Source of the DNA: a bacterium
GTDB taxonomy: Bacteria > Patescibacteriota > Minisyncoccia > Phycocordibacterales > UBA5272
Reading direction: 5' to 3'
DNA length: 64,000 nucleotides
Assembly (NCBI GenBank): GCA_027482685.1
Contig: JAIXVU010000009.1
Span: 14,866 to 78,865, forward strand
Part shown: positions 1 through 64,000 of the stretch, in pieces
Layout: each line of letters starts with the position of its first letter
Position numbering within the stretch: position 1 is the stretch's first letter
Notes under the pieces: generated by a model
Told to the model about the DNA's origin: nothing
The model's input: the letters and a program-made list of their open reading frames with translations, nothing else
Databases searched by the model: none
Translations under genes and position numbers: made by a program

Positions 1-52
1 ACTGCGGACTTCTAAGCCGTTATTCGTGGTTCGATTCCACGCGAGGGCACCA
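1..52 (+). tRNA. tRNA-Arg(TCT), 3' portion only; the 5' part lies upstream of the window
   Basis: The anticodon arm is GCGGA/CTTCTAA/GCCGT with U33, anticodon TCT and A37. The T-arm is CGTGG-TTCGATT-CCACG (25-41). The acceptor 3' strand CGAGGGC is followed by discriminator A and an encoded CCA at 50-52. Confidence 0.55.
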
Positions 53-63
53 ATTACCACACA

Positions 64-801
64 ATGAAGAAATCATTCCCCATTATTTTTGAAAATACTC
101 ACGCGCTTGCCATTGATAAGCCTGCGGGTATTATGGTGCACCCTGATGACAGACAGGATGAATATACGATAGCGGACTGGATGCGCGAGACTTACGAAGT
201 GAGGGGGATAGGCGATGATGGTCGTGAAGGAATAGTACATAGACTAGACCGTAATACAACAGGTGTGCTTATCCTTGCAAAAGATAACATTGCATATACA
301 TCCTTTAAGAAACAGTTTCGTGATCACACAACACGCAAGGTATATCGTGCAATAGTGGAGGGTCATATTAGAAATGAGACTGGAATGATATCGCTACCCA
401 TTGCACGAGCTAAGAGTGATTTTCGTAAGCGTACGGTTGTAGACATGTTTTCAAAAGATGCAAGAGGTGAAGAACGTGAAGCAGTCACACGGTACAAGGT
501 ATTGGAAAAGGTAACCTCACCTGACGGGCGTAATTATTCATATGTTGAGTGTTATCCATTAACTGGACGTACTCACCAGATACGTGCACATTTCCGCGGT
601 ATTAGGCATCCGATTATTGGGGACGATTTGTACGGATCAACAAACGGGAAAGATGTGGCTCCACGGTCTATGCTCCATGCATATAGTCTAACTCTTGATA
701 TTCCAGAGGATGTTGAAGGGAAGAAAGAGCGAACGATTATGTCTCCAGTTCCAAAAGACATGAAGGAAACACTTAAAAAACTCGGGTTTACAAGCGAATA
801 A
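64..801 (+). CDS. RluA-family pseudouridine synthase
   Basis: The 245-aa ORF has the HRLDRNTTGVLILAK motif characteristic of the RluA/RsuA catalytic core. It starts 12 nt after the upstream tRNA. Confidence 0.8.
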   Translation: MKKSFPIIFENTHALAIDKPAGIMVHPDDRQDEYTIADWMRETYEVRGIGDDGREGIVHRLDRNTTGVLILAKDNIAYTSFKKQFRDHTTRKVYRAIVEGHIRNETGMISLPIARAKSDFRKRTVVDMFSKDARGEEREAVTRYKVLEKVTSPDGRNYSYVECYPLTGRTHQIRAHFRGIRHPIIGDDLYGSTNGKDVAPRSMLHAYSLTLDIPEDVEGKKERTIMSPVPKDMKETLKKLGFTSE

Positions 802-886
802 GTATACAGTGTGCCTCTTGCGAGGGATCTCTTTTTGTGATAGTATTTGCCTACTTAGATACATTTTCTGGAATATTTCAATTTTT

Positions 887-1315
887 ATGGAAACAACAAT
901 AAAGCTAACACCGGTAGACATTGATGCTCGAAAAGCACTTGATTTTTCATCAGGAGATGTTGTTCGTGTGTGGAATAAAATTAAAGAAGCTGACGGCAAG
1001 ACTCGTTTACAGGCATTTGAAGGTATGGTGCTTGCTCGTAAGCATGGTACAGAGATCGGGGCTACGTTTACCGTTCGTAAGGTAGCATCAGGTGTAGGAG
1101 TTGAACGTGTATTCCCACTTTTCTCAGTAACAATTGATAAAGTTGAGATTGTACGCCGTGCACGCACTCGTCGTAGTAAGCTCTATTATGTTCGCGATAA
1201 GGCGCTCCGCGATGTACGTCGTAAGCTAAAGAAAGATACTCGTGTTGTGAAGAAGGGAAGCACAACAACAGTAGAGGCAGCTGCTGAAGAAGTTGTCGAA
1301 GAAGTAACAGCATAG
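887..1315 (+). CDS. rplS: 50S ribosomal protein L19, with a Lys/Glu-rich C-terminal extension
   Basis: The protein begins METTIKLTPVDIDARKALDFSSGDVVRVWNKIKE...RLQAFEGMVLARKHG, which is a typical L19 core. The ATG at 887 is preferred over the ORF-track start at 809. Confidence 0.8.
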   Translation: METTIKLTPVDIDARKALDFSSGDVVRVWNKIKEADGKTRLQAFEGMVLARKHGTEIGATFTVRKVASGVGVERVFPLFSVTIDKVEIVRRARTRRSKLYYVRDKALRDVRRKLKKDTRVVKKGSTTTVEAAAEEVVEEVTA

Positions 1316-1423
1316 AGAAATTAAAGAGCGACGCCGTAGGCATCGCTCTTTAATTATTCGTTACTTTATGGTAGTATTTCAATACCTCAAGAGTTTCTTT
1401 AAAGCTTTTTGCTAATAGGAAAT

Positions 1424-1510
1424 GCCCGGGTGGCGAAATTGGTAGACGCACTACCTTGAGGTGGTAGCGCTGGCAACGGCGTGCTGGTTCAAGTCCAGTC
1501 TCGGGCACCA
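1424..1510 (+). tRNA. tRNA-Leu(GAG), class II with a long variable arm and encoded CCA
   Basis: The acceptor GCCCGGG pairs with CTCGGGC. The anticodon stem CTACC/GGTAG carries loop TTGAGGT, giving anticodon GAG. A long variable arm and the T-loop TTCAAGT are present, ending in ACCA. Confidence 0.8.
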
Positions 1511-1516
1511 AATATA

Positions 1517-1550
1517 AAAAGATGAATGTCGTAGACATTCATCTTTTTAT
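1517..1550 (+). terminator. Rho-independent terminator hairpin after tRNA-Leu
   Basis: The inverted repeat AAAGATGAATGTC/GACATTCATCTTT is followed by a T-rich tract. Confidence 0.5.
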
Positions 1551-1658
1551 ATTAATCTTTAATTACAACATATTCCTAAAATTATAAAAATGTGGTAGAG
1601 TAAAAGCCTTATTCACCACGAATAAGATATTGTTTACATTAATAAGCAGTATAGAGAT

Positions 1659-1734
1659 GGTGGCTATAGTGTAATGGTTAGCACTAGGGTTTGTGGAACC
1701 CTCAGTTCGGGTTCAAATCCCGATAGCCACACCA
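1659..1734 (+). tRNA. tRNA-His(GTG) with an extra 5' G(-1) and encoded CCA
   Basis: The acceptor GTGGCTA pairs with TAGCCAC. The anticodon stem AGGGT/ACCCT carries loop TTGTGGA, giving anticodon GTG. The T-loop is TTCAAAT, and G-1 precedes the acceptor stem. Confidence 0.8.
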
Positions 1735-1780
1735 TATGTAAAATGACTGATATCTTTTGATATCAGTCATTTTACATATG
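1733..1780. repeat. Perfect 22-bp inverted repeat with a 4-nt loop, immediately 3' of tRNA-His
   Basis: CATATGTAAAATGACTGATATC-TTTT-GATATCAGTCATTTTACATATG. Confidence 0.7.
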
Positions 1781-1911
1781 GTGCGGCTAAGCAACTGACC
1801 TGCGTCAGTTGCGTTGGGATTTGAAGGCCGCAGCTATGTTTTTCTAGCAAGAAAAACGAGCGAGGGGCGGGCTGCGAGTCCGACGAGTGGCGACGAGGAG
1901 GAACTTATAGC

Positions 1912-1928
1912 CAAATCCCGATAGCCAC
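1912..1928 (+). repeat. 17-nt direct repeat of the tRNA-His 3' end (att-site-like partial duplication)
   Basis: CAAATCCCGATAGCCAC at 1912-1928 is identical to tRNA-His positions 1714-1730. The T-arm context is lost and CCA is replaced by TGG. Confidence 0.6.
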
Positions 1929-2003
1929 TGGTGGAAAAGTAAAATAGGAGTAGAATAGAATTATGAAAATTAAAAAATTGTAGGACTTATTTCCATATCT
2001 GTA

Positions 2004-2735
2004 GTGAGTACAGCCTCACTTGTTTTTGCAGGAACGGCTTACACAGATATTATTGGAGTCACCACCTACAATGATGGTGTAACCTCTAATACAGATGCTT
2101 TCGGGTATACACGTTTTAGTAATGGTTTAACTGCGAAAACAGATGTTCTTGGTGTTACTCAGTACACTAACAGTTCAGGTGTAAATATTGGAAGTTCTTA
2201 TGTTGATGCAATAGGTGTTAGACACTTCAAATTTTCTGATGGAACCACAATAACAGCAAAAAAAGATGGTTTAGGTAATGTTATTTACAGTGACGGTAAA
2301 GGGAATTCAGGGACATCTTATACAGACAGTTTTGGGTATACGCATTACAGCGGTAATATCTTTAATGAGAATAAATGTGAGTATAATCAAACTTATAATA
2401 GTCAGAGCGGTAAGTGTGATTGTGTGAATGGGTTCACTTTTGATTCCTACATAAATAAATGTACCATTGTAGTACCAAAAAATGCCCTATCTGATTCGTG
2501 TACAACAGAAACATTAAATGTGGTTAAATCTAAGTACGGCATCTCAGAACAAGAAACTAACTTACAGTCCCTCAAAACAAAAATATCTGAGCTTCAATAT
2601 CAGAAATCTTTAGTCCCGTCTCAGGTTCAGAAAGAGTCTGTTGGTACAGGGCGTACAGACTCAGGAATTGATCCAATAATTAATGCAAGAGTTAGGGGTT
2701 TAGAGAATCAAATCAGTTTACTTAATTACAACTAG
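2004..2735 (+). CDS. Secreted or surface repeat protein with ~22-aa Thr/Gly/Tyr-rich repeats and a Cys-rich module
   Basis: The 243-aa ORF starts with GTG. It has repeats of the TDxxGxTxYxxG type and a CxC..GF Cys-rich segment. A signal-peptide-like segment KIVGLISISVVSTASLVFA is encoded in frame upstream. A separate MKIKKL mini-ORF at 1963 lies in another frame across an A6 tract. Confidence 0.5.
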   Translation: MSTASLVFAGTAYTDIIGVTTYNDGVTSNTDAFGYTRFSNGLTAKTDVLGVTQYTNSSGVNIGSSYVDAIGVRHFKFSDGTTITAKKDGLGNVIYSDGKGNSGTSYTDSFGYTHYSGNIFNENKCEYNQTYNSQSGKCDCVNGFTFDSYINKCTIVVPKNALSDSCTTETLNVVKSKYGISEQETNLQSLKTKISELQYQKSLVPSQVQKESVGTGRTDSGIDPIINARVRGLENQISLLNYN

Positions 2736-2866
2736 AAGAGAGTTACTCAAAATATAATTCTGATTTAAATTTAGTTACAAACGAATGTAACGCTCTCGGT
2801 GAAAAGGTTAAACTAAAACAGCAAGCAGAGATACTTTACGGAAAACAAAACAGTGTACAACAAGTT

Positions 2867-3436
2867 GTGGTGCCAACAATTATTGAAGGGGGTTATTTTC
2901 GGGGAACAGAGTTATTTTGTGATAACGGGTATATTAAAGATTTAAATATTTTAAAATGCACAAAAGATACCTCTGTTGCTATATGCTCTGAAACTCGAGA
3001 TCAAAACGGAATCATTGCTATGACTTGTCGCTGCTCTCTTGGTTATAAATGGTTAGGTGGTACTAAGTGTCAAAAATATAATATTCAAACTGGGGAATTG
3101 ATTGAAGAAAAACCTGTAATCGCTCAATCTATGTTAATGGCGACTTCAGTTACAAATAACATTAACCAAAATATAGCGAAATCTCCTTCTGCATCGATTA
3201 AAGTTTTTACCAGAACTCTTAAGAGGGGTATGTCTGGAAATGATGTAAAACAATTACAAATATTTCTGCAAAAACTAAACTACTTACCAAGTACGCAAGT
3301 ACCATCAACATACTTTGGAACAATAACAAGCAATGCTCTTATAAGGTTTCAAAAGGATAACAAGATACAACCCGCAGCTGGATTATTCGGACCAGCAACT
3401 CAAGCAAAACTACTTTCTTTAGTTAATGGAATATAG
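2867..3436 (+). CDS. Cys-rich protein with a C-terminal peptidoglycan-binding (PG_binding_1-like) domain; possibly the C-terminal part of a disrupted longer gene
   Basis: The C-terminus LKRGMSGNDVKQLQIFLQKLNYLPS...GTITSNALIRFQKDNKIQPAAGLFGPATQAKL matches the PGBD1 pattern. The frame is open from 2813 and has no ATG. Confidence 0.45.
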   Translation: MVPTIIEGGYFRGTELFCDNGYIKDLNILKCTKDTSVAICSETRDQNGIIAMTCRCSLGYKWLGGTKCQKYNIQTGELIEEKPVIAQSMLMATSVTNNINQNIAKSPSASIKVFTRTLKRGMSGNDVKQLQIFLQKLNYLPSTQVPSTYFGTITSNALIRFQKDNKIQPAAGLFGPATQAKLLSLVNGI

Positions 3437-3479
3437 TGTGGAAAGGAGTAGGGTAAAGCAAATAACAGGAGTAAACTAT

Positions 3480-3977
3480 ATGAATATGAATAAAATTAAA
3501 TCTATTCTAGGAAATAAAAAATTGTATATCTTGCTGTTTCTTGTCTCTTTTGCAGGAAATCTATTTTTATTATCTGTGTTAGATAAACCACAACTACCTA
3601 TTAGCAAGAGATTAATAATTGGGAATTACGCACCAACCGATACAAACGGAACACTTTATTTAGCTCATGGCGTTATTGCTTTCCGAAATAAAAGTGATCA
3701 GCCTAAAAATGCTCTTCAGATAGTAACTTTTTATGCAGACAAAGAAACAGGTAAGTTTTACCAAGACCAAAATATTTTAATTGGAGATTCTATGACCTCT
3801 TTAGGTAGAGAAGAAATGGAGCTGGTGTCTTATGATAAAAATACGAATATGATAACTCTTTCTGGTGCTGGCTGGTCAAAAGTAATAATTAACGCACCAG
3901 AGAAAAAGGTCATTGAAGCTACTGATACTACTGGTGATGTTGTCTATTTAAAAAGCACCTGGGAAATAAATAATTAA
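3480..3977 (+). CDS. Hypothetical membrane-anchored or secreted protein
   Basis: The ORF has an N-terminal hydrophobic segment LYILLFLVSFAGNLFLLSV. The start is chosen at MNMNK. Confidence 0.4.
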   Translation: MNMNKIKSILGNKKLYILLFLVSFAGNLFLLSVLDKPQLPISKRLIIGNYAPTDTNGTLYLAHGVIAFRNKSDQPKNALQIVTFYADKETGKFYQDQNILIGDSMTSLGREEMELVSYDKNTNMITLSGAGWSKVIINAPEKKVIEATDTTGDVVYLKSTWEINN

Positions 3978-4042
3978 AATATGTGAAAAAACTTATACTG
4001 CTGTCCTCCTTAAATAGAATCTATGTTTATACCAAAAAGTAT

Positions 4043-5155
4043 ATGAGAATAATAATCTTATTTTTACTTTTAACTAATCTTGTTTCAGTTACACCAACCC
4101 CATCTTTTGCTTATGGAGAATGTTCTGATTATGGACCTATGGCGATGTTGGATATTCTTACAGACAAATGTAAATGTATGTCAGGGTATGTATTTGGTAC
4201 TGGAATGCTAGGAAAACCATATTGTGTATCTGGTGATTCAGTGTGTAGTGAAAAATATGGTTATCATTCAAATTACGATAGTATAAGCGGTTCGTGTGAG
4301 TGTTCTTATGGATATATCTTTGGTAAAGACTCGATAGGTAGAACACAGTGTGTTTCTCCAGACTCTATCTGCACCGATAAATTGGGCTACAATGCTCGGT
4401 ACAACACCCTTTCAGATTCATGTGAATGTAGTTCTGGTTATATTATTAGTGGAGGCGAGTGTAAGAATGGTAATTCTGTTTGTAGAACTAAACATGGTTC
4501 GTACTCAAGCTATTCAAGTTATGATAAAACTTGTGAGTGTGATAGTGGGTATACCTTTGATGACAGTAATCAATGCGTAGAAAAACAAAATAATGTCTAT
4601 TTTATATTGAAAGAGTTGGATGTAGATAATAAAAAGGCAATAATTAGAAGTGAATATGATAGCGGTTACTACTTAATTACATATGGTAGTGGGTGTTACA
4701 ACTCTTCATTTACCAAATACTTAAGAAAACAGATAGTCGTTAATTTAGGAACTGACTACGATTTAGATACTTGGGACAAAATCGTGCTGCAAAATGATAA
4801 CGAAACGTGCGACATTAGAAGTAGAGAAAGAGCAGATTCAAGCACAACTTTAGTTGAAGAGACAGATGATTACTATTCAGCCCAAGCTGTAAACTACAAC
4901 TATAAACCAGCAGCTAATCCCGTACCTATCAAACCTCAAGGTCAAAGCGTTGAACCTAAAGCAGTTCAGAAAGAAGCTGTAATAAATAATAAGAAAAATT
5001 CGATCATAACTGCAACAACTACGACAATACAAGCAACCACAACACCAATAATATTTAGAATACAAGCAACCACAACACAGACTGCGTTAATTAAAGAAAT
5101 GTCTTTTAATGAAAAAATGAAAAAATTCTTAAGAGAGTTATGGTTTTTTAATTAA
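4043..5155 (+). CDS. Secreted Cys-rich repeat protein with five EGF-like repeats (C-x-C-xxGY-xF...C) and a Thr-rich tail
   Basis: A signal peptide MRIIILFLLLTNLVSVTPTPSFA is present. The unit CxCxSGYxFG...C repeats five times, and the C-terminus is TATTTTIQATTTP. Confidence 0.55.
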   Translation: MRIIILFLLLTNLVSVTPTPSFAYGECSDYGPMAMLDILTDKCKCMSGYVFGTGMLGKPYCVSGDSVCSEKYGYHSNYDSISGSCECSYGYIFGKDSIGRTQCVSPDSICTDKLGYNARYNTLSDSCECSSGYIISGGECKNGNSVCRTKHGSYSSYSSYDKTCECDSGYTFDDSNQCVEKQNNVYFILKELDVDNKKAIIRSEYDSGYYLITYGSGCYNSSFTKYLRKQIVVNLGTDYDLDTWDKIVLQNDNETCDIRSRERADSSTTLVEETDDYYSAQAVNYNYKPAANPVPIKPQGQSVEPKAVQKEAVINNKKNSIITATTTTIQATTTPIIFRIQATTTQTALIKEMSFNEKMKKFLRELWFFN

Positions 5156-5159
5156 AGCT

Positions 5160-5702
5160 ATGAATAGTTTTTTTAAAGCAATTCTTTATACGCTTCTAAT
5201 TATAATTAGTATTTATCTCTTAATTGCATTTTGGTTTGTTGTATTACCGTTGATACTTTTTTTATATATTTGGATTATAGTCTCAGCAAACTCAAATCAC
5301 AAAAAAATCATGGAAGAGTATAAAAATGAAGAAATCATCCCTTTAGAAAATGATATACTTCATAGTATGAACAAATCATTACTAGACATTGAAGACGTAA
5401 AACTAGAAGATTTAGACCCTAAAAACTTTGAAAGCATAAAAGTGTATTCTGAAGATGACCACTTTATGAGAAGATTAATAAAATATAAGCCAACGGAAGA
5501 GTTGTTCTTTTATGAGTTTAATGAGGAAGTTGATTATGTAAATGGTAATGATCCGCAATATAGAACCTATATACTAGTAAAAGATGAACAAGAGGCAGAT
5601 GAGATAAATAAATTAGATTTTCTCCAAATACTCAAAATTACTCCTAGGTTAATTGACGACTGGAGAGCAGACGATACAAGAACAACTAAATGGATAAGGT
5701 AA
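5160..5702 (+). CDS. Hypothetical membrane protein
   Basis: The 180-aa ORF has an N-terminal TM helix and follows the previous gene by 5 nt. Confidence 0.4.
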   Translation: MNSFFKAILYTLLIIISIYLLIAFWFVVLPLILFLYIWIIVSANSNHKKIMEEYKNEEIIPLENDILHSMNKSLLDIEDVKLEDLDPKNFESIKVYSEDDHFMRRLIKYKPTEELFFYEFNEEVDYVNGNDPQYRTYILVKDEQEADEINKLDFLQILKITPRLIDDWRADDTRTTKWIR

Positions 5703-5735
5703 AATCTTATCCAAGAAATACATAATCTATTTATT

Positions 5736-6464
5736 ATGAAAAAAGAAGTTTCTGATATTGAAGGGGCTAAGCTTATAGGTAAGCATTCGGCGTCGTTACT
5801 TGTTCAACTTTTTCCAGTACTTCTTGGAGTTAGTCCAACTTGGCAGTTATTATTTTTAACGGCTGGTGGAATGATTAATGCTTGGGGTGATTTCGGGCAA
5901 AGTAGAGTTAATGAGTTAATTAGTTTTATTTCACAACATAAAGATGAATTTATATTAGAGGTTGTGGAATCTGAAAAGTTTAAAGCGGTGTTTTTGGTGG
6001 TTCTTGAGCTCCATATGAAAGAGACTAGCGAGAGAAGAAGGAACCTTCTTAAAAATTACCTACTGAATGTCGGTAGAGACGTTCATCCTGAATTTGATGA
6101 ACATACAAAAATTATTTCAACAATGAATATAATATCTTTTCAAGAAATAGAAGTCTTACAAATTTTCAATAGTGGAGGGGTTATAGAAAATTATAAAAGA
6201 AGTCACCAAGGGACCGAAAATATGGCCTTTTCTTATGGTGGGATTGCCAGTGCTGTCTGGGACGTGACACCAAATGACCATCCATTGCGTATCCTTTTTC
6301 CAATGCAAGGACCAAGAGATAAAATGAACCAAATATTACTCTCTTTGGGTAATAAAGACTTATTATATACAATGAATGCTGATAATTTTGGTTCTGGTGA
6401 GGAAGTTAAGGTTAGAAACATTACTGAATTCGGAAAGAAATTTCTTGACTTTATTTCTGCATAA
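5736..6464 (+). CDS. Hypothetical protein
   Basis: The 242-aa ORF has no recognisable motif. Confidence 0.4.
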   Translation: MKKEVSDIEGAKLIGKHSASLLVQLFPVLLGVSPTWQLLFLTAGGMINAWGDFGQSRVNELISFISQHKDEFILEVVESEKFKAVFLVVLELHMKETSERRRNLLKNYLLNVGRDVHPEFDEHTKIISTMNIISFQEIEVLQIFNSGGVIENYKRSHQGTENMAFSYGGIASAVWDVTPNDHPLRILFPMQGPRDKMNQILLSLGNKDLLYTMNADNFGSGEEVKVRNITEFGKKFLDFISA

Positions 6465-6466
6465 GT

Positions 6467-6697
6467 ATGAATCCTCAAGGCACTTGCCCCATCTGTGGAG
6501 ATAACTATAGAAATGAAGATAAAAAGGTTGAATACCATGTAACGTATAAACCTGAAGTTACTACATACACCTGTAGTGGATGCAATTATGCAGAACACTT
6601 GGTTCAACACCCAGAAATAAAAACAACGTACTTTATGGAGAAAAGAAAAAAGCTTGTAAGAGATTGGACCCTAAAAAATAGACCACTCATTACATAA
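6467..6697 (+). CDS. Small zinc-ribbon-like protein (CxxC...CxxC)
   Basis: The 76-aa ORF carries CPICG and CSGC pairs and starts 3 nt after the previous gene. Confidence 0.4.
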   Translation: MNPQGTCPICGDNYRNEDKKVEYHVTYKPEVTTYTCSGCNYAEHLVQHPEIKTTYFMEKRKKLVRDWTLKNRPLIT

Positions 6698-6727
6698 GGT
6701 CTTACTTATTAAATTTGATTAAATTAT

Positions 6728-7426
6728 ATGAAAATTAACACTACACTCTACAAAGTTTCTTCGATTCTTTTATTCGCAATAGTTATTAGCGGTGCTACAT
6801 TAGCTTATTCAAAAGCAGAAGGTAACCAAATTCAAGTTTGTGTTAAAAAAAGCGGGCTCATCTACGTGATTGGAGACGAGTATAAAAGAAGTGATTGTAA
6901 AAAGAATGATTCATTCTTAAGCTGGAACACAGCTGGTATCCAAGGCCCCAAAGGCGAGAAAGGGGATAAAGGTAAAGACGGTTCAAGCTTAAGAATTAAA
7001 GGTCCAAATGGTGAAGATTACGGTGTGTTAATTGGGACCAGTTTTTCATCAGATGGTAGTCTAAGGTATATGTCATACCTTGAAAGTCAGGAGGCTTTGC
7101 TTACAATTGATGCTACTTACAGCGATAATGAGTTGTATATAAACCAGTACGATCTACCAAGTGGGTATATAAATTTTGATTGTCTAAACAGACCTACGAC
7201 CTCTGGTTACTACACTGGTTTCGGAAATCTTAATCGTTTTAATAACCAAGTTGTCTTTTCAGGCGTTGTTAATAACGGAACTGAATTTGTAAAAGACGGT
7301 AAGACATATGTTATGACCAAAGAGCTAAAGAAAGTTGGTGAAGAGTGCCCTGGGTTTGTTGGGTATCTTGTAAGAGAGGTGAATCTACCACAGATGAATG
7401 CCCCAGTTTTTATTAAAAGTAACTAA
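6728..7426 (+). CDS. Secreted protein with a short collagen-like G-X-Y tract
   Basis: A signal peptide is present, and GIQGPKGEKGDKGKDGS forms five consecutive GXY triplets. Confidence 0.5.
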   Translation: MKINTTLYKVSSILLFAIVISGATLAYSKAEGNQIQVCVKKSGLIYVIGDEYKRSDCKKNDSFLSWNTAGIQGPKGEKGDKGKDGSSLRIKGPNGEDYGVLIGTSFSSDGSLRYMSYLESQEALLTIDATYSDNELYINQYDLPSGYINFDCLNRPTTSGYYTGFGNLNRFNNQVVFSGVVNNGTEFVKDGKTYVMTKELKKVGEECPGFVGYLVREVNLPQMNAPVFIKSN

Positions 7427-7522
7427 TATATGCAAATATATGAAAGAGTAAAAAATTCTATTTAATTATTTCTGTGTAATCTGAGTTCTAATACTGTCTA
7501 CAACAGTACACAGAAACTAACA

Positions 7523-7545
7523 AAACCCCGAAAGGGGTTTTGTTG
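7523..7545 (+). terminator. Rho-independent terminator
   Basis: AAAACCCCGAAAGGGGTTTTGTTGT. Confidence 0.55.
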
Positions 7546-7776
7546 TGCAGCTACCGGTAACAACTAGGTGATTATTGCGTGGGTTTTAAAAAAGCTTTCT
7601 AAAAGGAAGCGTAGTGGCCATCAAACCCTATTATAACTATAATAATAAAAACATCTCTTAAAATAAAAGTATTTTTTATTTAATTGTTTTTCTGTAACCT
7701 GCTTTGTAAAAACCCCTCATACGTATATAATTACACAATATTCTCTAGATATTTAATCACTGATTTTATAATAAAT

Positions 7777-8604
7777 ATGAAAACTGAAAAAACATTTCGC
7801 AACAAATTAAGTATCGCAAAGCAGTACTTCATCAATAAAATTTACGCTGCTATTAATAATCAAAAATTAAAATCTGTTCATTTTGATTTTGATTCAAATT
7901 ACAAAGACGGCATTCTAAAACTTAATAATTTTTCTCTGTGTTGTCGTAGAGAAGATTTTCATATAATTATGGAGACGTGTATATGCGATGATTACCAAAA
8001 AATTAAAGAAATGAAAATTAAAGAAGGTGATATCGTCTTTGATTTAGGTGCTCAAATAGGAAGTTTTGCAGTTATGGCAGCCAAACTCGGAGCGAAGGTC
8101 TACTCGTTTGAACCGAACAAGACTAATTACGGATTTTTAGAAAAAAATATTAAGATAAATAATCTTGAAGGTAAGATAATTCCTTTTAATATCGGAATTT
8201 ATAGTTTTGATGGTAAGGTTGGATTAAATACCGAGACATCAAATACTGGAGGTTATTCAATCGAGAAGGATAATGAAAGCAATGGTGAAGAAATAGAGGT
8301 TAAAAAAATGTCTACAGTTATGAGTGAGAATAATATCAAGAAAATTAATCTACTTAAGATAGATGTAGAAGGGTCAGAGTTTGAAATATTTAAGGGAGAT
8401 TTTAATTCGTTGCATATAGAGAAGATTGTTGGCGAATACCACCAAAGTTGGCAAAAGCCAAACGGATACCGAGATGTCAAAAAACTACTGACAACTTATA
8501 ATGTCAGTAGATATTTTCCGACTTATTTTTACGCAATAAAAAATAAGTTTACTGTGAAACAAAATACTAAAAAACAATACCAGTATCCCGGCGCAATGCT
8601 GTAA
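7777..8604 (+). CDS. FkbM-family SAM-dependent methyltransferase
   Basis: DLGAQIGSFAVMAAKLGAKVYSFEPN and LLKIDVEGSEFEIF match the Methyltransf_21 (FkbM) motifs. The start is taken at MKTEK. Confidence 0.6.
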   Translation: MKTEKTFRNKLSIAKQYFINKIYAAINNQKLKSVHFDFDSNYKDGILKLNNFSLCCRREDFHIIMETCICDDYQKIKEMKIKEGDIVFDLGAQIGSFAVMAAKLGAKVYSFEPNKTNYGFLEKNIKINNLEGKIIPFNIGIYSFDGKVGLNTETSNTGGYSIEKDNESNGEEIEVKKMSTVMSENNIKKINLLKIDVEGSEFEIFKGDFNSLHIEKIVGEYHQSWQKPNGYRDVKKLLTTYNVSRYFPTYFYAIKNKFTVKQNTKKQYQYPGAML

Positions 8605-8802
8605 CAGAAGAATAACCAACATGTACTCTTTATACCCTATCGAGAATAGCAGAGTAGGTTGGAACCGGTATACTATAAACGTATATGAAATTTAATGAAA
8701 TACCAAAAAAGCCATAGAAGCTATAGGAAGATTTACTCAAGAGCAATTAGCAAATAGAGAAGCTAGACTCCTAGCCCGGCACTACAAAGACAACTAGAAC
8801 AG

Positions 8803-9120
8803 ATGAAGATTCTTCTTAAAGATGATATTAAAAATGCTTGCGCTCATGGATTCGATGCATTGTGTAAAGTTTTTCTAGCAGCACCACTTAGTTCACTTTG
8901 GGAAGGAACAAAAGAATTGGGAGGCGTTGTTGCTCATAACCTTTCGACAAAGAACCCCAAGAAGAAGAAAAGTTATAGTAATGTCCCTGCTGCTATGGTG
9001 ACAGAATTTTTAGCTCAGTGGGGCAAAGGAACAGTGAGTGCTGCGAAGATGGCAGGAAACTTAAGTCTTGCTCTTGGTGGGGCGACGGTACTTGGTGGAC
9101 GATATACTATAGGAAAATAA
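8803..9120 (+). CDS. Hypothetical protein
   Basis: 105-aa ORF. Confidence 0.3.
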   Translation: MKILLKDDIKNACAHGFDALCKVFLAAPLSSLWEGTKELGGVVAHNLSTKNPKKKKSYSNVPAAMVTEFLAQWGKGTVSAAKMAGNLSLALGGATVLGGRYTIGK

Positions 9121-9130
9121 TCAAATATCT

Positions 9131-9430
9131 ATGACACAACTAACCCAAGAAGAAGTTCGGGACGAAGTACTCTCACTCTATGAAGAAAAAAAAGAGGCTT
9201 TGCAAAAGTTCTCTTCAGAAATAGAGAAGATTGAAAATGAAGGAATTGATTTTTTTGAAAAGAAAGTCATTGCTATAAAAAATAAATTAGCACAAGACGC
9301 AAGTATTACGGATGATGATCTTGAGTCTAGGTATTTGGAAGAAGTTGAGACAGCCAGAAAGGAAGCTCTACAGCAAGTCGAAGAAAATATTTATGCTCTT
9401 GTCCAAGGAGCGGAGCAAGGTAACACATAA
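9131..9430 (+). CDS. Hypothetical acidic coiled-coil protein
   Basis: 99-aa ORF rich in Glu and Lys. Confidence 0.35.
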   Translation: MTQLTQEEVRDEVLSLYEEKKEALQKFSSEIEKIENEGIDFFEKKVIAIKNKLAQDASITDDDLESRYLEEVETARKEALQQVEENIYALVQGAEQGNT

Positions 9431-9620
9431 AGTGTAAAGCGGAAGAGGGAGTTTATTTTTGTATTATCTCAGCTCTAATCCCGTCTACGATAGTACACCA
9501 AATGAAAAATCTCTTTACAAGGGATTTTTCATTTGGTGTGGTTATCAAGTAATAGCGTTAAAGTATTGTTAGGTGGGATAGTGTGTACAATCATCACACT
9601 ATTGCATCGGTGTATATTTT

Positions 9621-9842
9621 TTGGTACAACACGTATATATGATTCGTAAGTACCTCATAAAAAAAGTTTTGAGTATTCTGGGTACTGCCATTGTTCAAAA
9701 GGATACCAAGATACTCTCTGTCTACCTAAAGAGAGCTATTGCAGTACTAATACTCGGAGGTATTACTATTATTGCGCTAGTTGTTGTCGCTGCTGTTACT
9801 CTTGTACAGCTCGGCGCATCTCTCTTAACTCATGTGGTATAG
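9621..9842 (+). CDS. Small hydrophobic membrane protein
   Basis: 73-aa ORF with two TM segments. Confidence 0.3.
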   Translation: MVQHVYMIRKYLIKKVLSILGTAIVQKDTKILSVYLKRAIAVLILGGITIIALVVVAAVTLVQLGASLLTHVV

Positions 9843-9853
9843 ACCATCTATCT

Positions 9854-10519
9854 ATGGATTTTTTTCGAGATAAGAAAATAGTAATAGCGACGATGCATGG
9901 AAAAGAGAAGGTGATTGCACGGTTGTTTAAAGAAGCATTTACAGGAGAGGTATTTGTGCCGGACATGTTTGACACCGATGAATTTGGCACATTTACTCGT
10001 GATAAGAAAAGGCGAGGTAACCAAATCGAAGCAGCTCGTGCAAAAGCAAGCGCAGCGCTTCTGCTCACAGATGCGGATATTGCTATAGCAAGCGAAGGGT
10101 CATTTACTCCACATCCAGATATTCCGTTTCTTTCTATTGATAGAGAGCTTGTCCTGCTTATAGATAAAGAAAAGAGATTAGAGGTAGAGGGGTATGCTGT
10201 ATCTGTCGAAACTAACTTTGCTCAAATAAAGGTAACAACACTTGCAGATGCTGTAGCATTTGCGAAGCGTGTTGGCTTCCCAGAGCATGGGGTGATTGTG
10301 CGAAGATCAAGTAGCTCTCGTACAATTTACAAAGATATCGCTACATGGGATGCATTTGAAAGCGCTATAACAAGCATGCTCGGAGGGTGGCTATCGTATA
10401 TTCATCCACGAGCTGTTTTTCTAGAGACTGATATGAGGGCGCACAAGAACCCAACGCGTATGAAGGTTATAGAGAATGCAACTAAAAATCTTATTGATAA
10501 TCTTAAAAAACTATATTGA
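9854..10519 (+). CDS. Hypothetical protein with faint Ham1/RdgB-like N-terminal resemblance (IVIATMHGKEK)
   Basis: 221-aa ORF; the family assignment is not secure. Confidence 0.35.
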   Translation: MDFFRDKKIVIATMHGKEKVIARLFKEAFTGEVFVPDMFDTDEFGTFTRDKKRRGNQIEAARAKASAALLLTDADIAIASEGSFTPHPDIPFLSIDRELVLLIDKEKRLEVEGYAVSVETNFAQIKVTTLADAVAFAKRVGFPEHGVIVRRSSSSRTIYKDIATWDAFESAITSMLGGWLSYIHPRAVFLETDMRAHKNPTRMKVIENATKNLIDNLKKLY

Positions 10520-10609
10520 ACAAGGATTTGAATAGTTAGACTGGCCTAGTTTGAAATAATATAGTTATATTGCCTGTAATACTATCTGTAGAGTATACTT
10601 AGTATTATC

Positions 10610-11257
10610 ATGACAAAAGAACAAAAACTACTTCTCCTATTCGTCCTCATAATTGCTGGATCTGGAGCGGGGCTCTATATCTCAAAGCAGATGAAACAAA
10701 ATCCAACTGATGTATCAATCTCCGTTATTAATACAACAAGCACCACACAGGTACCTCAAGCAACCACAACCAAACTAGCGCCAAATACTGAAGTTCGTGG
10801 AACTGTTTCAGCAGCCCCAATCAAACCTGCGCCAAAACCAGCACCGAAACCTGCATCATCAGGAACTTCTAACGTTGCGCCAGTAAAAGATCCTACTCCT
10901 AAACCTGCGGTGACCCAACCTACACCAGAACCTGTGGTAACAAACCCGCAAGTAAAGATAAACACAATTACAGAAAAAACAACATATAGCGTCCCATCAG
11001 GCAAAATTGAAACCATTAATGTAACTCTGGTTGTTGATGATACAGGCATTATTACCGATGCATCATTTAGCTATGACCCACCAACAGATAGAGAGTCTGT
11101 ACAGTATCTCTCTGGATTTCAAAGATCATTTAATAAAAGTGTTCTTGTTGGACAAAAGTTATCTGGAGCGAAAATACCTCGCACTGGAGGGGCGTCACTT
11201 ACAACAAATGCCTTCAACAAATTTCTCGTGACGGCAAGCACTAAGATAAATGGTTAA
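10610..11257 (+). CDS. Membrane-anchored Pro/Thr-rich secreted protein
   Basis: An N-terminal TM helix is followed by APIKPAPKPAPKPASS low-complexity sequence. Confidence 0.45.
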   Translation: MTKEQKLLLLFVLIIAGSGAGLYISKQMKQNPTDVSISVINTTSTTQVPQATTTKLAPNTEVRGTVSAAPIKPAPKPAPKPASSGTSNVAPVKDPTPKPAVTQPTPEPVVTNPQVKINTITEKTTYSVPSGKIETINVTLVVDDTGIITDASFSYDPPTDRESVQYLSGFQRSFNKSVLVGQKLSGAKIPRTGGASLTTNAFNKFLVTASTKING

Positions 11258-11272
11258 TAGTTAGTTTTCGTA

Positions 11273-12172
11273 ATGGAAAAACAGAACTATATACTTCATA
11301 CCTATGAAGCACTGGGAACAGTATGGTATATAGAAGTCTTTGACCATATATCTGATAGTAAAAAAAATGAGCTACAAAAGATTGTTATAGATTATATACA
11401 AGAGTTTGAAGCAAAGTATTCACGCTTTAGAAAGGATTCACTTCTTACACTACTTAACACAAAGCGACATATTTCCTATGATACAGGAATGGCAGAAATG
11501 CTTAAGTATGGTGAGCATATCAGATCTCTAACAAACGGCGTGTTTAACCTTTTTATTCTAGACAAGATAACAGAGAAAGGGTATGGACAAAATCTCTTAG
11601 AAAATTTCTCACCAAGAGTAGATGATGACGCTACCCTGCAATCAAAAGCCATCATTAGAGATACGGAAATTATTTTACAAGGCAGTCTATCAATAGACTT
11701 AGGAGGAATAGGTAAAGGATATCTGATTGATAGAGTAAAAGAGTTGCTTGAATCACACGGAATAAAACAATTCCTCATAAATGGTGGAGGGGATATGTAT
11801 GCGACACATCATAATAACGCGCCCATCATGGTCTATATGCAACACCCGAAAAATCATGATGAGTATATAGGTACACTTATGCTCAAAAATCAATCATTCT
11901 GTTCATCGTCATCATATATGCGTACGTGGCATCGTGAGGGAAAGAGGATGAATCATTTTATCACACGCGATGGTAAAGAGATTTGGGCGGCAAGCTATGT
12001 TGTTGGGGATACCGGAGTGGTGGCAGATGTTGCGGCAACAGTACTTACTATTTGTGCATACAACGAAAAAAAAGTAGATGTGTATGCGAAAGCTCTTGAT
12101 GTCCACTTTCTTGTGGTTCAGGATACTAATGAATTATTTGGTGATCTCAGCTACGAACCAGTTCTACAATAA
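11273..12172 (+). CDS. ApbE-family FAD:protein FMN transferase
   Basis: SIDLGGIGKGYLIDR and INGGGDMYA match ApbE motifs. Confidence 0.6.
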   Translation: MEKQNYILHTYEALGTVWYIEVFDHISDSKKNELQKIVIDYIQEFEAKYSRFRKDSLLTLLNTKRHISYDTGMAEMLKYGEHIRSLTNGVFNLFILDKITEKGYGQNLLENFSPRVDDDATLQSKAIIRDTEIILQGSLSIDLGGIGKGYLIDRVKELLESHGIKQFLINGGGDMYATHHNNAPIMVYMQHPKNHDEYIGTLMLKNQSFCSSSSYMRTWHREGKRMNHFITRDGKEIWAASYVVGDTGVVADVAATVLTICAYNEKKVDVYAKALDVHFLVVQDTNELFGDLSYEPVLQ

Positions 12173-12851
12173 ACGTGAGAGTTATCGTAGTACCTCGTTC
12201 TACTATGAAAGGTTTAGGGAGGCCATCTGCATCAATAGAGTAACCGATAATAGGTTCTATACATATATACGTATCAGGATCATCACTCCAAATACCGAAA
12301 ATAGTTAAAGGAGAAGTAAGGGTATTGTTTTCTATAGAAGCGGAGACTTTAATTGTATGCTTGTTAGATATAAGCATTGCAGATTCTGAAGAAGGTGATG
12401 ATAGAGTGATAAGCTTATCTTTTGTGTACGAGGTGTTAGAAAGCGTACTATTCCCGACAGTGACGCCCCACCCTGAAGTAACTGAAAAGTAAGGATGAAA
12501 ACCTGGACGAAGCAACGAGCTTTCCTTAAGAGATTGTAGTTTTGTAGTGGTTATTAGTTTTGCCCCAGTCTCTGTTAGCTCCTCCTCCCAAGTGGTCTCA
12601 GTTGTTATTGATCCCCAGCTTGGAGACTTTTCACCTTCAAGTATCTTATGATGTGGAAGTGTCTGATCACACGAAGTGATGCGATACTCACCATGTTTAA
12701 CTTCAAAAATCTCAGGAAGAGACTCAAAGTTCGGCAAGCAAAGGAAAGCCCCGCCACGATTTTGGCCATTACTATTTGTGTGTATCTCTGGTATGACCGC
12801 CTCCTCATCAACCTTCCACACGGTAAGAGTTCCAGTGTTTGTAAATTGCAT
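12147..12851 (-). CDS. Aldose-1-epimerase / hexose-6-phosphate mutarotase-like protein
   Basis: RGGAFLCLPNF and the HPYF motif resemble the YeaD/galactose-mutarotase family. It overlaps the 3' end of the ApbE gene convergently. Confidence 0.4.
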   Translation of the reverse strand: MQFTNTGTLTVWKVDEEAVIPEIHTNSNGQNRGGAFLCLPNFESLPEIFEVKHGEYRITSCDQTLPHHKILEGEKSPSWGSITTETTWEEELTETGAKLITTTKLQSLKESSLLRPGFHPYFSVTSGWGVTVGNSTLSNTSYTKDKLITLSSPSSESAMLISNKHTIKVSASIENNTLTSPLTIFGIWSDDPDTYICIEPIIGYSIDADGLPKPFIVERGTTITLTFIVELVRS

Positions 12852-12925
12852 ATGGTAAGTGTACCAGGTAAGATATAATACGTGTAGAATAATGAATTAA
12901 ATAAACGTCTGCTATACTTAAAATA

Positions 12926-13570
12926 TTGTATATGGAGCAAAGTAAAATCATCACTAAGAAAAAATATACACAACTTCTCATAGAAGCAATTATTCTCTTT
13001 TGTATTAGTGTGTATGTTACGCACCTTGCAAGCAGGTTCGCTGAGCTAAAGGCCAGTAATCCAGTAGATGACATAATTCTAAGTAACATCCCAGTGTATA
13101 ATTTTGAATTTTTGTTTGTACAAATGGCTATCGCACTATGTCTCTTTGTTGTGGTATTGTGCATTAAGTTTCCAAAAACTGCACCGTTTGTTCTTAAGAG
13201 TGTTGCATTGTTTATCTTTATTCGGGCTATATTTGTTTCTCTTACTCACATCGGGCCGTTTCCAACGAAACTCGAGCTTGAGTCTAATCTTCTGGATTTT
13301 ATTACGTCAGGAAATGATCTCTTTTTTTCCGGACATACAGGGCTACCTTTTCTTATTGCGCTTATCTATTGGGGGCATCCGTATGTGAGACGTCTTTTTT
13401 TAATGGCGTCTGTTGTATTTGGAGTCATTGTTCTTTTATCACATCTGCACTACTCTATTGATGTGTTTGCAGCATTTTTTATAACCTACAGTATTTACCA
13501 TATCGCGCTTAAGCTTTTCAAGGCAGACTATGTTTATTTTTCTTTAGAACAAAACAAAACGTTGCGGTGA
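12926..13570 (+). CDS. Polytopic membrane protein, possibly PAP2 superfamily
   Basis: FFSGHTGLPF and SHLHYSIDV loosely match the PAP2 PSGH / SRxxxxxHxxxD motifs. Confidence 0.35.
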   Translation: MYMEQSKIITKKKYTQLLIEAIILFCISVYVTHLASRFAELKASNPVDDIILSNIPVYNFEFLFVQMAIALCLFVVVLCIKFPKTAPFVLKSVALFIFIRAIFVSLTHIGPFPTKLELESNLLDFITSGNDLFFSGHTGLPFLIALIYWGHPYVRRLFLMASVVFGVIVLLSHLHYSIDVFAAFFITYSIYHIALKLFKADYVYFSLEQNKTLR

Positions 13571-13600
13571 CCAGACATGTGCACATGATATACTTTTGAA

Positions 13601-14008
13601 ATGAAAGACGCTGTTCCAGAGATTCATATCCATGTAGATGATCAACCACGCCTTGTACAAGAGGGGGTTTTTGTTTTTGATAATGAGGTATGGAGTACAC
13701 AGAAACGTATCGCACGCATCTACGGCAGAAGCATCCCAACAGTTAATGATCATTTAAAAAAAATATATAGCGAAAAAGAATTACTTCGTGCAGCTAGTGA
13801 GCGTATTGTGTCGGTTACACAAAAAGAAGGTAAGAAGAAAGTGGCTCGTAAGGTGCATGTGTATAACACCGATGTACTAATTGCTATTGGTTTCCGCGTT
13901 AAGGGTGAGTGGGGGAAAGAGTTTCGTATCTGGGCACGTGAGATGGTCCGGGAAAGCTACAACCCAGAAGAGCAGGTATCGCATCTTGTAAATAAAAGTA
14001 AGAGCTAG
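13601..14008 (+). CDS. RhuM-family (virulence protein RhuM-like) protein
   Basis: VHVYNTDVLIAIGFRVKGEWGKEFRIWAREMV matches the RhuM signature YNLDxIISVGYRVxS..A..FR.WAT. Confidence 0.55.
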   Translation: MKDAVPEIHIHVDDQPRLVQEGVFVFDNEVWSTQKRIARIYGRSIPTVNDHLKKIYSEKELLRAASERIVSVTQKEGKKKVARKVHVYNTDVLIAIGFRVKGEWGKEFRIWAREMVRESYNPEEQVSHLVNKSKS

Positions 14009-15606
14009 ACTCTTCGTATATGTGCTTTTAGGAAGGCAGAAGAGAGCTCTGTTTTCTTTGAGGGGTTAAAGATAGAAAGAGGATCCCAGATATTTTTTAC
14101 TTTTTTGAAAATATCTATAGTTGCTTCGTTGTAAAAGAGGGGGAGATATGGGGTATTAGCATACCCATCGCCACCTAACCCGCCTGTGGTTGCTTTATGT
14201 TTTTTTGCAAGTTTATAGATATCGTTGATGTAACGAAATATATCAGTTTCATAAGTTTCACTTTTAGGGTCAGCTAAAATAGTCACTGATAGATGTGAAC
14301 TCCCCGCATGCCCACAAATAACGTAGAGCTTGTTAATAGAAAAAAGATAACGCTCTACTTCTTTGATAAGTGTTGCATAATTATCTTTTGATGTCAGAAG
14401 TCCGTGTATAAGAGGCAGAGCAAGCTCTCGCCCTTGCACATATTCGTGTAAAATATGGGATGCAAATCCAGGAGCTGTGAATAACTTCTGTGCGGGTTCT
14501 TGTAGGTGTACTATATTTGACTCTTCTAATCCAAGTTCATGTTTTAGTTTTTTGATATGATCATACATTTTCTTGTCTACTTCAGTTGATGTCATGCCGC
14601 AAGTAGTAGCCAGTATTGTATATAAGGGTGTCGTGACGGTATTAGTATTCTGATAAACGATATTTGGATAGGATTTTTTTGCATACATTGCAAAGTGTTC
14701 ATCGTATATAAATAATGAGTCGACACCAGAAGATTCTAGCGTTGAGAGAGTCTTGTGTATATGTTCCTGAGGAACAATAAAGGCATATGTAAGAGATGAT
14801 TTTTTATACGTGCGTACTCGAAGCGTGAGTGAGGTGATGATGGCAAGAGTCCCATCACTTCCCGTAAGTTGGTCTAAGAGTTGTCGTGGTCCAATTGATG
14901 TTCCCCATATATTATAACCACTCGCGTCATCTTTATTTTGTGGTTTTGCAGCTCGTAACATAGGCTCTTCTCTTGTAAGAAGTGGAAAAAGCTCCTGATA
15001 AATGGCAAGCAATCTACCACTTGGGGTAATGCCATCTGTTATGTGATGCTCTTCACCGTTATCTAGGACAACTGTTACCCCTTCTAACCATTCACGGATT
15101 GTTCCATGATGAAATGATGATGGGGTTGTGCTCTTCGTTGCAAGTAGTCCAGCTATCGTACCTTGCTCATCATTTGAAGAAAGGATAGGGATCTCCATAT
15201 TCCACCCACGTAGTTTAGTAACTAGTGTTGCAATTGAAACACCCGCATCAACGGTTATTGTATTGTTGATCATATTTGCTCGTCGTATTTGGTTAAAGTG
15301 TCTCGACATATCAAGAATTATTCCTTCTGTTAGCGCCCCGCCTTGCTCCCCACTTTTTCCACCTGCAACACTTATAGGCATGCCGTACTCGCGGGCAAAA
15401 ATTATCACCTGTTTAATATCCGTGCTTGTTTTTGGGTAAATAACTGCTTGTGGACGGACTGAATATATACCATTGTCATGACTGTACTCACTTAGTGTTC
15501 TAAGCGAACAATCAATATCACCTGCAATACTGCTTGCAAGATCAGAGAAAAAGGGGGGAACGCTCGCGAAGAATTTAGAGACCGCTTTCATAGATGCTTT
15601 TCCCAT
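14005..15606 (-). CDS. FAD-linked oxidase (GlcD/D-lactate dehydrogenase-like)
   Basis: The 533-aa ORF has an FAD-binding PCMH-type N-terminal domain (ISVAGGKSGEQGGA) and a C-terminal oxidase domain. Confidence 0.55.
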   Translation of the reverse strand: MGKASMKAVSKFFASVPPFFSDLASSIAGDIDCSLRTLSEYSHDNGIYSVRPQAVIYPKTSTDIKQVIIFAREYGMPISVAGGKSGEQGGALTEGIILDMSRHFNQIRRANMINNTITVDAGVSIATLVTKLRGWNMEIPILSSNDEQGTIAGLLATKSTTPSSFHHGTIREWLEGVTVVLDNGEEHHITDGITPSGRLLAIYQELFPLLTREEPMLRAAKPQNKDDASGYNIWGTSIGPRQLLDQLTGSDGTLAIITSLTLRVRTYKKSSLTYAFIVPQEHIHKTLSTLESSGVDSLFIYDEHFAMYAKKSYPNIVYQNTNTVTTPLYTILATTCGMTSTEVDKKMYDHIKKLKHELGLEESNIVHLQEPAQKLFTAPGFASHILHEYVQGRELALPLIHGLLTSKDNYATLIKEVERYLFSINKLYVICGHAGSSHLSVTILADPKSETYETDIFRYINDIYKLAKKHKATTGGLGGDGYANTPYLPLFYNEATIDIFKKVKNIWDPLSIFNPSKKTELSSAFLKAHIRRV

Positions 15607-15898
15607 TTAAATAAATAAGAAAAAGTACCAAGAAAAGACAAATAAGGAAAGCGAGCGAAAGTAAAAATGTTCTAAAGAAAGAGTAAATATTCGTTTCTTT
15701 TACTTCTATGACTTCAATGTGAGAAGTCTCGGTTTTATTGTCAGGGATCTTAGTGAACTCTTCATTCATATAGTTCTTAGTATATCGTACTTCATGTCGT
15801 AATCTTATGCACATCTGTCCACATGAAAAGAATAGAGAATGGATATATACTGCATTATATAACTCACTTATTTAATAATTTATTATAAATGCCAATAT

Positions 15899-17956
15899 AT
15901 GAAATTTTTTGCTAATGCTTCTTCACTCGTGTACCGATACGTTACTGTTTTTATTGTTGTAGCTTCTCCGCTTTTCTTTATACCGAAAACAACATTTGCA
16001 CCCGAGGTTACGTATCATGTGACAATGGTTGTTGCAACGGCAATAGCACTCCTTGCGTATGTACTTTCTGCGCTCCTTAATCGCTCATGGCAGAGTATCT
16101 CTAAGCTAGAGTTTATTGCGTATACGCTTTTTAGTGCGGCAGTTATTCTCTCTGTGCTATTTGCAAAAGACCCGAAAACTGCATTTTTTGGTGAAGCACT
16201 TAATCCATTATCTGGAGCGGGACTCCTCACACTTCCTGTAATTGTGTATCTTGTGCGTGCATTACCACAAAACTACAGACGTAAATTGAAATATACTCTT
16301 GCAGCTGTTCTTGGATTCTCTGTTCTCATCTATTCAGTTGCTCTTATGCTCAAAGGTTCATTTGCAAATGCGGTAGGGCAGGTATTTAGCAACTTCTCAG
16401 CTCCAACATCATTTGCTGTATACATTGGTATTTTTGTCATCGCTCTCTTTTTCTTTGCAAAAAAAGCAAAACTTCCTCTTAAGCAGAGAATAATCGTACT
16501 TGTTGCGGGAGTAGTCTTTGCTTCATGGGCGGTTACACTTGCTACACAGCAGATTAGTCGTCCAATGTTTATCGACTCTCTTAGTGTTGGAAAAAGTGTT
16601 CTTATGAACAATGGTCCATTTGGAATCGGTGCCGGAGATTATACTCGTGCATGGCAACTTTATAGACCATCTAGTGTAATGCTATCCCCGAATTTTAATA
16701 TTGATTTCAGTCAAGGGTATAGTACTGTAACTACACTCTTTGCAACAATCGGTATTGTTGGACTACTAGCATTTTTGTTACTTACACTAAACGCACTCTA
16801 TAGTACGTACAGAAGTTACCGCGAGCTTCGTGAGCCACATGAGCATATGCTTGCTGGATTCTTGGCGATTATTCTACTCTACCTTGCTGTAGTAGCATGG
16901 GTGCTTCCTCTTAGTTACGGTATGCTTGTTCTTTGGATGGTTGTTTGTGGACTTGGTCTTGCAAAGGCAACGCTTGGAGAGTTCCATCCGAGTAAGAAGA
17001 TTGTTTATATCATGCTTCCACTTGCGCTACTTCTTCTTGTGAATGCATATGTCATCATACAGAAAACTAGAGCTATTGTTGTCTTCTCTAAAGCTCAGGA
17101 AGCATATGCGCTTTCAGGCCCGACAGCCCAAGTTGGTGCGTATATTGATGGCGCTAATAGTCTGTATGAGTATGATGCTTTTTATCGTGGTAAGGTTGAG
17201 TACATTATTGCAGAATTACGTAATCTCGTATCCCAGCCAACAAACGATCAAGAGGCTCTTAAGACTCAGTACCTTAATCGCTCTAAGGTTGCCGTTGATT
17301 CTGGTCTTAAAGCTGTAACACTTAATAGTTATAACTATCAAAACTATGTTTCTCTCGGACGAGCATACGAACTCGCTGTGCCGTTTGATAGAGAAAATGC
17401 TTTTGCGTATGCTAAGAAATCATACGAAGAAGCAATCAAACTTTATCCAGAGAATCCGTACCTCTATATCATCCTTGCTCGATTGGAAGCACAAGCAGGG
17501 ACTAAAGAAGGGGTGCGTACACAACTAACAGAAGCTCTTAATAAAAAAGAAAACTTTGCAGACGCTCTTTATCTCATGAGTCAGCTTGAAGCATCAGAAA
17601 GTAAAATTGATGAAGCTTTAAACTACGCTATTGAAGCAGTTAAAAATGCTCCTAATGATCCTCTTACCTATATTCAGGCAGGACTTCTTTACTACGGTAA
17701 GAAGGACTACCCAAATGCTGTTACTTTGCTTACTGCCGCCCTTCAGCGTGATCAAAACAATGCAACCGTAGCGTACTTCCTAGCACTTGCTCTTCGTGAT
17801 GGTGGTCGACCTGATCTTGCAAAGCCAATTGGTGATGAGCTACTTCGCCGTAACCCAGGGAACCCAGATCTTGAGGCATTTCTCAAATCTGTTACCCCTG
17901 CTCCTCCTGTTGCAACAACAACTCCAAAGACCACCAAAACCCCGCCTAAAAGATAA
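15899..17956 (+). CDS. Polytopic membrane protein with C-terminal TPR repeats (O-antigen-ligase-like + TPR)
   Basis: About 12 TM helices are followed by ~250 aa of TPR-like repeats and a Pro/Thr tail. Confidence 0.5.
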   Translation: MKFFANASSLVYRYVTVFIVVASPLFFIPKTTFAPEVTYHVTMVVATAIALLAYVLSALLNRSWQSISKLEFIAYTLFSAAVILSVLFAKDPKTAFFGEALNPLSGAGLLTLPVIVYLVRALPQNYRRKLKYTLAAVLGFSVLIYSVALMLKGSFANAVGQVFSNFSAPTSFAVYIGIFVIALFFFAKKAKLPLKQRIIVLVAGVVFASWAVTLATQQISRPMFIDSLSVGKSVLMNNGPFGIGAGDYTRAWQLYRPSSVMLSPNFNIDFSQGYSTVTTLFATIGIVGLLAFLLLTLNALYSTYRSYRELREPHEHMLAGFLAIILLYLAVVAWVLPLSYGMLVLWMVVCGLGLAKATLGEFHPSKKIVYIMLPLALLLLVNAYVIIQKTRAIVVFSKAQEAYALSGPTAQVGAYIDGANSLYEYDAFYRGKVEYIIAELRNLVSQPTNDQEALKTQYLNRSKVAVDSGLKAVTLNSYNYQNYVSLGRAYELAVPFDRENAFAYAKKSYEEAIKLYPENPYLYIILARLEAQAGTKEGVRTQLTEALNKKENFADALYLMSQLEASESKIDEALNYAIEAVKNAPNDPLTYIQAGLLYYGKKDYPNAVTLLTAALQRDQNNATVAYFLALALRDGGRPDLAKPIGDELLRRNPGNPDLEAFLKSVTPAPPVATTTPKTTKTPPKR

Positions 17957-17958
17957 TA

Positions 17959-18765
17959 ATGACGATCAATGAAATAGAATCAATTGTACAGTCTCTCTAT
18001 AAACGACATGAGAACCTAACTGAGGCGATGTTACTACTTCTGCTTGAGGCAGGAGGGTGGGAGAAAAAAACAATTAAAGAAGCTATTGCGGTATATCGTA
18101 ATCTTTATAGAAAAGAACACGAAGTAGATCAGATTGCTAAGCATTCACTTCCACCACTAATTGAAGAACCAGTTCTTCCGCTTGAAGTTGATTCACAGCA
18201 TTTGCTTGATGAAAGAACTATACACAGAATTGCGCACGAGGAACCTCACAATGAAGATCTCCTTGAGCGAGTTGATGGTGGATATCACATGAAGCAGGAG
18301 ATGCAGGCATCAAATAGTCAAATTTCTTCCATCGTACCTTCATCTTCTGAGCAACAGTCTCTCATCACACATCAAGCACCAGAACGTTCGGAACGTGACG
18401 AACTTCCACATAATCTACCACTCAAACCTTTTGAGACGACCCCGCATATCTGGTCATTTGCACGTTACAAAAGTATTTTCTTCGGAGAAGATACAGGTAG
18501 TACGTCAGAAAATAAAACACAACCTCCTCAAACTGATGCATCACAACCACGTACAGAACCCGTAGTCCACCAGAAGGAAATACATAGACAGCAAACATCT
18601 ATACGCGAAGTTTCGAGTGCTTTATCTAATCCAGATATCCACACCATCTATATAGAAAAGACCCCGCTTAGTAAGGATGATGAGAAATTAGCTCTTCTTA
18701 CAAGCTTTATGCTTCTTGCTATTTTGTTGTTACTGGGGTATATGTATAGTAATGGCAGATTATAA
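17959..18765 (+). CDS. Hypothetical protein with a C-terminal TM anchor
   Basis: 268-aa ORF that overlaps the previous stop by 1 nt. Confidence 0.4.
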   Translation: MTINEIESIVQSLYKRHENLTEAMLLLLLEAGGWEKKTIKEAIAVYRNLYRKEHEVDQIAKHSLPPLIEEPVLPLEVDSQHLLDERTIHRIAHEEPHNEDLLERVDGGYHMKQEMQASNSQISSIVPSSSEQQSLITHQAPERSERDELPHNLPLKPFETTPHIWSFARYKSIFFGEDTGSTSENKTQPPQTDASQPRTEPVVHQKEIHRQQTSIREVSSALSNPDIHTIYIEKTPLSKDDEKLALLTSFMLLAILLLLGYMYSNGRL

Positions 18766-18794
18766 GCATTACGTAGATAAATAAAACACATCAT

Positions 18795-19598
18795 ATGGAA
18801 ACATCAAATTCTAAAAAATATATCTGGAGCGCAGGTACTGTAGCTCTTATCGCTATTTCGTTTGCAGCAGTTGCTTCAGGTTTTGCAGATATGAAGTCTG
18901 CAAAGCATCCAGGAGGAACGGTCGCATCTATCACCGTATCAGGGGAGGGTGAAGTAACAGCTATACCTGATATTGCAACAGTAACATTTACTGTACGCGA
19001 ATCTGCAAAGACGGTCCCAGAAGCTCAAAAATTAACAGAAGCAAAAATCACCAAAGGTATAGAAGGACTTGCTTCGCTTAATGTTGATAAAAAGGATACT
19101 AAGACTCTTTCATATACAGTTAACCCAAAGTATGAGAATCAAGCAGATACCCCTCCATGTTTAAGAGCGCCTTGCCCAGTATCATATCCAATCTATAAAC
19201 AAGTTATTACTGGATATGAGGTTGCGCAAACTGTTCAAGTAAAAGTGAGAAAGGTTGATCAGGCAGGTGAGGTATTCGGATTACTTGGAAAAGCAAACAT
19301 AACCGAAATCACAGGACCTGACTTTACTGTAGATGATATAGAAAAAAATCAAGCTGATGCAAAGGAGAAAGCTATAACTGATGCAAAAGAAAAAGCTCGC
19401 GCGACAGCAAAAGCTCTTGGCGTGTCACTCGGATCTATTACGGCATTTAGTGAAGATAATGGGGGGTACTATCCTCAGCCAATGTATATGATGAAGGCAG
19501 AAGCATCTGCTGCAGGCGTATCACGAGATGCGGTAACGCTTCCACAAGGCGAAAGTGTTATAAAGTCTCGTGTAACAATTACCTATACACTTGATTAA
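18795..19598 (+). CDS. SIMPL-domain (DUF541) periplasmic protein
   Basis: A signal peptide is present, and the C-terminus VTLPQGESVIKSRVTITYTLD is typical of SIMPL. Confidence 0.6.
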   Translation: METSNSKKYIWSAGTVALIAISFAAVASGFADMKSAKHPGGTVASITVSGEGEVTAIPDIATVTFTVRESAKTVPEAQKLTEAKITKGIEGLASLNVDKKDTKTLSYTVNPKYENQADTPPCLRAPCPVSYPIYKQVITGYEVAQTVQVKVRKVDQAGEVFGLLGKANITEITGPDFTVDDIEKNQADAKEKAITDAKEKARATAKALGVSLGSITAFSEDNGGYYPQPMYMMKAEASAAGVSRDAVTLPQGESVIKSRVTITYTLD

Positions 19599-19630
19599 TT
19601 AATAGAGTACGTTGTTTTATAGATTAACGA

Positions 19631-19664
19631 CAGAATCTCGGCAAACCTGCCGAGATTCTGTTTA
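19631..19664 (+). terminator. Rho-independent terminator
   Basis: ACAGAATCTCGGCAAACCTGCCGAGATTCTGTTTAT. Confidence 0.55.
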
Positions 19665-19786
19665 TATTGTTGACTTTTTAGGATAAATCATATATCATTA
19701 TATCTATCAAATGCCCTCGGGGGCGTTTTTTAGAATAAAGGTTATACGTTATCCTGTGCTTATATATTCGCTATACTTACTATATT

Positions 19787-19972
19787 ATGAACAAGCTTAT
19801 TGAATACTTCAAAGAATCCCAAGCAGAATTAAAAGAAGTTGTTTTCCCAACCACTAATCAAACTATCACCTACACACTTCTTGTGATTGTTATATCTATC
19901 ATCATAGCTGTATTGCTAGGTGCTGTTGATCTTGGTCTTCGTGAAGGACTCGTCAAACTTCTCGCAAGATAG
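19787..19972 (+). CDS. secE: Preprotein translocase subunit SecE
   Basis: The 61-aa ORF has a single TM helix and the conserved position upstream of nusG. Confidence 0.75.
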   Translation: MNKLIEYFKESQAELKEVVFPTTNQTITYTLLVIVISIIIAVLLGAVDLGLREGLVKLLAR

Positions 19973-20028
19973 CGCATTGTGTTTGTATCAACTAATTACT
20001 ATTAACTATCAACTAATTAACTACCCTT

Positions 20029-20574
20029 ATGGCTAAACAAGAATTTACAGGAGAGCGTCACTGGTACGCCATCCACACCTACAGTGGTTATGAAAATGCT
20101 GTACAACGTAACCTAAAGCAACGTATTGAGTCTCTTGGTATGGAGGATAAGATTTTCAGTGTTGTTGTTCCACTTGAGAAGAAAATTAAAGTAAAAGGAA
20201 CAAAGCGTGTAGAAGTTGAGGAGAAAATATACCCTGGGTATATTCTCGTGGATATGATAGTAGATGATAATAGTTGGTATGTTGTGCGTAACACTCCGCG
20301 CGTAACAGGTTTCGTTGGTGCTGGCACTACTCCTGTACCGCTTAAGCAAGAAGAGATAGATTTTCTCTTTAGTCGTATGAACACAGGAGAGGTTGAACAT
20401 GATATATCAGTTGAGGTTGGTGAACTTGTTGGTATCATTGATGGTCCGTTTAAGGAGTTTGAAGGCAAGGTGTCAGAGGTTGATAAGGCGCGAGGTAAGC
20501 TCAAGGTGCTTGTTAATATGTTTGGGCGTGAGACACCTGTTGAGCTCGACTTTTTGCAAATAAAGAAGATTTAA
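20029..20574 (+). CDS. nusG: Transcription termination/antitermination factor NusG
   Basis: An NGN domain (HWYAIHTYSGYENAV) and a KOW motif are present, in secE-nusG-rplK synteny. Confidence 0.9.
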   Translation: MAKQEFTGERHWYAIHTYSGYENAVQRNLKQRIESLGMEDKIFSVVVPLEKKIKVKGTKRVEVEEKIYPGYILVDMIVDDNSWYVVRNTPRVTGFVGAGTTPVPLKQEEIDFLFSRMNTGEVEHDISVEVGELVGIIDGPFKEFEGKVSEVDKARGKLKVLVNMFGRETPVELDFLQIKKI

Positions 20575-20584
20575 AAATCGCTTC

Positions 20585-20670
20585 AGTCTACCCGCGTTAA
20601 GAGAGATTTTTATTCCCGCAATGTAGGTCTACTACATCTTGGTCGCAAAAATCTTTCTTGCCTTGCATTT
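20585..20670 (+). repeat. Copy R1 of an ~85-nt structured intergenic repeat family (core AATGTAGGTCTACTACATCTT)
   Basis: The conserved core is flanked by complementary arms GATTTTT...AAAAATC, directly after the nusG stop. Confidence 0.7.
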
Positions 20671-20782
20671 AAAGCAATTTTTGAAATCTTCTTGTACCAA
20701 GCTCGTGGGCTCCTTAATAGCAAATTAGCTCTTGAAATATATTAAAAAACGTGATAGAGTACTATAACTTACAAAAACGATT

Positions 20783-21196
20783 ATGGCAGGAAAGAAAATT
20801 ACAAAATACGTAAAAGTTCAGATAGAAGCGGGTAAAGCTACTCCAGCTCCTCCACTTGGTCCTGCCCTTGGTCAGGCTGGTGTTCAGATTGGAGACTTCG
20901 TTAACAAATTCAATGCTGCAACTCAAGGCAAGCAAGGCCGTATGTCAGTAAAGATCTACGTATACGAAGATCGTACATATGACTTTGTGATCAAGACCCC
21001 AACCGCGACATCTCTTGTTATGAAAGCAGCAAACGTTGCAAAGGGTAACAGTAAAGGAAATGCAGGGACTATCAGTAAAGATAAGATTCGTGAGATTGCA
21101 ACCACAAAGCTTGAAGATCTAACAGCTCACACTGTAGAGCAAGGGATGAAGATTATTGAAGGTACTGCTCGCTCTGCCGGCATCAAAGTCGTTTAG
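20783..21196 (+). CDS. rplK: 50S ribosomal protein L11
   Basis: MAGKKITKYVKVQIEAGKATPAPPLGPALGQAGV is a canonical L11 N-terminus. Confidence 0.9.
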   Translation: MAGKKITKYVKVQIEAGKATPAPPLGPALGQAGVQIGDFVNKFNAATQGKQGRMSVKIYVYEDRTYDFVIKTPTATSLVMKAANVAKGNSKGNAGTISKDKIREIATTKLEDLTAHTVEQGMKIIEGTARSAGIKVV

Positions 21197-21210
21197 CCAT
21201 AAAATAGCCA

Positions 21211-21295
21211 CCTACTTTGTCGCCGAGATATTTTTCTCGGTCAATGTAGGTCTACTACATCTCTCTCGAAAAATATCTCGGCTTCGCGTAGCTGT
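21211..21295 (+). repeat. Copy R2 of the structured intergenic repeat family
   Basis: The arms CCGAGATATTTTTC / GAAAAATATCTCGG surround the core AATGTAGGTCTACTACATCT. Confidence 0.7.
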
Positions 21296-21468
21296 CTCAT
21301 TTTCTGACTAAACATGTTTCGTATCTAAGACCGTTTTTTAATTTTATATATTTACGGTAAAACATAAACAAAACTCCGCATTAGTTGCGGAGTTTTGTTT
21401 TGCCGTGTAGGATTATCTCAGCCCCAGAAATGGGATTTCAGTTCGCTTTAAAATCAGAGGTGTACGTC

Positions 21469-22608
21469 ATGACAACTCAAAGTGTTGGTGCATTCAGTAA
21501 GGACGATCTGACGGCTTTTGTCGTCGCAGGCCGCATTGAAACCTTGGATGGGTTTGATCAAAAACACATCGGTTCTGCGTCAATTGATATTACCGTTGTA
21601 GACGGTGAGGCATACCGCGTTGAGCGCTTAGTGCGCCCGAGTGGAAAACGCGGTGAAAAAGTCCGTGATTTATTTCCTGCTTTGATGCCACGACCAGTTG
21701 AGCTTGGCACGGTACTTGTCCCAGGCGAAAAATATATCGCAAAAGCAACGCTCAACACTAACTTTCCTCCGGATGTCTATGCATATGCAAATGCCAAGTC
21801 AACAAGTGGGCGAAACATGTGTTTGTGTCGCACTCTTGCAGACGGGGTTGAGGGTTATGACACTCTGGATAGGAGGTGGAGTGGTTGGAGTGGTGAGGTC
21901 TGGCTTACAATTGAACCTCTCGTCTTCCCAATTATTCTCACAGACAAGGAATGTTATGCACAGGTGAGAGTTTTTGACGGGGATACTCGTTTCCAAGAAG
22001 AAGATTTGAGGCAAGAATTGATTAAGCAAGATTTACTGTATCGTCAAGATGGCGGTAGATATAAGCAGGGTGAGCTTGCGCTTGCTTCAGGTGATGGAAC
22101 AGTGTTCACGACGTTGTATGCAAAGGCTGGTAAGCTCGTCGGGTTTCGCGCAAGAAGGACCCGTAGACCGCTTCATCTCGAGGATAGAGGGCTTGATCCT
22201 CGTGAGTATTTCGAGCCAGTATACGCGGAGCTTGACCCAAGCGATTCAGATGGCGGGCTCATCACACTCGAACCAGGCTGGTACTACTTGCTGTCGACGA
22301 ACGAGACGCTTGATGTTCCTGAGCATTTGTGTGCTGAGCTTGTTATGCTTCATGCACGCTTCGGGTTGTTCTTCTCACACTTCGCAGGGTTCTTTGATCC
22401 TGGGTTTCGAGGAGTACCAACGCTTGAAGTGACGTGTCTTCTGCCCACCACGATGAGGCACCGTGAAGCTATCGGTTGTTTCCGCTATGAACGCATGCGC
22501 TCAGCGACTGAGTCCTATGCAAAGACGGGTAACTATAGCGGTCAGACTCGTACAACCCTCCCTAAGCAGTTTACAATGCCAGATGAGTGGCGTGCTGCTA
22601 TGGTGTGA
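21469..22608 (+). CDS. dCTP deaminase-like protein with a tandem dUTPase-fold (PF06559-type 2'-deoxycytidine 5'-triphosphate deaminase)
   Basis: The ORF is ~380-407 aa depending on start (ORF-track start 21385; alternative ATGs at 21430 and 21469). The GFFDPGFRG motif resembles the dUTPase/dCTP-deaminase GxxDxGYRG motif. The gene looks markedly GC-richer than its flanks by eye. Confidence 0.4.
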   Translation: MTTQSVGAFSKDDLTAFVVAGRIETLDGFDQKHIGSASIDITVVDGEAYRVERLVRPSGKRGEKVRDLFPALMPRPVELGTVLVPGEKYIAKATLNTNFPPDVYAYANAKSTSGRNMCLCRTLADGVEGYDTLDRRWSGWSGEVWLTIEPLVFPIILTDKECYAQVRVFDGDTRFQEEDLRQELIKQDLLYRQDGGRYKQGELALASGDGTVFTTLYAKAGKLVGFRARRTRRPLHLEDRGLDPREYFEPVYAELDPSDSDGGLITLEPGWYYLLSTNETLDVPEHLCAELVMLHARFGLFFSHFAGFFDPGFRGVPTLEVTCLLPTTMRHREAIGCFRYERMRSATESYAKTGNYSGQTRTTLPKQFTMPDEWRAAMV

Positions 22609-22677
22609 GCTCTGTTTTCCAAGCGGTCCTGTAGGGCCGCTTTTTCTTTTCTTTCTTTTTGTAGTAGAGTAGAAGGT

Positions 22678-23097
22678 ATGAAACTTTTTATAAAAAAATT
22701 ACGTAATGATGCAAGGTTGCCAACTCGTGCTCATGACGACGATGCAGGGATTGATTTATATGCGTGCGGTGAACATAAAGTTCCACCACATGCAACCGCA
22801 ATGATCCCAGCAGGTATTGCGCTTGAGATAGAAGAGGGCTATGTAGGGCTCATTTGGGACAAGTCATCAATTGGTTCTAAAAGTATGAAGACATTAGGTG
22901 GTGTTATTGACGCAGGCTATCGTGGTGAGATAACAGTAATGGTTCATAATTTGAACGATGAGCCATATACATTTGAAAACGGAAATAAAGTTGGTCAGAT
23001 GCTAATACAAAAAGTTGAATTCCCAGAAATTATAGAAGTAACTGAATTGTCAGAGTCTAAACGTGGAACAGGAGGATTCGGAAGTACTGGAAAATAG
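22678..23097 (+). CDS. dut: dUTP diphosphatase
   Basis: AGIDLYA and GVIDAGYRGEITV match dUTPase motifs; the ORF is 139 aa. Confidence 0.85.
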   Translation: MKLFIKKLRNDARLPTRAHDDDAGIDLYACGEHKVPPHATAMIPAGIALEIEEGYVGLIWDKSSIGSKSMKTLGGVIDAGYRGEITVMVHNLNDEPYTFENGNKVGQMLIQKVEFPEIIEVTELSESKRGTGGFGSTGK

Positions 23098-23187
23098 GCT
23101 TATATAGTTTTTGCAAAATCACAATCAAAAAGGTAGGATTGTGACGTACAGCTTGTATAGCTGATTGTTCCTACAGGAGATTGTAAC

Positions 23188-23748
23188 ATGTCAAAGCGTA
23201 CCGTTCAGGTAGTGTGTGCCATTTCTTCACCTGATGGAATTTTTGGTGAAGGGGATGGGTTGCCGTGGAAGTTCGGCAGACCAAACGAGGACTTCAAGAG
23301 GTTCAAAGATCTCACAGGTGAGACCACCAAGGGTTCTGTCATCATGGGACGTGCTACATGGGAATCACTACCGCTAAACTTTCGACCGCTTAAGGGACGA
23401 CAGAATATTGTCGTTACTCGTAATCTTGACTACTACGAAGAAGGCGCTGAGGTCTGCTACTCGTTAGACGAGGCGCTTGAGCGTGCAGAGTCGCCTACTA
23501 TCTCAATCATTGGTGGTAGAGAGTTGGTAAAAGAAGCGCTCGAACGGCATCTCATTGACGTTGCTCACATTACTGTGGTTGAAAAGACATTACCTTCAAC
23601 TGATGCTACGGTGTATTTTCCGCAGCTGTTATCGAGTGAGTTTCTTTTCCATCTTGCAAGCATCTCTGTTGAACAACATACACAAGCATTAGAAGATGGT
23701 GCTTTTGTTAACATTCTTTTCAAGAGATATGAACGTCGTGATACTTGA
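23188..23748 (+). CDS. folA: Dihydrofolate reductase
   Basis: GLPWKF, VIMGRATWESLP and NIVVTRN match DHFR motifs. Confidence 0.8.
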   Translation: MSKRTVQVVCAISSPDGIFGEGDGLPWKFGRPNEDFKRFKDLTGETTKGSVIMGRATWESLPLNFRPLKGRQNIVVTRNLDYYEEGAEVCYSLDEALERAESPTISIIGGRELVKEALERHLIDVAHITVVEKTLPSTDATVYFPQLLSSEFLFHLASISVEQHTQALEDGAFVNILFKRYERRDT

Positions 23749-23842
23749 ACTATCGCAGGGAAAGGGAAACGCGGCCGAGAGGCCGCGTTTTTTGTTATAA
23801 AAGAAAAGCCTTGTCCAAAGACAAGGCTTTCCACGTACAAGA

Positions 23843-24778
23843 TCAAAGCATTTCCGCCGGAATCTTTTCATGTGAACGGTATTTCTCAAGTCGAATATCA
23901 CGCATGGTGAATGAATCAATATCCGTGATATCAGGATTGAGCCAAAGTGTCGGAGCTTCAAGCGGTGTGCGAGAGAGTTGCTCTTTTACCTGGTTGCCGT
24001 GTCCACGAGTGTAGTTCTGTACTTTCTGCTCACCTTCAAGGGCAGCAAGATATACATGACAATCTTCAAGTGTCATGACCAGTTCTCCTGCAACCATGTC
24101 GACACACTGTGCAATCATGTGTAGCAATAATGCATAGCTTGCGATATTGAAGGGGACGCCAAGGAACATATCACAGGACCGCTGGTCCATTGAAAGATCC
24201 AAGAACATTTTGCCGCCTTGAGGATTGGGGCGGACAAAGAGCTGGAACTTCATGTGACAAGGTGGTAAGCACATGTCGTCAATCTCACCAGGGTTCCATG
24301 CATTCACGACATGGTAACGACTGAATGGATCATCTTTCAGTTGATTGATCACTTTCGTAATCTGGTCATAGGTTTTGCCTTGCGCATTGATCCAGTTACG
24401 CCATTGTGCCCCGTAGATGCGACCGCAGTCACCTTCAAACTTTGCTTTTCCTTGGGACGCAAACCGAGCTTGGTCATGCGTCCAGATGTTCCGTGCCTGA
24501 GGTGCTTTACCCATGTATTCATTTAGCTTGGCAAGTGATAATCTGTAACCCGAGTCTTCGCCGGCATCAAGGAACCACAGTAGTTCGGCTTTCACCACTT
24601 CAAATGCAAGGAATTTTGTGGTAACAGCAGGGAATCCTTTTAGCAAATCAAAACGCATCTGGTGTGCGAGTATCGCAGTTGTTACGCCGTTACGGGTTAC
24701 ACGCACTGACCCATTGACCATCGTCTCACGAAGTGCACCCAAGAAGACTTGTTCGTTTGGGTTAATAGAAGAGGTCAT
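23843..24778 (-). CDS. thyA: Thymidylate synthase (ThyA type)
   Basis: AHQMRFDL, LLWFL, and the active site PPCHMKFQLFV are present. The start is taken at MTSSINP, not the upstream ATG. Confidence 0.85.
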   Translation of the reverse strand: MTSSINPNEQVFLGALRETMVNGSVRVTRNGVTTAILAHQMRFDLLKGFPAVTTKFLAFEVVKAELLWFLDAGEDSGYRLSLAKLNEYMGKAPQARNIWTHDQARFASQGKAKFEGDCGRIYGAQWRNWINAQGKTYDQITKVINQLKDDPFSRYHVVNAWNPGEIDDMCLPPCHMKFQLFVRPNPQGGKMFLDLSMDQRSCDMFLGVPFNIASYALLLHMIAQCVDMVAGELVMTLEDCHVYLAALEGEQKVQNYTRGHGNQVKEQLSRTPLEAPTLWLNPDITDIDSFTMRDIRLEKYRSHEKIPAEML

Positions 24779-24943
24779 GTCTGACTCCTGTGAAAGTTGT
24801 TGAAAAATGAACTGCAAACAGCCGTATATACTGTACCGCTTTAAGCGTTGTTTAGCAATATTGCTCTATATATTAAAATTATGTACTCTTTATCTTGGAA
24901 TACAGTCATTCACTGTATGCTTACACAGTAAGGAGAAAGTACA

Positions 24944-25642
24944 ATGTTTGCAAGATTAATTGTCATTGAAGGATCTGATGGTGCGGGGAAGGAAACACAA
25001 GCCGATCTTCTGGCCGGCTCCTTCCGTTCGCAGGGTCGAACAGTTGCAAAGGTATCATTTCCTCGTTACCGAGAGACTCTGGGTGGGATGTTGATATGGG
25101 AGGTCCTCAAAAGTGATCGCGCCTATACGTATAACTTTGCAAAGAGCGACCCGAGATTGGCGAGCATGATGTATGCCGCAGACAGAAAAGAATCACTTCC
25201 TCTTCTTCGTCAACTGATTGAAAAAAACGATGTGGTCATTCTTGATCGTTACGTGGAGTCTAATCTTCTGCATCAGGGTGGCAAGTTTGCTACCGAAGAA
25301 GAGAGGATCCTGTTTGCAAAGTGGCTGTATGACCTTGAGTACGGAGATAACCATCTTCCGAAACCTCATAAGGTTGTCTATCTCTCGCTTCCATTCTGGC
25401 TGTCACGCAAACGTGCTGAGCTACGCGCAGCACAGACCGGCGGCACACTAGATGCAGTGGAGAGAGATACTGCCTACGTTAAGGCTGGGCATGAGTCAGG
25501 TCTTTTCTATGCCAATCACTTCGATTGGTCTGTAATTGATTGCCTTGAAGGCGAGAGAGAGCTTACCCGCGCAGAAGTGCACAAGAAGATATGCGACGTC
25601 GTTGACAATAGCTCGTTTACTCGCCATAAGCAGACGCCATAG
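24944..25642 (+). CDS. tmk: Thymidylate (dTMP) kinase
   Basis: The P-loop IVIEGSDGAGKETQ and LDRY motifs are present. Confidence 0.8.
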   Translation: MFARLIVIEGSDGAGKETQADLLAGSFRSQGRTVAKVSFPRYRETLGGMLIWEVLKSDRAYTYNFAKSDPRLASMMYAADRKESLPLLRQLIEKNDVVILDRYVESNLLHQGGKFATEEERILFAKWLYDLEYGDNHLPKPHKVVYLSLPFWLSRKRAELRAAQTGGTLDAVERDTAYVKAGHESGLFYANHFDWSVIDCLEGERELTRAEVHKKICDVVDNSSFTRHKQTP

Positions 25643-25728
25643 TCGTATTGCAGGCACCAGAACCCAGTTGACCTACGTCAACTGGGTTCTTTCTTTTTAT
25701 TCTCTTCTAAATACGGTACTATAGTGGA

Positions 25729-27495
25729 ATGAATGCATACACAGAAATATATAATTCTCTAAAAGAATTTGCCGGAGAGGCAAACTTTTCACTTGATATT
25801 TCTGAGAGCGTGGCGCATGGAGATTATGCAACTAACGTCGCTTTTGTTCTTAGTAAACAAAAAGGGGTGAGTCCTAAAGTATGCGCTGATGAATTGACAC
25901 AAACTCTAAAAGAAAAAATTTCGAATATTGTGAATGATATACAGGTAGCAGGTCCTGGATTTATCAACTTTTTCTTGCGAGATGATGTACTACGAAAAGA
26001 AAACGAGAGCAGTCAATTAAAATTGGTGACCAGCTATTCTGGTAAGAATATTCTTGTCGAGCACTCATCGCCAAATCTCTTCAAACCATTCTCAGTTGGA
26101 CATCTCATGAATAACATCATCGGTGAGTTTGTGGCACGAGCTGTAAAAGTAGGTGGTGCAAATGTGATGACAATGTCATTTCCGTCCGATGTATCGCTTG
26201 GTATTGCTAAGGCACTCATGATGATTGAAAGAGATATCAATAAACAAGAGATAACAATAGATTATTTTAATAATGAGCAGGAAGATGTTGTTATTAAATA
26301 TCTTGGTGAAGCATACGTAAGAGGTGTTAAAGCGTGTGAGGAAAATGAACAAAGTCTAGAAGATGCAAAAAAAGTTTTAGATAAATTATATAAACATACA
26401 AACACAGGAGGAATCATAGAAGATGAAACTTTTTATCAACTAGTTGGTCGTACGCGAATAATTAATGAGAATTATTTCAAGAAAGTTTTAGAAAGCATAG
26501 ATAGTAAGATTGATGCTTTTGTATATGAAAGTGAAGCTGGTAATGCTGGGCTAGAAATTGTTAAAGAAAATACAGGTGAAGGAAAAGTATTTACAGAAAG
26601 TGAAGGAGCTATTGTCTATATTCCACATGAAGATAGAAAAGATATTAATACGTCTGTATTTATTAATAGCCAAGGATATCCAACATATGAAGCAAAGGAT
26701 ATTGGATTAATTACTATTAAGTTTAGTGGAGCGTTTGGATTACAAAATGTTAAAGATTTTATACCAGAAGAGTCATTCTTTATAACAGACGCGGAACAGA
26801 TTTCACATTTCAAAGTGGTGTTAGATGCTGCTAGTAAACTAGGAGGTGATTGGCCAGAGTGGGTAGCAAAGAGTCACCATGTTCCACATGGACGTATGCT
26901 ATTCAAAGGAGCGAAGATGTCGAGTAGGTTAGGTGGTGTACCGCTTGCACTTGATGTGATCGGCGTTGTTGAGGAAGAGGTACGAGAACGAGCAGGTGAG
27001 AAAATTGCCCATCTTGGCGATGAGGAGAAGAAGAAGTTAGAACGTGATATAGCCCTCTCTGCGCTTCGTGTTGCAGTGCTACGTAGCAAGCCTGGGATTA
27101 ATATCAACTTTGATCCAGAGACGTCGCTATCATTTGAAGGGGACTCAGGACCATATCTTCTCTACACACACGCACGATGTAGTTCGTTGCTTGAAAAAGG
27201 CAAAGAGAAAGGATACGAGCCAATATTTGGAGATGTTGCATCTCTTCCTATCGAGCACGAGCTCGTAGCATTTGAGCTCGTACTTAAAGATGCGGTAGAG
27301 ACACTTGCTCCACAGAAGCTTGTCACGTATCTCTTCAAAGTTGCTCAGGCATTTAACTCATTTTATGGGAATACACAGATTGTTACTGATAACAAAGAAG
27401 AATCAGAGCACAGCCTCGCAATTGTAACTCGTGTGAAGTTTGTCCTCAAAGAAGGGCTCCATGTCCTTGGAATAAATGCTCCTGAGAGAATGTAG
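25729..27495 (+). CDS. argS: Arginyl-tRNA synthetase
   Basis: The 588-aa ORF has a class I core and a C-terminal DALR anticodon-binding domain. Confidence 0.8.
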   Translation: MNAYTEIYNSLKEFAGEANFSLDISESVAHGDYATNVAFVLSKQKGVSPKVCADELTQTLKEKISNIVNDIQVAGPGFINFFLRDDVLRKENESSQLKLVTSYSGKNILVEHSSPNLFKPFSVGHLMNNIIGEFVARAVKVGGANVMTMSFPSDVSLGIAKALMMIERDINKQEITIDYFNNEQEDVVIKYLGEAYVRGVKACEENEQSLEDAKKVLDKLYKHTNTGGIIEDETFYQLVGRTRIINENYFKKVLESIDSKIDAFVYESEAGNAGLEIVKENTGEGKVFTESEGAIVYIPHEDRKDINTSVFINSQGYPTYEAKDIGLITIKFSGAFGLQNVKDFIPEESFFITDAEQISHFKVVLDAASKLGGDWPEWVAKSHHVPHGRMLFKGAKMSSRLGGVPLALDVIGVVEEEVRERAGEKIAHLGDEEKKKLERDIALSALRVAVLRSKPGININFDPETSLSFEGDSGPYLLYTHARCSSLLEKGKEKGYEPIFGDVASLPIEHELVAFELVLKDAVETLAPQKLVTYLFKVAQAFNSFYGNTQIVTDNKEESEHSLAIVTRVKFVLKEGLHVLGINAPERM

Positions 27496-27546
27496 TTTCG
27501 TTTTTTATGGGACTGCTATATACTAAAAGTTATAATCTCTAAATAT

Positions 27547-28398
27547 ATGAACTTTAACGGAAAACCTCTTAGCCTTGATACAAGAGCACTTGACGCAGCG
27601 GGACTAGTTCCGATAGATACACCAGAAGCGGTAAAGGATACTCCAAAAACAGTAGCAGCAATTTTAGCAGGAGGTGACCCCGTGGAACTCGAGGCCCTTG
27701 ATGCAAAGTATGCAGTTCCTACCTCAACACCGTCTAATGTAACTCCTGAGACAGCAACTGAAGCACCTATTTCTACCCCAGAAGGGTTTAATGTTAAGCA
27801 AGCTCTAGGCAATGCTTCAACCATAGAAGAAATAATTGATATTGTTAAAAAGGGGCAAACAGATGGCATGTTTTTCGGTTACCCGGTAGATAAGGCACTA
27901 AGAGTCCTAACTGAAGGATATGGTCAGAATTTTCCTGATAGCGATGTTCAAAATGCTGTTTTTCGCTTTGAGAATAACACAGGGGCTAGAGATCTCGGTC
28001 CTACGGCTAAAGAAGAATGGTATAAAAAATACTTTGCATCCAAACAACCAATTGAAGATATTAACCCTGCAAAAGTTGCAGTGCTTGATTATAGAGAAGA
28101 GGGTATTCTAAAAGATCTTGAGACAGTAGATTGGTTAGATGGTTATGCTAATCTTTTTAGCCAACTAACAAAAGCAGATCCAGCTCAAAAACTTTCAGTC
28201 GAAAAAGTAAGAATGGCTGTTGGCGGACTTCTTGATTCCTTTAGTGGTGGAGGTCTTAGTGGTCCACTTAAAGAAATACATCTCAGAAAGTTTAATGAGG
28301 CATTAATTAAGTTGCCTTTGAGCGAGCAACAAAGGTTAAGGTATCTAAGTAACAAAAAGATTGAAGAAAAAACAAAAATTGCTAATTTTATTAAATAG
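27547..28398 (+). CDS. Hypothetical protein
   Basis: 283-aa ORF with no recognisable motif. Confidence 0.4.
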   Translation: MNFNGKPLSLDTRALDAAGLVPIDTPEAVKDTPKTVAAILAGGDPVELEALDAKYAVPTSTPSNVTPETATEAPISTPEGFNVKQALGNASTIEEIIDIVKKGQTDGMFFGYPVDKALRVLTEGYGQNFPDSDVQNAVFRFENNTGARDLGPTAKEEWYKKYFASKQPIEDINPAKVAVLDYREEGILKDLETVDWLDGYANLFSQLTKADPAQKLSVEKVRMAVGGLLDSFSGGGLSGPLKEIHLRKFNEALIKLPLSEQQRLRYLSNKKIEEKTKIANFIK

Positions 28399-28439
28399 TT
28401 AAAATTATTTTTCTTGCGTTACTATGTATGTATCTGCTA

Positions 28440-28762
28440 CTATAGAAAGATAATGCAATGAAGGGACTAATCACCCCAGAGCAGTGGGAAGAACCCCATC
28501 TCAAGTTTTGAATAATAGTAATTTCTAAACAAAGCTGGAGATGGGAAGTAGAGCCCAAGTAAATAAGCCCCCCACCAATTTTGTAAAGATACTATTGAGT
28601 AATGTATAAAGTATAGAAAATATATTTTATTGAATGAAAAATAAACTAGGACAAAATTAGTGGGGGGGAATCAAGGTGGTACCACGACAAAAAGCTTTCT
28701 TTACAAGTCGTCCTTGGAAAAGAGTTCAATACGAATTCTTTTCTGTGGACGACTTTTACTTT
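28440..28762 (+). promoter_or_regulatory. T-box riboswitch leader with an Ile (AUC) specifier upstream of ileS
   Basis: A T-box-like AATCAAGGTGGTACCACG lies at 28669-28686. The specifier context CTAATCA has codon ATC at 28470-28472. A terminator GTCGTCC...GGACGAC plus a T-run at 28707-28760 sits just before the ileS start. Confidence 0.6.
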
Positions 28763-28769
28763 TATAATC

Positions 28770-31700
28770 ATGAACGACAACAAACCAAAATCAGTTAATG
28801 AAAAAGAACTAGAGACACTTGCTTTCTGGCAAGAGAATCACATCTTTGAAAAGTCAGTTGCAACTCCCGCAGGAGATATTTCAAAAGGAGCATATTCATT
28901 TTATGATGGGCCACCATTTGCAACAGGGCTTCCTCACCATGGATCACTTATGGCAGGGACGGTGAAAGATGTTATTCCTCGGTATCAGACAATGAAAGGG
29001 AATAGTGTTCGTCGTGTGTGGGGGTGGGATTGTCATGGGCTACCGATTGAGAACTTGATTGAAAAGAAGCTCGGGTTAAGGAGTAAGAAGGATATTGAGG
29101 AATACGGAATTGATAAATTTAATCGTGATGCATATGAGAGTGTGCTAGAGTACGAGGAAGAATGGAAGAGTATTATTCCACGAGTAGGTAGATGGGTTGA
29201 TATGGAGCATCCATACAAAACAATGGATGCAACGTATACCGAAAGTATATGGTGGGCGTGGAAGACACTCTACGAGAAAGGTCTCGCATACGAAGGGAAT
29301 AAGATGATGCACATCTGTCCGAGATGTGAGACACCACTTGCACAATCTGAGGTTGGTCTTGAATATACTGATGTCACAGATATATCGGTGACGGCAAAGT
29401 TTGAGCTTGCGGATGAGCCGGGGACATTTGTTCTTGCGTGGACAACTACTCCGTGGACATTACCAGGGAATACTGCTCTTGCTGTGAATAAGGATATTAT
29501 TTATGCAAAAGTAAAAACTATTGTAGAAGGACATACATCTCATTATATTTTAGCGAAAAGTAAAATAGAAGAATATTTTAAGAATGATACCACTATAGAA
29601 ATTATAGAAGAATTTGCTGGCGATACACTTATTGGAAAATCATACAATCCAGTATTCCCATATTTTATAGACAAAGAAATTGAAAACAAAAAAAACATTT
29701 GGAAGATTTGGCATGCGGATTTTATAACAGAAGATGCAGGAACTGGTATTGCGCATGAAGCACCAGCGTTTGGTGCAGAAGATATGGAGCTTGCAAAAGC
29801 ACATAACATTCCGATTATCAAACACGTAAAAATGGACGGAACATTCACCTCTGATGTTGCAGATTTTGCCGGAATGAAAGTGAAGCAGAAAGATGATACA
29901 CAATCTGCTGATATAGAGATCATCAAATGGCTTGCACATAATGGCAAGTTATTTGAGAAGCATAAGATAATTCACTCATATCCGCTCTGTTGGAGGTGCA
30001 AGACACCGCTACTTAACTACGCAACATCATCATGGTTCGTTGATGTTCCAAAGATGAAAGATAAACTCATAGCAGAAAACCAAAAGATAGGCTGGACCCC
30101 AGAACACATTAGAGATGGGAGGTTCGGTAAGTGGCTAGAAGGCGCTCGTGAATGGGCAGTATCACGAACACGTTACTGGGGAGCACCGCTTCCTGTATGG
30201 AAGTCAGATGATGGAGATATGAAAGTTATCGGCTCACTTAAAGAGCTTGCTGAATTTTCAACCAAGAAACCAAAAAATATATATTTTGCAGTTCGTCATG
30301 GTGAGTCACTTAGTAATATCAATCATGTACTTGATACACATCGTGATCCAGATAACCATCTGACTGAACGTGGTCGCGAGCAGGCAAAACATGCAGGGGA
30401 GTTCGCAAAGACTAAAGGAGTAGATGTTATCTTGGCTTCGCCATATGTACGTACACAAGAAACAGCCACTATCATTGGTGAGCATCTAGGGGTTCCTGTT
30501 ATTACGCATGAAGATTTGCAGGAGTTTAACGTTGGTATCTTTTCAGGAAAGAGTGTTGATGATTTGCATGCGTATCAACATACAAACATTCATTCATTTG
30601 ATGACCGTATAGAAAAAGGTGAGTCATATCGTGATGTCATGTATCGTATGATGCGAGTAGTTCATGAGTGTGAAGAAAAGTATGAAGGGAAGAAAATACT
30701 TTTCGTGACACATGGCTCACCACTATGGATGTTCCAGATGACAGCAACGCTTACAACAGATGAGGACATGATGAAGGATGTGTTAAGCAAAGAAGATGTT
30801 TCACCAGCAAATGGTCATGTTTTCCACATAACACCGTATATCGTTCCGCGTGACGAAACAGGAGCCGTTAATCTCCATCGTCCATATATTGATAGTGTAG
30901 AACTTACAATTGATGGAAAGATATATAAGCGAATACCTGATGTGTTTGATTGCTGGTTTGAGTCAGGGTCCATGCCGTTTGCATCGATTCATTATCCATT
31001 TGAGAACAGAGAAGTCTTTGACAAAAATTATCCTGCAGACTTTATCGCAGAGAGCATGGACCAGACACGTGGATGGTTTTATTCATTAATCAACTTAGGT
31101 GTTGGTTTATTTGACAAAGCACCATACAAGCATGTTATTTGTAATGGCTTAATTAATGCAGCAGACGGGAAAAAGTTAAGTAAGAGTCTCAGTAACTACA
31201 CCGACCCATTACTCTTGGTCGAGAAGTTCGGTGCAGATGCCTTTAGATATTATTTAATGTCTAGCCCTGTTGTAAAAGGCGAAGGAGTTAACTTTGATGA
31301 TAAAGAGTTAGAAGATGTATACAAAAAGTGTGTGAGTCGTCTTGATAATGTTGTTCAATTGTACGAGATGAATAAACCAGAGAGTGTTGTTGCAAAAAAT
31401 ACTTCACCAAAAGTTCTTGATATCTGGATGGTATCTCGCGTTCATGAGGTGGTTCGTGATGCAACACTTGGATATGATGCGTACAAGTTAGATGAGGCGA
31501 CACGAGGGATTGCAGGCATCATTGATGATGTATCTGTGTGGTATACACGCAGGTCACGCGACCGTTTGAAGGGGGATACAGGAGTAGAAGACCAGTTGTT
31601 TGCTTACGAGACTCTGACTTATGTTCTACAGAGTCTTGCAAAAGTTATGGCACCCGTTATGCCGTTTATTGCTGAGCGGGTATATCAAGGCGCAGGCGGC

Positions 31701-32204
31701 AAAAAAGAATCAGTTCATCTAGAGAGTTGGCCAGAAGTGGGTGAAATTAATAATAATGTCCTTACATCGATGAAGCAAACTCGTGATCTTGTTTCAGAAG
31801 TATTGATGACACGAAATAAACTAAATATTCCTGTTCGACAACCACTCGCAACACTGACTATATCCTGTACAATTACAGATGAGTATCTTGATATCATTAA
31901 AGATGAAGTTAATGTCAAAAATATTATACGAGGTGATACGATGTTACTTGATACAGTGATTACCCCAGAATTACAAACTGAAGGAGATATTCGTAATCTA
32001 ATGCGCGCCATTCAAGACGCTCGTAAACAGATGGGGCTTTCACCTAGAGATGAAGTTAAACTTATAACGTCATACTCTATACCAGAGCTACATACAGCAG
32101 AACTTATGAAGACTTGTAATGTAGTACAAATAGAAAATGGAGAAGGAGAGTACAAAGCTGAGACAGTAACCGGCACTGTTGTATTTGGACTAACTAAAAT
32201 CTAA
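28770..32204 (+). CDS. ileS: Isoleucyl-tRNA synthetase (type 2) carrying an inserted histidine-phosphatase (PGAM-like) domain
   Basis: HHG/HIGH-like PHHGSLMAG, KMSKS (KLSKSLSNY), and the CP1 editing domain are present. Residues ~504-690 (nt ~30279-30836) carry the RHGESxxN and THG histidine-phosphatase motifs between WAVSRTRYWGAPLPVW and DCWFESGSMPF. Confidence 0.85.
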   Translation: MNDNKPKSVNEKELETLAFWQENHIFEKSVATPAGDISKGAYSFYDGPPFATGLPHHGSLMAGTVKDVIPRYQTMKGNSVRRVWGWDCHGLPIENLIEKKLGLRSKKDIEEYGIDKFNRDAYESVLEYEEEWKSIIPRVGRWVDMEHPYKTMDATYTESIWWAWKTLYEKGLAYEGNKMMHICPRCETPLAQSEVGLEYTDVTDISVTAKFELADEPGTFVLAWTTTPWTLPGNTALAVNKDIIYAKVKTIVEGHTSHYILAKSKIEEYFKNDTTIEIIEEFAGDTLIGKSYNPVFPYFIDKEIENKKNIWKIWHADFITEDAGTGIAHEAPAFGAEDMELAKAHNIPIIKHVKMDGTFTSDVADFAGMKVKQKDDTQSADIEIIKWLAHNGKLFEKHKIIHSYPLCWRCKTPLLNYATSSWFVDVPKMKDKLIAENQKIGWTPEHIRDGRFGKWLEGAREWAVSRTRYWGAPLPVWKSDDGDMKVIGSLKELAEFSTKKPKNIYFAVRHGESLSNINHVLDTHRDPDNHLTERGREQAKHAGEFAKTKGVDVILASPYVRTQETATIIGEHLGVPVITHEDLQEFNVGIFSGKSVDDLHAYQHTNIHSFDDRIEKGESYRDVMYRMMRVVHECEEKYEGKKILFVTHGSPLWMFQMTATLTTDEDMMKDVLSKEDVSPANGHVFHITPYIVPRDETGAVNLHRPYIDSVELTIDGKIYKRIPDVFDCWFESGSMPFASIHYPFENREVFDKNYPADFIAESMDQTRGWFYSLINLGVGLFDKAPYKHVICNGLINAADGKKLSKSLSNYTDPLLLVEKFGADAFRYYLMSSPVVKGEGVNFDDKELEDVYKKCVSRLDNVVQLYEMNKPESVVAKNTSPKVLDIWMVSRVHEVVRDATLGYDAYKLDEATRGIAGIIDDVSVWYTRRSRDRLKGDTGVEDQLFAYETLTYVLQSLAKVMAPVMPFIAERVYQGAGGKKESVHLESWPEVGEINNNVLTSMKQTRDLVSEVLMTRNKLNIPVRQPLATLTISCTITDEYLDIIKDEVNVKNIIRGDTMLLDTVITPELQTEGDIRNLMRAIQDARKQMGLSPRDEVKLITSYSIPELHTAELMKTCNVVQIENGEGEYKAETVTGTVVFGLTKI

Positions 32205-32230
32205 AGCCTACAATCTAATCTCTATCTCTC

Positions 32231-32785
32231 ATGGCTATAGAAAAATACGTCACCAAATGCATCGTCATAGATTCTTTTGATAACGGCGAACATGATAGAG
32301 TCTATAAACTTTTCACACGTGAGTTCGGTCTTGTGCTTGCTCGTGCTACGAGTGTTAGAAAGCTTGAGAGTAAACTACGTGCACATGTCATACCTCGTTC
32401 ATGCTCACTTGTTACCCTGGTGCAAGGGCGTGAGACGTGGCGATTGGTTGGAGCAGAAGGAAACCAAATAAAAGAAACGTTTATGTACGAAGTAGCAGAA
32501 CTTCTCAAGCGATTTATTCGTGGAGAGGGGGCGCATAAAAATCTATATGACAAGGTTCTTACTCTTATTGAGACAAGTAAACGCTACGATGAACAAAAGC
32601 GAAGGTTATTATTGTACTACATTCTCTTGGTTGAACTTGGATATGCGGATGCGAGAGTAATTGGTGCAAAGGATGTACAAGAATACATGAGTTGGTCTGT
32701 TGATGATCTTTACACCCACATCATCCTTGCATATACACCTGTACGAGAACATGTGCAGGCTGTGCTTAAAGAGATGCAACTATAG
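32231..32785 (+). CDS. RecO-like DNA repair protein (short form)
   Basis: The N-terminal OB-like region YKLFTREFGLVLARA resembles RecO; the ORF is 184 aa. Confidence 0.35.
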   Translation: MAIEKYVTKCIVIDSFDNGEHDRVYKLFTREFGLVLARATSVRKLESKLRAHVIPRSCSLVTLVQGRETWRLVGAEGNQIKETFMYEVAELLKRFIRGEGAHKNLYDKVLTLIETSKRYDEQKRRLLLYYILLVELGYADARVIGAKDVQEYMSWSVDDLYTHIILAYTPVREHVQAVLKEMQL

Positions 32786-32817
32786 GCGAACTTCTTGGTA
32801 TACTATAGTCCTAACAT

Positions 32818-34689
32818 ATGGACCCTCTTAAAAAACCTTCCCAAGGAAGCGCTCTAGATAGAATTGAAAATACACTGTATGATCCGAAGAAAAAACCGGA
32901 TGATTTTATGATGCATCAATCACGGGATAAAGTAGCGAAAGAGTTGCCAAGCTCTTGGGGAGATACAACTGCTGTTATTACGCCAACAACAATCAAAGAA
33001 AAAACATCACTTGGCGTAAAGTTACTTATAGTTTCAAGCATACTGCTTGTCGCATCACTATCATTTACTGCGTGGCGAGTACTGTCATCTCAAAATGTTA
33101 TTTCATCAGATAATATTGATATAGCATTACAAGTTTCTCCATACATTGAAGGAGGAGAAGATACTCCGCTGTATGTAACTCTTACGAATAAAAATAAAGT
33201 CTCTCTTGATGTTTCTTCTCTTACTGTGATGTATAAAAAAGGGGTGAGTGCCCAAGATGAAGAAGAAAAAGTAAATGATAAAAAAGATACAGGCAGTATA
33301 ATCGCAGGAGGACAGATAAACCAAACATTCATGGTTTCACTCTTTGGTAGTGAAGGAGAGTCACGAGATATTATTGTGAAGTTCGATTACAAGGTGCCTG
33401 GATCAAACGCTGTCTTTAGTAAGACAGTTTCAACATCGGTCACCATGAAAACCCCGCCTGTTGCTGTTAGTATTGATGGACCGCCTACACTTTCTGTAGG
33501 ACAGGAAGGGGTATTTTCTTTTTCTGTTAAAAACAATACAGCAAGTAGCACAAAAGAAAATCTTTTAGCGCTTACGCTTCCTAATAGTTTCGTCGTTACA
33601 AATGCTTCCCCAAAGGCGCTTAGTCGTAGTACTTCGTTTGTTGTTCCTCCGCTTGAGTCTGGAAAAATATATACAGTAACAGTAACAGGAGCATTTAATG
33701 GGACAGAGGGTGAAGTGACTACAATGAAAGCGATTGTCGGTCCAGAAGGGACTACTCCAACTGCTGTTGGTATTGTGTATGGAACACAGACATATGACGT
33801 TAAGCTCCGCACCTCCCCACTTCTTGTCACTGTAAGTCTTAATACTGATAGAGGGGTATCTGACTCACTTCGTTACGGGGATATAGCGAATCTTACTATT
33901 GCGTACAAAAATACAACAGAAACACTCATTAAAGATATTGATATTAGTGTGGCTTTACAAGGAGAAGCGATTATTGATAAGGATATTCAACCAGAGTCAG
34001 GTTACTATGATTCCGTCAAAAGAGTTATTACATGGGATGCTTCTATTCTGCCAGATTTTGGAACACTTCAACCTCAAGCAGAAAAGACTCTTCGAGTACG
34101 CGTCCCAATAGTACTTAAGGGTAACAACTCACCCAAGCTTGTGCTTGCTATTAATGGTAATGGAACTCTTGTAACAAAAAATGATATTGTTACAAAAGTA
34201 CAGAAGTCATACGCCGTACAAGGAAGTGCGAGTGTGCAAGCTCTTGCAACGTACAAAAATTCTCCAGCTCCGAATCTCGGCCCTATCCCACCAGTTGTTA
34301 ATACTGATACAACATACAACGCACGAGTCATCGTCTCTGCACAAAATGCACTTTCTGATGCATCAGTTACATTTTCGCTTCCGGTATATGTAACATGGCG
34401 TAGCATCGTTGCTGGTAACCTTGATGTCACCTATGATCCTAGATCACGTCTTGTAACATGGAATATAGGTAAAATGGAAGCTGGTAAAACAATTACCTTA
34501 AATGCAGGACTTACTTTTAAGCCATCTCAAAGTCAGGTAGGGCAAATTCCACCACTTACATCTGCTGTTATTTTAAATGCTACAGAAGAAGTATCCCGTG
34601 CGTCAATCCGTACCACTATCTCTCCTATCACAACCTCAATAGCTGGAGAAGTTTGGCCAGTTGATGAAGCTCGCGTTGTTGACAGATAG
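32818..34689 (+). CDS. Large membrane-anchored extracellular protein
   Basis: A single TM helix near residue 70 is followed by ~540 aa of beta-rich sequence. Confidence 0.45.
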   Translation: MDPLKKPSQGSALDRIENTLYDPKKKPDDFMMHQSRDKVAKELPSSWGDTTAVITPTTIKEKTSLGVKLLIVSSILLVASLSFTAWRVLSSQNVISSDNIDIALQVSPYIEGGEDTPLYVTLTNKNKVSLDVSSLTVMYKKGVSAQDEEEKVNDKKDTGSIIAGGQINQTFMVSLFGSEGESRDIIVKFDYKVPGSNAVFSKTVSTSVTMKTPPVAVSIDGPPTLSVGQEGVFSFSVKNNTASSTKENLLALTLPNSFVVTNASPKALSRSTSFVVPPLESGKIYTVTVTGAFNGTEGEVTTMKAIVGPEGTTPTAVGIVYGTQTYDVKLRTSPLLVTVSLNTDRGVSDSLRYGDIANLTIAYKNTTETLIKDIDISVALQGEAIIDKDIQPESGYYDSVKRVITWDASILPDFGTLQPQAEKTLRVRVPIVLKGNNSPKLVLAINGNGTLVTKNDIVTKVQKSYAVQGSASVQALATYKNSPAPNLGPIPPVVNTDTTYNARVIVSAQNALSDASVTFSLPVYVTWRSIVAGNLDVTYDPRSRLVTWNIGKMEAGKTITLNAGLTFKPSQSQVGQIPPLTSAVILNATEEVSRASIRTTISPITTSIAGEVWPVDEARVVDR

Positions 34690-34726
34690 TTTCTTTATGG
34701 CACCTAGGCCTTTATCGTGGTAGGAT

Positions 34727-35779
34727 ATGGATATGAAAGACACTATACGTATCACCATTAGCACAAGCACCTTTATCAAAGCTATTTTGCTTGTAATTTT
34801 GTTTGCAGGGATTTTTTATGCACACGATTTCTTTATTGCGCTTTTAGTCGCAGTCGTTTTAGCTTCTGCGGTAGAGATGCCAGTTCGGTGGCTTATGAAA
34901 TGGGGGGTTCCACGAGCTTTTGCTGTGACCCTCTTACTTGTCTCACTTATTGGTATTATTGCAAGTTTTCTATTTGTACTCCTTCCGCCACTTGCAGATG
35001 ATCTTGCACAATTTGTGAAGTCACTTCCTAAACTTCTAGAGTCTATACGCATTTTTGGAAAAGATTTAGGATTTAAAGATTTATCTCTTTCTATCCAGAG
35101 TCTTTCACAAGATATATCTAAAGGCCAGATCCTTACTGTTATTAAAAATACTCTTTTTGGTAGTAGTGGCTTCTTTGCAACAACGACTGCAGTAATAGGA
35201 GGGGTGTTTAATGTTTTGCTTACTTTTATTTTAGCGTTTTATCTAGCGCTTGAAGATAATGGGGTGCAAAAGTTTTTGAGTTTAGTTGTCCCGAAAAGAG
35301 AGGAGAAATATATTGAAGACCTCTGGAATAGATCACAGAGAAAGATTGGTCTATGGATGCAAGGACAATTATTACTTTCAATCTTTGTTGCACTTCTTGT
35401 CTATGTGCCGATGCTTGTTCTTGATATGCCATATGCAGCGCTTCTTGCAGTGCTTGCATTTTTCGGAGAGCTTATTCCAGTAGTCGGTCTTACGTTTGCT
35501 ACTATACCTGCATTATTCATCGCATATGCGACAGGTGGTGTGGAATTGCTCGGTATAGTAGCGCTCATCTACTTTATCATTGGACAACTTGAAGGTAATG
35601 TTTTGTACCCACGTGTGATGAGTAAGATGGTTGGTGTTCCATCAATAATTGTTCTAATTGGTGTTGTACTGGGGGCAAAATTTGCAGGTATATGGGGTAT
35701 CATTTTATCAGTACCACTGGCTGCTGTGTTTATGGAGCTCGCGTCTGATGTTCAGAAAAGAAAGTCACATGAAGGGTAA
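34727..35779 (+). CDS. AI-2E family (UPF0118/PerM) transporter
   Basis: The 8-TM topology and conserved C-terminal block are typical of AI-2E. Confidence 0.55.
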   Translation: MDMKDTIRITISTSTFIKAILLVILFAGIFYAHDFFIALLVAVVLASAVEMPVRWLMKWGVPRAFAVTLLLVSLIGIIASFLFVLLPPLADDLAQFVKSLPKLLESIRIFGKDLGFKDLSLSIQSLSQDISKGQILTVIKNTLFGSSGFFATTTAVIGGVFNVLLTFILAFYLALEDNGVQKFLSLVVPKREEKYIEDLWNRSQRKIGLWMQGQLLLSIFVALLVYVPMLVLDMPYAALLAVLAFFGELIPVVGLTFATIPALFIAYATGGVELLGIVALIYFIIGQLEGNVLYPRVMSKMVGVPSIIVLIGVVLGAKFAGIWGIILSVPLAAVFMELASDVQKRKSHEG

Positions 35780-37250
35780 TGATACTAAACAATTTTATAT
35801 AACTACCACACTTCCATATGTGAATTCAGATCCGCATATTGGGTTTGCTATGGAAATAATTCGCGCGGATGTTATTGCAAGATATAAGAGGTTACTTGGG
35901 AATGATGTATTTTTTAACACAGGAACTGATGAACACGGAGCAAAGATTTATGAGAATGCAGTAAAAGAAGGGGTTGAAGTTCAAGCATATGTTGACGGAT
36001 ATGCAGAGAAGTTCAAAGAGCTTACGAAAATTCTTAATATCCAAGATGTGCGTTTTATTCGCACTACTGATGAGAAGCATGTGAAAGCTGCCCAAGAAAT
36101 GTGGAAACGCTGTTATGATAACGGGTATATTTATAAGAAAACATATCAGACGAAGTACTGTGTCGGATGTGAGCTAACTAAGACAGATAGTGAGCTTGAT
36201 CATGGTAAATGCCCGATACACCCAAACCGTGAGATTGAACTGATTGATGAAGAGAATTATTTCTTTAAGTTTTCTGAGTTTCAAAAGCCATTACTTGAGT
36301 TTTATCAAAGTCATCCAGATTTTGTCGTGCCAGATTTTAGATATAATGAGATTAAGGCATTTGTTGAGCGTGGACTTGAAGACTTTTCTATCTCACGACT
36401 GAAAGAGAAGATGCCGTGGGGGGTGCCGGTGCCTAATGATGCTTGCGACAAAGGTGATGAGAATAGTCATGTGATGTATGTGTGGTTTGATGCGCTTACG
36501 AGCTACGTCTCGACACTTGGTTGGCCTAACGGAGACGACTTTACGAAGTATTGGGCGCAAGATGGAAATGATAACCGCAAGGTGATTCAGTACTGTGGTA
36601 AGGACAACCTGCGACAACAGTCTGCAATGTGGCAGGCGATGCTCATGGCATCAGGTTTACCTAATTCATCACAGATAATTATTGATGGATTCATTACAAG
36701 TGGCGGACAGAAGATGAGTAAGTCTGTTGGCAATGTCATCAGCCCGTTTGATGTTATAGAGATGTTTAAAGAAGTGACCGACTACCCAGAAGATGTTCTG
36801 CGTTTTGTGTTGCTCCATGATATTTCATCATTTGAAGATGGAGATATAACAATAGAAGGTATTAAAGAAAGTTACCAAGCACATCTTGCAAATGGAATTG
36901 GAAATCTTACAAGTCGTATCATGAAGATGGCGACAAGTAATGAAGTTCGCAGTAAAGAGCAAGAAGTAAGTAGTAAAGTTGAGATAGTAGATTTTGATCT
37001 TAATCATTCATTAAAAAAAATAATTGAAGAGATAAGTAGTATTGATGAATATATTGCCACTAATGAACCTTTCAAAGTTGTTAAGGTTGATGAGGTTAAG
37101 GGGAAAGAAATGATTGTACATTGTCTATCCTCACTTGAGTTAGTTGCAAACAGACTTGCTCTTTATCTCCCAAATACTTCAGCAAAAATTATTGAATGCA
37201 TCCGTGAGAATAAAATGCCAGAAAAGCCATTATTTGGCAGGCTTTCATAA
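35769..37250 (+). CDS. metG: Methionyl-tRNA synthetase
   Basis: YVNSDPHIGFAME is the HIGH-region equivalent, KMSKSVGNV is present, and there are four zinc-knuckle Cys. The start is ATG 35769, overlapping the previous gene by 11 nt. Confidence 0.85.
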   Translation: MKGNDTKQFYITTTLPYVNSDPHIGFAMEIIRADVIARYKRLLGNDVFFNTGTDEHGAKIYENAVKEGVEVQAYVDGYAEKFKELTKILNIQDVRFIRTTDEKHVKAAQEMWKRCYDNGYIYKKTYQTKYCVGCELTKTDSELDHGKCPIHPNREIELIDEENYFFKFSEFQKPLLEFYQSHPDFVVPDFRYNEIKAFVERGLEDFSISRLKEKMPWGVPVPNDACDKGDENSHVMYVWFDALTSYVSTLGWPNGDDFTKYWAQDGNDNRKVIQYCGKDNLRQQSAMWQAMLMASGLPNSSQIIIDGFITSGGQKMSKSVGNVISPFDVIEMFKEVTDYPEDVLRFVLLHDISSFEDGDITIEGIKESYQAHLANGIGNLTSRIMKMATSNEVRSKEQEVSSKVEIVDFDLNHSLKKIIEEISSIDEYIATNEPFKVVKVDEVKGKEMIVHCLSSLELVANRLALYLPNTSAKIIECIRENKMPEKPLFGRLS

Positions 37251-37260
37251 GTACGTTATT

Positions 37261-38115
37261 ATGAAGTACGCATTTTTTGATATACATTCGCATCTACATG
37301 ATAAAGCGTTCGACGATGCAACGAAAGAATCACGTGAGCAGGTGATAGCTGATATGAAGTCTCGTGGAGTAGGAACTATTACTGTTGGTACAGGGCTTCT
37401 AGAATCTCGTGCAGCTATCGCACTAGCTGATGCTCATGATCATATCTACGCAACTATCGGCCAACATCCATGTGACAACGTACTTGAGGAATACGATGCT
37501 GATGCATACAAGAAACTTGCAGTCCATCCACGAGTCGTCGCCATAGGTGAGTGTGGACTGGATTATCACTACATAGAAAACTTTTTCGATAAGGATGTAA
37601 AAGAGAAGGGGTTGCACTGGAACAAAGACGCTGAGAAGGAGCGACAGAAAATAATCTTTCAGAAACAAATTGATCTTGCGATAAAGGTAGGCAAGCCACT
37701 CATGCTCCATGGACGGCCGAGCAAAGGTACGATGGACGCGTATGAAGACATGTTGGATATGTTAGAAGAGGCAAAACAAAAGCATGGAGATATACTACAC
37801 GGGAACGCACATTTCTTCGTAGGGAATATCGATATCGCGGAGAGATTTATTAATATTGGATTCACAATGAGCTTCTCAGGCGTTATCACGTTTACTCATG
37901 AGTATGACGATGTTGTGAGATTTATTCCGCTTGAGATGATACACGCAGAAACAGATAGCCCGTATGCGACACCGCACCCATTTCGTGGACAGCGCAATAG
38001 TCCACTTATGGTCCAAGAGGTTGCTGCTAAGATTGCGGTACTAAGATATGATGATTTTGAAGAGGTCCGAGCTCAGTTACTTGAGAATACAAAACGGATG
38101 TTTGGTATACACTAA
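37261..38115 (+). CDS. tatD: TatD-family metal-dependent hydrolase
   Basis: FDIHSHL and GECGLDYH are present; the start is taken at MKYAFFD. Confidence 0.75.
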   Translation: MKYAFFDIHSHLHDKAFDDATKESREQVIADMKSRGVGTITVGTGLLESRAAIALADAHDHIYATIGQHPCDNVLEEYDADAYKKLAVHPRVVAIGECGLDYHYIENFFDKDVKEKGLHWNKDAEKERQKIIFQKQIDLAIKVGKPLMLHGRPSKGTMDAYEDMLDMLEEAKQKHGDILHGNAHFFVGNIDIAERFINIGFTMSFSGVITFTHEYDDVVRFIPLEMIHAETDSPYATPHPFRGQRNSPLMVQEVAAKIAVLRYDDFEEVRAQLLENTKRMFGIH

Positions 38116-38200
38116 TTCTATCGGTTGACTTTTTCTTTCTAAAAGTGCAGGATACAGGTAAATAGTTCCTGCAACCTTTTAACCTTGACGGAGGTGTGAC

Positions 38201-38473
38201 ATGGCAGATGCCAATATGAAGCAGTATTGTGTCGCAGGCTTCGTTAAGGGGCCGGTTGACAACAAAGACGGGAGTGTGACATTCTTTGTCGGAGGACGAC
38301 GTTTTGTCCTTTCCACAAAAAGTGAGCACAAGGCCAAGCTTGAAAGAGCAAGGCGTGCCCTAGTGCTTTTCACGCTCAAAGAAAACAACAACAACCCCAA
38401 GATCGCCCTTGTTTTTGAAGAGCCGTCTACCAGGTTGATTCTCCAGTACATGAGAGAGAGTGAAAAGTTATAG
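38201..38473 (+). CDS. Small hypothetical protein
   Basis: The 90-aa ORF is followed by a strong terminator (GAGCCGCCAAAGGCGGCTCTTTTCTTTT at 38488-38520). Confidence 0.4.
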   Translation: MADANMKQYCVAGFVKGPVDNKDGSVTFFVGGRRFVLSTKSEHKAKLERARRALVLFTLKENNNNPKIALVFEEPSTRLILQYMRESEKL

Positions 38474-38551
38474 ACAACAAGACCTCTCCATCGAAGAGCC
38501 GCCAAAGGCGGCTCTTTTCTTTTGCCTAAAAATGTGGTAGAGTGATGGTCT

Positions 38552-39064
38552 ATGAATGAAAATAATGAAACCATAGTAGACAGCCGTGTATATGAAATTT
38601 CTTTCATCTTTGATAACAAACTAGATGAAGAAACGGCGCTTGCAAAAAGTAACGCAATCAAGCAGTCTATTGCTACCCTAGGAGGTGGCTTCATCTCAGA
38701 AGAAGCTCCGTATTTACGAGAGCTTGCCTATGAAATGACTCGCGTTGTTAATAACGTTAATATTCGCTTCAATGTTGGATACTTTGGATGGATCAAGTTC
38801 GAACTTGATGCTGATAAAGTAAAAGACCTAGAGAAGGGGATTAAACTAGACGAAGAAGTAGTTCGCTACCTCGTTGTCCAAACCGTTCGTGAGAATACCG
38901 TGTATACAAAACGTGCTCCAGTTATTAAAGCAGAATCATTAGTAAATAATGAGACTGATGACATGATTGCAGAACTTGTAGGTGATGATGTAGCCATTGA
39001 TCCAGTTGCAGAAATTGTACCAGATGTAGTTACTACTGAGGTTACTAGCGAAGAAACAAAATAA
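38552..39064 (+). CDS. rpsF: 30S ribosomal protein S6, with an acidic C-terminal extension
   Basis: YEISFIFD...RELAYEM matches S6, in rpsF-ssb-rpsR synteny. Confidence 0.75.
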   Translation: MNENNETIVDSRVYEISFIFDNKLDEETALAKSNAIKQSIATLGGGFISEEAPYLRELAYEMTRVVNNVNIRFNVGYFGWIKFELDADKVKDLEKGIKLDEEVVRYLVVQTVRENTVYTKRAPVIKAESLVNNETDDMIAELVGDDVAIDPVAEIVPDVVTTEVTSEETK

Positions 39065-39133
39065 GGATTACACTACGTAGTAGTTATTCTGTATTTTCTA
39101 ACAACTATCAACTAGAAACTAACAACTATTATT

Positions 39134-39610
39134 ATGTACCTCAACAAAACTTTTCTTTTCGGAAATCTTACACGTGACCCAGAACAAAAGGCGCTTCCTA
39201 ACGGAACCGCGGTGACTTCTTTCTCAATTGCAACTAACCGTGTTTACAAAGATGCAAATGGTGCAAAGCAAGAACAAGTAGAATATCACAATGTTGTTGT
39301 GTTCGGACGCCAAGCAGAGACAAGTGCACAGTATCTTAAAAAAGGTCAAGGTGTTCTCATTGAAGGACGTATCCAGACGCGTAGCTGGGATGATAAGACT
39401 ACTGGTGAGAAAAAGTATCGTACAGAAATTGTAGCAGATGCAGTGCAGTTTGGGCCGAAAGGTGGTAGTTCTGGCGGAGATGCGGGGGGTTATGCACCAG
39501 CTCCACAAGGAGCTAACCCAACAGTGGCACCGAAGGCATCGAATGCTCCAGATCTCGATACCATAGATTACGGTGACTCATCCATCAATGTTGACGACAT
39601 CCCATTTTAA
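39134..39610 (+). CDS. ssb: Single-stranded DNA-binding protein
   Basis: An OB-fold, a Gly-rich linker, and the C-terminal DDIPF tail are present. Confidence 0.9.
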   Translation: MYLNKTFLFGNLTRDPEQKALPNGTAVTSFSIATNRVYKDANGAKQEQVEYHNVVVFGRQAETSAQYLKKGQGVLIEGRIQTRSWDDKTTGEKKYRTEIVADAVQFGPKGGSSGGDAGGYAPAPQGANPTVAPKASNAPDLDTIDYGDSSINVDDIPF

Positions 39611-39625
39611 CGGCCATTAGCAAAG

Positions 39626-39712
39626 CACCTACTTCGTTACAGAATGTTTTTGCTCCCGCAATGTAGGTCTACTACATCTTGGCCGCAAAAACATTCTGTG
39701 CCTCGTATCTGC
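39626..39712 (+). repeat. Copy R3 of the structured intergenic repeat family
   Basis: The arms CAGAATGTTTTTGC / GCAAAAACATTCTG surround the core AATGTAGGTCTACTACATCTT. Confidence 0.7.
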
Positions 39713-39772
39713 ATTACTACTGACAGCTAAAATAGACCCCTCAACTCACTAAGAAAATTTAATTAAACCATT

Positions 39773-39976
39773 ATGAAAAAACAAGACTACTTCAATCAAA
39801 ATAACATTAAGTTCATCGACTATAAGGATACAGAAATTCTCGTGAAGTTCATCAACCCACACGCTCGTATTCTTAATCGTCGAAAGACAGGCCTAACAGC
39901 AAAGAATCAGAGATTGCTAGCGAATGCTATTAAGAGGTCACGGTTTATGGGACTTCTTCCATACGTTGCTCATTAA
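39773..39976 (+). CDS. rpsR: 30S ribosomal protein S18
   Basis: [26 protein letters not shown] matches S18. Confidence 0.85.
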
Positions 39977-39993
39977 ACAGACAAAATTAGTTC

Positions 39994-40076
39994 ATCTACT
40001 TTGTCGCTACGTTATTTTTCTCAGTCGCCGTACTAGTATGTACGTCTTCTTCTAAAAATCCCTATGCTCCTTGTAG
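39994..40076 (+). repeat. Copy R5 (diverged) of the structured intergenic repeat family
   Basis: TACTTTGTCGC...TATTTTTC...CTAAAAATCC follows the family architecture, but the core is degenerate. Confidence 0.5.
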
Positions 40077-40234
40077 CTAAACCAATTTTCTCTGTTTAAA
40101 GAGTTTAGCAAGTAATATATAAAGTAAAACACCACTTCGTAAGAAGTGGTGTTTTACTTTGGCAAAGTTATTATTTTTTGGTAGTATGTAAAGTATTAAA
40201 CCATTAACTATTAACCACTAACTACCAACTATTT

Positions 40235-40846
40235 ATGCACCCAAAGAAAGAAAGAACATTTGTTATTCTAAAGCCTGACGCAATTCAACGCGGTCTCGTT
40301 GGAGAGATTATTAAACGTTTTGAACGTATCGGTCTTAAGATAGTTGCTATGAAGATGCATATGGTAGATGAAAAGACTCTCTGGGCTCACTACAATAAAG
40401 ATGATGCATGGTATCTGAAGAAAGGTGAGAGAATTGCTGAGAATAAAAAATCTCTCGGTCACACGATTGATAAAGAACCAATTGAATACGGCAAAGATAT
40501 TATCCGTGCCATGGTGCACTATATGTGCGCAGGACCTGTTGTATCACTTGTGATAGAGGGTAACAATTCTCAAGCAGTAGTTAAGCGTCTTGTTGGCGGC
40601 ACAGAACCAGCTACAGCAGATAGCGGAACTATCCGTGGAGATTTTGCTATAGATTCATATATGCTCTGTGACACTGATGGTTCCCGTGGTATGCGTAATC
40701 TCATTCATTGTACTGACCCAGCAGATGGAGAGGGGGCATACGATAGAGAAGTTGCTCTGTGGTTCACAAAAGAAGAATTACATGACTATCGTCTAGTAAC
40801 TGAAGCTATGTTATATGATGTAAATTTGGACGGAATTCTTGAGTAA
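40235..40846 (+). CDS. ndk: Nucleoside diphosphate kinase (long form with an insertion)
   Basis: ERTFVILKPDAIQRGLVGEII and the active-site His region NLIHCTD are present. Confidence 0.75.
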   Translation: MHPKKERTFVILKPDAIQRGLVGEIIKRFERIGLKIVAMKMHMVDEKTLWAHYNKDDAWYLKKGERIAENKKSLGHTIDKEPIEYGKDIIRAMVHYMCAGPVVSLVIEGNNSQAVVKRLVGGTEPATADSGTIRGDFAIDSYMLCDTDGSRGMRNLIHCTDPADGEGAYDREVALWFTKEELHDYRLVTEAMLYDVNLDGILE

Positions 40847-41187
40847 TTTTTATCTTTACAACACTAAAACGACCCCAAAAGGGTTGTTTTTAGTGTGTAT
40901 TCCAACTATTAACTATTTATTACCAACTATTAACCAAACTTATCCACATAACCCACAGAAAAATCTCTTTACAGACTCTTGTGTAGTTATGTGAGAGGAA
41001 TATAATAACTAATAGGTGCTTTTAGAGTAATGAACTAGTGCTTCGAAGCCGTTCTGGGGCGTGAGATTATGATAGTCGTCTTGGCGCATATCTCTCTTAT
41101 ATCACAGAATTACAGTTCATCATCAAAGTACCTCCACTATAGAAAAATCCTGATGGGTGCCATCGGGATTTTTCTTTTGTAGGAAAC

Positions 41188-41757
41188 TTATTTATGTAAC
41201 AGTTCATTAATAATTCTCGCAAGAGAACTCTCTGGCATATACTTTATGTAAGCAAATACTCCGCCAGCACTAATTCCTAGTAGTAGAATGAGTGATATAA
41301 ATACCAGTACTCCAGCATGTGATTGAGGCGCTTCATCTACTATTGGCATAACAGATATTGGGGCTTGCATTGACGGAAGAGGTTGTTGCGGAGGTGGAGC
41401 AACTTCTGCAGTCTGCGGTATTACTTGAGCAAGGGGTTCGCTTACAGGATTAGTTGTTAACGGTGAAGGTGCCTCTTGGTGTATTTCTTGATGAGATGGT
41501 TGAGCGCTAAGTATCTCTGGTGACATCTCACGGCTTGCAGGATGAATAATTACGTTAGTCGCAAGAGGGTGAGCAGGTTCCACGATATGAGCAGCTTCAG
41601 GGTGTGGGTCTGCACCTAGGCGTTTGATTTCTTCATAGATACGATTAATCTCAACAAGAGGGATACCACCTTCAAGCATCTGCTCCTTCATTGTTGCATA
41701 CGTGCCTCCTTGTTCTTTGAAAAATTTTACCGTCTGCTGTACTAGTTCTTCATTCAT
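41188..41757 (-). CDS. Pro-rich hypothetical protein with a C-terminal TM anchor
   Basis: The 189-aa ORF has a terminator hairpin downstream at ~41150-41185. Confidence 0.4.
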   Translation of the reverse strand: MNEELVQQTVKFFKEQGGTYATMKEQMLEGGIPLVEINRIYEEIKRLGADPHPEAAHIVEPAHPLATNVIIHPASREMSPEILSAQPSHQEIHQEAPSPLTTNPVSEPLAQVIPQTAEVAPPPQQPLPSMQAPISVMPIVDEAPQSHAGVLVFISLILLLGISAGGVFAYIKYMPESSLARIINELLHK

Positions 41758-42056
41758 ATACTCTTGTTTGTTAGTATAACAATCTTTTTCTATTTTTGCT
41801 TAGATAACTAACAAAAATTGAGGACTTTACTTTTTATTTCGTATAGGAGTATAATCAAGTCTAGGGTGTTTAGGTATTTTTCTGGATAAAACATCTTTGG
41901 GTTATGGAATATTGGGAACTGCACCGAGGTGCTATCCGTTTCCTACCCACCTGAATTAAAACATCAGGAAGATGTCCTAACACCCTACTAGAGAAACTGT
42001 CCTAAGAGACGGTTTTTCTTTTTGCTCGTCTCTAAATATCTTGGGTCACGTATCGC

Positions 42057-42431
42057 ATGGTATACTTTGTAACGATGCGAGCAATTTTTTTCTCTTTTTT
42101 ATATCTCCTAGTTTTAGTATCTATATCAAAGTATATTTTTGACCCAGCCCATCTATACTATGTGTTATGGTGGTTAGATATCCCAATGCATTTTTTTGGT
42201 GGGATAGGCGTCGGTCTACTTACTTTTGCAACACTTAGATTTAGTAAGCAAAAGATAACATTTCATAAAGTCGTCATTATATATCTTGCTTTTGCGCTTA
42301 CGTGGGAATTATACGAATATGTAACTGATGTGATATATGGTACTGAGATAAATACGCTTATTGATTCTATAAAAGATATTTTAGTTGGATTAGTTGGCGC
42401 GGCTGGTGTTTATTATATACAAAGAAAATAA
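42057..42431 (+). CDS. Small membrane protein
   Basis: 124-aa ORF with three TM helices. Confidence 0.35.
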   Translation: MVYFVTMRAIFFSFLYLLVLVSISKYIFDPAHLYYVLWWLDIPMHFFGGIGVGLLTFATLRFSKQKITFHKVVIIYLAFALTWELYEYVTDVIYGTEINTLIDSIKDILVGLVGAAGVYYIQRK

Positions 42432-42432
42432 T

Positions 42433-43806
42433 ATGAGTACATTTAGAGTAACGTTTGCAGGTGGTGCGCAGATGCCAACAGGGTCTAACTTCTTGATTGA
42501 ATTTGGCGGTAAGAAGGTATTGATTGATTGTGGTCTCGTTCAAGGGGAGAAATGGTCGGTTCCAATTAACCGCGAGCCTTTTACATATGATCCAGCATCT
42601 ATTGATTACCTTTTTATCACACACGCTCATTTAGATCATGTTGGCAGAATACCTAGACTTGTACGTGATGGATTTAAAGGTGTGATAGTAAGTACCGAGC
42701 CAACACGAGACATGGCAGAGCTTATCATGCTTGATTCTATGGGGTTGCTCGGTAAAGAAGCATCTCAGCAAGGTCTTGAGCCATTATACGAAGAGAGAGA
42801 TGTCTTTCAAGCAATGCACCTATGGAATACAATTCTAACGTACCAAGAGCCATATATAGTAACAACTGATCAAGGAGAAGCCGTTATTACGTTTTATGAC
42901 GCAGGTCATATTTTAGGAAGTGCGATTATTGAGATTGCGTATAAAGGTAAGAAGATTGCTTTTACCGGAGATCTTGGCAACACTCCGTCTCCTCTTATGC
43001 GTGACACAGTAACGCCTAGCAATCTAGATTATATTGTTATGGAGAGTGTGTATGGAGATAGAAATCATAAAGATAAAGACAAACGTATCGAAATTGTAAA
43101 AGAGGTTATTACTTCAACTATTACGAAAGGTGGTACTGTTCTTATACCTGCTTTTTCTATTGAGCGTACTCAAGAAATGTTGCTTGCGTTTAACGAACTT
43201 GTTGAGAGTAAGCAAATACCAGAAATACCCGTATACCTTGATTCGCCACTTGGTATCAATATTACAAAGATCTATAAAAAACACGAGAAATGGCTCAATA
43301 ATGATGTTGGAAATGCTATTAAAAGCGGGGATGATGTCTTTGCGTTTAAGGGGCTTGTACAGACTCTTACCCCAGATGAGAGTAAAGCTATTAATAATGA
43401 TACAAGGCCAAAAGTTATTATCGCTGGAAGTGGAATGAGTAACGGTGGAAGAATATTACATCATGAAGCAAGATATCTCTCTGATCCACGAAGTGCGATT
43501 GTTATTGTCGGGTATCAAAGTGTCGGAACCCTCGGTAGAAAGATAGTTGACGAACCAAAAGATGTAATCATACACGGCCAAGTTGTACCGCTTCGTGCGC
43601 GAGTTGTTAACATTCACGGTTTTTCCGCACATAAAGATTCAGATCATTTAGTATCATTTCTTGAACCGACTGCAACAACGCTAAAAAAAGTTTTTGTAGT
43701 ACTTGGCGAACCTAAGAGCGCGTATTATCTTGGACAGAGAATACACGAGACCTATGGCTTACCTATTGCTGTTCCTGAAAAAGGGGATGTAGTAGAACTT
43801 GAGTAG
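42433..43806 (+). CDS. MBL-fold beta-CASP RNA-metabolising hydrolase (RNase J/CPSF-like)
   Basis: HAHLDHVGRIP is the HxHxDH metallo-beta-lactamase motif, and a beta-CASP region is present. The start is taken at MSTFRV. Confidence 0.65.
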   Translation: MSTFRVTFAGGAQMPTGSNFLIEFGGKKVLIDCGLVQGEKWSVPINREPFTYDPASIDYLFITHAHLDHVGRIPRLVRDGFKGVIVSTEPTRDMAELIMLDSMGLLGKEASQQGLEPLYEERDVFQAMHLWNTILTYQEPYIVTTDQGEAVITFYDAGHILGSAIIEIAYKGKKIAFTGDLGNTPSPLMRDTVTPSNLDYIVMESVYGDRNHKDKDKRIEIVKEVITSTITKGGTVLIPAFSIERTQEMLLAFNELVESKQIPEIPVYLDSPLGINITKIYKKHEKWLNNDVGNAIKSGDDVFAFKGLVQTLTPDESKAINNDTRPKVIIAGSGMSNGGRILHHEARYLSDPRSAIVIVGYQSVGTLGRKIVDEPKDVIIHGQVVPLRARVVNIHGFSAHKDSDHLVSFLEPTATTLKKVFVVLGEPKSAYYLGQRIHETYGLPIAVPEKGDVVELE

Positions 43807-43864
43807 TGATAATCTTCACCACTCTCTAGAAATTATAAGTTAAAACATGTACACTAGATAAAAT

Positions 43865-44440
43865 ATGAATTCCGATCGCGTAACTATAAGTGTTTCAGGG
43901 GCAGCAGAGATAGCACACTGTGGACCGTCTGTTATTTCCATTGCAAAAGAACTTGGTCGTGAGATTGCTCGCCAAGGTGCGCAGATTATTACGGGAGCAA
44001 CAAGTGGGTTCCCGCTCTATGCTGCAGAAGGTGCAAAAGAAGCAGGAGGTGTATCGTTTGGATTATCTCCTGCTGCGAGTAAGAAAGAACACCTAGAGGT
44101 GTATCGTCTTCCCGTAAAAGCAATGGACGCTATTATCTATACCGGGTTCGGATTTCCGGGGCGTGATCTCATGCTCGTGCGGTCATCAGATGCCATTGTT
44201 ATCGGGTGTGGGCGTATTGGCACTATACATGAGTTTACTGTTGCATGGGAGGCGAATATGCCACTTGGAATCCTTGAAGGTGAATGGGCAACAGATGAGG
44301 TGATACGTAATATAATTAAGAACAGTAACAGAGAGAACCCGTACGTTATTTTCGAAAAAGATCCGAAAGTTCTGGTGGAAAAATTAATAGAGATGGTACG
44401 GACACAAGCAGTTAACGGCGAACGCGAACTTCGTCTCTAA
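43865..44440 (+). CDS. LOG/TIGR00725-like Rossmann-fold nucleotide-binding protein
   Basis: IITGATSGFPLYAAEGA and GCGRIGTIHEF resemble the SLOG/LOG family. Confidence 0.45.
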   Translation: MNSDRVTISVSGAAEIAHCGPSVISIAKELGREIARQGAQIITGATSGFPLYAAEGAKEAGGVSFGLSPAASKKEHLEVYRLPVKAMDAIIYTGFGFPGRDLMLVRSSDAIVIGCGRIGTIHEFTVAWEANMPLGILEGEWATDEVIRNIIKNSNRENPYVIFEKDPKVLVEKLIEMVRTQAVNGERELRL

Positions 44441-44454
44441 CAAAATACTACCAC

Positions 44455-44540
44455 ATGTACTTTGTCGCAATAGGATTTTTGTAAGTCATCGTAGGTCTAC
44501 TACACCTCCTTATAAAAATCCTTAGGCTTCGCGTATCTAA
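44455..44540 (+). repeat. Copy R4 of the structured intergenic repeat family
   Basis: The arms AGGATTTTT / AAAAATCCT surround the core CGTAGGTCTACTACACCTCC. Confidence 0.65.
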
Positions 44541-44675
44541 GGCGGTATTTTCTTATAGATATTTTTCAAAATAAATATTAGCATAATTACTAAACAAAAA
44601 AGCGACACCGTAGGCGTCGCTTTTTTGTTTGATATAGTTAGCTAATTCCTATCACCTAACTATCTAGTCTCTAAT

Positions 44676-45023
44676 CTATGCTTTCACCTGAGTAACGATT
44701 CTTTCAAATGTCTCTGGGTTGTCCTGTGCAAGCTCAGAAAGCATTTTACGGTTAATAACCATTCCTTTCTTTGTGAGTTTATCAATAAACACACTGTAGG
44801 TGATACCAAGCGGACGAAGACCTGCGTTTAATCTAGTTGTCCAGAGGCGACGCATGTCAGTCTTCTTATCCTTACGATGAGCAAATGCATGAGCTCCTGC
44901 GTGACGGAGAGCTACTTTTGCCTCTACTTCCTTCTTACTGCGTCCGAAACGAAAGCCTTTAGCTTGTTTGAGGACATTTCGGCGGCGCTTCATCGCCATT
45001 ATACTTCGTTTTACTCGTGACAT
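44676..45023 (-). CDS. rplT: 50S ribosomal protein L20
   Basis: MSRVKRSIMAMKRRRNVLKQAKGFRFGRSK matches L20. Confidence 0.9.
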   Translation of the reverse strand: MSRVKRSIMAMKRRRNVLKQAKGFRFGRSKKEVEAKVALRHAGAHAFAHRKDKKTDMRRLWTTRLNAGLRPLGITYSVFIDKLTKKGMVINRKMLSELAQDNPETFERIVTQVKA

Positions 45024-45064
45024 AGTAGTGTAATTAAATAAATAAGATTTCTATAACTATCGGA

Positions 45065-45253
45065 CTAGAACATACCAGGGAGGAAACGAGACTTCTCTTT
45101 TCCTGTCATAACAAAGTCTTGCCCACGCTTACCAGCGAGCTGCTTACGACGCGGTGCCTTTGCGTTGAAGTGGTTAAGACCTGGCTTGCGACCGATAATC
45201 TTCCCGTTCTTTGTGACTTTGAGGCGCTTTAGGAATGACTTGTTAGTTTTCAT
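45065..45253 (-). CDS. rpmI: 50S ribosomal protein L35
   Basis: MKTNKSFLKRLKVTKNGKI matches L35. Confidence 0.85.
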   Translation of the reverse strand: MKTNKSFLKRLKVTKNGKIIGRKPGLNHFNAKAPRRKQLAGKRGQDFVMTGKEKSRFLPGMF

Positions 45254-45473
45254 AGATTTCTAATCCGTTATAGATAGTTCGGGTATTTTATCACAGTTTA
45301 GTTGGAATATCAAGCCTTGGGGACTTTTTATAGAAGGAGTTAATGTAAGGTAAATAACCATTAAAATTGTTCTAGATACGAGGCAGGGTGGGATTTTTAG
45401 ATGGAGATGTACAAGTAGTACATTGACTGATAAAAATTACACCCTAACAAAGTAGATCGAATAATTTTAATGG

Positions 45474-45986
45474 TTATTTTGCTTTCTCGAGTACAATCAT
45501 CATTGACTTCGGAATCTTCTTCAGTGGTTCTGCGATTTTGTATTGGGCGGGGATAACAGCTAAGATACGGTCCATACGTTCACGAAGGAACTTATCGTCC
45601 ATATACTTGGTACGGCCTTTTAGCTGTAGATCAATTTTTACACGATGTCCTTCATTTATCCATTCCGCCGTTTTCTTCGCTTTAATCATAATGTCATTCT
45701 CACTAATAGACACACTGATCTGTACAGTTTTGGTTTCTGTGACATGAGCTTTTGCTTTTACTTCTTTTAATTTCTTGGACGTTTCGTATGTATACTTCCC
45801 ATAATCTGCAATACGAGCAACAGGTGGTTCTGCATGAGGGGATACTTCTATGAGATCAAGGCCTACATTCTTTGCGGCAATAAGCGCTTCTTCTTTTGTG
45901 AGTACTCCCAAGTTATCTCCATTGTGTCCAATGACGCGGAGTTTAGGTGAACGAATGCTATTGTTGATGTTTACTTTTTCTGCCAA
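45474..45986 (-). CDS. infC: Translation initiation factor IF-3
   Basis: IRSPKLRVIGHNGDNLGVLTKEEALIAAKNVGLDLIEV matches IF-3, in infC-rpmI-rplT synteny. Confidence 0.85.
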   Translation of the reverse strand: MAEKVNINNSIRSPKLRVIGHNGDNLGVLTKEEALIAAKNVGLDLIEVSPHAEPPVARIADYGKYTYETSKKLKEVKAKAHVTETKTVQISVSISENDIMIKAKKTAEWINEGHRVKIDLQLKGRTKYMDDKFLRERMDRILAVIPAQYKIAEPLKKIPKSMMIVLEKAK

Positions 45987-46049
45987 GGTGTGTTTAGTTC
46001 CTTAAAGATATCATATTACAAAGGAAGTAGCAATGATTGCTTAGATAAC

Positions 46050-46862
46050 TTATCCTCGCTTAGGAGGGAGGGGGATGAAGACGCTTGTATGCTTCTTGTA
46101 CTCTTCCCATTCATGGTTGCCTTCCCATCGTCTCTCAAGCATTGGTACACCTGAAACGAAGAGTAGAAGTCCTGTGATGAGGAAAGGAGAAAGGAATACA
46201 TACAATGACATTGTCACGCTAAAAGCTACTAGAGATATTCCCACCCACATCATTGATTCGCCGAAGTAGTTTGGGTGACGTGTATACTTCCATAGACCTT
46301 TCTTCATAATAGTCTCACCATGAAGATGTTTACGAGATACCCATGTATCTAACTGCTTATCACCAACAACTTCAAAAAAGAATCCAAATATCCATACTAG
46401 TAATCCAAGGAGGAAGAACAATGCGAACCCATTTGCAAGCGCTGTATCCATCCCAAGACTTAAAGTAAATGGAAGTAGTATGATGCTCACAATAAAACCT
46501 TGTAACATGAATATTTGCAAGTATGAACGTACGAGAAAGTAGTTCTTTCCATACATCATCCAATCGCTTCTCCATGCTTTGTAACGAAAGTCTTCTCCTT
46601 TTGGCTTGTTTCTTTTATAGATTCTATATGAGAGTCGCACACCCCAGATAATGATAAGGAGCAGTAGTATCACGCTCACTGCTGGCAAGGATTGTGACTG
46701 CAGTACAATAACAGAGAGTGCTAGCGCAGTGAAGATAAATGCAGGACCGTATGCTACATCCATGATGCTGTTATCTTTTTTTTGTTGTGCTACGAAGAAA
46801 AAGAATGTCGAATAAATAAAAATAATAAAAAGTGAAGTGAGGTATAAGCTAAGTGCTGTCAT
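46050..46862 (-). CDS. ICMT / DUF1295-like polytopic membrane methyltransferase-family protein
   Basis: The RHPNYFGE motif is present. The start is taken at MTALSLY. The ORF-track N-terminal extension up to 46973 would run through the large hairpin and is unlikely to be translated. Confidence 0.5.
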   Translation of the reverse strand: MTALSLYLTSLFIIFIYSTFFFFVAQQKKDNSIMDVAYGPAFIFTALALSVIVLQSQSLPAVSVILLLLIIIWGVRLSYRIYKRNKPKGEDFRYKAWRSDWMMYGKNYFLVRSYLQIFMLQGFIVSIILLPFTLSLGMDTALANGFALFFLLGLLVWIFGFFFEVVGDKQLDTWVSRKHLHGETIMKKGLWKYTRHPNYFGESMMWVGISLVAFSVTMSLYVFLSPFLITGLLLFVSGVPMLERRWEGNHEWEEYKKHTSVFIPLPPKRG

Positions 46863-46920
46863 AAGTATATGATAGCAGGGAATGAATGAGGAGTGAGGTG
46901 GATAAGTGTAACGCTTTAGC

Positions 46921-46937
46921 TTCCGCCCACCTCCACA
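46921..46937 (+). repeat. 17-nt exact copy of the ssrA 3' terminus in inverted orientation (candidate distal att half-site of the ssrA island)
   Basis: TTCCGCCCACCTCCACA equals the last 17 nt of the minus-strand tmRNA gene at 56843-56859, but here it reads on the plus strand. Confidence 0.6.
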
Positions 46938-46981
46938 GAAATGACAAAACCACCCGATAGGTGGTTTTGTCATTTCTGTGG
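46933..46981. repeat. Perfect 22-bp inverted repeat with a 5-nt loop
   Basis: CCACAGAAATGACAAAACCACC-CGATA-GGTGGTTTTGTCATTTCTGTGG. Confidence 0.75.
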
Positions 46982-47231
46982 AGACTACTACACGATGTTA
47001 GAACCTCTTTAATTGAAACACGAGCAATACATTTTCTAAATGTTGTTGACGATTGGGATGTTGTAGAGGAAGTTACTGAACTAACTACAACATCAATTAG
47101 AACCAATGGTTACATCTCTAAACGTTAATGAAGTTAATAATGTTATAACTAAGAAACAGTAAGGTTAGTTATGAAGATTAAGCGCGTGTTGCTTTGTTGA
47201 CTAATACTTACTATACCGATAGAATCAGACT

Positions 47232-47915
47232 ATGTTAAAAAATAAAAACCCAAGTAGAACTAGCGTTATTCTCTCTGTTCTCATTATTATTGTACTCGGA
47301 TATGCCCTTAATATAATGTTTACGAATGGAAGTTTAAGTCCAACAGGAACATCTACACAAGTTACTAATGTTCCATATACCCCCATAACACTTTCTTTAA
47401 ATGATTGGCAAAATTTTTCTGCAAAGGCTAATCAGTTCAAAAGGGATGTAACATTTTTATACCCAAAAGAACTAACAACTTCTGGTGGTGATGGTGGAGA
47501 TTCATTTTTTACAATAACATTTGACGATAAAAATAAAAATTCTCCAGCATGGACTACACCGTTTACTGGCTCAAGTACTGTTATGACTTTACGAGGGGCA
47601 GTTCTTTTAATGCGTGTGTCGACAGCATACCCCAGAGTTCCTGAATCTAAATTGCTCTATGATTATTTATCTTTTTATCCATTTACAGAGATTTATAGCA
47701 AACCAATTATTTTAGATGGAAAGAACGGGGTGACAATTAAAAGAGAAGTTACTCTATCTACTGGAGAAAAAAGATTTGAGTATTGGGCAATTTTTAAAAA
47801 TGTGGATGGTTCTGCATATGAGTTTATGATGAGAGGTGATATTTACACAAATAGTGATGATGTATTCACTCAGTTACTTCAAACTCTTAAGTGGGGAGCA
47901 AAGCCTGTCGAATAA
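47232..47915 (+). CDS. Hypothetical membrane-anchored extracytoplasmic protein (island cargo)
   Basis: The 227-aa ORF has an N-terminal TM helix and a shared bidirectional terminator AAAAGAACCCCGAAGGGTTCTT at 47918-47940. Confidence 0.45.
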   Translation: MLKNKNPSRTSVILSVLIIIVLGYALNIMFTNGSLSPTGTSTQVTNVPYTPITLSLNDWQNFSAKANQFKRDVTFLYPKELTTSGGDGGDSFFTITFDDKNKNSPAWTTPFTGSSTVMTLRGAVLLMRVSTAYPRVPESKLLYDYLSFYPFTEIYSKPIILDGKNGVTIKREVTLSTGEKRFEYWAIFKNVDGSAYEFMMRGDIYTNSDDVFTQLLQTLKWGAKPVE

Positions 47916-47954
47916 AAAAGAACCCCGAAGGGTTCTTACTACTAAGTTTTAACT

Positions 47955-49478
47955 TTAGTAGTTTGTTGAAGGGTAAAACCCAGTTGGGGGAGAGTTTGTT
48001 CTGCATCCAACTGTGTAATTTTCGATGAGTCTATTTTCTATCTGGATATTGCGAAGTGCTGGTGCGCCATCTCTAGTTCTTTGTCCGTTATGTTTGAACT
48101 GGAAATGAAGATGGACTCCATCGCTTAACCCAGTATTTCCCATTATCCCAAGCTGTTGTCCACGTCTCACTGTATCACCAACAGCAAGTGAAGATGGTGA
48201 TACCAAGTGCAGATACCAAGTAGTAAGTCCAGTGTTGATATCACCATCAAAATCATGGTCAATAACTACGTGGTTTCCGTTAGAGCTTGTGAAGCCGGAT
48301 GTAACTACACGTCCTGAAGCAGCAGCAAGGATTGGTACATTGTTAAGAATTGTATTACCTACCGCATCTTGGTATGTTCTTGCAGCAAAGTCTATCGAGT
48401 AGTAAGCAGCATCAATTGCGTGGAGTGTGTCAGCTGCTGTACCACAAAACGCTGCACCGCCAGGTTGGACTGTCTCATACCAATCTTTACCACCTGGTAA
48501 AGGCAACTTGAACGCTTCAAGAAATCTTACATCATCAAGCAAAAACCATCCTGGGACGTTACTAACAAACACAACCCCAGAGGTGCTTTGTGAACCAGCC
48601 CCAAAGGCACTTAATGGGATGAATACCTCGTACTCCGTGTTTATGGCCGCGACCCCACCAGGAACATAGTTTTCTAGATTTACTGAACCGTATGTCCCAG
48701 AAACCCCATCAGCCGCTAAACTTGCAATGAGAGACTGGTTCGTAACAGTCTTAGTGAATTTGACGGCAAGTATGCCATAGTCACTGACCGGCTGCCTGCC
48801 GGTGAATTTGTTTACGAGGTTGAGCTGCACACCACCCCAGGTATTAGTCACGTTCACATCCAGTCGACCTCCAATGGGAGATGAAACACCTGAACCCCAA
48901 TACCAAACTTGGATACTGGGTGCAACTTGCGTTTTAACCCCTTCAAAGAAGGTGATATTTCTTTCGAAACGCATCTCGTCAAAATACGCAGTGCCAACGG
49001 TAGCACTTTGTATTGAAATAAAATTGATTATCTTGTTCGCTGGAAGTGATAAGTCAGCTAGCGGGATACGCACCCAGGTCCATTGCCCTTGTGGGATGGA
49101 ATTTGTTGATGTGTAGTCTTGAACGTAGGTAGAAGCGATTGCTGGGTCGTATGCATTTATGCGCAGGTACAATTGCCCAGCGTTTGATGCGTTGTAAACA
49201 GCAAACACTAAAGATTTGTATCCAGTTGCATCAAATGGGCCATTGTTCCCGCCAGGCGAAAACCCGGCCCAAGGAGCAGTGAAATCCATGCGAATACTTC
49301 CAGAACCTTTGAATGTTGGACTTGTTGCCGGGCTGACAGGAACAGGGGAAGCTGGCCAAGACCAGCTCGCCCAACCTCCTACGAAACCATCTTCGATGAT
49401 CGATGCAGTTGCAGCTTGAGCTGCGAAAGCAGGCAACAAGAGCAGACATGTGATGATGCTCTGAAGAAACTTTTTCAT
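47955..49478 (-). CDS. Secreted M23-family (LytM-like) metallopeptidase with a large N-terminal beta-rich domain
   Basis: A signal peptide MKKFLQSIITCLLLLPAFAAQA is present. The C-terminal GNHVVIDH...WYLHL...GVHLHFQF matches the M23 HxxxD / HxH motifs. Confidence 0.7.
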   Translation of the reverse strand: MKKFLQSIITCLLLLPAFAAQAATASIIEDGFVGGWASWSWPASPVPVSPATSPTFKGSGSIRMDFTAPWAGFSPGGNNGPFDATGYKSLVFAVYNASNAGQLYLRINAYDPAIASTYVQDYTSTNSIPQGQWTWVRIPLADLSLPANKIINFISIQSATVGTAYFDEMRFERNITFFEGVKTQVAPSIQVWYWGSGVSSPIGGRLDVNVTNTWGGVQLNLVNKFTGRQPVSDYGILAVKFTKTVTNQSLIASLAADGVSGTYGSVNLENYVPGGVAAINTEYEVFIPLSAFGAGSQSTSGVVFVSNVPGWFLLDDVRFLEAFKLPLPGGKDWYETVQPGGAAFCGTAADTLHAIDAAYYSIDFAARTYQDAVGNTILNNVPILAAASGRVVTSGFTSSNGNHVVIDHDFDGDINTGLTTWYLHLVSPSSLAVGDTVRRGQQLGIMGNTGLSDGVHLHFQFKHNGQRTRDGAPALRNIQIENRLIENYTVGCRTNSPPTGFYPSTNY

Positions 49479-49617
49479 GGGGACTCCCAAGTTGAGAAAG
49501 AACAGTTCACACAGAATTGTGCAAGCCTTTAGAAGCATAGCACGTAAAAGGGGGCAGTCTTACAACTTACATATGTGGATTACTTTCACGAGTGGTTATT
49601 ATAAATTTGCAAAATGC

Positions 49618-50283
49618 TTATTTTTTTACAACATCAATAATCTTACCGTTGATAAGGAAATCATCCTGGCTCGAAATATAAATTGGTTTATGTATTGAAT
49701 TACTTGATTCGGATATAAGAGATATTCTTCCAGACGCAATATCTCTGTGGTACTTTTTTATATTTGCGTATCCGTCGAGGATAGACAGTACATAGTCTCC
49801 AGACAATGGGTTTGTATGTGTAGGGTCAACCAACACAAGGTCTCCATCCTCAATGTTCTTGTCATTAATCTTTGCCTTGTTCATTGAGTCACCCTCAACC
49901 CATAACGCAAAGTAGTTTTTATTATTTCCTAACACCTTCTTGGAAACCTTTATGTAGCCCTCTATGTTCTCTTCTGCTGTTAGGGTAGCTAGACCAGCAT
50001 TTGCGGAACCTAGGATTGGAACACTTATAGAATCTAATCCTTTTTGAGACAGGAAGGGTGTCTTTATAAGTTTGTTTTCGTTTATTTCTATTGAACGAGC
50101 TTTATTAGTTGTTTTTTCGAGATAACCAAGTTTCTGAAGATTGTTAATATGGTACTGAGCAGCTGAGGGATGGGCCATAAACTCTGAAAAGTTGTTCGCT
50201 ATCTCCTCCAAAGAGGGAGCAATATTATTCTTTTGAGCATAGGAGACAACGAAATCATACACCATTTTTTGTTTTTTGGTCAT
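49618..50283 (-). CDS. LexA/CI-like S24 peptidase repressor
   Basis: An N-terminal wHTH (YDFVVSYAQKNNIAPSLEEIANN) is combined with C-terminal S24 motifs (ALWVEGDSM with the Ser nucleophile; Lys further downstream). Confidence 0.7.
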   Translation of the reverse strand: MTKKQKMVYDFVVSYAQKNNIAPSLEEIANNFSEFMAHPSAAQYHINNLQKLGYLEKTTNKARSIEINENKLIKTPFLSQKGLDSISVPILGSANAGLATLTAEENIEGYIKVSKKVLGNNKNYFALWVEGDSMNKAKINDKNIEDGDLVLVDPTHTNPLSGDYVLSILDGYANIKKYHRDIASGRISLISESSNSIHKPIYISSQDDFLINGKIIDVVKK

Positions 50284-50289
50284 AAAAGC

Positions 50290-50328
50290 TTGACTTACAG
50301 TTTCTTTTCAAATAATATATACAGTATA
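50290..50328 (+). promoter_or_regulatory. Sigma70-like promoter (TTGACT-17-TAATAT) with an overlapping palindrome TATACAGTATA, divergent from the repressor gene
   Basis: The -35 TTGACT is at 50290-50295 and the -10 TAATAT at 50313-50318. The palindrome at 50318-50328 is a candidate operator. Confidence 0.4.
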
Positions 50329-50380
50329 CCTCATGAGAGGTCTTAAATCAACATATTAATAACTAACTTTATCCACATAT

Positions 50381-50749
50381 ATGGGAGGAGGCTCAAAACG
50401 AAAAGAAGAAGATTCGCCAATAATCAGACGACCTAGGAAGGTTGTTTCATCAGGGGCTGGGGGTGGTAGTGGTTCAGAGGGAGGTGTATCAGTTGGGGAT
50501 ATTTGTATTCCATCATTTGAAACAGCTCTTAGCAATGACATCGTAGAATTGCAGGACAACGAAGGGGTATCTCTTCGAAAAAATACCACTGGTATCTATG
50601 AAGTAATAGTGCGTGCAAAAAAGGTCGGAGAACTGAATAAGAGAATATCAAAGATGGTTACAACTTGCTTAGATACGGGGGTTACTTATTCTGGTACGGT
50701 AATCGAGAAGAAACAGAATGAATTCCTCGCACGATTTATACGAAAATAA
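50381..50749 (+). CDS. Hypothetical Gly-rich protein (island cargo operon, gene 1)
   Basis: The 122-aa ORF overlaps the next gene by 32 nt. Confidence 0.4.
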   Translation: MGGGSKRKEEDSPIIRRPRKVVSSGAGGGSGSEGGVSVGDICIPSFETALSNDIVELQDNEGVSLRKNTTGIYEVIVRAKKVGELNKRISKMVTTCLDTGVTYSGTVIEKKQNEFLARFIRK

Positions 50750-51878
50750 GCCTCCTACTTTATTCAGTCAAATGTGTAAAGTTGCTGAAGGTAATTTCTA
50801 TGATATTCCAGCTAGTAAAGCTTCGGATGTAGTTGAGGTGTGTGATTCACTCGGTAGAAAAATAGTTACATGTAATAATCCACATTTACATGAGTTCATC
50901 GATGAAGTCGGAGGTAGTCTTTCTCTAGATATTGCATTGCCAGACGTTAAGATTGAATTACCTGCATACATCCCAATTCTTGATAAGAGAACAGCACGCA
51001 TGAATAGATTTTCTATCCCTGCCGGCATTAGTGTTTTGGGAATCACACTTCAAGATATATTAAAGTCTGGTGTTACTTATAAAGCCGGAGCGTGGCATGA
51101 GCAGAAAGAAATAAAATTTGATCTTGCTATTCGTGTGGCAGATGCTTTCTATAATAAGAAAGTCATACTGTTTGCTACTGGTCCAGATACAATGATTGAA
51201 TGGTGCTGGCACCAAAGAGATGAATGTAATATGTACAAATACATCAAGGCAATGGGGTTCGACTTAATGACAGGCATTAATTTTTCAGTCATTAAAGGAG
51301 AGTGTCCTTTTGGTCAATGTTTGAACCAAAAGAAGAGCCTGTTATCTGCCTCTCTAGCTATCGACGAGGGCATCCCTGCAGTGCCTCATATTTACACTAT
51401 AGACAAAGATGATATCAATACATGGAGTGCATACTTAGAAGCAAATCCACAAGTACGACTAGTTACAATGAACTGTCAGTTACAGAAAAAGCATATTGAT
51501 ATTCAAGCCTTAATAAAAGCAATCAATATTTTAATGGAGAAGTTTCCTGATTTACATTTTCTATTAACCGGCTTTCATCTGCATAGAGCTTCTGAGTTTG
51601 GTTCAAATCTTGAAAGAATACATTTTGCCGATAAGAGTTGTGTCAAAGATGCTCAAGCACACAGGAAATTCTTTTTTGACTTTGAAACCTTGAAGATTAG
51701 CAGGCATTACTGTGATGAGTCATATGAGAAAATCGCCACTCATAACATGAATTATAGAAGAATGTATATTGAAATTTTGAAACAACGGACACTTAAGAAA
51801 TACAAAATACCAGACGAGATTATTAAATTGATTGAAACAACTTTTCATCCTACGTTTCAAAATAAAAGCGTTTCGTAG
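50718..51878 (+). CDS. Hypothetical protein (island cargo operon, gene 2)
   Basis: 386-aa ORF with no confident family assignment. Confidence 0.45.
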   Translation: MNSSHDLYENKPPTLFSQMCKVAEGNFYDIPASKASDVVEVCDSLGRKIVTCNNPHLHEFIDEVGGSLSLDIALPDVKIELPAYIPILDKRTARMNRFSIPAGISVLGITLQDILKSGVTYKAGAWHEQKEIKFDLAIRVADAFYNKKVILFATGPDTMIEWCWHQRDECNMYKYIKAMGFDLMTGINFSVIKGECPFGQCLNQKKSLLSASLAIDEGIPAVPHIYTIDKDDINTWSAYLEANPQVRLVTMNCQLQKKHIDIQALIKAINILMEKFPDLHFLLTGFHLHRASEFGSNLERIHFADKSCVKDAQAHRKFFFDFETLKISRHYCDESYEKIATHNMNYRRMYIEILKQRTLKKYKIPDEIIKLIETTFHPTFQNKSVS

Positions 51879-51974
51879 TTTACTTAATACTACATAAGTA
51901 TTAGAATTAGGTCATACAATTGAATATAAGTAGCCTAAACCAGTGAGTAATCGCTGGCATGGTGAATAAGACCG

Positions 51975-52688
51975 TTGAAGATAAAAAACCCATCATGTGG
52001 GATTTGTCTTCAACGGCCATATCTGGAAACGGATATGGAGAGCGTAAGCTCTCACTCACGTGGTGGGCTTTTTGTATTCTCACCACTTACTAAACATTAT
52101 TTTATGACTACACAGAAAAATAAAAAACATAGTGTGTGGGGATGGGTGCTAGTAGGGTTTGGGGCACTGCTTTTACTTACTAAAGCGTTCTCGCTGGCGT
52201 TACTTGTCCTACTAGGGGGCTGCCTATTAATTATCAATAAAAAAGCAAAGGTTGGAGATGGTGACAAAGAGGTGTTGAAGGCTAAAGCGAGTAAGCAACG
52301 AAAATATCTTTTTGTTTCATTTGTAATTGCATACTTTAGCTTTTCTGTATTTAACTACTTCCAAAATCTTCCTGCAGAAGAAGTGAAGACTGTTGTTTCT
52401 CCAGAGCAAAAGCAAAAAGATCTTCAAACACTAAAAGAGACTATGGCTATTCTGACAGAAAACAAACTAGCCACTTCATACGAGTTTTCAGAAAATGCAA
52501 ATGTTGTTTATGTAAGTGGCAAGTGGTACGGCTTGACAGCTCAAGAAAAGAAAGAGTTGCTAACTAGTATTGGTAATGTAAAAGATGTAGCAACTGGATA
52601 TCGTTGGTTTGAAGTAAGAGATGCTTACTCAGATGAGTTGGTTGCTAAGGTGACTGCATTCACTGGCTCGGTGGAGATTTATAAGTAA
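51975..52688 (+). CDS. Hypothetical membrane protein (island cargo operon, gene 3)
   Basis: A TM segment WVLVGFGALLLLTKAFSLALLVLLGGCLLII is present. An alternative start is at 52104. A terminator hairpin GCACCCTCTCCATTGCTGGAGAGGGTGC follows at 52869-52896. Confidence 0.45.
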   Translation: MKIKNPSCGICLQRPYLETDMESVSSHSRGGLFVFSPLTKHYFMTTQKNKKHSVWGWVLVGFGALLLLTKAFSLALLVLLGGCLLIINKKAKVGDGDKEVLKAKASKQRKYLFVSFVIAYFSFSVFNYFQNLPAEEVKTVVSPEQKQKDLQTLKETMAILTENKLATSYEFSENANVVYVSGKWYGLTAQEKKELLTSIGNVKDVATGYRWFEVRDAYSDELVAKVTAFTGSVEIYK

Positions 52689-52923
52689 AAATATATTTGT
52701 TTGTTGGTAATTGCAAGAATTAGCGTTGTACTGAATGTACCACCAGAGAGAGTTGGCTACTTGGGTTCATAAATCTACCACCTGTTTAGGATTTCTTTTG
52801 ATGCGAGTGTTCCTACGATAACGCAGGAGTTAATGAATACGTAAATAATGTGGTATTCACCACAGTTGCACCCTCTCCATTGCTGGAGAGGGTGCTTTGT
52901 GTCTGCATAGAGTGTAGTCCTCT

Positions 52924-52952
52924 ATTGATTTTAGGTGCAGTTTCGTGTATAA
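52924..52952 (+). promoter_or_regulatory. Sigma70-like promoter TTGATT-17-TATAAT
   Basis: CTATTGATTTTAGGTGCAGTTTCGTGTATAATGCG lies ~355 nt upstream of the SF3-helicase gene. Confidence 0.4.
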
Positions 52953-53308
52953 TGCGAAGCAATTAAATATACATTTAGGTTGGTGCCGTAGAGTTTTATT
53001 TCAAGACTCGCTTGTTGCCCTTCCGAGATAAGGAATCAGTCTGTATAAACAGACCCTTGTTCGGGATGCAACTTGCGAGTTTTGTTTTTTTGCACCAGAC
53101 ACCTTTTCTTGTTCTCCACTACTAATAATAAGTGGTGCATCACACTTGATAACAACTTCTATGTCAAGAGACTTAGATAGATTCAAGAGCATATACTTTG
53201 ACGAATTCAAAGAAACATTGTCTGATGAAGACGCGGAGCGTAACGCTCGGTCGCTTCTTAATCTATATGTGGCTGTGTACGGCAGTGTTTTAGATACCGT
53301 CAAGGACT

Positions 53309-54853
53309 GTGCTTAGAATAACCTTCAATCATATGAATGAATTAAAGAAGGAGCAAATCGGTGCTTCTAAAACCAAATCCGATGTGAAAGGACGTTATAC
53401 AGTTTCCCAAGTATTCCCAGACGGGAGTATTGCAGACATGATGTATTCAAGAAATACATTTAGCGGAGTGTTCGCTATTACTAGGGGTGATGATAGCCAA
53501 TTACTCGATGAGCCACTGGTTGGCCAAGATGGCAACTTAACGTTGGATGTTGAGAAAGCATGTTTCAAGCTGGTGCCAACAAAGGTTGTGCGTGACTTGG
53601 TGGACAAGAACTTTATTAACCTCGCGTCAGGGCTCGAGGCGTATGGAACAGTACAAGAGTTATACAATCAAATTCGTGAACATATACAGAAGTATGTGGT
53701 TCTTGAAGATGTGCGTTTCTACGACGTTGCAACAGGATATGTTCTCATGTCTTGGGTGTTTGATAGGTTTAACACAGTACCGTACTTACGAGTAGTAGGA
53801 GATCTAGGCACTGGCAAGTCGAGATTTCTAGAAGTGGTCGGTAAGTTGTGTAATCGCTCGATGATGGCGAGCGGTTCAATCTCTATGGCTGCTGTATTTA
53901 GGACACTCGACCTTGTACAAGGGACATTAGTGTTTGACGAAGCAGACTTCAAATCATCAGACATGTCAGATGACATAGTTAAGATTCTGAACGGTGGTCA
54001 CAAAAAAGATACACCAGTTGTCAGAATGGAACTTGTTAATGATGTACTAAAGCCAACATCGTTCCGAGTGTTTGGTCCAAAGATACTTGGTTCTCGACGT
54101 AGCTTTGGTGATACTGCACTTGAGAGTAGGTGTATAACCCAAAGACTCTTTCCGATGAGACGAGTTGAAGTGCCTGTACACCTGCCACCTACGTTTGAGA
54201 CTGATTCTCAGATGTTCAGAAACAAGTTACAGATGTTTAGACTTAACACATTTCATCGTGTGAAAGAAGATGAGAGTTCTCTCTTAGGTCTTGAGTTTCC
54301 TCGGCTTAAGCAAACAGCCCTTGCGCTTACAAGTATCGTGAAGATGGTTGGTGATGAACAATTAAAATCAGTACTTGGCTTTCTTGTTGATTACGAGAAG
54401 TCATTACTAGATAGTGTTTCAACTGATATATTTGCAGACATCTTGCTGTGCATTGCACAGCTCATGGAGTTTGATGAGTATGTTAAAAAGTCAGGAGTGA
54501 TACATATGAACACTATTGCTAACGCCTTTAACAAGCAATTCTATGATGACCATGCAGAGCGTGAGACACGTACTGTCAATACTCGCGATGGAGTGCTCTC
54601 AATACCTGGACAACGTGTATCTGCACGAAAGATAGGTAGCTATGTTGATAAGCTTGGTATAGCAAAAATGCGTGACGGACACGGAGTATGTATCCCTCTT
54701 ATATCAGAGGCTCCAAGAATTATGCAAATGGTTGAGCGTCATGGACTAATGGAGATACTCAGTAATCTTCGTAAAGAAGAAGATTACAAAAAAACTAACC
54801 CTACTAAAGTTCCCATAAGTACGTTCGTTGAAACCACAGATGCACCTTTCTAA
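53309..54853 (+). CDS. SF3-helicase-like P-loop NTPase (D5 / P4-alpha C-terminal type replication protein)
   Basis: Walker A VVGDLGTGKS, Walker B LVFDEADF, and the post-Walker-B block IVKILNGGHKKDTPVVRMEL...FRVFGPKIL resemble the LTGGD-type motif of D5/P4 helicases. Confidence 0.5.
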   Translation: MLRITFNHMNELKKEQIGASKTKSDVKGRYTVSQVFPDGSIADMMYSRNTFSGVFAITRGDDSQLLDEPLVGQDGNLTLDVEKACFKLVPTKVVRDLVDKNFINLASGLEAYGTVQELYNQIREHIQKYVVLEDVRFYDVATGYVLMSWVFDRFNTVPYLRVVGDLGTGKSRFLEVVGKLCNRSMMASGSISMAAVFRTLDLVQGTLVFDEADFKSSDMSDDIVKILNGGHKKDTPVVRMELVNDVLKPTSFRVFGPKILGSRRSFGDTALESRCITQRLFPMRRVEVPVHLPPTFETDSQMFRNKLQMFRLNTFHRVKEDESSLLGLEFPRLKQTALALTSIVKMVGDEQLKSVLGFLVDYEKSLLDSVSTDIFADILLCIAQLMEFDEYVKKSGVIHMNTIANAFNKQFYDDHAERETRTVNTRDGVLSIPGQRVSARKIGSYVDKLGIAKMRDGHGVCIPLISEAPRIMQMVERHGLMEILSNLRKEEDYKKTNPTKVPISTFVETTDAPF

Positions 54854-54996
54854 AACTAAACTATTACTTACAACTAACTAAGTCTAAGGAAAGCACTACA
54901 CGTTATAGACAGGTTCTAATTTTTTTCACCTGTACAGGAGAGGGAGTCCATATACCATTACAACTAGGTATACATACTACCAACTGATACAGATAT

Positions 54997-55179
54997 ATGA
55001 AAAAAATTACAATCTCTAGCACCAAGAAAAAAGATACTTCAAACAAGTTTCAGCCAGAACTACTTGCTAACCAGCTATTGCTTGGAAGTGAATTTAGTGA
55101 AGGTACAGAAGCACATATGAAGTATGCTCACGGTAAGCTCACAATCATTGTGGGTAAGAAGCCTAAAAACTGGGAGTGA
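54997..55179 (+). CDS. Small basic hypothetical protein upstream of the recombinase (possible excisionase / directionality factor)
   Basis: The 60-aa ORF ends 7 nt before the integrase ORF. Confidence 0.25.
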   Translation: MKKITISSTKKKDTSNKFQPELLANQLLLGSEFSEGTEAHMKYAHGKLTIIVGKKPKNWE

Positions 55180-55186
55180 GTAATGT

Positions 55187-56890
55187 GTGATAGCGAGTAC
55201 TTCGACCACAAAAATTATGTCTACATCAAACCAAAACAACACCAACTTAAAGTATGTTCTCTATGCACGTCGCTCAATTGTCGCGAATAAGACAGAGGAG
55301 GACAAAGGTATACCGTCCATTGAATCTCAACTAACTGAAGTTAGAGAACTTGCTCAAAATGAAGGGCGTGTAATTGTGAAAGAATTTAAAGAGACAATGT
55401 CAGCGAGTGAGCCAGGGATACGTCCAGAGTTTACTAAAATGATTGAGTACATTAAGTCTGGTAAAGCAAACGCAATCATTTGCTTCAAAATGGATAGATT
55501 AGCAAGAAACTCAGTTGATGAGGGAGTGATTAAACACTTACTTCAAAAAGGGAAAATACAGTGTATTCGTTCTACTGATAGAGAGTGGAGTACAGATGAC
55601 CACACACTCATCTGGTCAGTAGAGTTTGGAACTTCTACACAGTATTCTCGTGACTTGAAGAAGCACATTAAACGTGGGCAGAATGAAGCTCTACGGCGTG
55701 GGTTTAGGCCAGGGCTTGCTCCAATTGGCTACAAGAATACTAAGTACCGAGAGCAAGGCATGGACGAATCTATTGTGGTAGACGAAGAGAACTTTACGAT
55801 TCTACGCAAGATGTTTGATTATATTCTTTCGGGGAAGCATACACCATTCCAAGTGCTTAAAATCGCGACCGAGGAATGGGGAATTCGTTCTCGTAAAACA
55901 CGTCGCTACCCAAAAGGTAGACCTCTTTCAAAAGCTGCTTGGTATAGCATCCTTTCAAACCCATTCTATTATGGAGAGTTTGAGTACCCTATTGGGTCGG
56001 GGGTTTGGACGAAAGGAAAGCATAAACCACTCATTACACAGGGTGAGTTTGAAACAGTCCAGCAGATACTTAATAAAGATGCTCCTCGTCCTAAAACCCA
56101 CAATCATGCATACGTTGGTCTAATGCGTTGCGGACAATGTGGAGCTCGTGTTACTTGTGAAGCAAAGGTAAAGAAGCAGAAGAATGGTAATGTACATTAT
56201 TACTCTTATTATCATTGTACGGGGCAGGTCGACTCAAGCTGTACACAGAAGTCAGTTAGACAAGATGTCTTAGAGGAGCAAATAATCGAATTCTTTTCTT
56301 CGATGAAAATATCACACTCATTTCATGAGTGGGCTATTGCAGAACTTAAAAGTGAGTATGAGCGTGAGAGAAACGATAAGACGACCATCTTGTACAACCA
56401 GCATAGAGAGCATTTCAAGATAAAGGAAATGCTTGACCGGTTGTTTGACATGAGAGTTGCTGGGGAAATAGATTCTGATCGCTATCTTGAGGAGAAGGCA
56501 AGATTAGAAACTGAGGAGAGGAGATTAGCAGGACAGCTTGAGGTCATAAACACACGAGTTCAAACATGGGTTCATGACGCAAAACGCCTCATGACCTTCG
56601 CAGAACGAGTCATAGATGAGTTCAAGAACGGCACTATTGATAAAAAGAGGGCAATATTTGCATCTCTTGGAACAGAGCATGTCCTTTTAGACAGAAAGTT
56701 GACTGTAAAGACAGAAAAACCACTTCTTGTTATTCAAGAAATGGTTTCTGCTGCGAACGCAGTAGGTAAACCATTAGAACCTGCTACTTTCCTTAGTCTG
56801 CAAGGTCAAAATGGCAAAATACTACCTACTGGTCCACCCTTGTGGAGGTGGGCGGAATCGAACCGCCGTGTAATAAGGTATGAGATATAA
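55187..56890 (+). CDS. Large serine recombinase (phage-type integrase)
   Basis: The N-terminal resolvase catalytic domain (YARRSIV...SIESQ), the recombinase domain, the zinc ribbon CGQCGARVTC...YYSYYHC, and a coiled-coil are present. The 3' end overlaps the ssrA 3' end antisense. Confidence 0.8.
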   Translation: MIASTSTTKIMSTSNQNNTNLKYVLYARRSIVANKTEEDKGIPSIESQLTEVRELAQNEGRVIVKEFKETMSASEPGIRPEFTKMIEYIKSGKANAIICFKMDRLARNSVDEGVIKHLLQKGKIQCIRSTDREWSTDDHTLIWSVEFGTSTQYSRDLKKHIKRGQNEALRRGFRPGLAPIGYKNTKYREQGMDESIVVDEENFTILRKMFDYILSGKHTPFQVLKIATEEWGIRSRKTRRYPKGRPLSKAAWYSILSNPFYYGEFEYPIGSGVWTKGKHKPLITQGEFETVQQILNKDAPRPKTHNHAYVGLMRCGQCGARVTCEAKVKKQKNGNVHYYSYYHCTGQVDSSCTQKSVRQDVLEEQIIEFFSSMKISHSFHEWAIAELKSEYERERNDKTTILYNQHREHFKIKEMLDRLFDMRVAGEIDSDRYLEEKARLETEERRLAGQLEVINTRVQTWVHDAKRLMTFAERVIDEFKNGTIDKKRAIFASLGTEHVLLDRKLTVKTEKPLLVIQEMVSAANAVGKPLEPATFLSLQGQNGKILPTGPPLWRWAESNRRVIRYEI

Positions 56891-57356
56891 GTCTACTGTA
56901 CGTAGTTTGCTTACTTATAGAGTTTGCGAATTTGGCGATCTTCTTTGTCAAAGCTATTAATTTTATCATCACCGTACTGTATGTACGACTTTTCAAAAAT
57001 AGATGCTTTTCCTTGAAGCTCATCCAAATTCGCAAACTCTATGTTTTGCATGTATCGTCTAAAGCAAACGAAAGTGATACATGTATAGCATAATTACTTC
57101 GAACTAGTTGCTATGCAACACCTAGTTCTACATCTACTGTTATATTGCCCGCAGTCTATCCGTAGATACGAGAGAGAGGGACACCAGATCGGCCAGTATT
57201 TAGGCGAATGCTGGAACTAGACCTGCCATGTATGGCGAAGGAATAGCCTTACCAGTTGTTTTTGCAACATGGGCTCTCGAAAGGGTACGAGTTCTCGAGA
57301 AGTCTCGGTACAGCACATAGATCATATTCTTAGTATCGAAGCCAAAGATCACCCCC
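56843..57356 (-). ncRNA. ssrA: tmRNA (ssrA), unusually long at ~514 nt; CCA not encoded
   Basis: The 5' end GGGGGUGAUCUUUGGCUUCGA is consensus-like. The 3' tRNA-like domain is GGCGG-UUCGAUU-CCGCC followed by CACCUCC-A, and the acceptor has a G3:U wobble. It lies immediately downstream of smpB on the same strand. A candidate tag ORF GCA...GCAUUCGCCUAA would end in ...PAFA*. Confidence 0.65.
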
Positions 57357-57463
57357 CTAAAAATTGCGTAGCAATTTTGAAGTAGTATATAGAACGTAGC
57401 TAGGGAAGTTCCTCATCGTTGATAGCGCACTCCGTACTACCTACTGCATGCTACATACTACTT

Positions 57464-57952
57464 TTACCCCCTCATCTCCCTGCGTGCGATATCTTTCTTG
57501 ATATCTTCACGTTTGTCGCGGGCGTCTTTTTTCTTACAGACCGCGACATCACATTTGATGAGGTTATGTTTAACATACAATGACTGAGGGTGTAATGTCA
57601 AGGTCTTGGACTGTTCGTTTGCAGCGAGGGTATGTAACTCCTCTTTTTTCATTAGTAGTTTTCTTGTGCGATAGGGGTCGTAGGATTTGTCGGTATTCTT
57701 TGCTTGATAGGGTGGAATATACGACCCAACAAGAAAGGCCTCCCCGCCACGCACGATAACTTTTGCACCATCAAGTGACCCAAGCTTCTGGCGCAGGGAT
57801 TTTACTTCAAAACCATAGAGCTCAATGCCAGCATCATAGGTATCTATGGTTACATACGTGAGGTGGAGTTTACGATTATCTACTAACTTCATGAGAGACA
57901 TTCTAACATCTTTCTTTGCATTTTTCTTAATTGATATCATCTGCATAGTCAT
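57464..57952 (-). CDS. smpB: SsrA-binding protein SmpB
   Basis: GIELYGFEVKSLR and the lysine-rich C-terminal tail match SmpB. Confidence 0.85.
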   Translation of the reverse strand: MTMQMISIKKNAKKDVRMSLMKLVDNRKLHLTYVTIDTYDAGIELYGFEVKSLRQKLGSLDGAKVIVRGGEAFLVGSYIPPYQAKNTDKSYDPYRTRKLLMKKEELHTLAANEQSKTLTLHPQSLYVKHNLIKCDVAVCKKKDARDKREDIKKDIARREMRG

Positions 57953-57970
57953 TTGTGATAGAATGAAACT

Positions 57971-59911
57971 ATGGCAAAAATGAAACTACAATCACTGAAA
58001 TTATCACGAAAAAATAAAGGAAATGGGAAGTCTGGTGACAAAAATGGAGGCAAAGGATCGGATTCTCCAAAAGTTATGAGCTTCTCTCAACAGCTTATGT
58101 GGGCGTTTGTTATTTTTCTCTTCCTTGTGTGGGGATATTCTCTTGTTGGTCAATCAAGTAAAGCAACGGTGATACCGCTTTCGCAGTTTTCTTCATTTGT
58201 CAAAGAAGGGCAGATACAGACGATAACGGTAGAAGGTGATACGCTAACTGGTACAAAAAGTGATAGTAGTCTTGTAAAGGCGAAAAAAGAAAGTAGCGCA
58301 TCAGTGTTAGACACACTCTCTGCATATGGAATATCTACTAGCACGCTTGCTTCTACTACGATAACGGTAGAGACTGCACGTGGGTTATCATTCTGGGGAT
58401 CACTTATACCGATAATTCTCCCGATACTATTCCTAGCATTCATGATCTGGTGGCTTGGACGTGGTATTAAAGGTGCCAACATGCAGGCGTTATCGTTTGG
58501 TCAGTCTCGCGCAAAAGTTATCAATCCAGATGATGCAAAAGAAAAAATACTTTTCAAAGATGTAGCTGGTGCAAAAGAAGCAAAAGAAGAGCTACTTGAG
58601 ATAGTAGAGTTTCTCCGTGCTCCGAAGAAGTTCTTAGACATTGGAGCGCAGATTCCAAAAGGAGTGCTCTTAATGGGAGCCCCAGGAACAGGAAAGACAA
58701 TGCTCGCAAGAGCAGTAGCCGGAGAAGCGGGTGTGCCATTTTTCCATCTCTCAGGATCAGAGTTTGAGGAGATGTTCGTAGGAGTGGGAGCATCCCGCGT
58801 ACGTGATCTCTTTGATATGGCGAAGAAAGCAGCACCAGCTATTATCTTCATTGACGAAATAGATGCAGTAGGACGAGCACGAAGTGCTAACATTGGTGGG
58901 CAGGGTGAAGGTCGTGAGCAGACGCTTAACCAGATACTAGTTGAGATGGATGGATTTGAACCAACACAGAACCTTATCGTGATGGCAGCAACGAATAGAC
59001 CTGATGTGCTTGACCAAGCGCTACTTCGACCGGGGCGATTCGATAGGCGGGTGACACTTGATCTTCCGGATAGGGGAGACAGAGAGGCGATACTTACAGT
59101 ACACACCAAGAACAAGCCACTTGGCGAGGATGTTAATCTCAGTGTGATTGCAGAACGTACTCCAGGGTTCTCAGGTGCTGATCTCTCATCTCTTATGAAC
59201 GAAGGAGCTATTCTTGCAGCTCGTGAAGGACGTACTTCAGTTGCGCAGTATGACCTCATTCGTTCTATCGAAAAAGTAATGCTTGGTCCTGAGCGTAAGA
59301 GTCATGTATTATCTCCAAAAGAAAAGAAACTAACTGCATACCATGAAGCGGGGCATGCACTCGTTGCATCATGCTTACCGGATGCTGACCCGGTGCATAA
59401 GATATCTATCATCGCACGCGGACGAGCTGGTGGTTATACGCTTAAACTTCCACTAGATGAGAGACGTCTCATGAGTCGGGCAACATTTCTTGATGACATT
59501 GCAATGTCACTCGGTGGATATGTTGCAGAAAAAGAAATCTTCGGGGATATTACCACTGGTCCATCAAATGATCTACAGGTTGCAACACGTATGGCGCGCG
59601 ATATGGTGACAAAGTACGGTATGAGTACACTTGGTCCTGTTGCTCTTGAGTCAGATGGTCAAGCAATGTTCGGACGTGGTATGTACGATAAAGGATATAG
59701 TGAAGCGTTCAGTGAAAAGATAGACTCTGAAGTGAAGCGTATTATGGATGAAGCATGGCAGAGAGCGCGCACTATCATCATAGATAAACGAATTGCGCTA
59801 ACAGCAATTGCTGAAGAGCTTATACGTGTAGAAAATATTGAACGTGATGAGTTTGAAAAATTATTAATCTTGCACGGTATACAACCAAAGAGAAAAGAAG
59901 AAATTGTATAA
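57971..59911 (+). CDS. ftsH: ATP-dependent zinc metalloprotease FtsH
   Basis: The AAA+ Walker A GAPGTGKT, the SRH region, and the HEAGHAL zinc motif are present. A terminator follows at 59917-59950. Confidence 0.95.
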
Positions 59912-60406
59912 AAAGAAAAGGCCGCTCCACAAGGGGGCGGTCTTTTGTACAACAAGGGTGCAGACTACGCTGTCATCTTGTGTGACACGAGTCCAGCCAT
60001 GGCTTTTCCAGCAACTTCTGTTTGACGGTTGTCAATTAAGCGGAGAGCAACCGACAACTGGGCAGCGTGGTGATTTGATCTCCCGTGACACGATGTAGTC
60101 ATCGGCGCTTCAGAGGACGGACAGTCACCGCGACCGATTTTCTTGGCGCAGCGACTGTGACCAGGGACTTCGTTACAGAGGTGGATCCTTCTGCTAAAGG
60201 GGACATCTTCGTCTGAAGATAGCATGTTGGTGGTCCTTTCAATGTTAGTCTTTGTATGAGATCTACAAGGTATAGTACTATAGTACCTTGTAATTATATA
60301 TGCTAACACTTTTTATAAACTTGTAAATAATACATATTCAGGCTCTTATTTATGTTAAGTGGTAGTCTTGTTGTAAGAGGTATATTAGTAAATTAGTATT
60401 ATACTT

Positions 60407-61441
60407 GTGCGTATGTATATTATAAACAAATATGTCGACTGGGCATGTGTCGGCGGTATATCAATTCTGTTGTATATAGGTATCTGGGTAGCTGATATTA
60501 ATTTACACGACTACAACATCGCCCTCATTGCACTTATTCTCGCGAGTTTCATTAATAATCCACACTTCATTGCGTCGTATGGATTACTCTATGTCGATGA
60601 GCGTAAGAAACTATTCACAAGTGCGTATCATTTCTTTTCTGGGATAATTATTCCGGCTTTACTCATTGTAACTATTATATACGCACTCATTACAAAGAAC
60701 ATATATACAATCGGACTATTAGTTAATGCAATGTTTTTCTTTGTTGGGTTTCACTATGTGAGGCAGGTTTATGGTATCAGTCTCATCTCTCTTGCTAAGG
60801 CTCGTATCTATCTACCGCAATGGATTAAATATACGCTTAGTATCTCACTTATTCCTGCGTGGCTAGTTTCGTATTTAAATGGAGCATCCGCTATCTTTAG
60901 CAACAATACCCTTGTAGCACCCTCATATACTTTTTATAGTATTCCATACACTATGCCTGGGTTGGATCCAATTTTTAAAAATATCAATACACCGCTTTTC
61001 TTTATTGCGGTTGCTGTATGGGTTATGACTGTACTATATGTTATGGTCCGGTATAAGCAAATACCAGTAACATTTATTATTGCCTTTGTGAGTATTTCGT
61101 TATGGCATTATCCATTATTTTATAATTCAGGATACTTGTATCTTATTCCGCTATTTCACTCCTTACAGTATTTACTCATAGTTGGAGCAGTCAAGCGAAA
61201 TCAATTACAAATTACTCTTGGGTGGAAAAAATTTGTTCAGTATGTATTTAACATTTCTGCATTTGCATATTTATTCTTTTATATACTCCCTGAAGGTCTA
61301 GATAAATATATACCGTATGATAAGGCTGTGTTTGGGTCTACACTCTTTGTTGCTGTCTTTTTATTATTCATTAACATCCACCATTATTTTATTGATGCTG
61401 CTATTTGGAGGAAGGGAAGTGATATAGCAAAACTGGTATAA
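60407..61441 (+). CDS. Polytopic membrane protein of unknown function
   Basis: 344-aa ORF with ~10 TM helices. Confidence 0.45.
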   Translation: MRMYIINKYVDWACVGGISILLYIGIWVADINLHDYNIALIALILASFINNPHFIASYGLLYVDERKKLFTSAYHFFSGIIIPALLIVTIIYALITKNIYTIGLLVNAMFFFVGFHYVRQVYGISLISLAKARIYLPQWIKYTLSISLIPAWLVSYLNGASAIFSNNTLVAPSYTFYSIPYTMPGLDPIFKNINTPLFFIAVAVWVMTVLYVMVRYKQIPVTFIIAFVSISLWHYPLFYNSGYLYLIPLFHSLQYLLIVGAVKRNQLQITLGWKKFVQYVFNISAFAYLFFYILPEGLDKYIPYDKAVFGSTLFVAVFLLFINIHHYFIDAAIWRKGSDIAKLV

Positions 61442-61652
61442 ATTCTATATTTTTACTTGGAGTATCTATCTTAGTCAAAAAACTAATGAAAATTTGTTAT
61501 TGTGTAGTACAGCAGTACCTTAGTGTATGCATTTTGGTAACTTATTTACCTAATGCTCTATATTTGGTATAGTTGACGGTACTATGCACTGCACGATTGC
61601 GTCGGTATAGTTATCGTCTTATCTTGACGAATAAGCACATTGTCAGCAAAGT

Positions 61653-61725
61653 GCATCCATAGCTCAGTTGGTAGAGCCGTCGTCTTATACACGACTGGTC
61701 CCTGGTTCGAGTCCAGGTGGATGCA
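61653..61725 (+). tRNA. tRNA-Ile(UAU); CCA not encoded
   Basis: The acceptor GCATCCA pairs with TGGATGC. The D-arm is TAGCTCAGTTGGTAGAGC. The anticodon stem GTCGT/ACGAC carries loop CTTATAC, giving anticodon TAT. The T-loop is TTCGAGT. Confidence 0.7.
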
Positions 61726-61822
61726 CTTTGGGGATAAGGTGCAGATGAAATCAAAACATGATTTAGTGGACATGCTCTTGTTCCTGATTGCTCGTGTAGA
61801 TGAGAATATGTAACCAGTTAGA

Positions 61823-64000
61823 TTACTCCATATGCACACTTAGACGCTTTTCTATATGTGATGCAAGAAGAGGGTGATCGGTAAGGTGTGGATCACTATC
61901 AAGTAGTGTCTTTGCTTCGTCGCGGGCTATTTCTACTAGCTTCGGGTTCTTGATTGCCTCCATAGCGAGATCACTTATTCCCCACTGTTTACCGTCCATG
62001 AGAGCTCCTATACCACGAGCTTTCATATCAAGTTCTGCAAGCTCAAAGCCGTTTTTTGCTTCAACAAGTGACTTGAGACGGGAAGCTGTTATCTCACCTT
62101 TACTCTCAGTAAAGAGGTAACAATATGATTGGTATTCGCGTCTACCGACACGACCTCGCAGCTGGTGGAGTTGTGCTAGTCCGAAGCGATCAGCATGTTC
62201 TATAACGATAACTGTAGCGTTAGGTACATTGATACCAACTTCAACAACTGAAGTGGCGACTAGAATGTCAGATTTTTTATCTAAGAAATCTTGCATCACT
62301 TCTTCTTTTTCTTCTTTCTTCATCTTGCTATGAAGAATATCAACGATAAACTCGGGGTAGATAACATTCGCGAGCCTCTCTGCTTCTTCATGGACACTTT
62401 TTAGTATTCGCTTCTGTTTCTCTTCTTCATCTTGCTCATCAATACGCGGACATATAACATACACCTGACGACCAGCGCGTAGCTCCTCACGAATTTTGTC
62501 ATAGGTTATTGTTCGTTTAGATGAGGGGATTATTTCTGTGATGATTTTTTTGCGTTCCATCGGCATTGCATCAATTACTGTGAGATCAAGGTCACCAAAT
62601 ATTGTAAGAGCAAGTGTACGAGGTATCGGTGTTGCTGTCATAGAGAGCAGGTGAGGGAGTGTTTTGGTCAATGCGTTTTTATTTTGCGCTAATGCTTTAC
62701 GTTGTTTGACTCCGAAGCGATGCTGTTCGTCTATGATAACAAGTGCAAGTGTTGCAAACTGTACAGACTTTTGGATAAGAGCATGAGTACCTACTACGAT
62801 AGACACGCGTCCGTCAGCAAGCCATGTGAGAAGTTGCTTACGAGAAGTATCTGTTGCTTCATCAGTAGAACTTTTGCTTGGAAACTTTTTACACCCACTA
62901 CTTGTGAGAAGTCCTATCTCAATACTCGTATTTTTAAAATAGTTACAGAAGCTTTCGAAGTGTTGCTTTGCCAGAATTTCTGTAGGTGCCATATAGGCTA
63001 TCTGATAGTGACGCTTCTCTTTATCTGATGATGAGTTAATAACAGCGTGTGCGACAACCGCTGCAACGAATGTTTTACCACTTCCAACATCTCCTTCAAG
63101 CAAGCGGCCCATAGGCTCAGACCGTGCCATATCGGTTAAGATAGAGTCTATGGCGTGAAGCTGGGATTCTGTTGGAGTAAAGGGAAATGTGGCAATAAAC
63201 TGCTCTGTTGTTTTTTTTGGTGTCACGATTGTATGCGCTAGGGAGTGTTTCGCCTCTACTTTTTCTCTGTATTGCTTAAGCTGTAGATAAAAGATTTCTT
63301 CAAACGCGAAACGTTTACGAGCTGCAATTGTAAGAGATTCATTTTTAGGAAAGTGAATATAGAGAAGCGCATCGCGAAGCGTTGGTAAGTAGAGTTTTTT
63401 GAGAATAGTCTCTGGTATCGGATCAGCAACATCATCAAGCACATTACTTGCAACTATTTTTTTAAGTAATGTATAGAGGTAGTTAGAGCTAACACCTTTA
63501 GTCTCTCTGTAGACGGGGGTAAGAAATGTAACATCGTCATTTGAGCTATCACTTTTCTGGAATAAACTCTCAGCGTTTTCAGGAATAACAGAAGATGCCC
63601 GTTCAATAGATGGGTTAGAGAGAAGGAAACCGCGACTATCTTCTTGTACAATGCCTGCAACTTTTACTTTTGTACCATCAGGGTACATTTTACCTATGTA
63701 GGCTTGGTTGAACCATACACATCTAATGGTGCCTGTGTTATCTGCGATACGAGCTTCTGTCATAGGTATATGACCTTTGAAGCTTCGACGAACAGCAACC
63801 TTTTCCATAACACCATAGATAGTAATAGGTTGACCTACAGACACCTGGCCTGACCCTACAATGTCACGTAAGTCACTGTATCGTACAGGGAAGTGAAAGA
63901 GGATATCTTGGATGGTTACGAGATTTAGTTTTTGTAAACCATCTTTATGTATCTCAGTTAATCTATTGATAGAACTAAGTGGTGTAGTGAGAGTAAGTCG
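61823..64000 (-). CDS. recG: ATP-dependent DNA helicase RecG (N-terminus beyond the window end)
   Basis: The wedge/OB domain, helicase motif I GDVGSGKT, a DEQH-type motif II (IDEQH), and motif VI QLRGRVGR are present. The frame stays open upstream of the listed GTG through position 64000 (..LQKLNLVTIQDILFHFPVRYSD..). Confidence 0.8.
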   Translation of the reverse strand, partial: RLTLTTPLSSINRLTEIHKDGLQKLNLVTIQDILFHFPVRYSDLRDIVGSGQVSVGQPITIYGVMEKVAVRRSFKGHIPMTEARIADNTGTIRCVWFNQAYIGKMYPDGTKVKVAGIVQEDSRGFLLSNPSIERASSVIPENAESLFQKSDSSNDDVTFLTPVYRETKGVSSNYLYTLLKKIVASNVLDDVADPIPETILKKLYLPTLRDALLYIHFPKNESLTIAARKRFAFEEIFYLQLKQYREKVEAKHSLAHTIVTPKKTTEQFIATFPFTPTESQLHAIDSILTDMARSEPMGRLLEGDVGSGKTFVAAVVAHAVINSSSDKEKRHYQIAYMAPTEILAKQHFESFCNYFKNTSIEIGLLTSSGCKKFPSKSSTDEATDTSRKQLLTWLADGRVSIVVGTHALIQKSVQFATLALVIIDEQHRFGVKQRKALAQNKNALTKTLPHLLSMTATPIPRTLALTIFGDLDLTVIDAMPMERKKIITEIIPSSKRTITYDKIREELRAGRQVYVICPRIDEQDEEEKQKRILKSVHEEAERLANVIYPEFIVDILHSKMKKEEKEEVMQDFLDKKSDILVATSVVEVGINVPNATVIVIEHADRFGLAQLHQLRGRVGRREYQSYCYLFTESKGEITASRLKSLVEAKNGFELAELDMKARGIGALMDGKQWGISDLAMEAIKNPKLVEIARDEAKTLLDSDPHLTDHPLLASHIEKRLSVHME

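Follow-up and report, generated by a model that had tools for sequence, protein, structure and literature searches.

The attC sites of integrons are imperfect palindromes that start on, or overlap, the stop codon of the ORF before them and share its orientation; their structure is conserved and their sequence is not, except that the bases at the foot (R''/R', GTTRRRY) are conserved and the centre is variable, and their cassette arrays adjoin the integrase. The ERIC unit is approximately 127 bp long. ERIC elements, or IRUs, are imperfect palindromes with TA termini that form one long stem-loop, lie in transcribed intergenic regions, are co-transcribed with their neighbours, and exert an orientation-dependent effect on upstream mRNA stability that is tied to ribosome-induced opening (Delihas 2008, PMC2229807). 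The Correia/NEMIS elements of Neisseria (100-155 bp) have terminal inverted repeats and a TA duplication, and it has been proposed that their stem-loop, in RNA form, directs the processing of neighbouring transcripts by RNase III; TA termini are common to Correia, ERIC and RUP (PMC2229807). The RPE (Rickettsia palindromic elements) belong to a reduced genome; they are 105-146 bp long, and some are inserted in the genes for tmRNA and RNase P RNA (PMC2229807). REP/BIME sequences are extragenic palindromes, located mostly 3' of coding regions and in many cases probably transcribed, with a unit of 20-40 bp, one end of which bears an unpaired GTAG or CGTC tag (PMC3733652). These repeats are associated with RAYT (Y1 transposase) genes.

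The window analysed in this study, a 64-kb stretch of DNA, contains seven copies (covariance model, filters off) of a repeat that is part of a real family of palindromic, transposon-like hairpin elements of approximately 125 nt in bacteria of the candidate phyla radiation (CPR; Patescibacteria). This family of hairpins at stop codons is previously undescribed, no earlier description having been found in Rfam or in the literature searched, and resembles repeats known from other bacteria (ERIC, Correia and RPE). In Rfam 15, the elements of the window and of four further loci were without a match at the gathering score; at E<=10, the stretch with copies 1 and 2 overlapped only chance-level microRNA-precursor families (E 1.3 and 8.5), which scored far below their own gathering scores. 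The features of the window are as follows.

20563 to 20693, plus strand: copy 1, after nusG, 85.9 bits
21191 to 21313, plus strand: copy 2, after rplK (TAG stop codon at 21194-21196), 105.5 bits
21366 to 21400, no strand assigned: canonical GC-rich bidirectional intrinsic-terminator hairpin, 3' of copy 2
39604 to 39732, plus strand: copy 3, after ssb (stop codon at 39608-39610) and 5' of rpsR, 97 bits
39973 to 40099, plus strand: copy 4, after rpsR, 76.3 bits
40120 to 40161, no strand assigned: canonical terminator hairpin with a 19-bp stem, 3' of copy 4
44438 to 44556, plus strand: copy 5, after the SLOG/LOG-like gene (stop codon at 44438-44440), 87.4 bits
44591 to 44631, no strand assigned: canonical bidirectional terminator between copy 5 and the convergent rplT
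45352 to 45478, minus strand: copy 6 (new), after infC (stop codon at 45476-45474) and before rpmI, 91.9 bits
56840 to 57356, minus strand: tmRNA gene, 517 nt, host of copy 7
56918 to 57041, plus strand: copy 7 (new, diverged), within the tmRNA gene and antisense to the tmRNA, 43.9 bits

Copies 1 to 5 lie where the original prediction had placed them, and its names for the genes upstream agree with Pfam (NusG, L11, SSB, S18 and an SLOG/LOG-like protein; IF3 for copy 6). The family had been described as five copies, all on the plus strand; the covariance-model search that was proposed at the time returned two more, with matches at 45359-45461 on the minus strand (copy 6) and at 56934-57035 (copy 7). 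The shared core, ATGTAGGTCTACTACATCT, has four matches in the window at three or fewer mismatches against 0.02 expected, and the flanking arms quoted as perfectly complementary are correct. The size of approximately 85 nt, by contrast, spans only the inner part of a hairpin that measures approximately 120-130 nt with its further basal stem; over the family, each copy is one long, non-coding hairpin of approximately 120-135 nt. No pair of window copies is near-identical, and a recent burst is therefore not indicated. The window and MAGs that carry the labels Saccharibacteria, Nomurabacteria and Gracilibacteria together supplied a set of 34 distinct copies, and two to three copies occur in each of several 8-14-kb loci.

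All copies share one architecture, and the same long hairpin was obtained in 28 of 28 copies folded. The basal stem P1 is a terminal inverted repeat with a copy-specific outer part and a semi-conserved inner part (GUCAUAAAAU / AUUUUCUGAC), and is perfect at 16 bp in the tmRNA copy and at 17 bp in the infC copy (AAAUAACCAUUAAAAUU / AAUUUUAAUGGUUAUUU). Above it come conserved internal loops (CAUCUAC / GUAUCUAAAAC and UUUGUCGC / GCUUCGCG), a variable stem of 13-15 bp that terminates in AUUUUU / AAAAAU, and a conserved apical hairpin, AUGUAG-GUCUA-CUACAU, of which copy 4 has the variant CGUAC-UAGUAU-GUACG. The stems vary by compensatory substitution and the loops are constant. Across the 34 copies, changes on both sides occur at 21 of the 26 modelled pairs, 90.5% of cells are paired against 64.3% after shuffling, and the covariation score is 0.617, whereas shuffles give 0.167 and slid controls do not exceed 0.134; the flanks of a copy also pair better with each other than with non-cognate flanks (17.5 vs 11.4, sd 3.0). 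The covariation first noticed in five copies persists in a larger alignment, which supports the view that the structure is under selection or is being maintained. G.U pairs exceed A.C pairs only weakly (24 vs 17 overall; 5 vs 0 for isolated P3 mismatches), short of the excess that would prove selection on the sense RNA.

The elements hold a fixed position relative to genes. A co-oriented stop codon lies at most 21 nt upstream in 26 of the 34 copies, and in 21 of 26 copies at least two of the three stop-codon bases are paired within the basal stem, the 5' arm of the element carrying stop codons that terminate the upstream ORF. The stated start within 15 nt of the stop codon is borne out as adjacency to gene ends, and needs amending in that the stop codon itself belongs to the basal stem. 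In copy 1, that stem (AAGAAGAUUUAAAAAUCGCUU / AAGCAAUUUUUGAAAUCUUCUU) includes the final nusG codons and the stop codon at 20572-20574, and a promoter-like site for rplK follows 3' of the copy at 20732-20760. This genome does not generally place hairpins over its stop codons (p<=0.05 in 7 of 60 genes). The opposite-strand copies of the window (infC) and of L017 each follow their own gene, no copy lies inside a coding region beyond the last few codons, and the surviving copies are almost always sense, directly 3' of a gene, and before a canonical terminator or the next promoter. The upstream genes are mostly housekeeping genes, many of them encoding translation or transcription proteins.

Placement at gene ends, including sites of attenuators in other bacteria (rplL-rpoB in L007, and after nusG), would suit an unusual A/U-rich intrinsic terminator or attenuator, one of the functions initially considered. 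An intrinsic terminator has a G+C-rich stem and an immediate U-tract; the stems here are A/U-rich, no consistent U-tract lies 3' of the hairpin, and a terminator scanner detects only short internal sub-hairpins. Canonical GC-rich terminators stand 30-70 nt downstream of three window copies (2, 4 and 5) and also downstream of the L025 and L026 copies, and one copy is inside the tmRNA gene. Termination by the element is very improbable. A family of independently transcribed small RNAs, likewise suggested earlier, is more improbable still: the copies are structured, conserved and approximately 125 nt long, but they have no preceding promoter-like site and no terminator at their 3' ends, their basal stem overlaps upstream coding sequence, no Rfam family is matched, and nothing supports an independent small-RNA gene.

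The sites of the copies were compared with those of relatives. The tmRNA gene of 517 nt in the window is 390-396 nt and element-free in three relatives, and the alignment differs by one 125-nt block insertion flanked by TA..TA in the window, where copy 7 has the arrangement TA-[GAGTTTGCGAATTTGG...CCAAATTCGCAAACTC]-TA; this filled site corresponds to a single TA in the relatives, in one comparison in which 3-4 neighbouring nucleotides also differ. The same TA..TA arrangement, with the stop codon at the left TA, is found in the rplK and rpsR copies of the window (GTT-TA-[GCCATAAAAT...ATTTTCTGAC]-TA-AAC in copy 2 and CAT-TA-[AACAGAC...CTCTGTT]-TA-AAG in copy 4), in the rplK copies of L025 and L026, the ssb copy of L014, the gyrB copy of L001 and the second copy of a tandem pair in L013, although TA is frequent anyway in the A/T-rich stems of the elements. 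In several 3'-UTR copies the left TA is the TA of the stop codon, which is rebuilt as TA plus the first A or G of the element.

Presence and absence at orthologous sites was observed for nusG, rplK, ssb, rpsR, infC and tmRNA. At the rplK site, L024 is empty, L022 has a short remnant, and the window, L025, L026 and L003 are occupied, the L025 and L026 copies sitting between the stop codon and a terminator that is also present in empty alleles; in L021 neither nusG nor rplK is followed by the element, and occupancy of the ssb and rpsR sites varies among the window, L011 and L014. Related genomes also carry different subfamilies at one site, and several copies have their nearest kin at non-orthologous sites in other genomes: the nusG copy of the window is 80% identical to the rplK-site copy of L025, but its identity to the copies at the nusG site of L022, L023 and L026 is only 64-65%. 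The element is therefore mobile: at a given site, closely related genomes show its gain, its loss or its replacement. It has the further marks of the MITE class, namely, I) a size within about 100-300 bp and no coding capacity, II) several dispersed copies per genome, and III) terminal inverted repeats. The original prediction had set a MITE-like repeat against structural selection and had looked to random orientation inside coding regions as the sign of the former; 26 of 34 copies are sense and follow a stop codon, and the family is mobile nonetheless. The data show that mobility and structural constraint (strict sense orientation, compensatory stems) hold together.

Some observations would fit a vertically inherited 3'-UTR cis-regulatory RNA (a protein platform, an RNase III/RNase Y site or a translation-termination device) that is not mobile and that varies between genomes through loss and slow compensatory drift. 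The loops and apical hairpin are conserved, and the stems covary, across the MAGs of all three labels; the orientation is strictly sense, with the stop codon paired, downstream of many genes for translation or transcription proteins. Between the rplK copies of the window and of L026, which share 86% identity, two P3 pairs differ on both sides with pairing kept (CCGAGAU/AUCUCGG vs AUGAGAU/AUCUCAU). Furthermore, up to 7-10 bp of the basal stem pair with conserved coding sequence (nusG KKI*, rny AR*) and track synonymous changes, as the 3' arm of P1 does in nusG, so simple insertion is insufficient as an explanation. Against vertical inheritance stand the 125-nt antisense insertion in the tmRNA gene, the different subfamilies at one site in sister genomes with nearest kin elsewhere, the tandem pairs, and the absence of the element from genomes with a 96% identical L11, where it is dispensable. 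This alternative is regarded as doubtful.

A DNA hairpin that serves as the site of a recombinase or transposase reading folded single strands, as in attC, REP/RAYT or IS200/IS605 ends, is an equally unlikely alternative. Unpaired bases would be recognised, complementarity would be the sole requirement on the stems, and the strand that folds would determine the orientation. The conserved loops, the almost purely Watson-Crick variable stems with their weak G.U excess, the fixed orientation directly after or overlapping stop codons and the recurrence of GTAG/CTAC motifs in the core are in line with it, and arm-to-arm DNA correction could account for a basal stem that follows coding changes. Conversely, the pattern of conservation is opposite to that of attC, the hosts are scattered housekeeping genes with no cassette arrays, no integrase or HUH gene linked to the copies was found in the window, and orientation follows each gene even within 14 kb (L017 and the window), a pattern at odds with a replication-strand rule. 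No transposase with matching ends was found in the window, none of the 38 window ORFs scanned has a DDE or HUH domain, and no RAYT (Y1 transposase) gene was seen within the 64 kb. The only recombinase of the window belongs to an island at the 3' end of the tmRNA gene.

The best explanation, regarded as somewhat probable, is that of a MITE-like palindromic element that targets TA and whose surviving copies are under constraint as RNA hairpins of the sense strand in 3' UTRs. According to this model, a putative transposase would act in trans on the elements, and transposition would be directed to TA within A/T-rich and in many cases palindromic DNA. Selection on the transcript may account for the strict sense orientation and the maintained pairing. 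Within the mRNA, a rod of approximately 55 bp could stop 3'-to-5' exonucleases, be cleaved by an RNase specific for double strands, or both, and might thereby set the stability of the upstream cistron, as has been reported of ERIC and Correia elements; its basal stem would have to be melted by terminating ribosomes. The element may plausibly affect the stability or processing of mRNA 3' ends, although a stabiliser role looks redundant at copies 2, 4 and 5 because a canonical terminator is already downstream.

Among known systems, attC sites are similar in having a palindrome on the stop codon, the orientation of the upstream ORF and a structure that is kept. Integron attC was rejected as an assignment: the CPR element has a variable base and a conserved centre, and its hosts (nusG, rplK, ssb, rpsR, infC and similar) are scattered housekeeping genes in conserved synteny instead of a cassette array. 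A REP-like element was the closest of the options first put forward, since the copies are palindromic repeats that behave as mobile; the REP/BIME unit itself does not apply to a compound hairpin of 120-135 nt in which GTAG is paired within the apical stem. Correia elements are alike in size and in having terminal inverted repeats. The inverted repeats of Correia are conserved in sequence (24 bp), whereas the outer repeat of the CPR element varies per copy and yet stays complementary. RPE parallel copy 7 in their tmRNA-gene insertion, but they often lie in frame within protein-coding genes, of which CPR copies reach only the last few codons. ERIC shares the long stem-loop palindrome, TA at the termini and a transcribed intergenic location, with no sequence similarity seen between the two. 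ERIC occurs in both orientations and in enterobacteria only, while the CPR element is essentially always sense, has the stop codon in its basal stem, and has loops that are conserved across several CPR lineages.

The five repeats picked out by the original prediction were all recovered as described; they align over ~100 nt, reappear as repeat families, and follow the genes that had been named for them, with Pfam matches to NusG, L11, SSB, S18, and a SLOG/LOG-like protein. Four matches to the 19-nt core are present in the window at no more than three mismatches, against 0.02 expected. As a count, five was too low, since a scan without filters using R1, a covariance model of the element built from 17 copies, added two more.

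Additional copies of the element in the window
45359-45461, minus strand: copy after infC (a minus-strand gene) and before rpmI (R1, 91.9 bits)
56934-57035, plus strand: diverged copy (R1, 43.9 bits)

Exact matching of the 21-nt core yielded 10 loci among species-representative genomes, from MAGs whose label is Candidatus Saccharibacteria, Nomurabacteria, Gracilibacteria, or unnamed 'bacterium', and 8 further loci in metagenomes. These labels are those of the records, and 'Gracilibacteria' is to be treated with care, as that contig reads open under the standard code. For the window itself, similarity and conserved gene order shared with contig CAYXKW010000004.1, labelled Candidatus Saccharibacteria, suggest a Saccharibacterium; exact-protein look-ups of its S18 and of a SmpB match with 100% identity returned no record. 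Running R1 on these loci revealed more, further-diverged copies, tandem pairs among them; orthologous loci were collected via L11 and SmpB homologues, and the window and the other loci (L001 to L029) together hold 34 distinct copies. No matches were obtained with both core variants in viral contigs, with a full element copy in phage and plasmid collections (blastn), or, as regards anything relevant to the element, in Rfam at the gathering score (window and four loci) and at E<=10 (a two-copy stretch). A full-text literature search for the core sequence, and for MITEs and palindromic repeats of CPR bacteria or Saccharibacteria, returned none. Head-to-tail pairs, in which each member has its own basal stem, occur at L013 659-888 (= L012 317-546) and L015 3148-3407. 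Copies from Nomurabacteria carry nested G+C-rich hairpin insertions, CCTGCCTCGCCGGCAAGGTGG and CCAGCCAGAGGCTGGTCAGCCTCTGGCTGA, at two different points of the 5' half of the element, and these may represent a second small palindromic repeat.

Sites of nested G+C-rich hairpins
L002 3820-3845 (= L017)
L015 3264-3295 (= L010)

Each of the five original copies folds into the hairpin proposed for it, at z-scores between -1.8, for the diverged rpsR copy, and -7.6. The proposed length of ~85 nt falls short, however, because with flanks included every copy forms a single hairpin of ~120-135 nt. The inverted-repeat consensus is TA-(A)GTCATAAAAT.

Parts of the hairpin, from foot to apex
basal stem P1, the foot of the hairpin: 12-24 bp
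conserved loop next above P1: CAUCUAC / GUAUCUAAAAC
3-bp stem: UAC/GUA, covarying to UGC/GCA
conserved second loop: UUUGUCGC / GCUUCGCG, in a second subfamily UUUGUUAG / CUGCCUCG
variable main stem P3, the stem originally noticed: 13-15 bp
2-bp step: AG/CU, covarying to GG/CU and CC/GG
apical hairpin: AUGUAG-GUCUA-CUACAU, or a GUAC...GUAC variant

The compensatory changes first proposed from five copies are borne out by the 34-copy alignment, in which both sides have changed in 21 of the 26 pairs. Standard pairs occupy 90.5% of cells, compared with 64.3% after shuffling, and the covariation score is 0.617, compared with 0.167 in shuffles (0 of 500 reach 0.617) and at most 0.134 for slid partners; fitting this alignment to R1 favours structure, although the gap is wide and an analysis with MAFFT/RNAalifold shows covariation at these pairs too. 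P1 lies outside R1 and is specific to each copy, i.e., pairing with a copy's own flank averages 17.5, versus 11.4 (sd 3.0) with the flanks of other copies, and the own 3' flank ranks first in 11 of 32 copies. G.U combinations outnumber A.C combinations by position (24 versus 17 overall; 5 versus 0 among isolated mismatches in P3), an asymmetry that proved weak as a test of sense RNA, while a naive count from minimum-free-energy folds is misleading. The case for an RNA-level constraint therefore rests mainly on the strict sense orientation.

A co-oriented ORF ends at most 21 nt before the model start in 26 of the 34 copies. The exceptions are second members of tandem pairs, one copy with a nested GC-rich hairpin between it and its gene, the copy in the tmRNA gene, and copies that are 50-93 nt from the closest upstream co-oriented stop codon or have no clear upstream gene. 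Host genes include nusG, rplK, ssb, rpsR, infC, rpsT, prfB, grpE, gyrB, rny, ahcY, and ftsX, and some copies adjoin rplJ or rpoB. Two stretches (the window, through infC, and L017) have copies on both strands, each preceded by its own gene, indicating that orientation goes with the gene rather than with the replication strand. The stop codon of the upstream gene (UAA in 20, UAG in 6, and UGA in none of 26 copies) lies inside P1, and at least two of its bases are paired across the element in 21 of these 26 copies.

Termination of transcription, one of the functions initially considered, was rejected: no consistent U-tract follows the hairpin, and canonical terminators (A-tract/GC-stem/U-tract) are present as separate structures further downstream of three copies.

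Canonical terminators downstream of element copies
21366-21400: after the rplK copy
40120-40161: after the rpsR copy
44591-44631: after the LOG-like gene copy

L025 and L026 have the element between the stop codon and a terminator; in the empty loci L021 and L024, that same terminator comes immediately after the stop codon. Promoter-like sites for the next gene occur downstream of the nusG and infC copies. Elsewhere in the window, the nucleoside diphosphate kinase ORF (40235-40846, 203 aa) matches the 135-position Pfam NDK model in two separate stretches, a pattern hinting that the protein contains an insertion or is extended.

Occupancy of orthologous sites differs between genomes. The rplK site is filled in the window, L025, L026, and L003 and empty in L024; in L021, whose L11 is 96% identical, the nusG-rplK spacer is 70 nt without an element, and none follows rplK. 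The window, L011, and L014 likewise differ in occupancy at the ssb and rpsR sites, the infC copy is missing in three relatives, and at the LOG site there is no room for a copy in L029, the sole relative whose locus reaches there. L022 and L023 have only short hairpins at the rplK site, that of L022 consisting of element-end sequence (GTTTAGTTATAAAAT-CC-TTTTCTGAC). Such short stop-overlapping hairpins, some of them made of element-end sequence, stand where other genomes hold the full element (L022 10409-10440; L023 10409-10440; L014 1062-1085; L021 9925-9975) and may be deletion footprints. For several copies, the most similar copy sits in another genome at a site that is not orthologous. The window nusG copy is 80% identical to the rplK-site copy of L025, versus 64-65% to those at the nusG sites of L022, L023, and L026. 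The element moves between sites, or is at least copied from place to place.

A filled and an empty allele can be compared directly in the tmRNA gene, which measures 517 nt in the window versus 390-396 nt in three relatives that have no R1 match there. Alignment shows a single 125-nt block insertion in the window, the plus strand reading ...CTTA-TA-[GAGTTTGCGAATTTGG...CCAAATTCGCAAACTC]-TA-TGTTT... where the relatives read ...CTTAG-TA-TGTTT..., so that the 16-bp basal stem must have arrived with the element. TA flanks the insertion on both sides, 3-4 neighbouring nt also differ, and the copy is antisense to the tmRNA. It might be supposed instead that hairpins around stop codons are a general feature of these genomes and that the element lands in their loops; this is not supported, as only 7 of 60 window genes have a stop-overlapping hairpin at p<=0.05 and the tmRNA basal stem came with the element. 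The tmRNA gene (56840-57356, minus strand) was called by Rfam and missed by ARAGORN, a failure likely caused by the 125-nt insertion near its 3' part. An integrated island of ~10 kb (46974-56890) lies at the 3' end of this gene, and smpB, tmRNA, a DUF1295 gene, and infC are adjacent in L027, L028, and L029. A strong Rfam match to LOOT RNA (51932-52053, plus strand; 96.7 bits) lies inside the island and in part coincides with the beginning of an unannotated ORF of 237 aa (51975-52688).

Genes of the island
55187-56890: large serine recombinase, its last ~50 nt overlapping the tmRNA 3' end
49618-50283, minus strand: LexA/S24-like repressor
47955-49538, minus strand: M23 peptidase

The same TA..TA arrangement, with the TA of the stop codon as the left one, is found in the rplK copies of the window (GTT-TA-[GCCATAAAAT...ATTTTCTGAC]-TA-AAC), L025, and L026, in the window rpsR and L014 ssb copies (TA-[AACAGAC...CTC(T/A)GTT]-TA), in the L001 gyrB copy, and in the second member of the L013 tandem pair. 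The target implied is in many cases a short palindrome (GTTTAAAC, ATTTAAAT, CCGTTAACGG, AAATATTT). On entering the TA of a TAA stop codon, the element would re-create a stop as TA plus A or G and add a few basal pairs, which accounts for the position of the stop codon within the stem. In the grpE copy of L004 and copies in L005 and L008, the gene ends instead at a TAA within the 5' arm of the element.

Conserved coding sequence (nusG ...KKI*, rny ...AR*) supplies one side of 7-10 bp of the basal stem in several copies, and the 3' arm tracks synonymous differences among the orthologous genes (window AAGAAGAUUUAA / AAAUCUUCUU; L023 AAGAAAAUUUAA / AAAUUUUCUU; L003 AAAAAGAUAUAA / ..CCUUUUU). Pairing of the stop-codon region may be under selection; alternatively, the palindrome may extend or correct itself at the DNA level, for which template switching in quasi-palindromes is a proposed route. 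At L026 9755-9800, and in the same region of L022 and L024, the nusG stop (AAGAAGATATAG) is followed 5 nt on by an element 5' arm that near-repeats the gene end (GAAGATTTAA), while in the window, L023, and L003 the gene end and its near copy form one merged sequence, pointing to a deletion or duplication between direct repeats.

Taken together, the element is probably a MITE-like palindromic repeat that is non-autonomous and targets TA; a search of the window for a transposase partner found none. The transcribed hairpin might also alter the fate of the upstream mRNA 3' end, a plausible proposal, though less likely than not, in which it would act as an exonuclease barrier or a target for a double-strand RNase, with terminating ribosomes opening the basal stem. 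Such effects on mRNA have been reported for ERIC and Correia elements (PMC2229807). It is improbable, though conceivable, that the element goes beyond selfish DNA and is a transposable RNA module setting mRNA fate, mostly in highly expressed CPR genes, by means of a stop-codon clamp and conserved protein-bound loops. Its loops, conserved across CPR lineages, would then be bound by a conserved CPR protein, e.g., an RNase or a factor linked to the ribosome or translation termination, and complementarity to the last codons would be actively selected, tying translation termination to mRNA decay or processing in bacteria with small regulatory repertoires. A variant would make it a new, hairpin-defined kind of transposon that copies its target flank in inverted form. 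Some cultured Saccharibacteria may by now be genetically tractable, which would open an orientation-dependent effect on mRNA to a direct test.

We know of no described MITE-like repeat or 3'-UTR RNA element family in CPR/Patescibacteria, and as far as could be found this is the first such family described for CPR bacteria. If the MITE-like reading is right, these reduced genomes gain their first mobile palindromic repeat family, a marker of recent genome dynamics between close strains (including a tmRNA-gene insertion missed by ARAGORN), and a candidate element of post-transcriptional control for the 3' ends of operons encoding ribosomal proteins and translation factors. Annotation would benefit as well: a copy that goes unnoticed makes an intergenic region longer, re-creates a stop codon, and in some cases provides the final codons of a gene.

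The finding is genuine, and precedents exist for most of its behaviour. Size, inverted repeats, location in transcribed spacers, and probably TA ends are common to the element and to ERIC, Correia, RUP, and RPE, and RPE resembles it further in having inserted into a tmRNA gene (PMC2229807). In contrast, it does not correspond to REP, defined as 20-40 bp with a GTAG or CGTC tag (PMC3733652), to attC, with its conserved base, variable centre, and cassette arrays, to intrinsic terminators, or to any Rfam family. A likeness to the hairpin ribozyme, compared by eye (an A/GUC-like CAGUCA and a GUAU..AC loop), was set aside as the 'AGUC' is replaced by CCGC in one subfamily. On these grounds, the element is filed among the bacterial MITE-like palindromic repeats, a class for which its near-absolute sense orientation, its placement at stop codons, where a functional clamp is a possibility, and its covarying stems around internal loops conserved between CPR lineages are unusual.

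Follow-up and report, generated by a model that had tools for sequence, protein, structure and literature searches.

In Escherichia coli, the dCTP-deaminase route to dTTP is encoded by dcd, dut, thyA, folA, tmk and ndk, whose genes are scattered, and its Dcd is a homotrimer of 190-aa subunits. A two-domain form of dCTP deaminase also exists (Pfam PF06559 DCD_N and PF22569 DCD_C; PRK07559), as represented by PDB 2R9Q from Agrobacterium tumefaciens; our literature search found no paper with a biochemical characterisation of this form. Mosaic operons and xenologous gene displacement in situ were reportedly described by Omelchenko et al. in 2003. The concept of xenologous in-situ displacement was used in a later study (PMC3542571), and Stern et al. 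(2010; PMC2826268) described the non-orthologous displacement of ThyA/FolA by ThyX and the spread of thymidylate synthase genes by lateral transfer. Alternative dCTP- and dCMP-deaminase routes are known (PMC10733785). In Patescibacteria, transfer of thyA into the group has been reported, and dTMP synthesis has been described within the minimal repertoire of groundwater members (PMC12455944). The OD1-L1 Parcubacteria of Brown et al. (2015) are described as a large group lacking ribosomal protein L1 (PMC5220378, PMC7304191, bioRxiv 10.1101/2022.01.07.475337).

We analyzed a window of 64,000 nucleotides, in which five genes, bordered 5' by secE-nusG-rplK and 3' by argS and ileS (Pfam), form a contiguous block; thyA is convergent on the – strand, and the dcd-like gene, dut, folA and tmk lie on the + strand. 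The features are as follows (coordinates within the window).

19787..19972, + strand: secE (Pfam SecE, E = 2e-17), which opens the conserved upstream frame; relatives have it in the same place
20029..20574, + strand: nusG (Pfam NusG and KOW), also in this frame; aa identity with most relatives is 85-96%
20783..21196, + strand: rplK (L11; Pfam Ribosomal_L11_N and Ribosomal_L11), last gene of the upstream frame
21209..21293, + strand: copy of an intergenic hairpin repeat of ~90 nt (repeat families D1-D3) in the rplK/dcd spacer, not part of the pathway
21366..21400, no strand assigned: intrinsic-terminator-like hairpin (15-bp stem, 6 GC pairs, T-run on the + strand), which would end the rplK transcript before the dcd-like gene
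21469..22608, + strand: dcd-like gene for a tandem dUTPase-fold, dCTP deaminase-like protein, 379 aa (Pfam DCD_N, DCD_C and DCD)
22621..22642, + strand: terminator-like hairpin directly 3' of the dcd-like gene (9-bp stem, 6 GC pairs, then a T-run)
22678..23097, + strand: dut, dUTPase (TIGR00576, 137.4 bits against a cutoff of 102.55), dUTP to dUMP + PPi
23188..23748, + strand: folA, dihydrofolate reductase (Pfam DHFR_1, 88.5 bits), regenerating THF for ThyA
23803..23832, no strand assigned: hairpin lying between folA and thyA, which are convergent (13-bp stem, 6 GC pairs), a putative shared terminator
23843..24778 (alternative start end 24817), – strand: thyA 'type 1', 311 aa (Pfam Thymidylat_synt, 270 bits; TIGR03284, 252 bits against a cutoff of 108), folate-dependent, dUMP to dTMP
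24944..25642, + strand: tmk, dTMP kinase (Pfam Thymidylate_kin, 60 bits; NF005923, 123 bits, below cutoff), dTMP to dTDP
25659..25690, + strand: terminator-like hairpin after tmk (14-bp stem, 7 GC pairs, then a T-run)
25729..27495, + strand: argS 'type A' (Pfam Arg_tRNA_synt_N, tRNA-synt_1d and DALR_1), downstream border of the variable slot
40235..40846, + strand: ndk, nucleoside diphosphate kinase (tblastn with E. coli Ndk, E = 8e-20; Pfam NDK, 115 bits), dTDP to dTTP

All five block identities were confirmed with Pfam and NCBIfam, each above its Pfam threshold, so that the original prediction of genes covering dCTP to dUTP to dUMP to dTMP to dTDP, with thyA convergent and argS following, held. 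Judged by family membership, the two-domain Dcd would deaminate dCTP to dUTP, Dut would yield dUMP, ThyA would methylate dUMP to dTMP with CH2-THF while FolA recycles dihydrofolate, and Tmk would produce dTDP for conversion to dTTP by Ndk, which is encoded outside the block, 15 kb away. The enzyme families and the reaction order are thus the same six and the same order as in E. coli, whereas here five of the genes are contiguous, directly after secE-nusG-rplK, and the deaminase is a fused two-domain protein. The 311-aa form of ThyA is an exact database entry (P0094), and FolA is a member of a small family (56-73% identity) found at the same locus in the three contigs checked (L030, L031 and L033/L034; L numbers denote loci of relatives).

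Terminators were called by pattern matching (11 found, compared with 7.1 +/- 2.6 expected), and by them the block appears divided into about four units with terminators at their borders (dcd, dut-folA, thyA and tmk) rather than forming one operon. Among five copies of the ~90-nt repeat, 19 of 34 predicted pairs covary, and its exact core is present after rplK in L014 too.

The first gene, originally described as encoding a dUTPase-fold protein of 380-407 aa, does belong to the dCTP-deaminase family (DCD_N + DCD_C) and carries the motif GFFDPGFRG, but its size was corrected to 379 aa. The start at ATG 21469 matches the starts of homologues, and it is most likely the true one by comparison with the 407-aa TTG open reading frame beginning at 21385, because the hairpin at 21366-21400 lies within the latter. 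Both domains are shared with 2R9Q, to which the protein gave a full-length match (E = 1.8e-22) at only 23% identity; an AlphaFold model (pLDDT 90.5) likewise matched 2R9Q over its full length (TM 0.80/0.88-0.91, ~355-365 columns). As in the 2R9Q family, motif retention in the window protein is complementary, with K-S-x-x-G-R in the N half (K111-S112-x-x-G115-R116 invariant) and R...D...E in the C half (R298, D311 and E321 invariant), and the TLE glutamate of the C half is equivalent to Mtb E129 and E. coli E138. Because of the 23% identity and a score of 146.7 bits, below the NCBIfam equivalog cutoff of 283, the protein is placed on a divergent Patescibacteria branch, and at least two deeply split two-domain versions, 31% identical, occur within the clade. 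As far as our literature search showed, the reaction from dCTP to dUTP is inferred for the two-domain family as a whole.

The block was originally thought to be inserted where rplA should be. We found the frame secE-nusG-rplK-deaminase-dut-[slot]-argS-ileS-recO in ~20 independent Patescibacteria loci from different assemblies, labelled Nomurabacteria, Kaiserbacteria, Paceibacterota or Parcubacteria, with DCD identities to the window of 31-80%, and the exact five-gene order of the window in at least three loci of relatives (L033/L034 and L035). Because the frame recurs in this way, the position after rplK is judged ancestral to the clade and not a recent insertion, and the idea of an insertion in place of rplA was abandoned. 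Conservation of the gene order across the lineage had been named beforehand as an outcome that would refute it, and it is observed for the frame and, in L033/L034 and L035, for all five genes. The presence of the module, regarded at first as notable in itself, carries less weight given a cluster widespread in the clade and the minimal repertoire reported for groundwater Patescibacteria. The five genes after rplK are an ordinary dTTP-precursor pathway in a lineage-typical locus.

Within this frame, the individual genes differ greatly among relatives. Identities of the flanks to the window are flat (54-61% for the TPR protein), whereas those of DCD run from 46% to 80%. L035 is the closest relative by its flanks (TPR 72%, RplK 97%, ArgRS 69%, with ThyA at 74%), yet its DCD is only 31% identical. 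The deaminase position holds a one-domain Dcd in L036 (TIGR02274, 163 bits) and a dCMP/cytidine-deaminase-family protein in L031 (Pfam dCMP_cyt_deam_1). The synthase slot is filled across relatives by ThyA type 1, by ThyA type 2 with FolA in either orientation, by a long ThyX or by a short ThyX-like gene; glyA and folD are additional occupants in L012. ThyA type 2 is ~37-40% identical to type 1 and scored 448-484 bits against NF002497. At the argS position one of two ArgRS types, ~37% identical to each other, is found, with bimodal identities among relatives. Dut adjoins the deaminase gene in nearly all of these loci.

Phylogenies pointed in the same direction. The flank tree (nine proteins, 3,437 columns) grouped L002 with L010 and L012 (100%) and L014 with L022 (100%), whereas in the DCD tree the partner of L002 was the window (98.5%) and that of L014 was L015 (100%), a conflict at 98-100% bootstrap. 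Both trees were built by neighbour joining from short alignments (DCD, 370 columns), and the flank concatenate may itself be mosaic, the IleRS and ArgRS patterns also being odd. A phylogeny of the dcd-like gene had been suggested as a check, and the conflict, together with the different xenologues or analogues at the same positions in relatives, supports the proposal of a horizontal history for part of the block.

The base composition is in keeping with such a history for four genes. The GC3 values of dcd (0.45), folA (0.41), thyA (0.47) and tmk (0.47) rank 5, 6, 3 and 2 among the 60 window genes, against 0.317 +/- 0.055 in the other 55 open reading frames; dut has 0.26 (rank 51/60). The block excess is significant (Mann-Whitney, P = 6e-5), with the highest mean among all runs of five consecutive genes in the window. 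The first gene is therefore GC-richer, as originally noted, but the excess is not limited to it, since folA, thyA and tmk share it and dut does not. Relatives exhibited the same tendency, with an excess of the deaminase gene and thyA in most. We read the raised GC3 of the four genes as a compositional trace of imports, which could also reflect a gene-specific constraint; dut is a resident, compositionally native and positionally stable member.

We considered the possibility that the locus is purely vertical, with gene-specific causes (e.g. mRNA or codon selection) behind the high GC3 values in dcd, thyA and tmk and with tree conflicts that are artefacts of uneven rates, paralogue sorting or short alignments. 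The position of the locus is conserved everywhere, the trees are neighbour-joining only, and GC3 looks like a stable gene-specific trait, DCD being at or above background in 20/22 loci and dut at or below it in almost all. However, proteins of unrelated fold are encoded in the same slot (dUTPase-fold Dcd or CDA-family deaminase; ThyA or ThyX), for which divergence cannot account; the flanks of L035 are 69-97% identical to those of the window against 31% for DCD; the hosts of the two ThyA types have much closer flanks than their synthases; and the conflicting nodes are strongly supported. A vertical history is accordingly unlikely, although it is the alternative that fares best.

A phage source had also been suggested, in which the block or its GC-rich genes would be cargo from a CPR virus, fixed next to rplK. 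Phages often carry genes for thymidylate synthase, DHFR and dUTPase, a ThyA homologue is encoded in 4,114 phage records, four of the five block genes are compositionally atypical, and distant relatives of the two-domain DCD gene occur in IMG/VR, though on only two contigs. However, identity on these contigs is just 28-29%, their GC content is 53%, and they lack an adjoining dut, thy or tmk; a search of 50,697 phage records gave no match to DCD; among phages ThyA reaches 41% identity at best, compared with 58-76% for metagenomic homologues, of which those with a name belong to Paceibacterota/Parcubacteria; and beside the block there are no integrase, attachment repeat or phage genes, but housekeeping flanks conserved in ~20 loci. 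Phage cargo is thus very improbable, and from these comparisons the imports most probably came from related bacteria.

Equally improbable is a recent insertion that physically displaced rplA-rplJ-rplL in this genome. RplK is normally followed by rplA, and a search for the three genes elsewhere, as had been proposed, detected none within the 64-kb window (tblastn, E. coli queries). However, rplK is not followed by rplA in any related locus either, and the called genes of the annotated relatives' loci gave no match to Pfam Ribosomal_L1, L10 or L12 within ~7-10 kb (less at contig ends). The rplK-deaminase adjacency is old, because it is common to loci whose DCDs are only 31-46% identical, and lack of L1 is a described trait of the large OD1-L1 group; the window resembles that group in having no rplA after rplK, on the evidence of 64 kb only. 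An assembly or binning artefact joining a GC-richer fragment of another organism into the contig, as the GC step from ~0.39 to 0.44-0.47 over 21-26 kb might suggest, is hardly credible, given short contigs from two other sequencing runs with identical proteins, L001 (SRR16126878; tmk, then a downstream + strand gene) and L029 (SRR16126876; thyA with a divergent neighbouring gene), the same order independently assembled in L033/L034 and L035, and the native composition of dut inside the block.

We therefore favor, with a probability of about 0.78, the explanation that this is a thymidylate-supply locus typical of its lineage, in a Paceibacterota (Parcubacteria, 'OD1-L1'-like) bacterium, at an ancestral position and with genes exchanged in place. 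The relatives show the same sporadic, transfer-prone distribution of enzymes (ThyA + FolA or ThyX; dUTPase-fold Dcd or CDA-family deaminase) as is known from ThyX displacing ThyA/FolA, but here the alternatives all lie between the same conserved neighbours, in a single chromosomal slot of closely related genomes, and because of this the displacement is visible in place. Like a mosaic operon, the locus keeps its gene neighbourhood while the trees of its members disagree and their degrees of divergence are very unequal; it differs in that the block probably comprises several transcription units and that the adjacent deaminase, synthase, kinase and ArgRS positions are all affected. The genes would be exchangeable cassettes in a fixed frame, replaced in place by xenologues or functional analogues, most probably through homologous recombination, for which the highly conserved flanking genes would serve as anchors. 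Donors seem to have been drawn chiefly from Patescibacteria, and non-CPR donors are possible for ThyA type 2. As far as gene comparisons indicate, the block would be a clear example of in-situ gene displacement within a lineage-typical locus.

The original prediction had placed a complete dTTP-synthesis module between secE-nusG-rplK and argS, and its gene calls were borne out by open reading frame (ORF) listing and profile searches, which gave the following features.

Genes of the block and its surroundings
19787–19972, secE
20029–20574, nusG
20783–21196, rplK
ATG 21469 (start), dcd-like gene, 379 aa (Pfam DCD_N, DCD_C and DCD)
22678–23097, dut (TIGR00576, 137.4 bits; PF00692, 93.7 bits)
23188–23748, folA (PF00186, 88.5 bits)
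23843–24778, thyA, convergent (PF00303, 269.6 bits; TIGR03284, 251.7 bits)
24944–25642, tmk (PF02223, 60.1 bits)
25729–27495, argS, downstream border of the slot (the interval from dut to argS)
28770–32204, ileS, downstream of argS
40235–40846, forward strand, ndk, outside the block (last pathway step)

Dut passed both of its thresholds (102.55 bits for TIGR00576 and 22 bits for PF00692), and ThyA, FolA and Tmk exceeded those of TIGR03284 (108.35 bits), PF00186 (25 bits) and PF02223 (27 bits), respectively. With narrower models, ThyA scored under the PRK01827 equivalog cutoffs (260 versus 327 bits), Tmk fell below the cutoffs for TIGR00041 (59.2 versus 83.25 bits) and NF005923 (122.8 versus 193 bits), and FolA reached no NCBIfam equivalog cutoff. 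Neither glyA nor folD was found in the 64-kb window. The block enzymes would convert dCTP to dUTP, dUMP, dTMP and dTDP in succession, and the distal Ndk would complete the conversion of dTDP to dTTP; the enzymes are textbook ones and the pathway is ordinary. The ndk product comprises 203 aa, and its NDK domain aligns to the Pfam model in two stretches, which suggests that it carries an insertion absent from the usual ~140-aa protein.

ATG 21469 is the most probable start of the dcd-like gene, because its homologues are 376–383 aa long and start at the equivalent residue, a GAGGTG Shine-Dalgarno sequence lies upstream of this codon, and a 407-aa ORF starting at TTG would read through the strong terminator hairpin at 21366–21400. 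No regulatory RNA was detected upstream of the gene in Rfam, either at gathering thresholds or at E ≤ 1. HMM search related the product (hereafter DCD) to dCTP deaminase, with both the N-terminal DCD_N and the C-terminal DCD_C domain in a single chain (PF06559, 69.8 bits, cutoff 21.4; PF22569, 77 bits, cutoff 22; PF22769, 107.6 bits). Its score for the NCBIfam equivalog PRK07559 was below the cutoff (146.7 versus 283 bits), which points to a divergent branch of the two-domain family, whose equivalence of function we infer rather than regard as certified. In Foldseek, an AlphaFold model of DCD built on 23 homologues (pLDDT 90.5, pTM 0.88) matched best, and over its full length, the Agrobacterium two-domain deaminase 2R9Q (E = 8e-28, TM 0.80/0.88–0.91, rmsd 2.6 Å), with which it shares its fold along the whole chain, whereas single-domain Dcd structures matched just half of the model. 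The description of the first gene as a tandem dUTPase-fold protein is therefore correct.

We further compared the known catalytic set, namely the Glu (E. coli E138/Mtb E129), the Ser and Arg of K-S-S-x-x-R and the Asp of DPGF, with both halves of DCD. Aligned to Mtb Dcd (2QXX), the C half retains R298, D311 (DPGF) and E321 (TLE) with Ser changed to Met, and the N half retains K111, S112, G115 and R116 (K-S-x-x-G-R) and lacks the Glu; the retained residues of both halves are invariant across the 23 homologues. The catalytic motifs are split in a complementary fashion between the halves, which, judging from the alignments, may form one composite active site. A separate dut lies beside the deaminase gene in nearly all related loci, which fits a monofunctional deaminase, the activity suggested for DCD. 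We found no paper on the two-domain form of dCTP deaminase, and this family is an uncharacterised enzyme deserving one biochemical assay.

Related loci were gathered from contigs encoding homologues of DCD, FolA and ThyA and by scanning one genome of each GTDB species with a profile (contigs numbered L001–L036). Approximately 25 loci were found, and every named one belonged to Patescibacteria (Paceibacterota, Parcubacteria, Nomurabacteria, Kaiserbacteria and others). The order SIMPL-secE-nusG-rplK-deaminase-dut-(variable)-argS-ileS-recO was observed in ~20 of the ~25, and the exact five genes of the window, in the same order and orientation, in L033/L034 (one locus) and L035. The position had been considered unusual and recent, and the module rare in the lineage; neither idea held, since the gene order after rplK is conserved across the lineage, with the frame recurring in ~20 Patescibacteria loci and the cluster widespread in the group. 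A search for rplA, rplJ and rplL elsewhere in the 64-kb window detected nothing significant (tblastn with E. coli L1, L10 and L7/L12), and no ribosomal L1, L10 or L12 domain was present on called genes within ~7–10 kb (less at contig ends) in the Pfam-annotated relatives. A large Parcubacteria group, OD1-L1, wholly lacks rpL1 (PMC5220378, PMC7304191, bioRxiv 10.1101/2022.01.07.475337). Given this published loss and the conserved frame, the site where rplA had been expected most probably reflects a known lineage-wide peculiarity rather than an insertion; the placement behind rplK is typical of the lineage, the absence of rplA being known from the window and the loci of its relatives.

Within this fixed frame, the locus shows the mosaic pattern of xenologous or non-orthologous gene displacement in situ: a conserved synteny is combined with incongruent trees, a strongly divergent DCD in the closest relative and substituted analogues. 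When nine flanking proteins (3,437 columns) were placed in a bootstrapped neighbour-joining tree, its topology disagreed with that of the deaminase tree at nodes of 98–100% bootstrap support: L002 grouped with L010/L012 by flanks and with the window by DCD, and L014 grouped with L022 by flanks and with L015 by DCD. Flank identity to the window was near-even over the relatives (TPR protein, 54–61%; FAD oxidase, 37–46%), and DCD identity spanned 46–80% among relatives with even flank distances. L035, the closest by flanks (TPR, 72%; RplK, 97%; ArgRS, 69%; Dut, 78%; ThyA, 74%), has a two-domain DCD that is 31% identical to that of the window and is also rich in GC at third codon positions (GC3). 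Analogues occupy the same positions as follows.

Occupants of the deaminase position and of the slot
L036:9184–9759, deaminase position, canonical one-domain Dcd, 191 aa (TIGR02274, 163 bits)
L031:1744–2358, deaminase position, 204-aa dCMP/cytidine-deaminase-family protein (Pfam dCMP_cyt_deam_1; ComEB-like, below the NCBIfam cutoff)
Slot, ThyA type 1: window, L035, L036, L019, L022
Slot, ThyA type 2 with FolA, in either orientation: L002, L009, L011, L012, L014, L030, L031, L033
Slot, long ThyX: L006, L010, L013, L018
Slot, short ThyX-like gene: L020, L023, L024
Slot, Tmk: several types
Slot, additional glyA and folD: L012

The two ThyA types are ~37–40% identical, and type 2 of the relatives exceeds the PRK01827-type equivalog cutoffs (448–484 bits on NF002497). 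At the slot border (25729–27495 in the window; L002–L036), argS also occurs as two types that share the syntenic position and are ~37% identical to each other; their mosaic distribution is out of step with the flank tree and suggests in-situ replacement of ArgRS as well. The tree conflict, the uneven divergence and the analogues at the same positions uphold the proposal that part of the block was acquired horizontally. ThyA and ThyX are well documented to occur sporadically and to be prone to transfer (PMC2826268), as are the dCTP- and dCMP-deaminase routes (PMC10733785), and transfer of thyA into Patescibacteria has been reported (PMC12455944). Replacement may proceed by homologous recombination within the conserved flanks, and the donors would be Patescibacteria.

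Two of the relatives' slots show irregular gene calls. In L012, the thyA type 2 gene (12260–13033, minus strand) is apparently broken into ORFs of 135 and 90 aa, which may indicate a pseudogene or a mistake in the assembly; folA, tmk, glyA and folD are present in the same slot. In L005/L024 (12112–13173), the deposited calls are plus-strand ORFs (276 aa, no Pfam hit), and a minus-strand ORF of 353 aa has a GC3 of 0.76 and shares 65% identity with the ThyX-like gene of L023. The strand of this GC-rich cassette was likely called wrongly, and the absence of any thymidylate synthase from this locus was rejected on the basis of the minus-strand ORF.

Base composition was compared with the other 55 ORFs of the window (GC3, 0.317 ± 0.055).

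GC3 of the block genes and rank among 60
dcd-like, 0.45, rank 5
dut, 0.26, rank 51
folA, 0.41, rank 6
thyA, 0.47, rank 3
tmk, 0.47, rank 2

The mean GC3 of the block is the highest of all runs of five consecutive genes in the window. The GC richness predicted for the first gene is thus real, but it extends to four genes (dcd-like, folA, thyA and tmk against the rest, Mann-Whitney test, P = 6e-5) and skips dut. Most relatives repeat the excess in the deaminase and synthase genes, the GC3 of dut is at or below background in almost every locus, and values of 0.56–0.67 were observed in L017 and L025. We interpret the excess as the result of recurrent import from members of a shared gene pool that are richer in GC; a constraint specific to the individual genes is an alternative explanation of the same pattern.

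The phage source suggested for the block found no support. In 50,697 phage records, tblastn found no match for DCD and a best ThyA of 41% identity, and IMG/VR was scanned twice: the single protein found no close relative, and a 23-sequence profile found two viral contigs whose proteins are 28–29% identical to DCD (53% GC), with no dut, thy or tmk neighbouring the DCD-like gene on either contig. Metagenomic ThyA sequences formed >60 clusters at 58–76% identity, with named members from Paceibacterota or Parcubacteria, and FolA belongs to a small family (56–73% identity) whose gene lies in the same locus in the three contigs checked (L030, L031 and L033/L034). No phage genes surround the block, its neighbours being the housekeeping genes secE, nusG, rplK, argS and ileS. 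A phage origin was accordingly rejected. An anti-phage defence role for the deaminase was also rejected, as neither DCD nor dut nor thyA was hit in PADLOC, which reported only a weak tmk-like match (PDC-M51B). An assembly chimera was dismissed because identical genes occur in other sequencing runs and the order was assembled independently.

The following terminator-like hairpins, which are pattern matches only, and copies of an intergenic repeat were located.

Terminator-like hairpins and ~90-nt repeats
21366–21400, hairpin upstream of dcd
22621–22642, hairpin downstream of dcd
23803–23832, hairpin between the convergent folA and thyA
25659–25690, hairpin after tmk
20590–20680, 21209–21293, 39626–39710, 39993–40080 and 44454–44538, forward strand, ~90-nt repeat

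Promoter prediction was at chance level (17 sites versus 17.6 expected). From the placement of the hairpins, the block probably comprises four transcription units rather than one operon, an arrangement that would suit cassette-wise replacement. The ~90-nt repeats lie just 3′ of nusG, rplK and ssb, in the spacer between ssb and ndk, and downstream of a SLOG-family gene. Each has a conserved palindromic core, ATGTAGGTCTACTACAT, enclosed in a long outer stem. The arms of this stem covary, with compensatory changes in 19 of the 34 predicted pairs among the five copies; the exact core recurs after rplK in L014, and the repeat matches no Rfam family.

Several features were observed elsewhere in the window.

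Features outside the block
49618–50283, minus strand, LexA/S24-type repressor
51932–52053, forward strand, LOOT RNA motif (RF03000, 96.7 bits versus a gathering score of 46.4)
55187–56890, large serine recombinase
56840–57356, minus strand, tmRNA gene
61653–61726, forward strand, tRNA-Ile with anticodon TAT (UAU)

The LOOT RNA match overlaps with the beginning of a 237-aa ORF, which was rejected as rplA because it gave no Pfam hit. The recombinase abuts the 3′ end of the tmRNA gene and is preceded by the repressor and several ORFs without Pfam hits, and 49618–57356 is possibly an integrated element. The UAU anticodon is an uncommon bacterial means of reading AUA codons.

Since the pathway and its enzymes are well known and the position is a lineage trait, the block is neither a new system nor a gift from phages; it is a good, though not unprecedented, case of in-situ gene displacement. 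A bolder interpretation, which we consider unlikely (approximately one chance in seven), is that the rplK-ileS interval is a dedicated hot spot for the exchange of DNA-precursor genes in host-dependent Paceibacterota, into which deaminase, thymidylate-synthase, kinase and ArgRS cassettes are repeatedly re-imported. The fixed frame may then be provided by the near-identical nusG-rplK on one side and the structured hairpin repeats in the spacers, and the exchange could be driven by adaptation to hosts that differ in their nucleotide pools or by phage or inhibitor pressure on thymidylate metabolism. If so, the lasting high GC3 would reflect a continuing flow from GC-richer Patescibacteria and not a single old event. 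The value of the locus is comparative: it offers an unusually clean natural series in which, within one conserved frame, each step of thymidylate supply is filled differently, by a two-domain Dcd, a one-domain Dcd or a CDA-family deaminase, and by ThyA type 1, ThyA type 2 with FolA, or ThyX. In ultra-small Patescibacteria, even minimal, essential genes for DNA precursors undergo frequent replacement, which bears on metabolic reconstruction, on phylogeny and on the use of such genes as markers of horizontal gene transfer in CPR genomes.

Follow-up and report, generated by a model that had tools for sequence, protein, structure and literature searches.

Aminoacyl-tRNA synthetases (aaRS) are among the most conserved proteins, and much work has been devoted to the domains added to them in eukaryotes, which provide new signalling functions. 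Type-2 isoleucyl-tRNA synthetases (IleRS), such as P. megaterium IleRS2 (8C8V), T. thermophilus 1ILE and the eukaryotic cytosolic enzymes, combine a Rossmann fold bearing the HIGH and KMSKS signatures with a CP1 editing domain, CP2, CP3, an anticodon-binding domain and C-terminal domains, and their CP3 is ~55-80 residues long. CP3 comprises residues 473-534 in the C. albicans enzyme (PMC7191050), and residues 453-465 of yeast IleRS, the equivalent of a conserved segment listed below (WAVSRTRYWGAPLPVW), have been named 'linker CP2-3' (PMC7955072). An IleRS gene with the same parts lies in the window, the whole 64,000-nucleotide stretch of DNA that was analysed, but its CP3 is interrupted by a foreign enzyme of ~190 residues and its HIGH signature reads HHGS. 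The gene and its features outside the insert are:

28770..32204, + strand: ileS, 1144 aa, type-2 isoleucyl-tRNA synthetase carrying a nested phosphatase domain (open reading frame, TIGR00392, Pfam)
28935..28946, + strand: HIGH signature, variant H-H-G-S (aa 56-59)
29367..29984, + strand: CP1 editing domain, ~aa 200-405 (1wk8 match)
30153..30200, + strand: conserved block WAVSRTRYWGAPLPVW, the CP2-CP3 linker, aa 462-477
30201..30278, + strand: N-terminal half of CP3, beta-hairpin and helix, KSDDGDMKVIGSLKELAEFSTKKPKN, aa 478-503 (AF2 model)
30840..30947, + strand: C-terminal half of CP3, including VPRDETGAVNLHRPYID, aa 691-726
30948..30980, + strand: conserved block DCWFESGSMPF, where the chain re-enters the Rossmann fold, aa 727-737
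31173..31187, + strand: KMSKS signature, here KLSKS, aa 802-806
31374..31412, + strand: loop aa 869-881, empty here; 'site 2' of a second phosphatase insert in some relatives

The reading frame from 28770 to 32204 is single and unbroken over its 1144 aa, as the initial annotation had reported. Its product scored 820.7 bits against the TIGR00392 ileS model (cut-off 621.4), with the match split around the insert, and Pfam matched tRNA-synt_1, Anticodon_1 and DUF5915 in the IleRS body. The best solved-structure relatives of the body were the human, yeast and P. megaterium (IleRS2) enzymes, and in the PDB ranking IleRS2 and eukaryotic IleRS gave E values of 1e-190 to 1e-204, compared to 3e-81 for the type-1 enzyme of S. 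aureus. Judged by the ileS equivalog score and by best relatives that are type-2 or eukaryote-like, the window IleRS is type 2, which agrees with the first assignment. The class I signatures are present as KLSKS and as the HIGH variant HHGS, in which the fourth-position His is replaced; HHG(S/T) takes the place of HxGH in about one third of the 120-sequence IleRS family. The isolated IleRS editing domain of T. thermophilus (1wk8) matched aa 199-405, and the columns of WAVSRTRYWGAPLPVW were nearly all invariant (alignment A1). The gene is best explained as encoding a working type-2 IleRS.

Aligned to human IARS1, the window protein leaps from aa 504 to aa 701 at IARS1 residues 498/499, and aligned to P. 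megaterium IleRS2 it leaps from aa 495 to aa 699 at residues 476/485. These clean leaps relative to solved IleRS structures indicate that the extra piece is a clean insertion of ~197 aa, a true domain insertion as originally proposed, and the segment of ~187-197 aa is placed cleanly inside the CP3 subdomain. There are 249 residues between WAVSRTRYWGAPLPVW and DCWFESGSMPF, where ~250 had been estimated, and the motif-to-motif spacing is 268 aa versus 79 aa in P0283, an IleRS without an insert at this position (site 1). The junctions read ...KKPKN/IYFAVRHGE and ...HITPYI/VPRDETG, and a CP3 helix flanks the insert on one side and the PRDETG..LHRP segment on the other. The AF2 model shows the N-terminal half of CP3 as two strands (476-479, 484-486) followed by a helix (490-496), and in the C-terminal half P693, R694, D695, G698, H703, R704 and P705 were invariant across 120 homologues. 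This PR(D/N)xxG..LHRP segment belongs to the IleRS rather than to the insert, because it is also present in P0283.

In GC content, GC3 and codon usage the insert resembles the rest of the gene; its codon-usage correlation is 0.69, and randomly chosen segments of the gene gave 0.71 +/- 0.05. A repeat scan found no flanking repeats around the insert, and the repeat and composition scans gave no trace of a recent insertion. The site within CP3 is a surface-exposed, peripheral subdomain, and the nesting of a histidine phosphatase domain there is close to certain. One statement of the initial annotation had to be corrected: the insert was described as adjacent to the KMSKS region, where it could affect adenylate chemistry, whereas KLSKS begins ~100 residues past the end of the insert. 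Since the insert sits in the peripheral CP3, a direct proximity effect on adenylate chemistry is not indicated by the sequence.

The inserted domain and its key residues are:

30279..30839, + strand: inserted branch-1 histidine phosphatase domain, aa 504-690 (PF00300, PhoE match, AF2/Foldseek)
30294..30305, + strand: RHGE motif with R509 and the predicted nucleophile H510 (alignment)
30450..30452, + strand: R561, second phosphate-pocket arginine, SPxxR motif (aligns with PhoE R59)
30522..30524, + strand: E585, predicted general acid (aligns with PhoE E83)
30711..30713, + strand: H648, second predicted catalytic histidine, THG motif

A Pfam search of the insert region and a comparison with IleRS from related CPR genomes had both been suggested along with the original reading of this segment as a PGAM-like histidine phosphatase, and the CPR origin implied there proved correct. 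Pfam assigned aa 507-660 to His_Phos_1 (PF00300) with an E value of 3e-36 and 125-130 bits against a gathering score of 21.7; limited to positions 30279-30836 (aa 504-689), coordinates that fit the domain well, the E value was 8e-38. The PhoE entries 1EBB and 1H2E gave the best sequence match to the insert, with an E value of 7e-13. The RHGES (aa 509-513) and THGS (aa 647-650) motifs, already recognized as branch-1 signatures, aligned with the catalytic core of PhoE, with equivalents of R9/H10, R59, E83 and H151. AF2 modeled the insert with pLDDT values of 90-98 by block in the full-length protein; modeled by itself, the domain averaged 94.8, and a Foldseek search with the domain model returned many branch-1 structures (probability 1.00, TM ~0.75, rmsd 2.2-2.8 Å), with structural matches to Rv2419c-like hydrolases, PspA, CobC and PhoE. 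The insert is confidently predicted by these models to fold independently, and by alignment it is a complete branch-1 histidine phosphatase of the small PhoE/CobC/PspA-like kind.

Several specific families were considered for the insert and rejected. Scores fell below the cut-offs for dPGM (best model NF038349, 82-86 bits versus 225; TIGR01258, 25 versus 81.7), CobC alpha-ribazole phosphatase (TIGR03162, 73-79 versus 162.9), PspA phosphoserine phosphatase (NF045917, 65-71 versus 350) and SixA (TIGR00249, 38.5 versus 74.5). The dPGM enzymes are also larger, at ~230-250 aa with a mutase-specific insert and a C-terminal tail, whereas the window domain has only ~187 aa. Because it reaches no curated cut-off for a PhoE/CobC/PspA-type family, the insert is an orthologue of none of them. 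An intein can be dismissed too, as had been argued from the missing splicing motifs, since no Hint family is among the Pfam matches and the junctions have no Cys/Ser/Thr or His-Asn splicing residues.

Conservation within the domain is concentrated on the active site. R509, H510, N516, R561, E585, E618, R626 and H648 were invariant in 120 sequences, as was the whole RHGE motif in the 120 close homologues. A more diverse set of 179 domain copies included 6 fragments cut off at the N-terminus, and RHGE was present in 173/173 of the remaining, complete copies. R561 was found in 179/179, the E585 position held E (164 copies), D (14) or Q (1), and His occupied the H648 position in 176/176 copies that reach it; the R-H-R-E/D-H core is thus kept by every complete copy except the one with Q at the acid position. 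On average the most common residue of a column reached a frequency of 0.60 in the insert, compared to 0.85 and 0.72 for the IleRS sequence on its two sides; conserved columns were nearly absent from the cap (aa ~590-616). By these measures the insert as a whole is evolving faster than the IleRS body, especially in its cap, and the pattern at the catalytic residues is that of purifying selection. We predict that the domain is very probably catalytically active.

The unusual length of the gene is the only feature that would suggest an assembly chimera, a frameshifted neighbour gene or an intein-like removable element. PF00300 was carried by 120/120 of the best IleRS homologues, and in a locus search with the window protein as a single-sequence query at least 576 GTDB species genomes matched, the best 80 of which all span the insert and both flanks. 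The insert-bearing relatives are labelled in databases as Nomura-, Kaiser-, Wolfe- and Adlerbacteria and other Paceibacteria, and the insert is present in at least hundreds of Paceibacteria (Parcubacteria) species. The same architecture was recovered from independent assemblies in NCBI, JGI, ENA and Logan. With hundreds of independent assemblies sharing it, a chimera or frameshift is excluded, and the continuous frame, native codon usage, lack of an intein match and selection on the catalytic residues leave an artefact or selfish element with a negligible probability.

In an NJ tree of 175 domain copies, which was star-like, free-standing and inserted forms were intermixed, and in an NJ tree of IleRS bodies (no outgroup, no support values) two insert-less enzymes nested among insert-bearing ones. 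Free-standing phosphatases shared at most 39% identity with the insert when the insert alone was used to query a word-indexed protein database. A full-text literature search, with subscription journals outside its coverage, found no description of this architecture, and the nested phosphatase-IleRS arrangement is apparently undescribed.

The genes upstream of ileS connect the inserted and free-standing forms of the phosphatase. In the window these are:

25729..27495, + strand: argS, ArgRS of 588 aa with no phosphatase domain, conserved upstream neighbour (Pfam Arg_tRNA_synt_N, tRNA-synt_1d, DALR_1)
27547..28398, + strand: hypothetical 283-aa gene, located where relatives have a free-standing phosphatase gene (no Pfam match)

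The end of argS lies at most 3 kb upstream of ileS in 51 of the 60 GTDB loci with a visible upstream region. A free-standing phosphatase gene is immediately upstream of ileS in loci L083, L091, L092, L093/94 and L098/99, and argS is just upstream of it in L083, L091 and L098/99. L083 and L098, the two loci in which the whole ileS is visible, encode an IleRS without the insert. The nearest free-standing homologues usually lie directly upstream of an ileS that lacks the insert, in most cases as argS-phosphatase-ileS; two free-standing homologues are near no aaRS gene. No remnant of a phosphatase domain was found in the six frames of 27400-28800 in the window.

ArgRS and IleRS genes flank the free-standing form. 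We considered a protein phosphatase that reverses inhibitory phosphorylation of the synthetase or a partner (as by HipA/HipT-like toxin kinases, which target aaRS), or a module for ArgRS-IleRS dimerisation or docking. Branch 1 includes protein phosphatases such as SixA, although the TIGR00249 match of the insert is weak, and PGAM5 and Sts are further branch-1 protein phosphatases. Within the human multi-synthetase complex, CP3 provides a surface for protein-protein contacts (PMC13439101). However, no kinase partner was present in the neighbourhoods examined, the fusions to ATP sulfurylase and TsaC described below do not fit, and a purely structural role would not hold five catalytic residues invariant. 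A regulatory function of either kind appears very unlikely.

The same phosphatase subfamily was found on several other enzymes. At site 2 of IleRS, it is inserted between residues aligning with query aa ~855 and ~880 (P0169, P0214, P0236, P0192 and P0283), and in P0283 this is the sole insert; the AF2 model of the window protein places the corresponding loop between helices 844-868 and 882-903. ValRS carries the domain in the loop after DTWFSS...GWP, and ArgRS carries it at the C-terminus, at its anticodon-binding domain's far end. C-terminal fusions to TsaC came from four data sources and fell into four clusters at 90% identity, and a metagenome scan with the TsaC fusion (patterns being exact 8-mers) gave phosphatase-domain matches only. 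In ATP sulfurylase the phosphatase is an N-terminal fusion, next to a PAPS-using sulfotransferase, and tandem phosphatase copies also occur. The subfamily therefore occurs in interchangeable genomic states: separate gene, terminal fusions, internal inserts and tandem copies. Among the 150 closest cluster representatives, IleRS (two sites), ValRS, ArgRS, TsaC and ATP sulfurylase were the only heterologous partners. All of these enzymes release inorganic pyrophosphate (PPi), in the synthesis of aa-AMP, threonylcarbamoyl-AMP or APS.

These partners bear on whether the phosphatase has any biochemical link to aminoacylation. It may instead be an ordinary housekeeping phosphatase for sugar phosphates, phosphoserine or nucleotides that, in tiny genomes, was welded to a highly expressed essential neighbour of the argS-phosphatase-ileS operon, with CP3 as a permissive surface loop. 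Protein fusion in CPR bacteria is promiscuous, as TsaC in these bacteria is also joined to MGMT, TruB, 2H phosphoesterase, NUDIX and GNAT domains, and the ArgRS fusion is not independent evidence because plain read-through of adjacent genes separated by 1 nt explains it. CP3 also varies in topology between IleRS structures and is a docking surface in humans, the cap region of the phosphatase is unconserved, and its closest characterised relatives are broad-specificity or metabolic phosphatases. Against a chance passenger, every heterologous partner among the 150 representatives is adenylate-forming, with none unrelated; internal insertion is impossible by simple read-through, yet it is seen at three or more different class-Ia sites; and fused and separate phosphatases alike stay linked to ileS. 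We regard a passenger as possible though doubtful, and a functional tie to aaRS and other adenylate-forming enzymes as probable.

The geometry of attachment differs in every case and the covalent linkage is dispensable, so the phosphatase presumably works without a fixed geometric coupling to the IleRS active site. Our best overall explanation, offered tentatively, is that an active phosphatase works beside adenylate-forming enzymes on a diffusible product, most plausibly PPi. The phosphatase would be co-expressed in stoichiometric amounts with ATP-dependent adenylate-forming enzymes, remain close to them and act on a small, diffusible phosphorylated compound. PPi is the candidate as the one product common to every fusion partner, and its hydrolysis by H510 through a phosphohistidine intermediate could pull amino-acid activation forward.

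PPi is the likeliest substrate among those considered, but its assignment is a prediction that stays well short of probable. To our knowledge, no branch-1 histidine phosphatase is an inorganic pyrophosphatase (PPase). The only PPase-active member of the superfamily that we found in the literature is a branch-2 amoebic enzyme (PMC7926622), and at least one Parcubacterium has been drawn with an H+-PPase (PMC5220378), which also counts against PPi. The argument from fusion partners is weakened by the many unrelated domains to which TsaC is joined. A family I PPase was not found in the window and 99 loci (1.0 Mb) with an E. coli Ppa query, a search with no statistical power. Known PPase folds (family I PF00719, family II DHH and membrane H+-PPase) were rejected for the insert, as Pfam detected only aaRS domains and His_Phos_1; the PPase idea concerns the mode of action of the domain, not its family membership.

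A different diffusible substrate would fit the ATP sulfurylase fusion equally well, since the adjoining PAPS-using sulfotransferase is an expected producer of pAp, on which a 3'-phosphatase could act. More broadly, the substrate could be a tRNA whose 3' end bears a 2'- or 3'-phosphate, or a pAp-type compound, and stripping the phosphate would make damaged tRNA chargeable or remove an inhibitor. Of the five partner types, four work with tRNA or on its modification, the alternative fusions of TsaC include 2H/cyclic phosphodiesterase domains (PF07823, PF13563), and by NCBIfam the insert resembles the phosphatase portion of PRK07238, an RNase H/acid phosphatase fusion. However, TsaC produces TC-AMP rather than acting on the tRNA 3' end, and we know of no common route that phosphorylates A76 and of no RNA-repair enzyme with the histidine phosphatase fold. 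The attachment points range widely, with CP3 at one extreme and the ArgRS anticodon-binding domain's far end at the other, which also argues against delivery of a bound tRNA end. We consider this role unlikely.

Returning to PPi, a stronger form of the proposal is that this subfamily is the main or only cytoplasmic pyrophosphatase of Paceibacteria, a new metal-independent PPase class on the phosphoglycerate-mutase fold. We think this rather unlikely, but if true, the enzyme would have been repeatedly welded to or placed by PPi producers (IleRS at two sites, ValRS, ArgRS, TsaC and ATP sulfurylase), and the window gene would encode a synthetase that drives itself by destroying the product that inhibits it. 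If PPi is the substrate, the phosphatase would constitute a new class of pyrophosphatase and account for the way in which ultra-small cells drive adenylation, and a substrate other than PPi would expose a so-far unseen requirement of translation in these organisms. Independent of substrate, a second, apparently active enzyme nested in the catalytic body of a bacterial aaRS and fixed across a CPR class is unusual. The occurrence of the same phosphatase as a separate gene, a terminal fusion and an internal insert at several sites provides a natural experiment. For Paceibacteria IleRS the insert also provides a clean lineage marker, and composite enzymes of this type are concealed by labels like 'class I tRNA ligase family protein'.

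Compared to known systems, the inserted domain has the same fold, similar size (~190-210 aa) and the same RHG/SPxxR/E/HG set as PhoE/YhfR of Geobacillus stearothermophilus (1EBB, 1H2E), CobC, PspA and Rv2419c GpgP, but those enzymes are free-standing, whereas here both termini are wired into an aaRS CP3 and the cap is unconserved. PRK07238 (M. tuberculosis Rv2228c type) likewise joins a CobC-like phosphatase to a nucleic-acid enzyme, and its phosphatase half matches the insert at an E value of 1e-22; it is an end-to-end fusion with another partner in another lineage, in contrast to the nested insertion in the window. A precedent for a bacterial IleRS with a second catalytic domain is ileS_w_GNAT (NF040702), in which the extra domain is an acetyltransferase, and the window protein is not a member (285 bits versus a cut-off of 1999). 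Some eukaryotes have ATP sulfurylase-pyrophosphatase fusions, and added PPase routinely drives aminoacylation in vitro. The eukaryotic fusions follow the same logic proposed here, with PPi removal tethered to an adenylate-forming enzyme, but they use a metal-dependent family I PPase, whereas the candidate in the window is a metal-independent histidine phosphatase whose role in PPi removal is a prediction.

The isoleucyl-tRNA synthetase (IleRS) gene of the window is a single open reading frame, as the initial annotation had described, and a branch-1 histidine phosphatase domain is nested within it.

28770-32204, plus strand: ileS, 1144 aa, one uninterrupted frame
30279-30839, plus strand: inserted histidine phosphatase domain, aa 504-690

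The host protein is a type-2 IleRS that exceeds the NCBIfam ileS equivalog threshold (820.7 vs 621.4 bits), with the match broken in two around the insert. Pfam places His_Phos_1 (PF00300) at aa 507-660 (E 3e-36), in the same protein as tRNA-synt_1, Anticodon_1 and DUF5915. The two IleRS blocks used earlier as landmarks, the CP2-CP3 linker block and DCWFESGSMPF, span aa 462-477 and aa 727-737, and the phosphatase signatures RHGES and THGS span aa 509-513 and aa 647-650. Alignments to solved IleRS structures exit the query at ~aa 495-504 and return at ~aa 699-701, and because the structures skip only 0-9 residues there (human IARS1 498/499; P. megaterium IleRS2 476/485), the extra piece is a clean insertion of ~190-197 aa, not a divergent stretch. 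The phosphatase insertion first proposed from sequence is confirmed, and its stated coordinates hold. The insert is indistinguishable from the remaining gene in GC, GC3 and codon usage, and no flanking repeats were found around it. The HIGH signature reads H-H-G-S (28935-28946, aa 56-59), with the fourth histidine substituted; it recalls the altered HIGH motifs of IleRS2 tied to mupirocin hyper-resistance (PDB 8c8w title), and in the 120-sequence family HHG(S/T) or HAGT occurs in 39 members and HxGH in the remainder.

CP3 comprises residues 473-534 in C. albicans IleRS (PMC7191050) and 459-526 in yeast IleRS (PMC7955072), and is directly preceded by the conserved SRxRYWG 'CP2-3 linker' (PMC7191050; PMC7955072). 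The insert lies inside CP3, 3' of a beta-hairpin and first helix (…VIGSLKELAEFSTKKPKN) and 5' of the segment VPRDETGAVNLHRPYID. This segment is part of IleRS rather than of the insert, since P0283, an IleRS without the CP3 insert, has the equivalent …SLIELQKKSQKELPRNDAGEVDLHRPYID. The insert had also been described as adjacent to KMSKS; that motif is KLSKS at aa 802-806, and the insert is not beside it. In more divergent relatives (L085, L086) the phosphatase lies between the two halves of the CP3 zinc motif (CxxC…CxxC), which is retained. CP3 topology varies among solved IleRS structures (PMC7191050), and in the human LARS1:IARS1 complex CP3 forms an exposed surface on which proteins dock (PMC13439101); it is plausibly a permissive insertion site.

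Sequence, catalytic residues and fold all place the insert in branch 1 of the histidine phosphatase superfamily. An AF2 model of the full-length protein averages pLDDT 86 and gives 90-98 for the insert blocks; the domain modeled alone reaches 94.8. The best structural matches are small branch-1 phosphatases (Rv2419c-like hydrolases, PspA, CobC, PhoE and a riboflavin-pathway HFP), followed by dPGMs. PhoE/YhfR is the nearest solved protein by sequence (E 7e-13), and its R-H, R, E and H residues align with those of the insert. The insert falls below every curated threshold for the dPGM, CobC, PspA, SixA and GpmB equivalogs. It is a generic small histidine phosphatase, orthologous to no known enzyme.

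No part of the protein evolves faster than the insert in the alignment of 120 sequences: its mean top-residue frequency is 0.60, vs 0.85 and 0.72 in the N- and C-terminal IleRS parts, and conserved columns are nearly absent from the cap region (aa ~590-616). R509, H510, N516, R561, E585, E618, R626 and H648 are invariant. The core R-H-R-(E/D)-H is kept by every complete copy in a set of 179 domain copies taken from diverse representatives, bar one Q at the acid position in the ATP sulfurylase fusion. This pattern, read from the alignment, is that of an enzyme that maintains its chemistry while a substrate-contacting cap is free to vary, and it hints that substrate may be recognized chiefly via its phosphate group(s). 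A role for the insert as a protein phosphatase or docking module seems quite improbable; the conservation pattern argues against a purely structural role. Conservation and models together show an intact, independently folding phosphatase whose catalytic apparatus is under purifying selection.

PF00300 is present in all 120 best IleRS homologues, which come from NCBI, JGI, ENA and Logan, are 1138-1214 aa long and share 64-76% identity. At least 576 genomes match in GTDB, taken at one genome per species, and in the best 80 of these the insert and both flanks are covered and the phosphatase lies within the ileS reading frame (80/80 for each). The matching records span Parcubacteria/Paceibacteria and include MAGs deposited in 2015-16; their titles name Nomura-, Kaiser-, Wolfe-, Adler-, Taylor-, Yonath- and Lloydbacteria, Paceibacterota/Paceibacteria and Minisyncoccia, and some bear a Saccharibacteria label, as deposited. 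With the insert alone as query, an exhaustive search across 1.84 billion representatives clustered at 50% identity yielded 13,557 matches; of the top 150, some two thirds are IleRS proteins or fragments that have the domain where it lies in the window IleRS. The IleRS flanks of these representatives have diverged strongly (local comparison, E 1e-99 to 1e-265), indicating that the arrangement is old. A word-indexed protein search from just the insert recovered none of the IleRS fusions, not even the identical P0035, and by itself would have made the fusion wrongly seem unique; the full-length query recovered them. The same arrangement across homologues from many sources excludes a chimera or frameshift; an intein, which the initial annotation had argued against, is excluded too, and an artefact or intein is scarcely credible. 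The composite IleRS-phosphatase enzyme is genuine, ancient and widespread.

The phosphatase also occurs as genuine free-standing genes of 189-205 aa. In five of eight informative neighborhoods such a gene is directly 5' of ileS, with argS directly upstream of it in three. In four of the five it overlaps ileS or is separated from it by no more than ~10 nt; in L093/94 the gap is ~120 nt.

Loci with a free-standing phosphatase gene (HP)
L083: argS-HP-ileS; ileS complete, 931 aa, without insert
L098/L099: argS-HP-ileS, with 1 and 9 nt between the genes; L098 ileS complete, 962 aa, without insert
L091: argS-HP-ileS
L092: HP-ileS
L093/94: HP-ileS
L095: argS, a small ORF, then HP

In the remaining two neighborhoods the gene lies between adk and secY and beside a DsbD-like gene. 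The end of argS is <3 kb upstream of insert-bearing ileS in 51 of 60 loci. The window has this order too, and no phosphatase remnant was found between its argS and ileS.

Other features of the window
21430-25642: thymidylate cluster directly 5' of argS (dCTP deaminase-like, dUTPase, DHFR, thymidylate synthase on the minus strand, thymidylate kinase)
25729-27495: argS
27547-28398, plus strand: hypothetical gene between argS and ileS, 283 aa, no Pfam match
32818-34689, plus strand: 623-aa protein 3' of a RecO-like gene, weak DUF11/adaptin-like matches only; looks like a putative surface protein
35748-37250: MetRS, 500 aa, without any insert, 3.5 kb downstream of ileS
51932-52053, plus strand: LOOT RNA (Rfam RF03000), 96.7 bits vs gathering score 46.4
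56840-57356, minus strand: tmRNA match, 517 nt for a 374-position model, probably holding extra inserted sequence

Three class I synthetase genes thus lie in 12 kb, with the phosphatase in ileS only. One GTDB genome (L015) has a second, divergent His_Phos_1 gene (LILVRHGQSEGN…, ~270 aa, 3377-4246, plus strand) between argS and an ileS already bearing the CP3 insert.

The same domain is attached to proteins at several other points. A second IleRS site is the loop between the post-KMSKS helix and the anticodon-binding domain (window aa ~869-881), occupied in addition to CP3 in P0169, P0214, P0236 and P0192 and as the sole insert in P0283. Tandem pairs occur in CP3 of P0244, P0163, P0245 and P0194, and IleRS proteins with two phosphatases in either arrangement reach 1379-1468 aa. 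The ValRS P0310 provides a third distinct class-Ia site, with the domain placed after DTWFSSGLW.FSTLGWP, and the ValRS fragment P0155 has four copies. In P0224 the domain follows straight after the ArgRS C-terminus, a read-through of the argS-HP gene order. TsaC (threonylcarbamoyl-AMP synthase) with a C-terminal phosphatase forms four 90%-identity clusters, from JGI, NCBI, Logan and ENA; ATP sulfurylase with an N-terminal one lies on a 114-kb contig; free tandem di-domain proteins also exist. Because the attachment sites differ, several independent fusions must have occurred. The domain tree is star-like, and the IleRS-body tree nests two insert-less enzymes among insert-bearing ones and unites the double-insert enzymes in one clade, neither tree being robust or resolving the number and direction of CP3 events. 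TsaC/Sua5 of Patescibacteria is itself a fusion hub: most TsaC relatives in P0314-P0427 have a C-terminal PF01035 (O6-methylguanine methyltransferase DNA-binding) domain, and others TruB, 2H/cyclic phosphodiesterase (PF07823, PF13563), NUDIX, GNAT or PF02245.

The phosphatase is therefore tied to IleRS by insertion or tight gene adjacency, and repeatedly to other enzymes. The domain is joined at different points (CP3, the post-KMSKS loop, a loop of ValRS, the far ArgRS C-terminus, the ends of TsaC and ATP sulfurylase) and can do without covalent linkage, so coupling would be through co-expression and proximity, with no defined channel. Such coupling suggests a substrate that is small and diffusible, or else one unrelated to aminoacylation; a passenger, that is, a housekeeping phosphatase with no tie to aminoacylation, is possible, if doubtful. 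Heterologous partners among the closest 150 representatives are adenylyl-transferring enzymes without exception. Such enzymes transfer the adenylyl group of ATP (products aa-AMP, TC-AMP and APS) and release PPi, the product that reverses adenylation reactions, and ATP sulfurylase especially needs its removal. As every one of these partners releases PPi, we tentatively favor PPi hydrolysis via a phospho-H510 intermediate as the single likeliest activity, with the domain kept near adenylate-forming enzymes through co-expression and proximity. This reading is weakened in that we know of no branch-1 histidine phosphatase acting as a PPase. The sole PPase example found in the superfamily is a branch-2 amoebic protein (PMC7926622). 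Fusion-partner logic is further devalued because patescibacterial TsaC joins MGMT, TruB, 2H, NUDIX and GNAT domains, and the ArgRS fusion is no independent support for PPi. The ATP sulfurylase fusion adjoins a sulfotransferase, so a pAp 3'-phosphatase would fit that fusion too; a 2'/3'-phosphatase acting on the tRNA end or pAp is an improbable reading overall.

Full-text searches of the open literature found no mention of an aminoacyl-tRNA synthetase-histidine phosphatase fusion, and database entries go by generic names ('isoleucyl-tRNA synthetase', 'class I tRNA ligase family protein', 'hypothetical protein'). The architecture is visible in public precomputed Pfam domain lists, yet appears undescribed and unstudied. 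The alternative genomic states of the phosphatase are the most informative new result, unusually so, and the functional question is directly testable. The enzyme combines known kinds, a synthetase with an accessory domain and a histidine phosphatase. Among related precedents, PRK07238 joins a CobC-like phosphatase end-to-end to RNase H and NF040702 is an IleRS with a GNAT domain, whereas the phosphatase of the window IleRS is nested in CP3.
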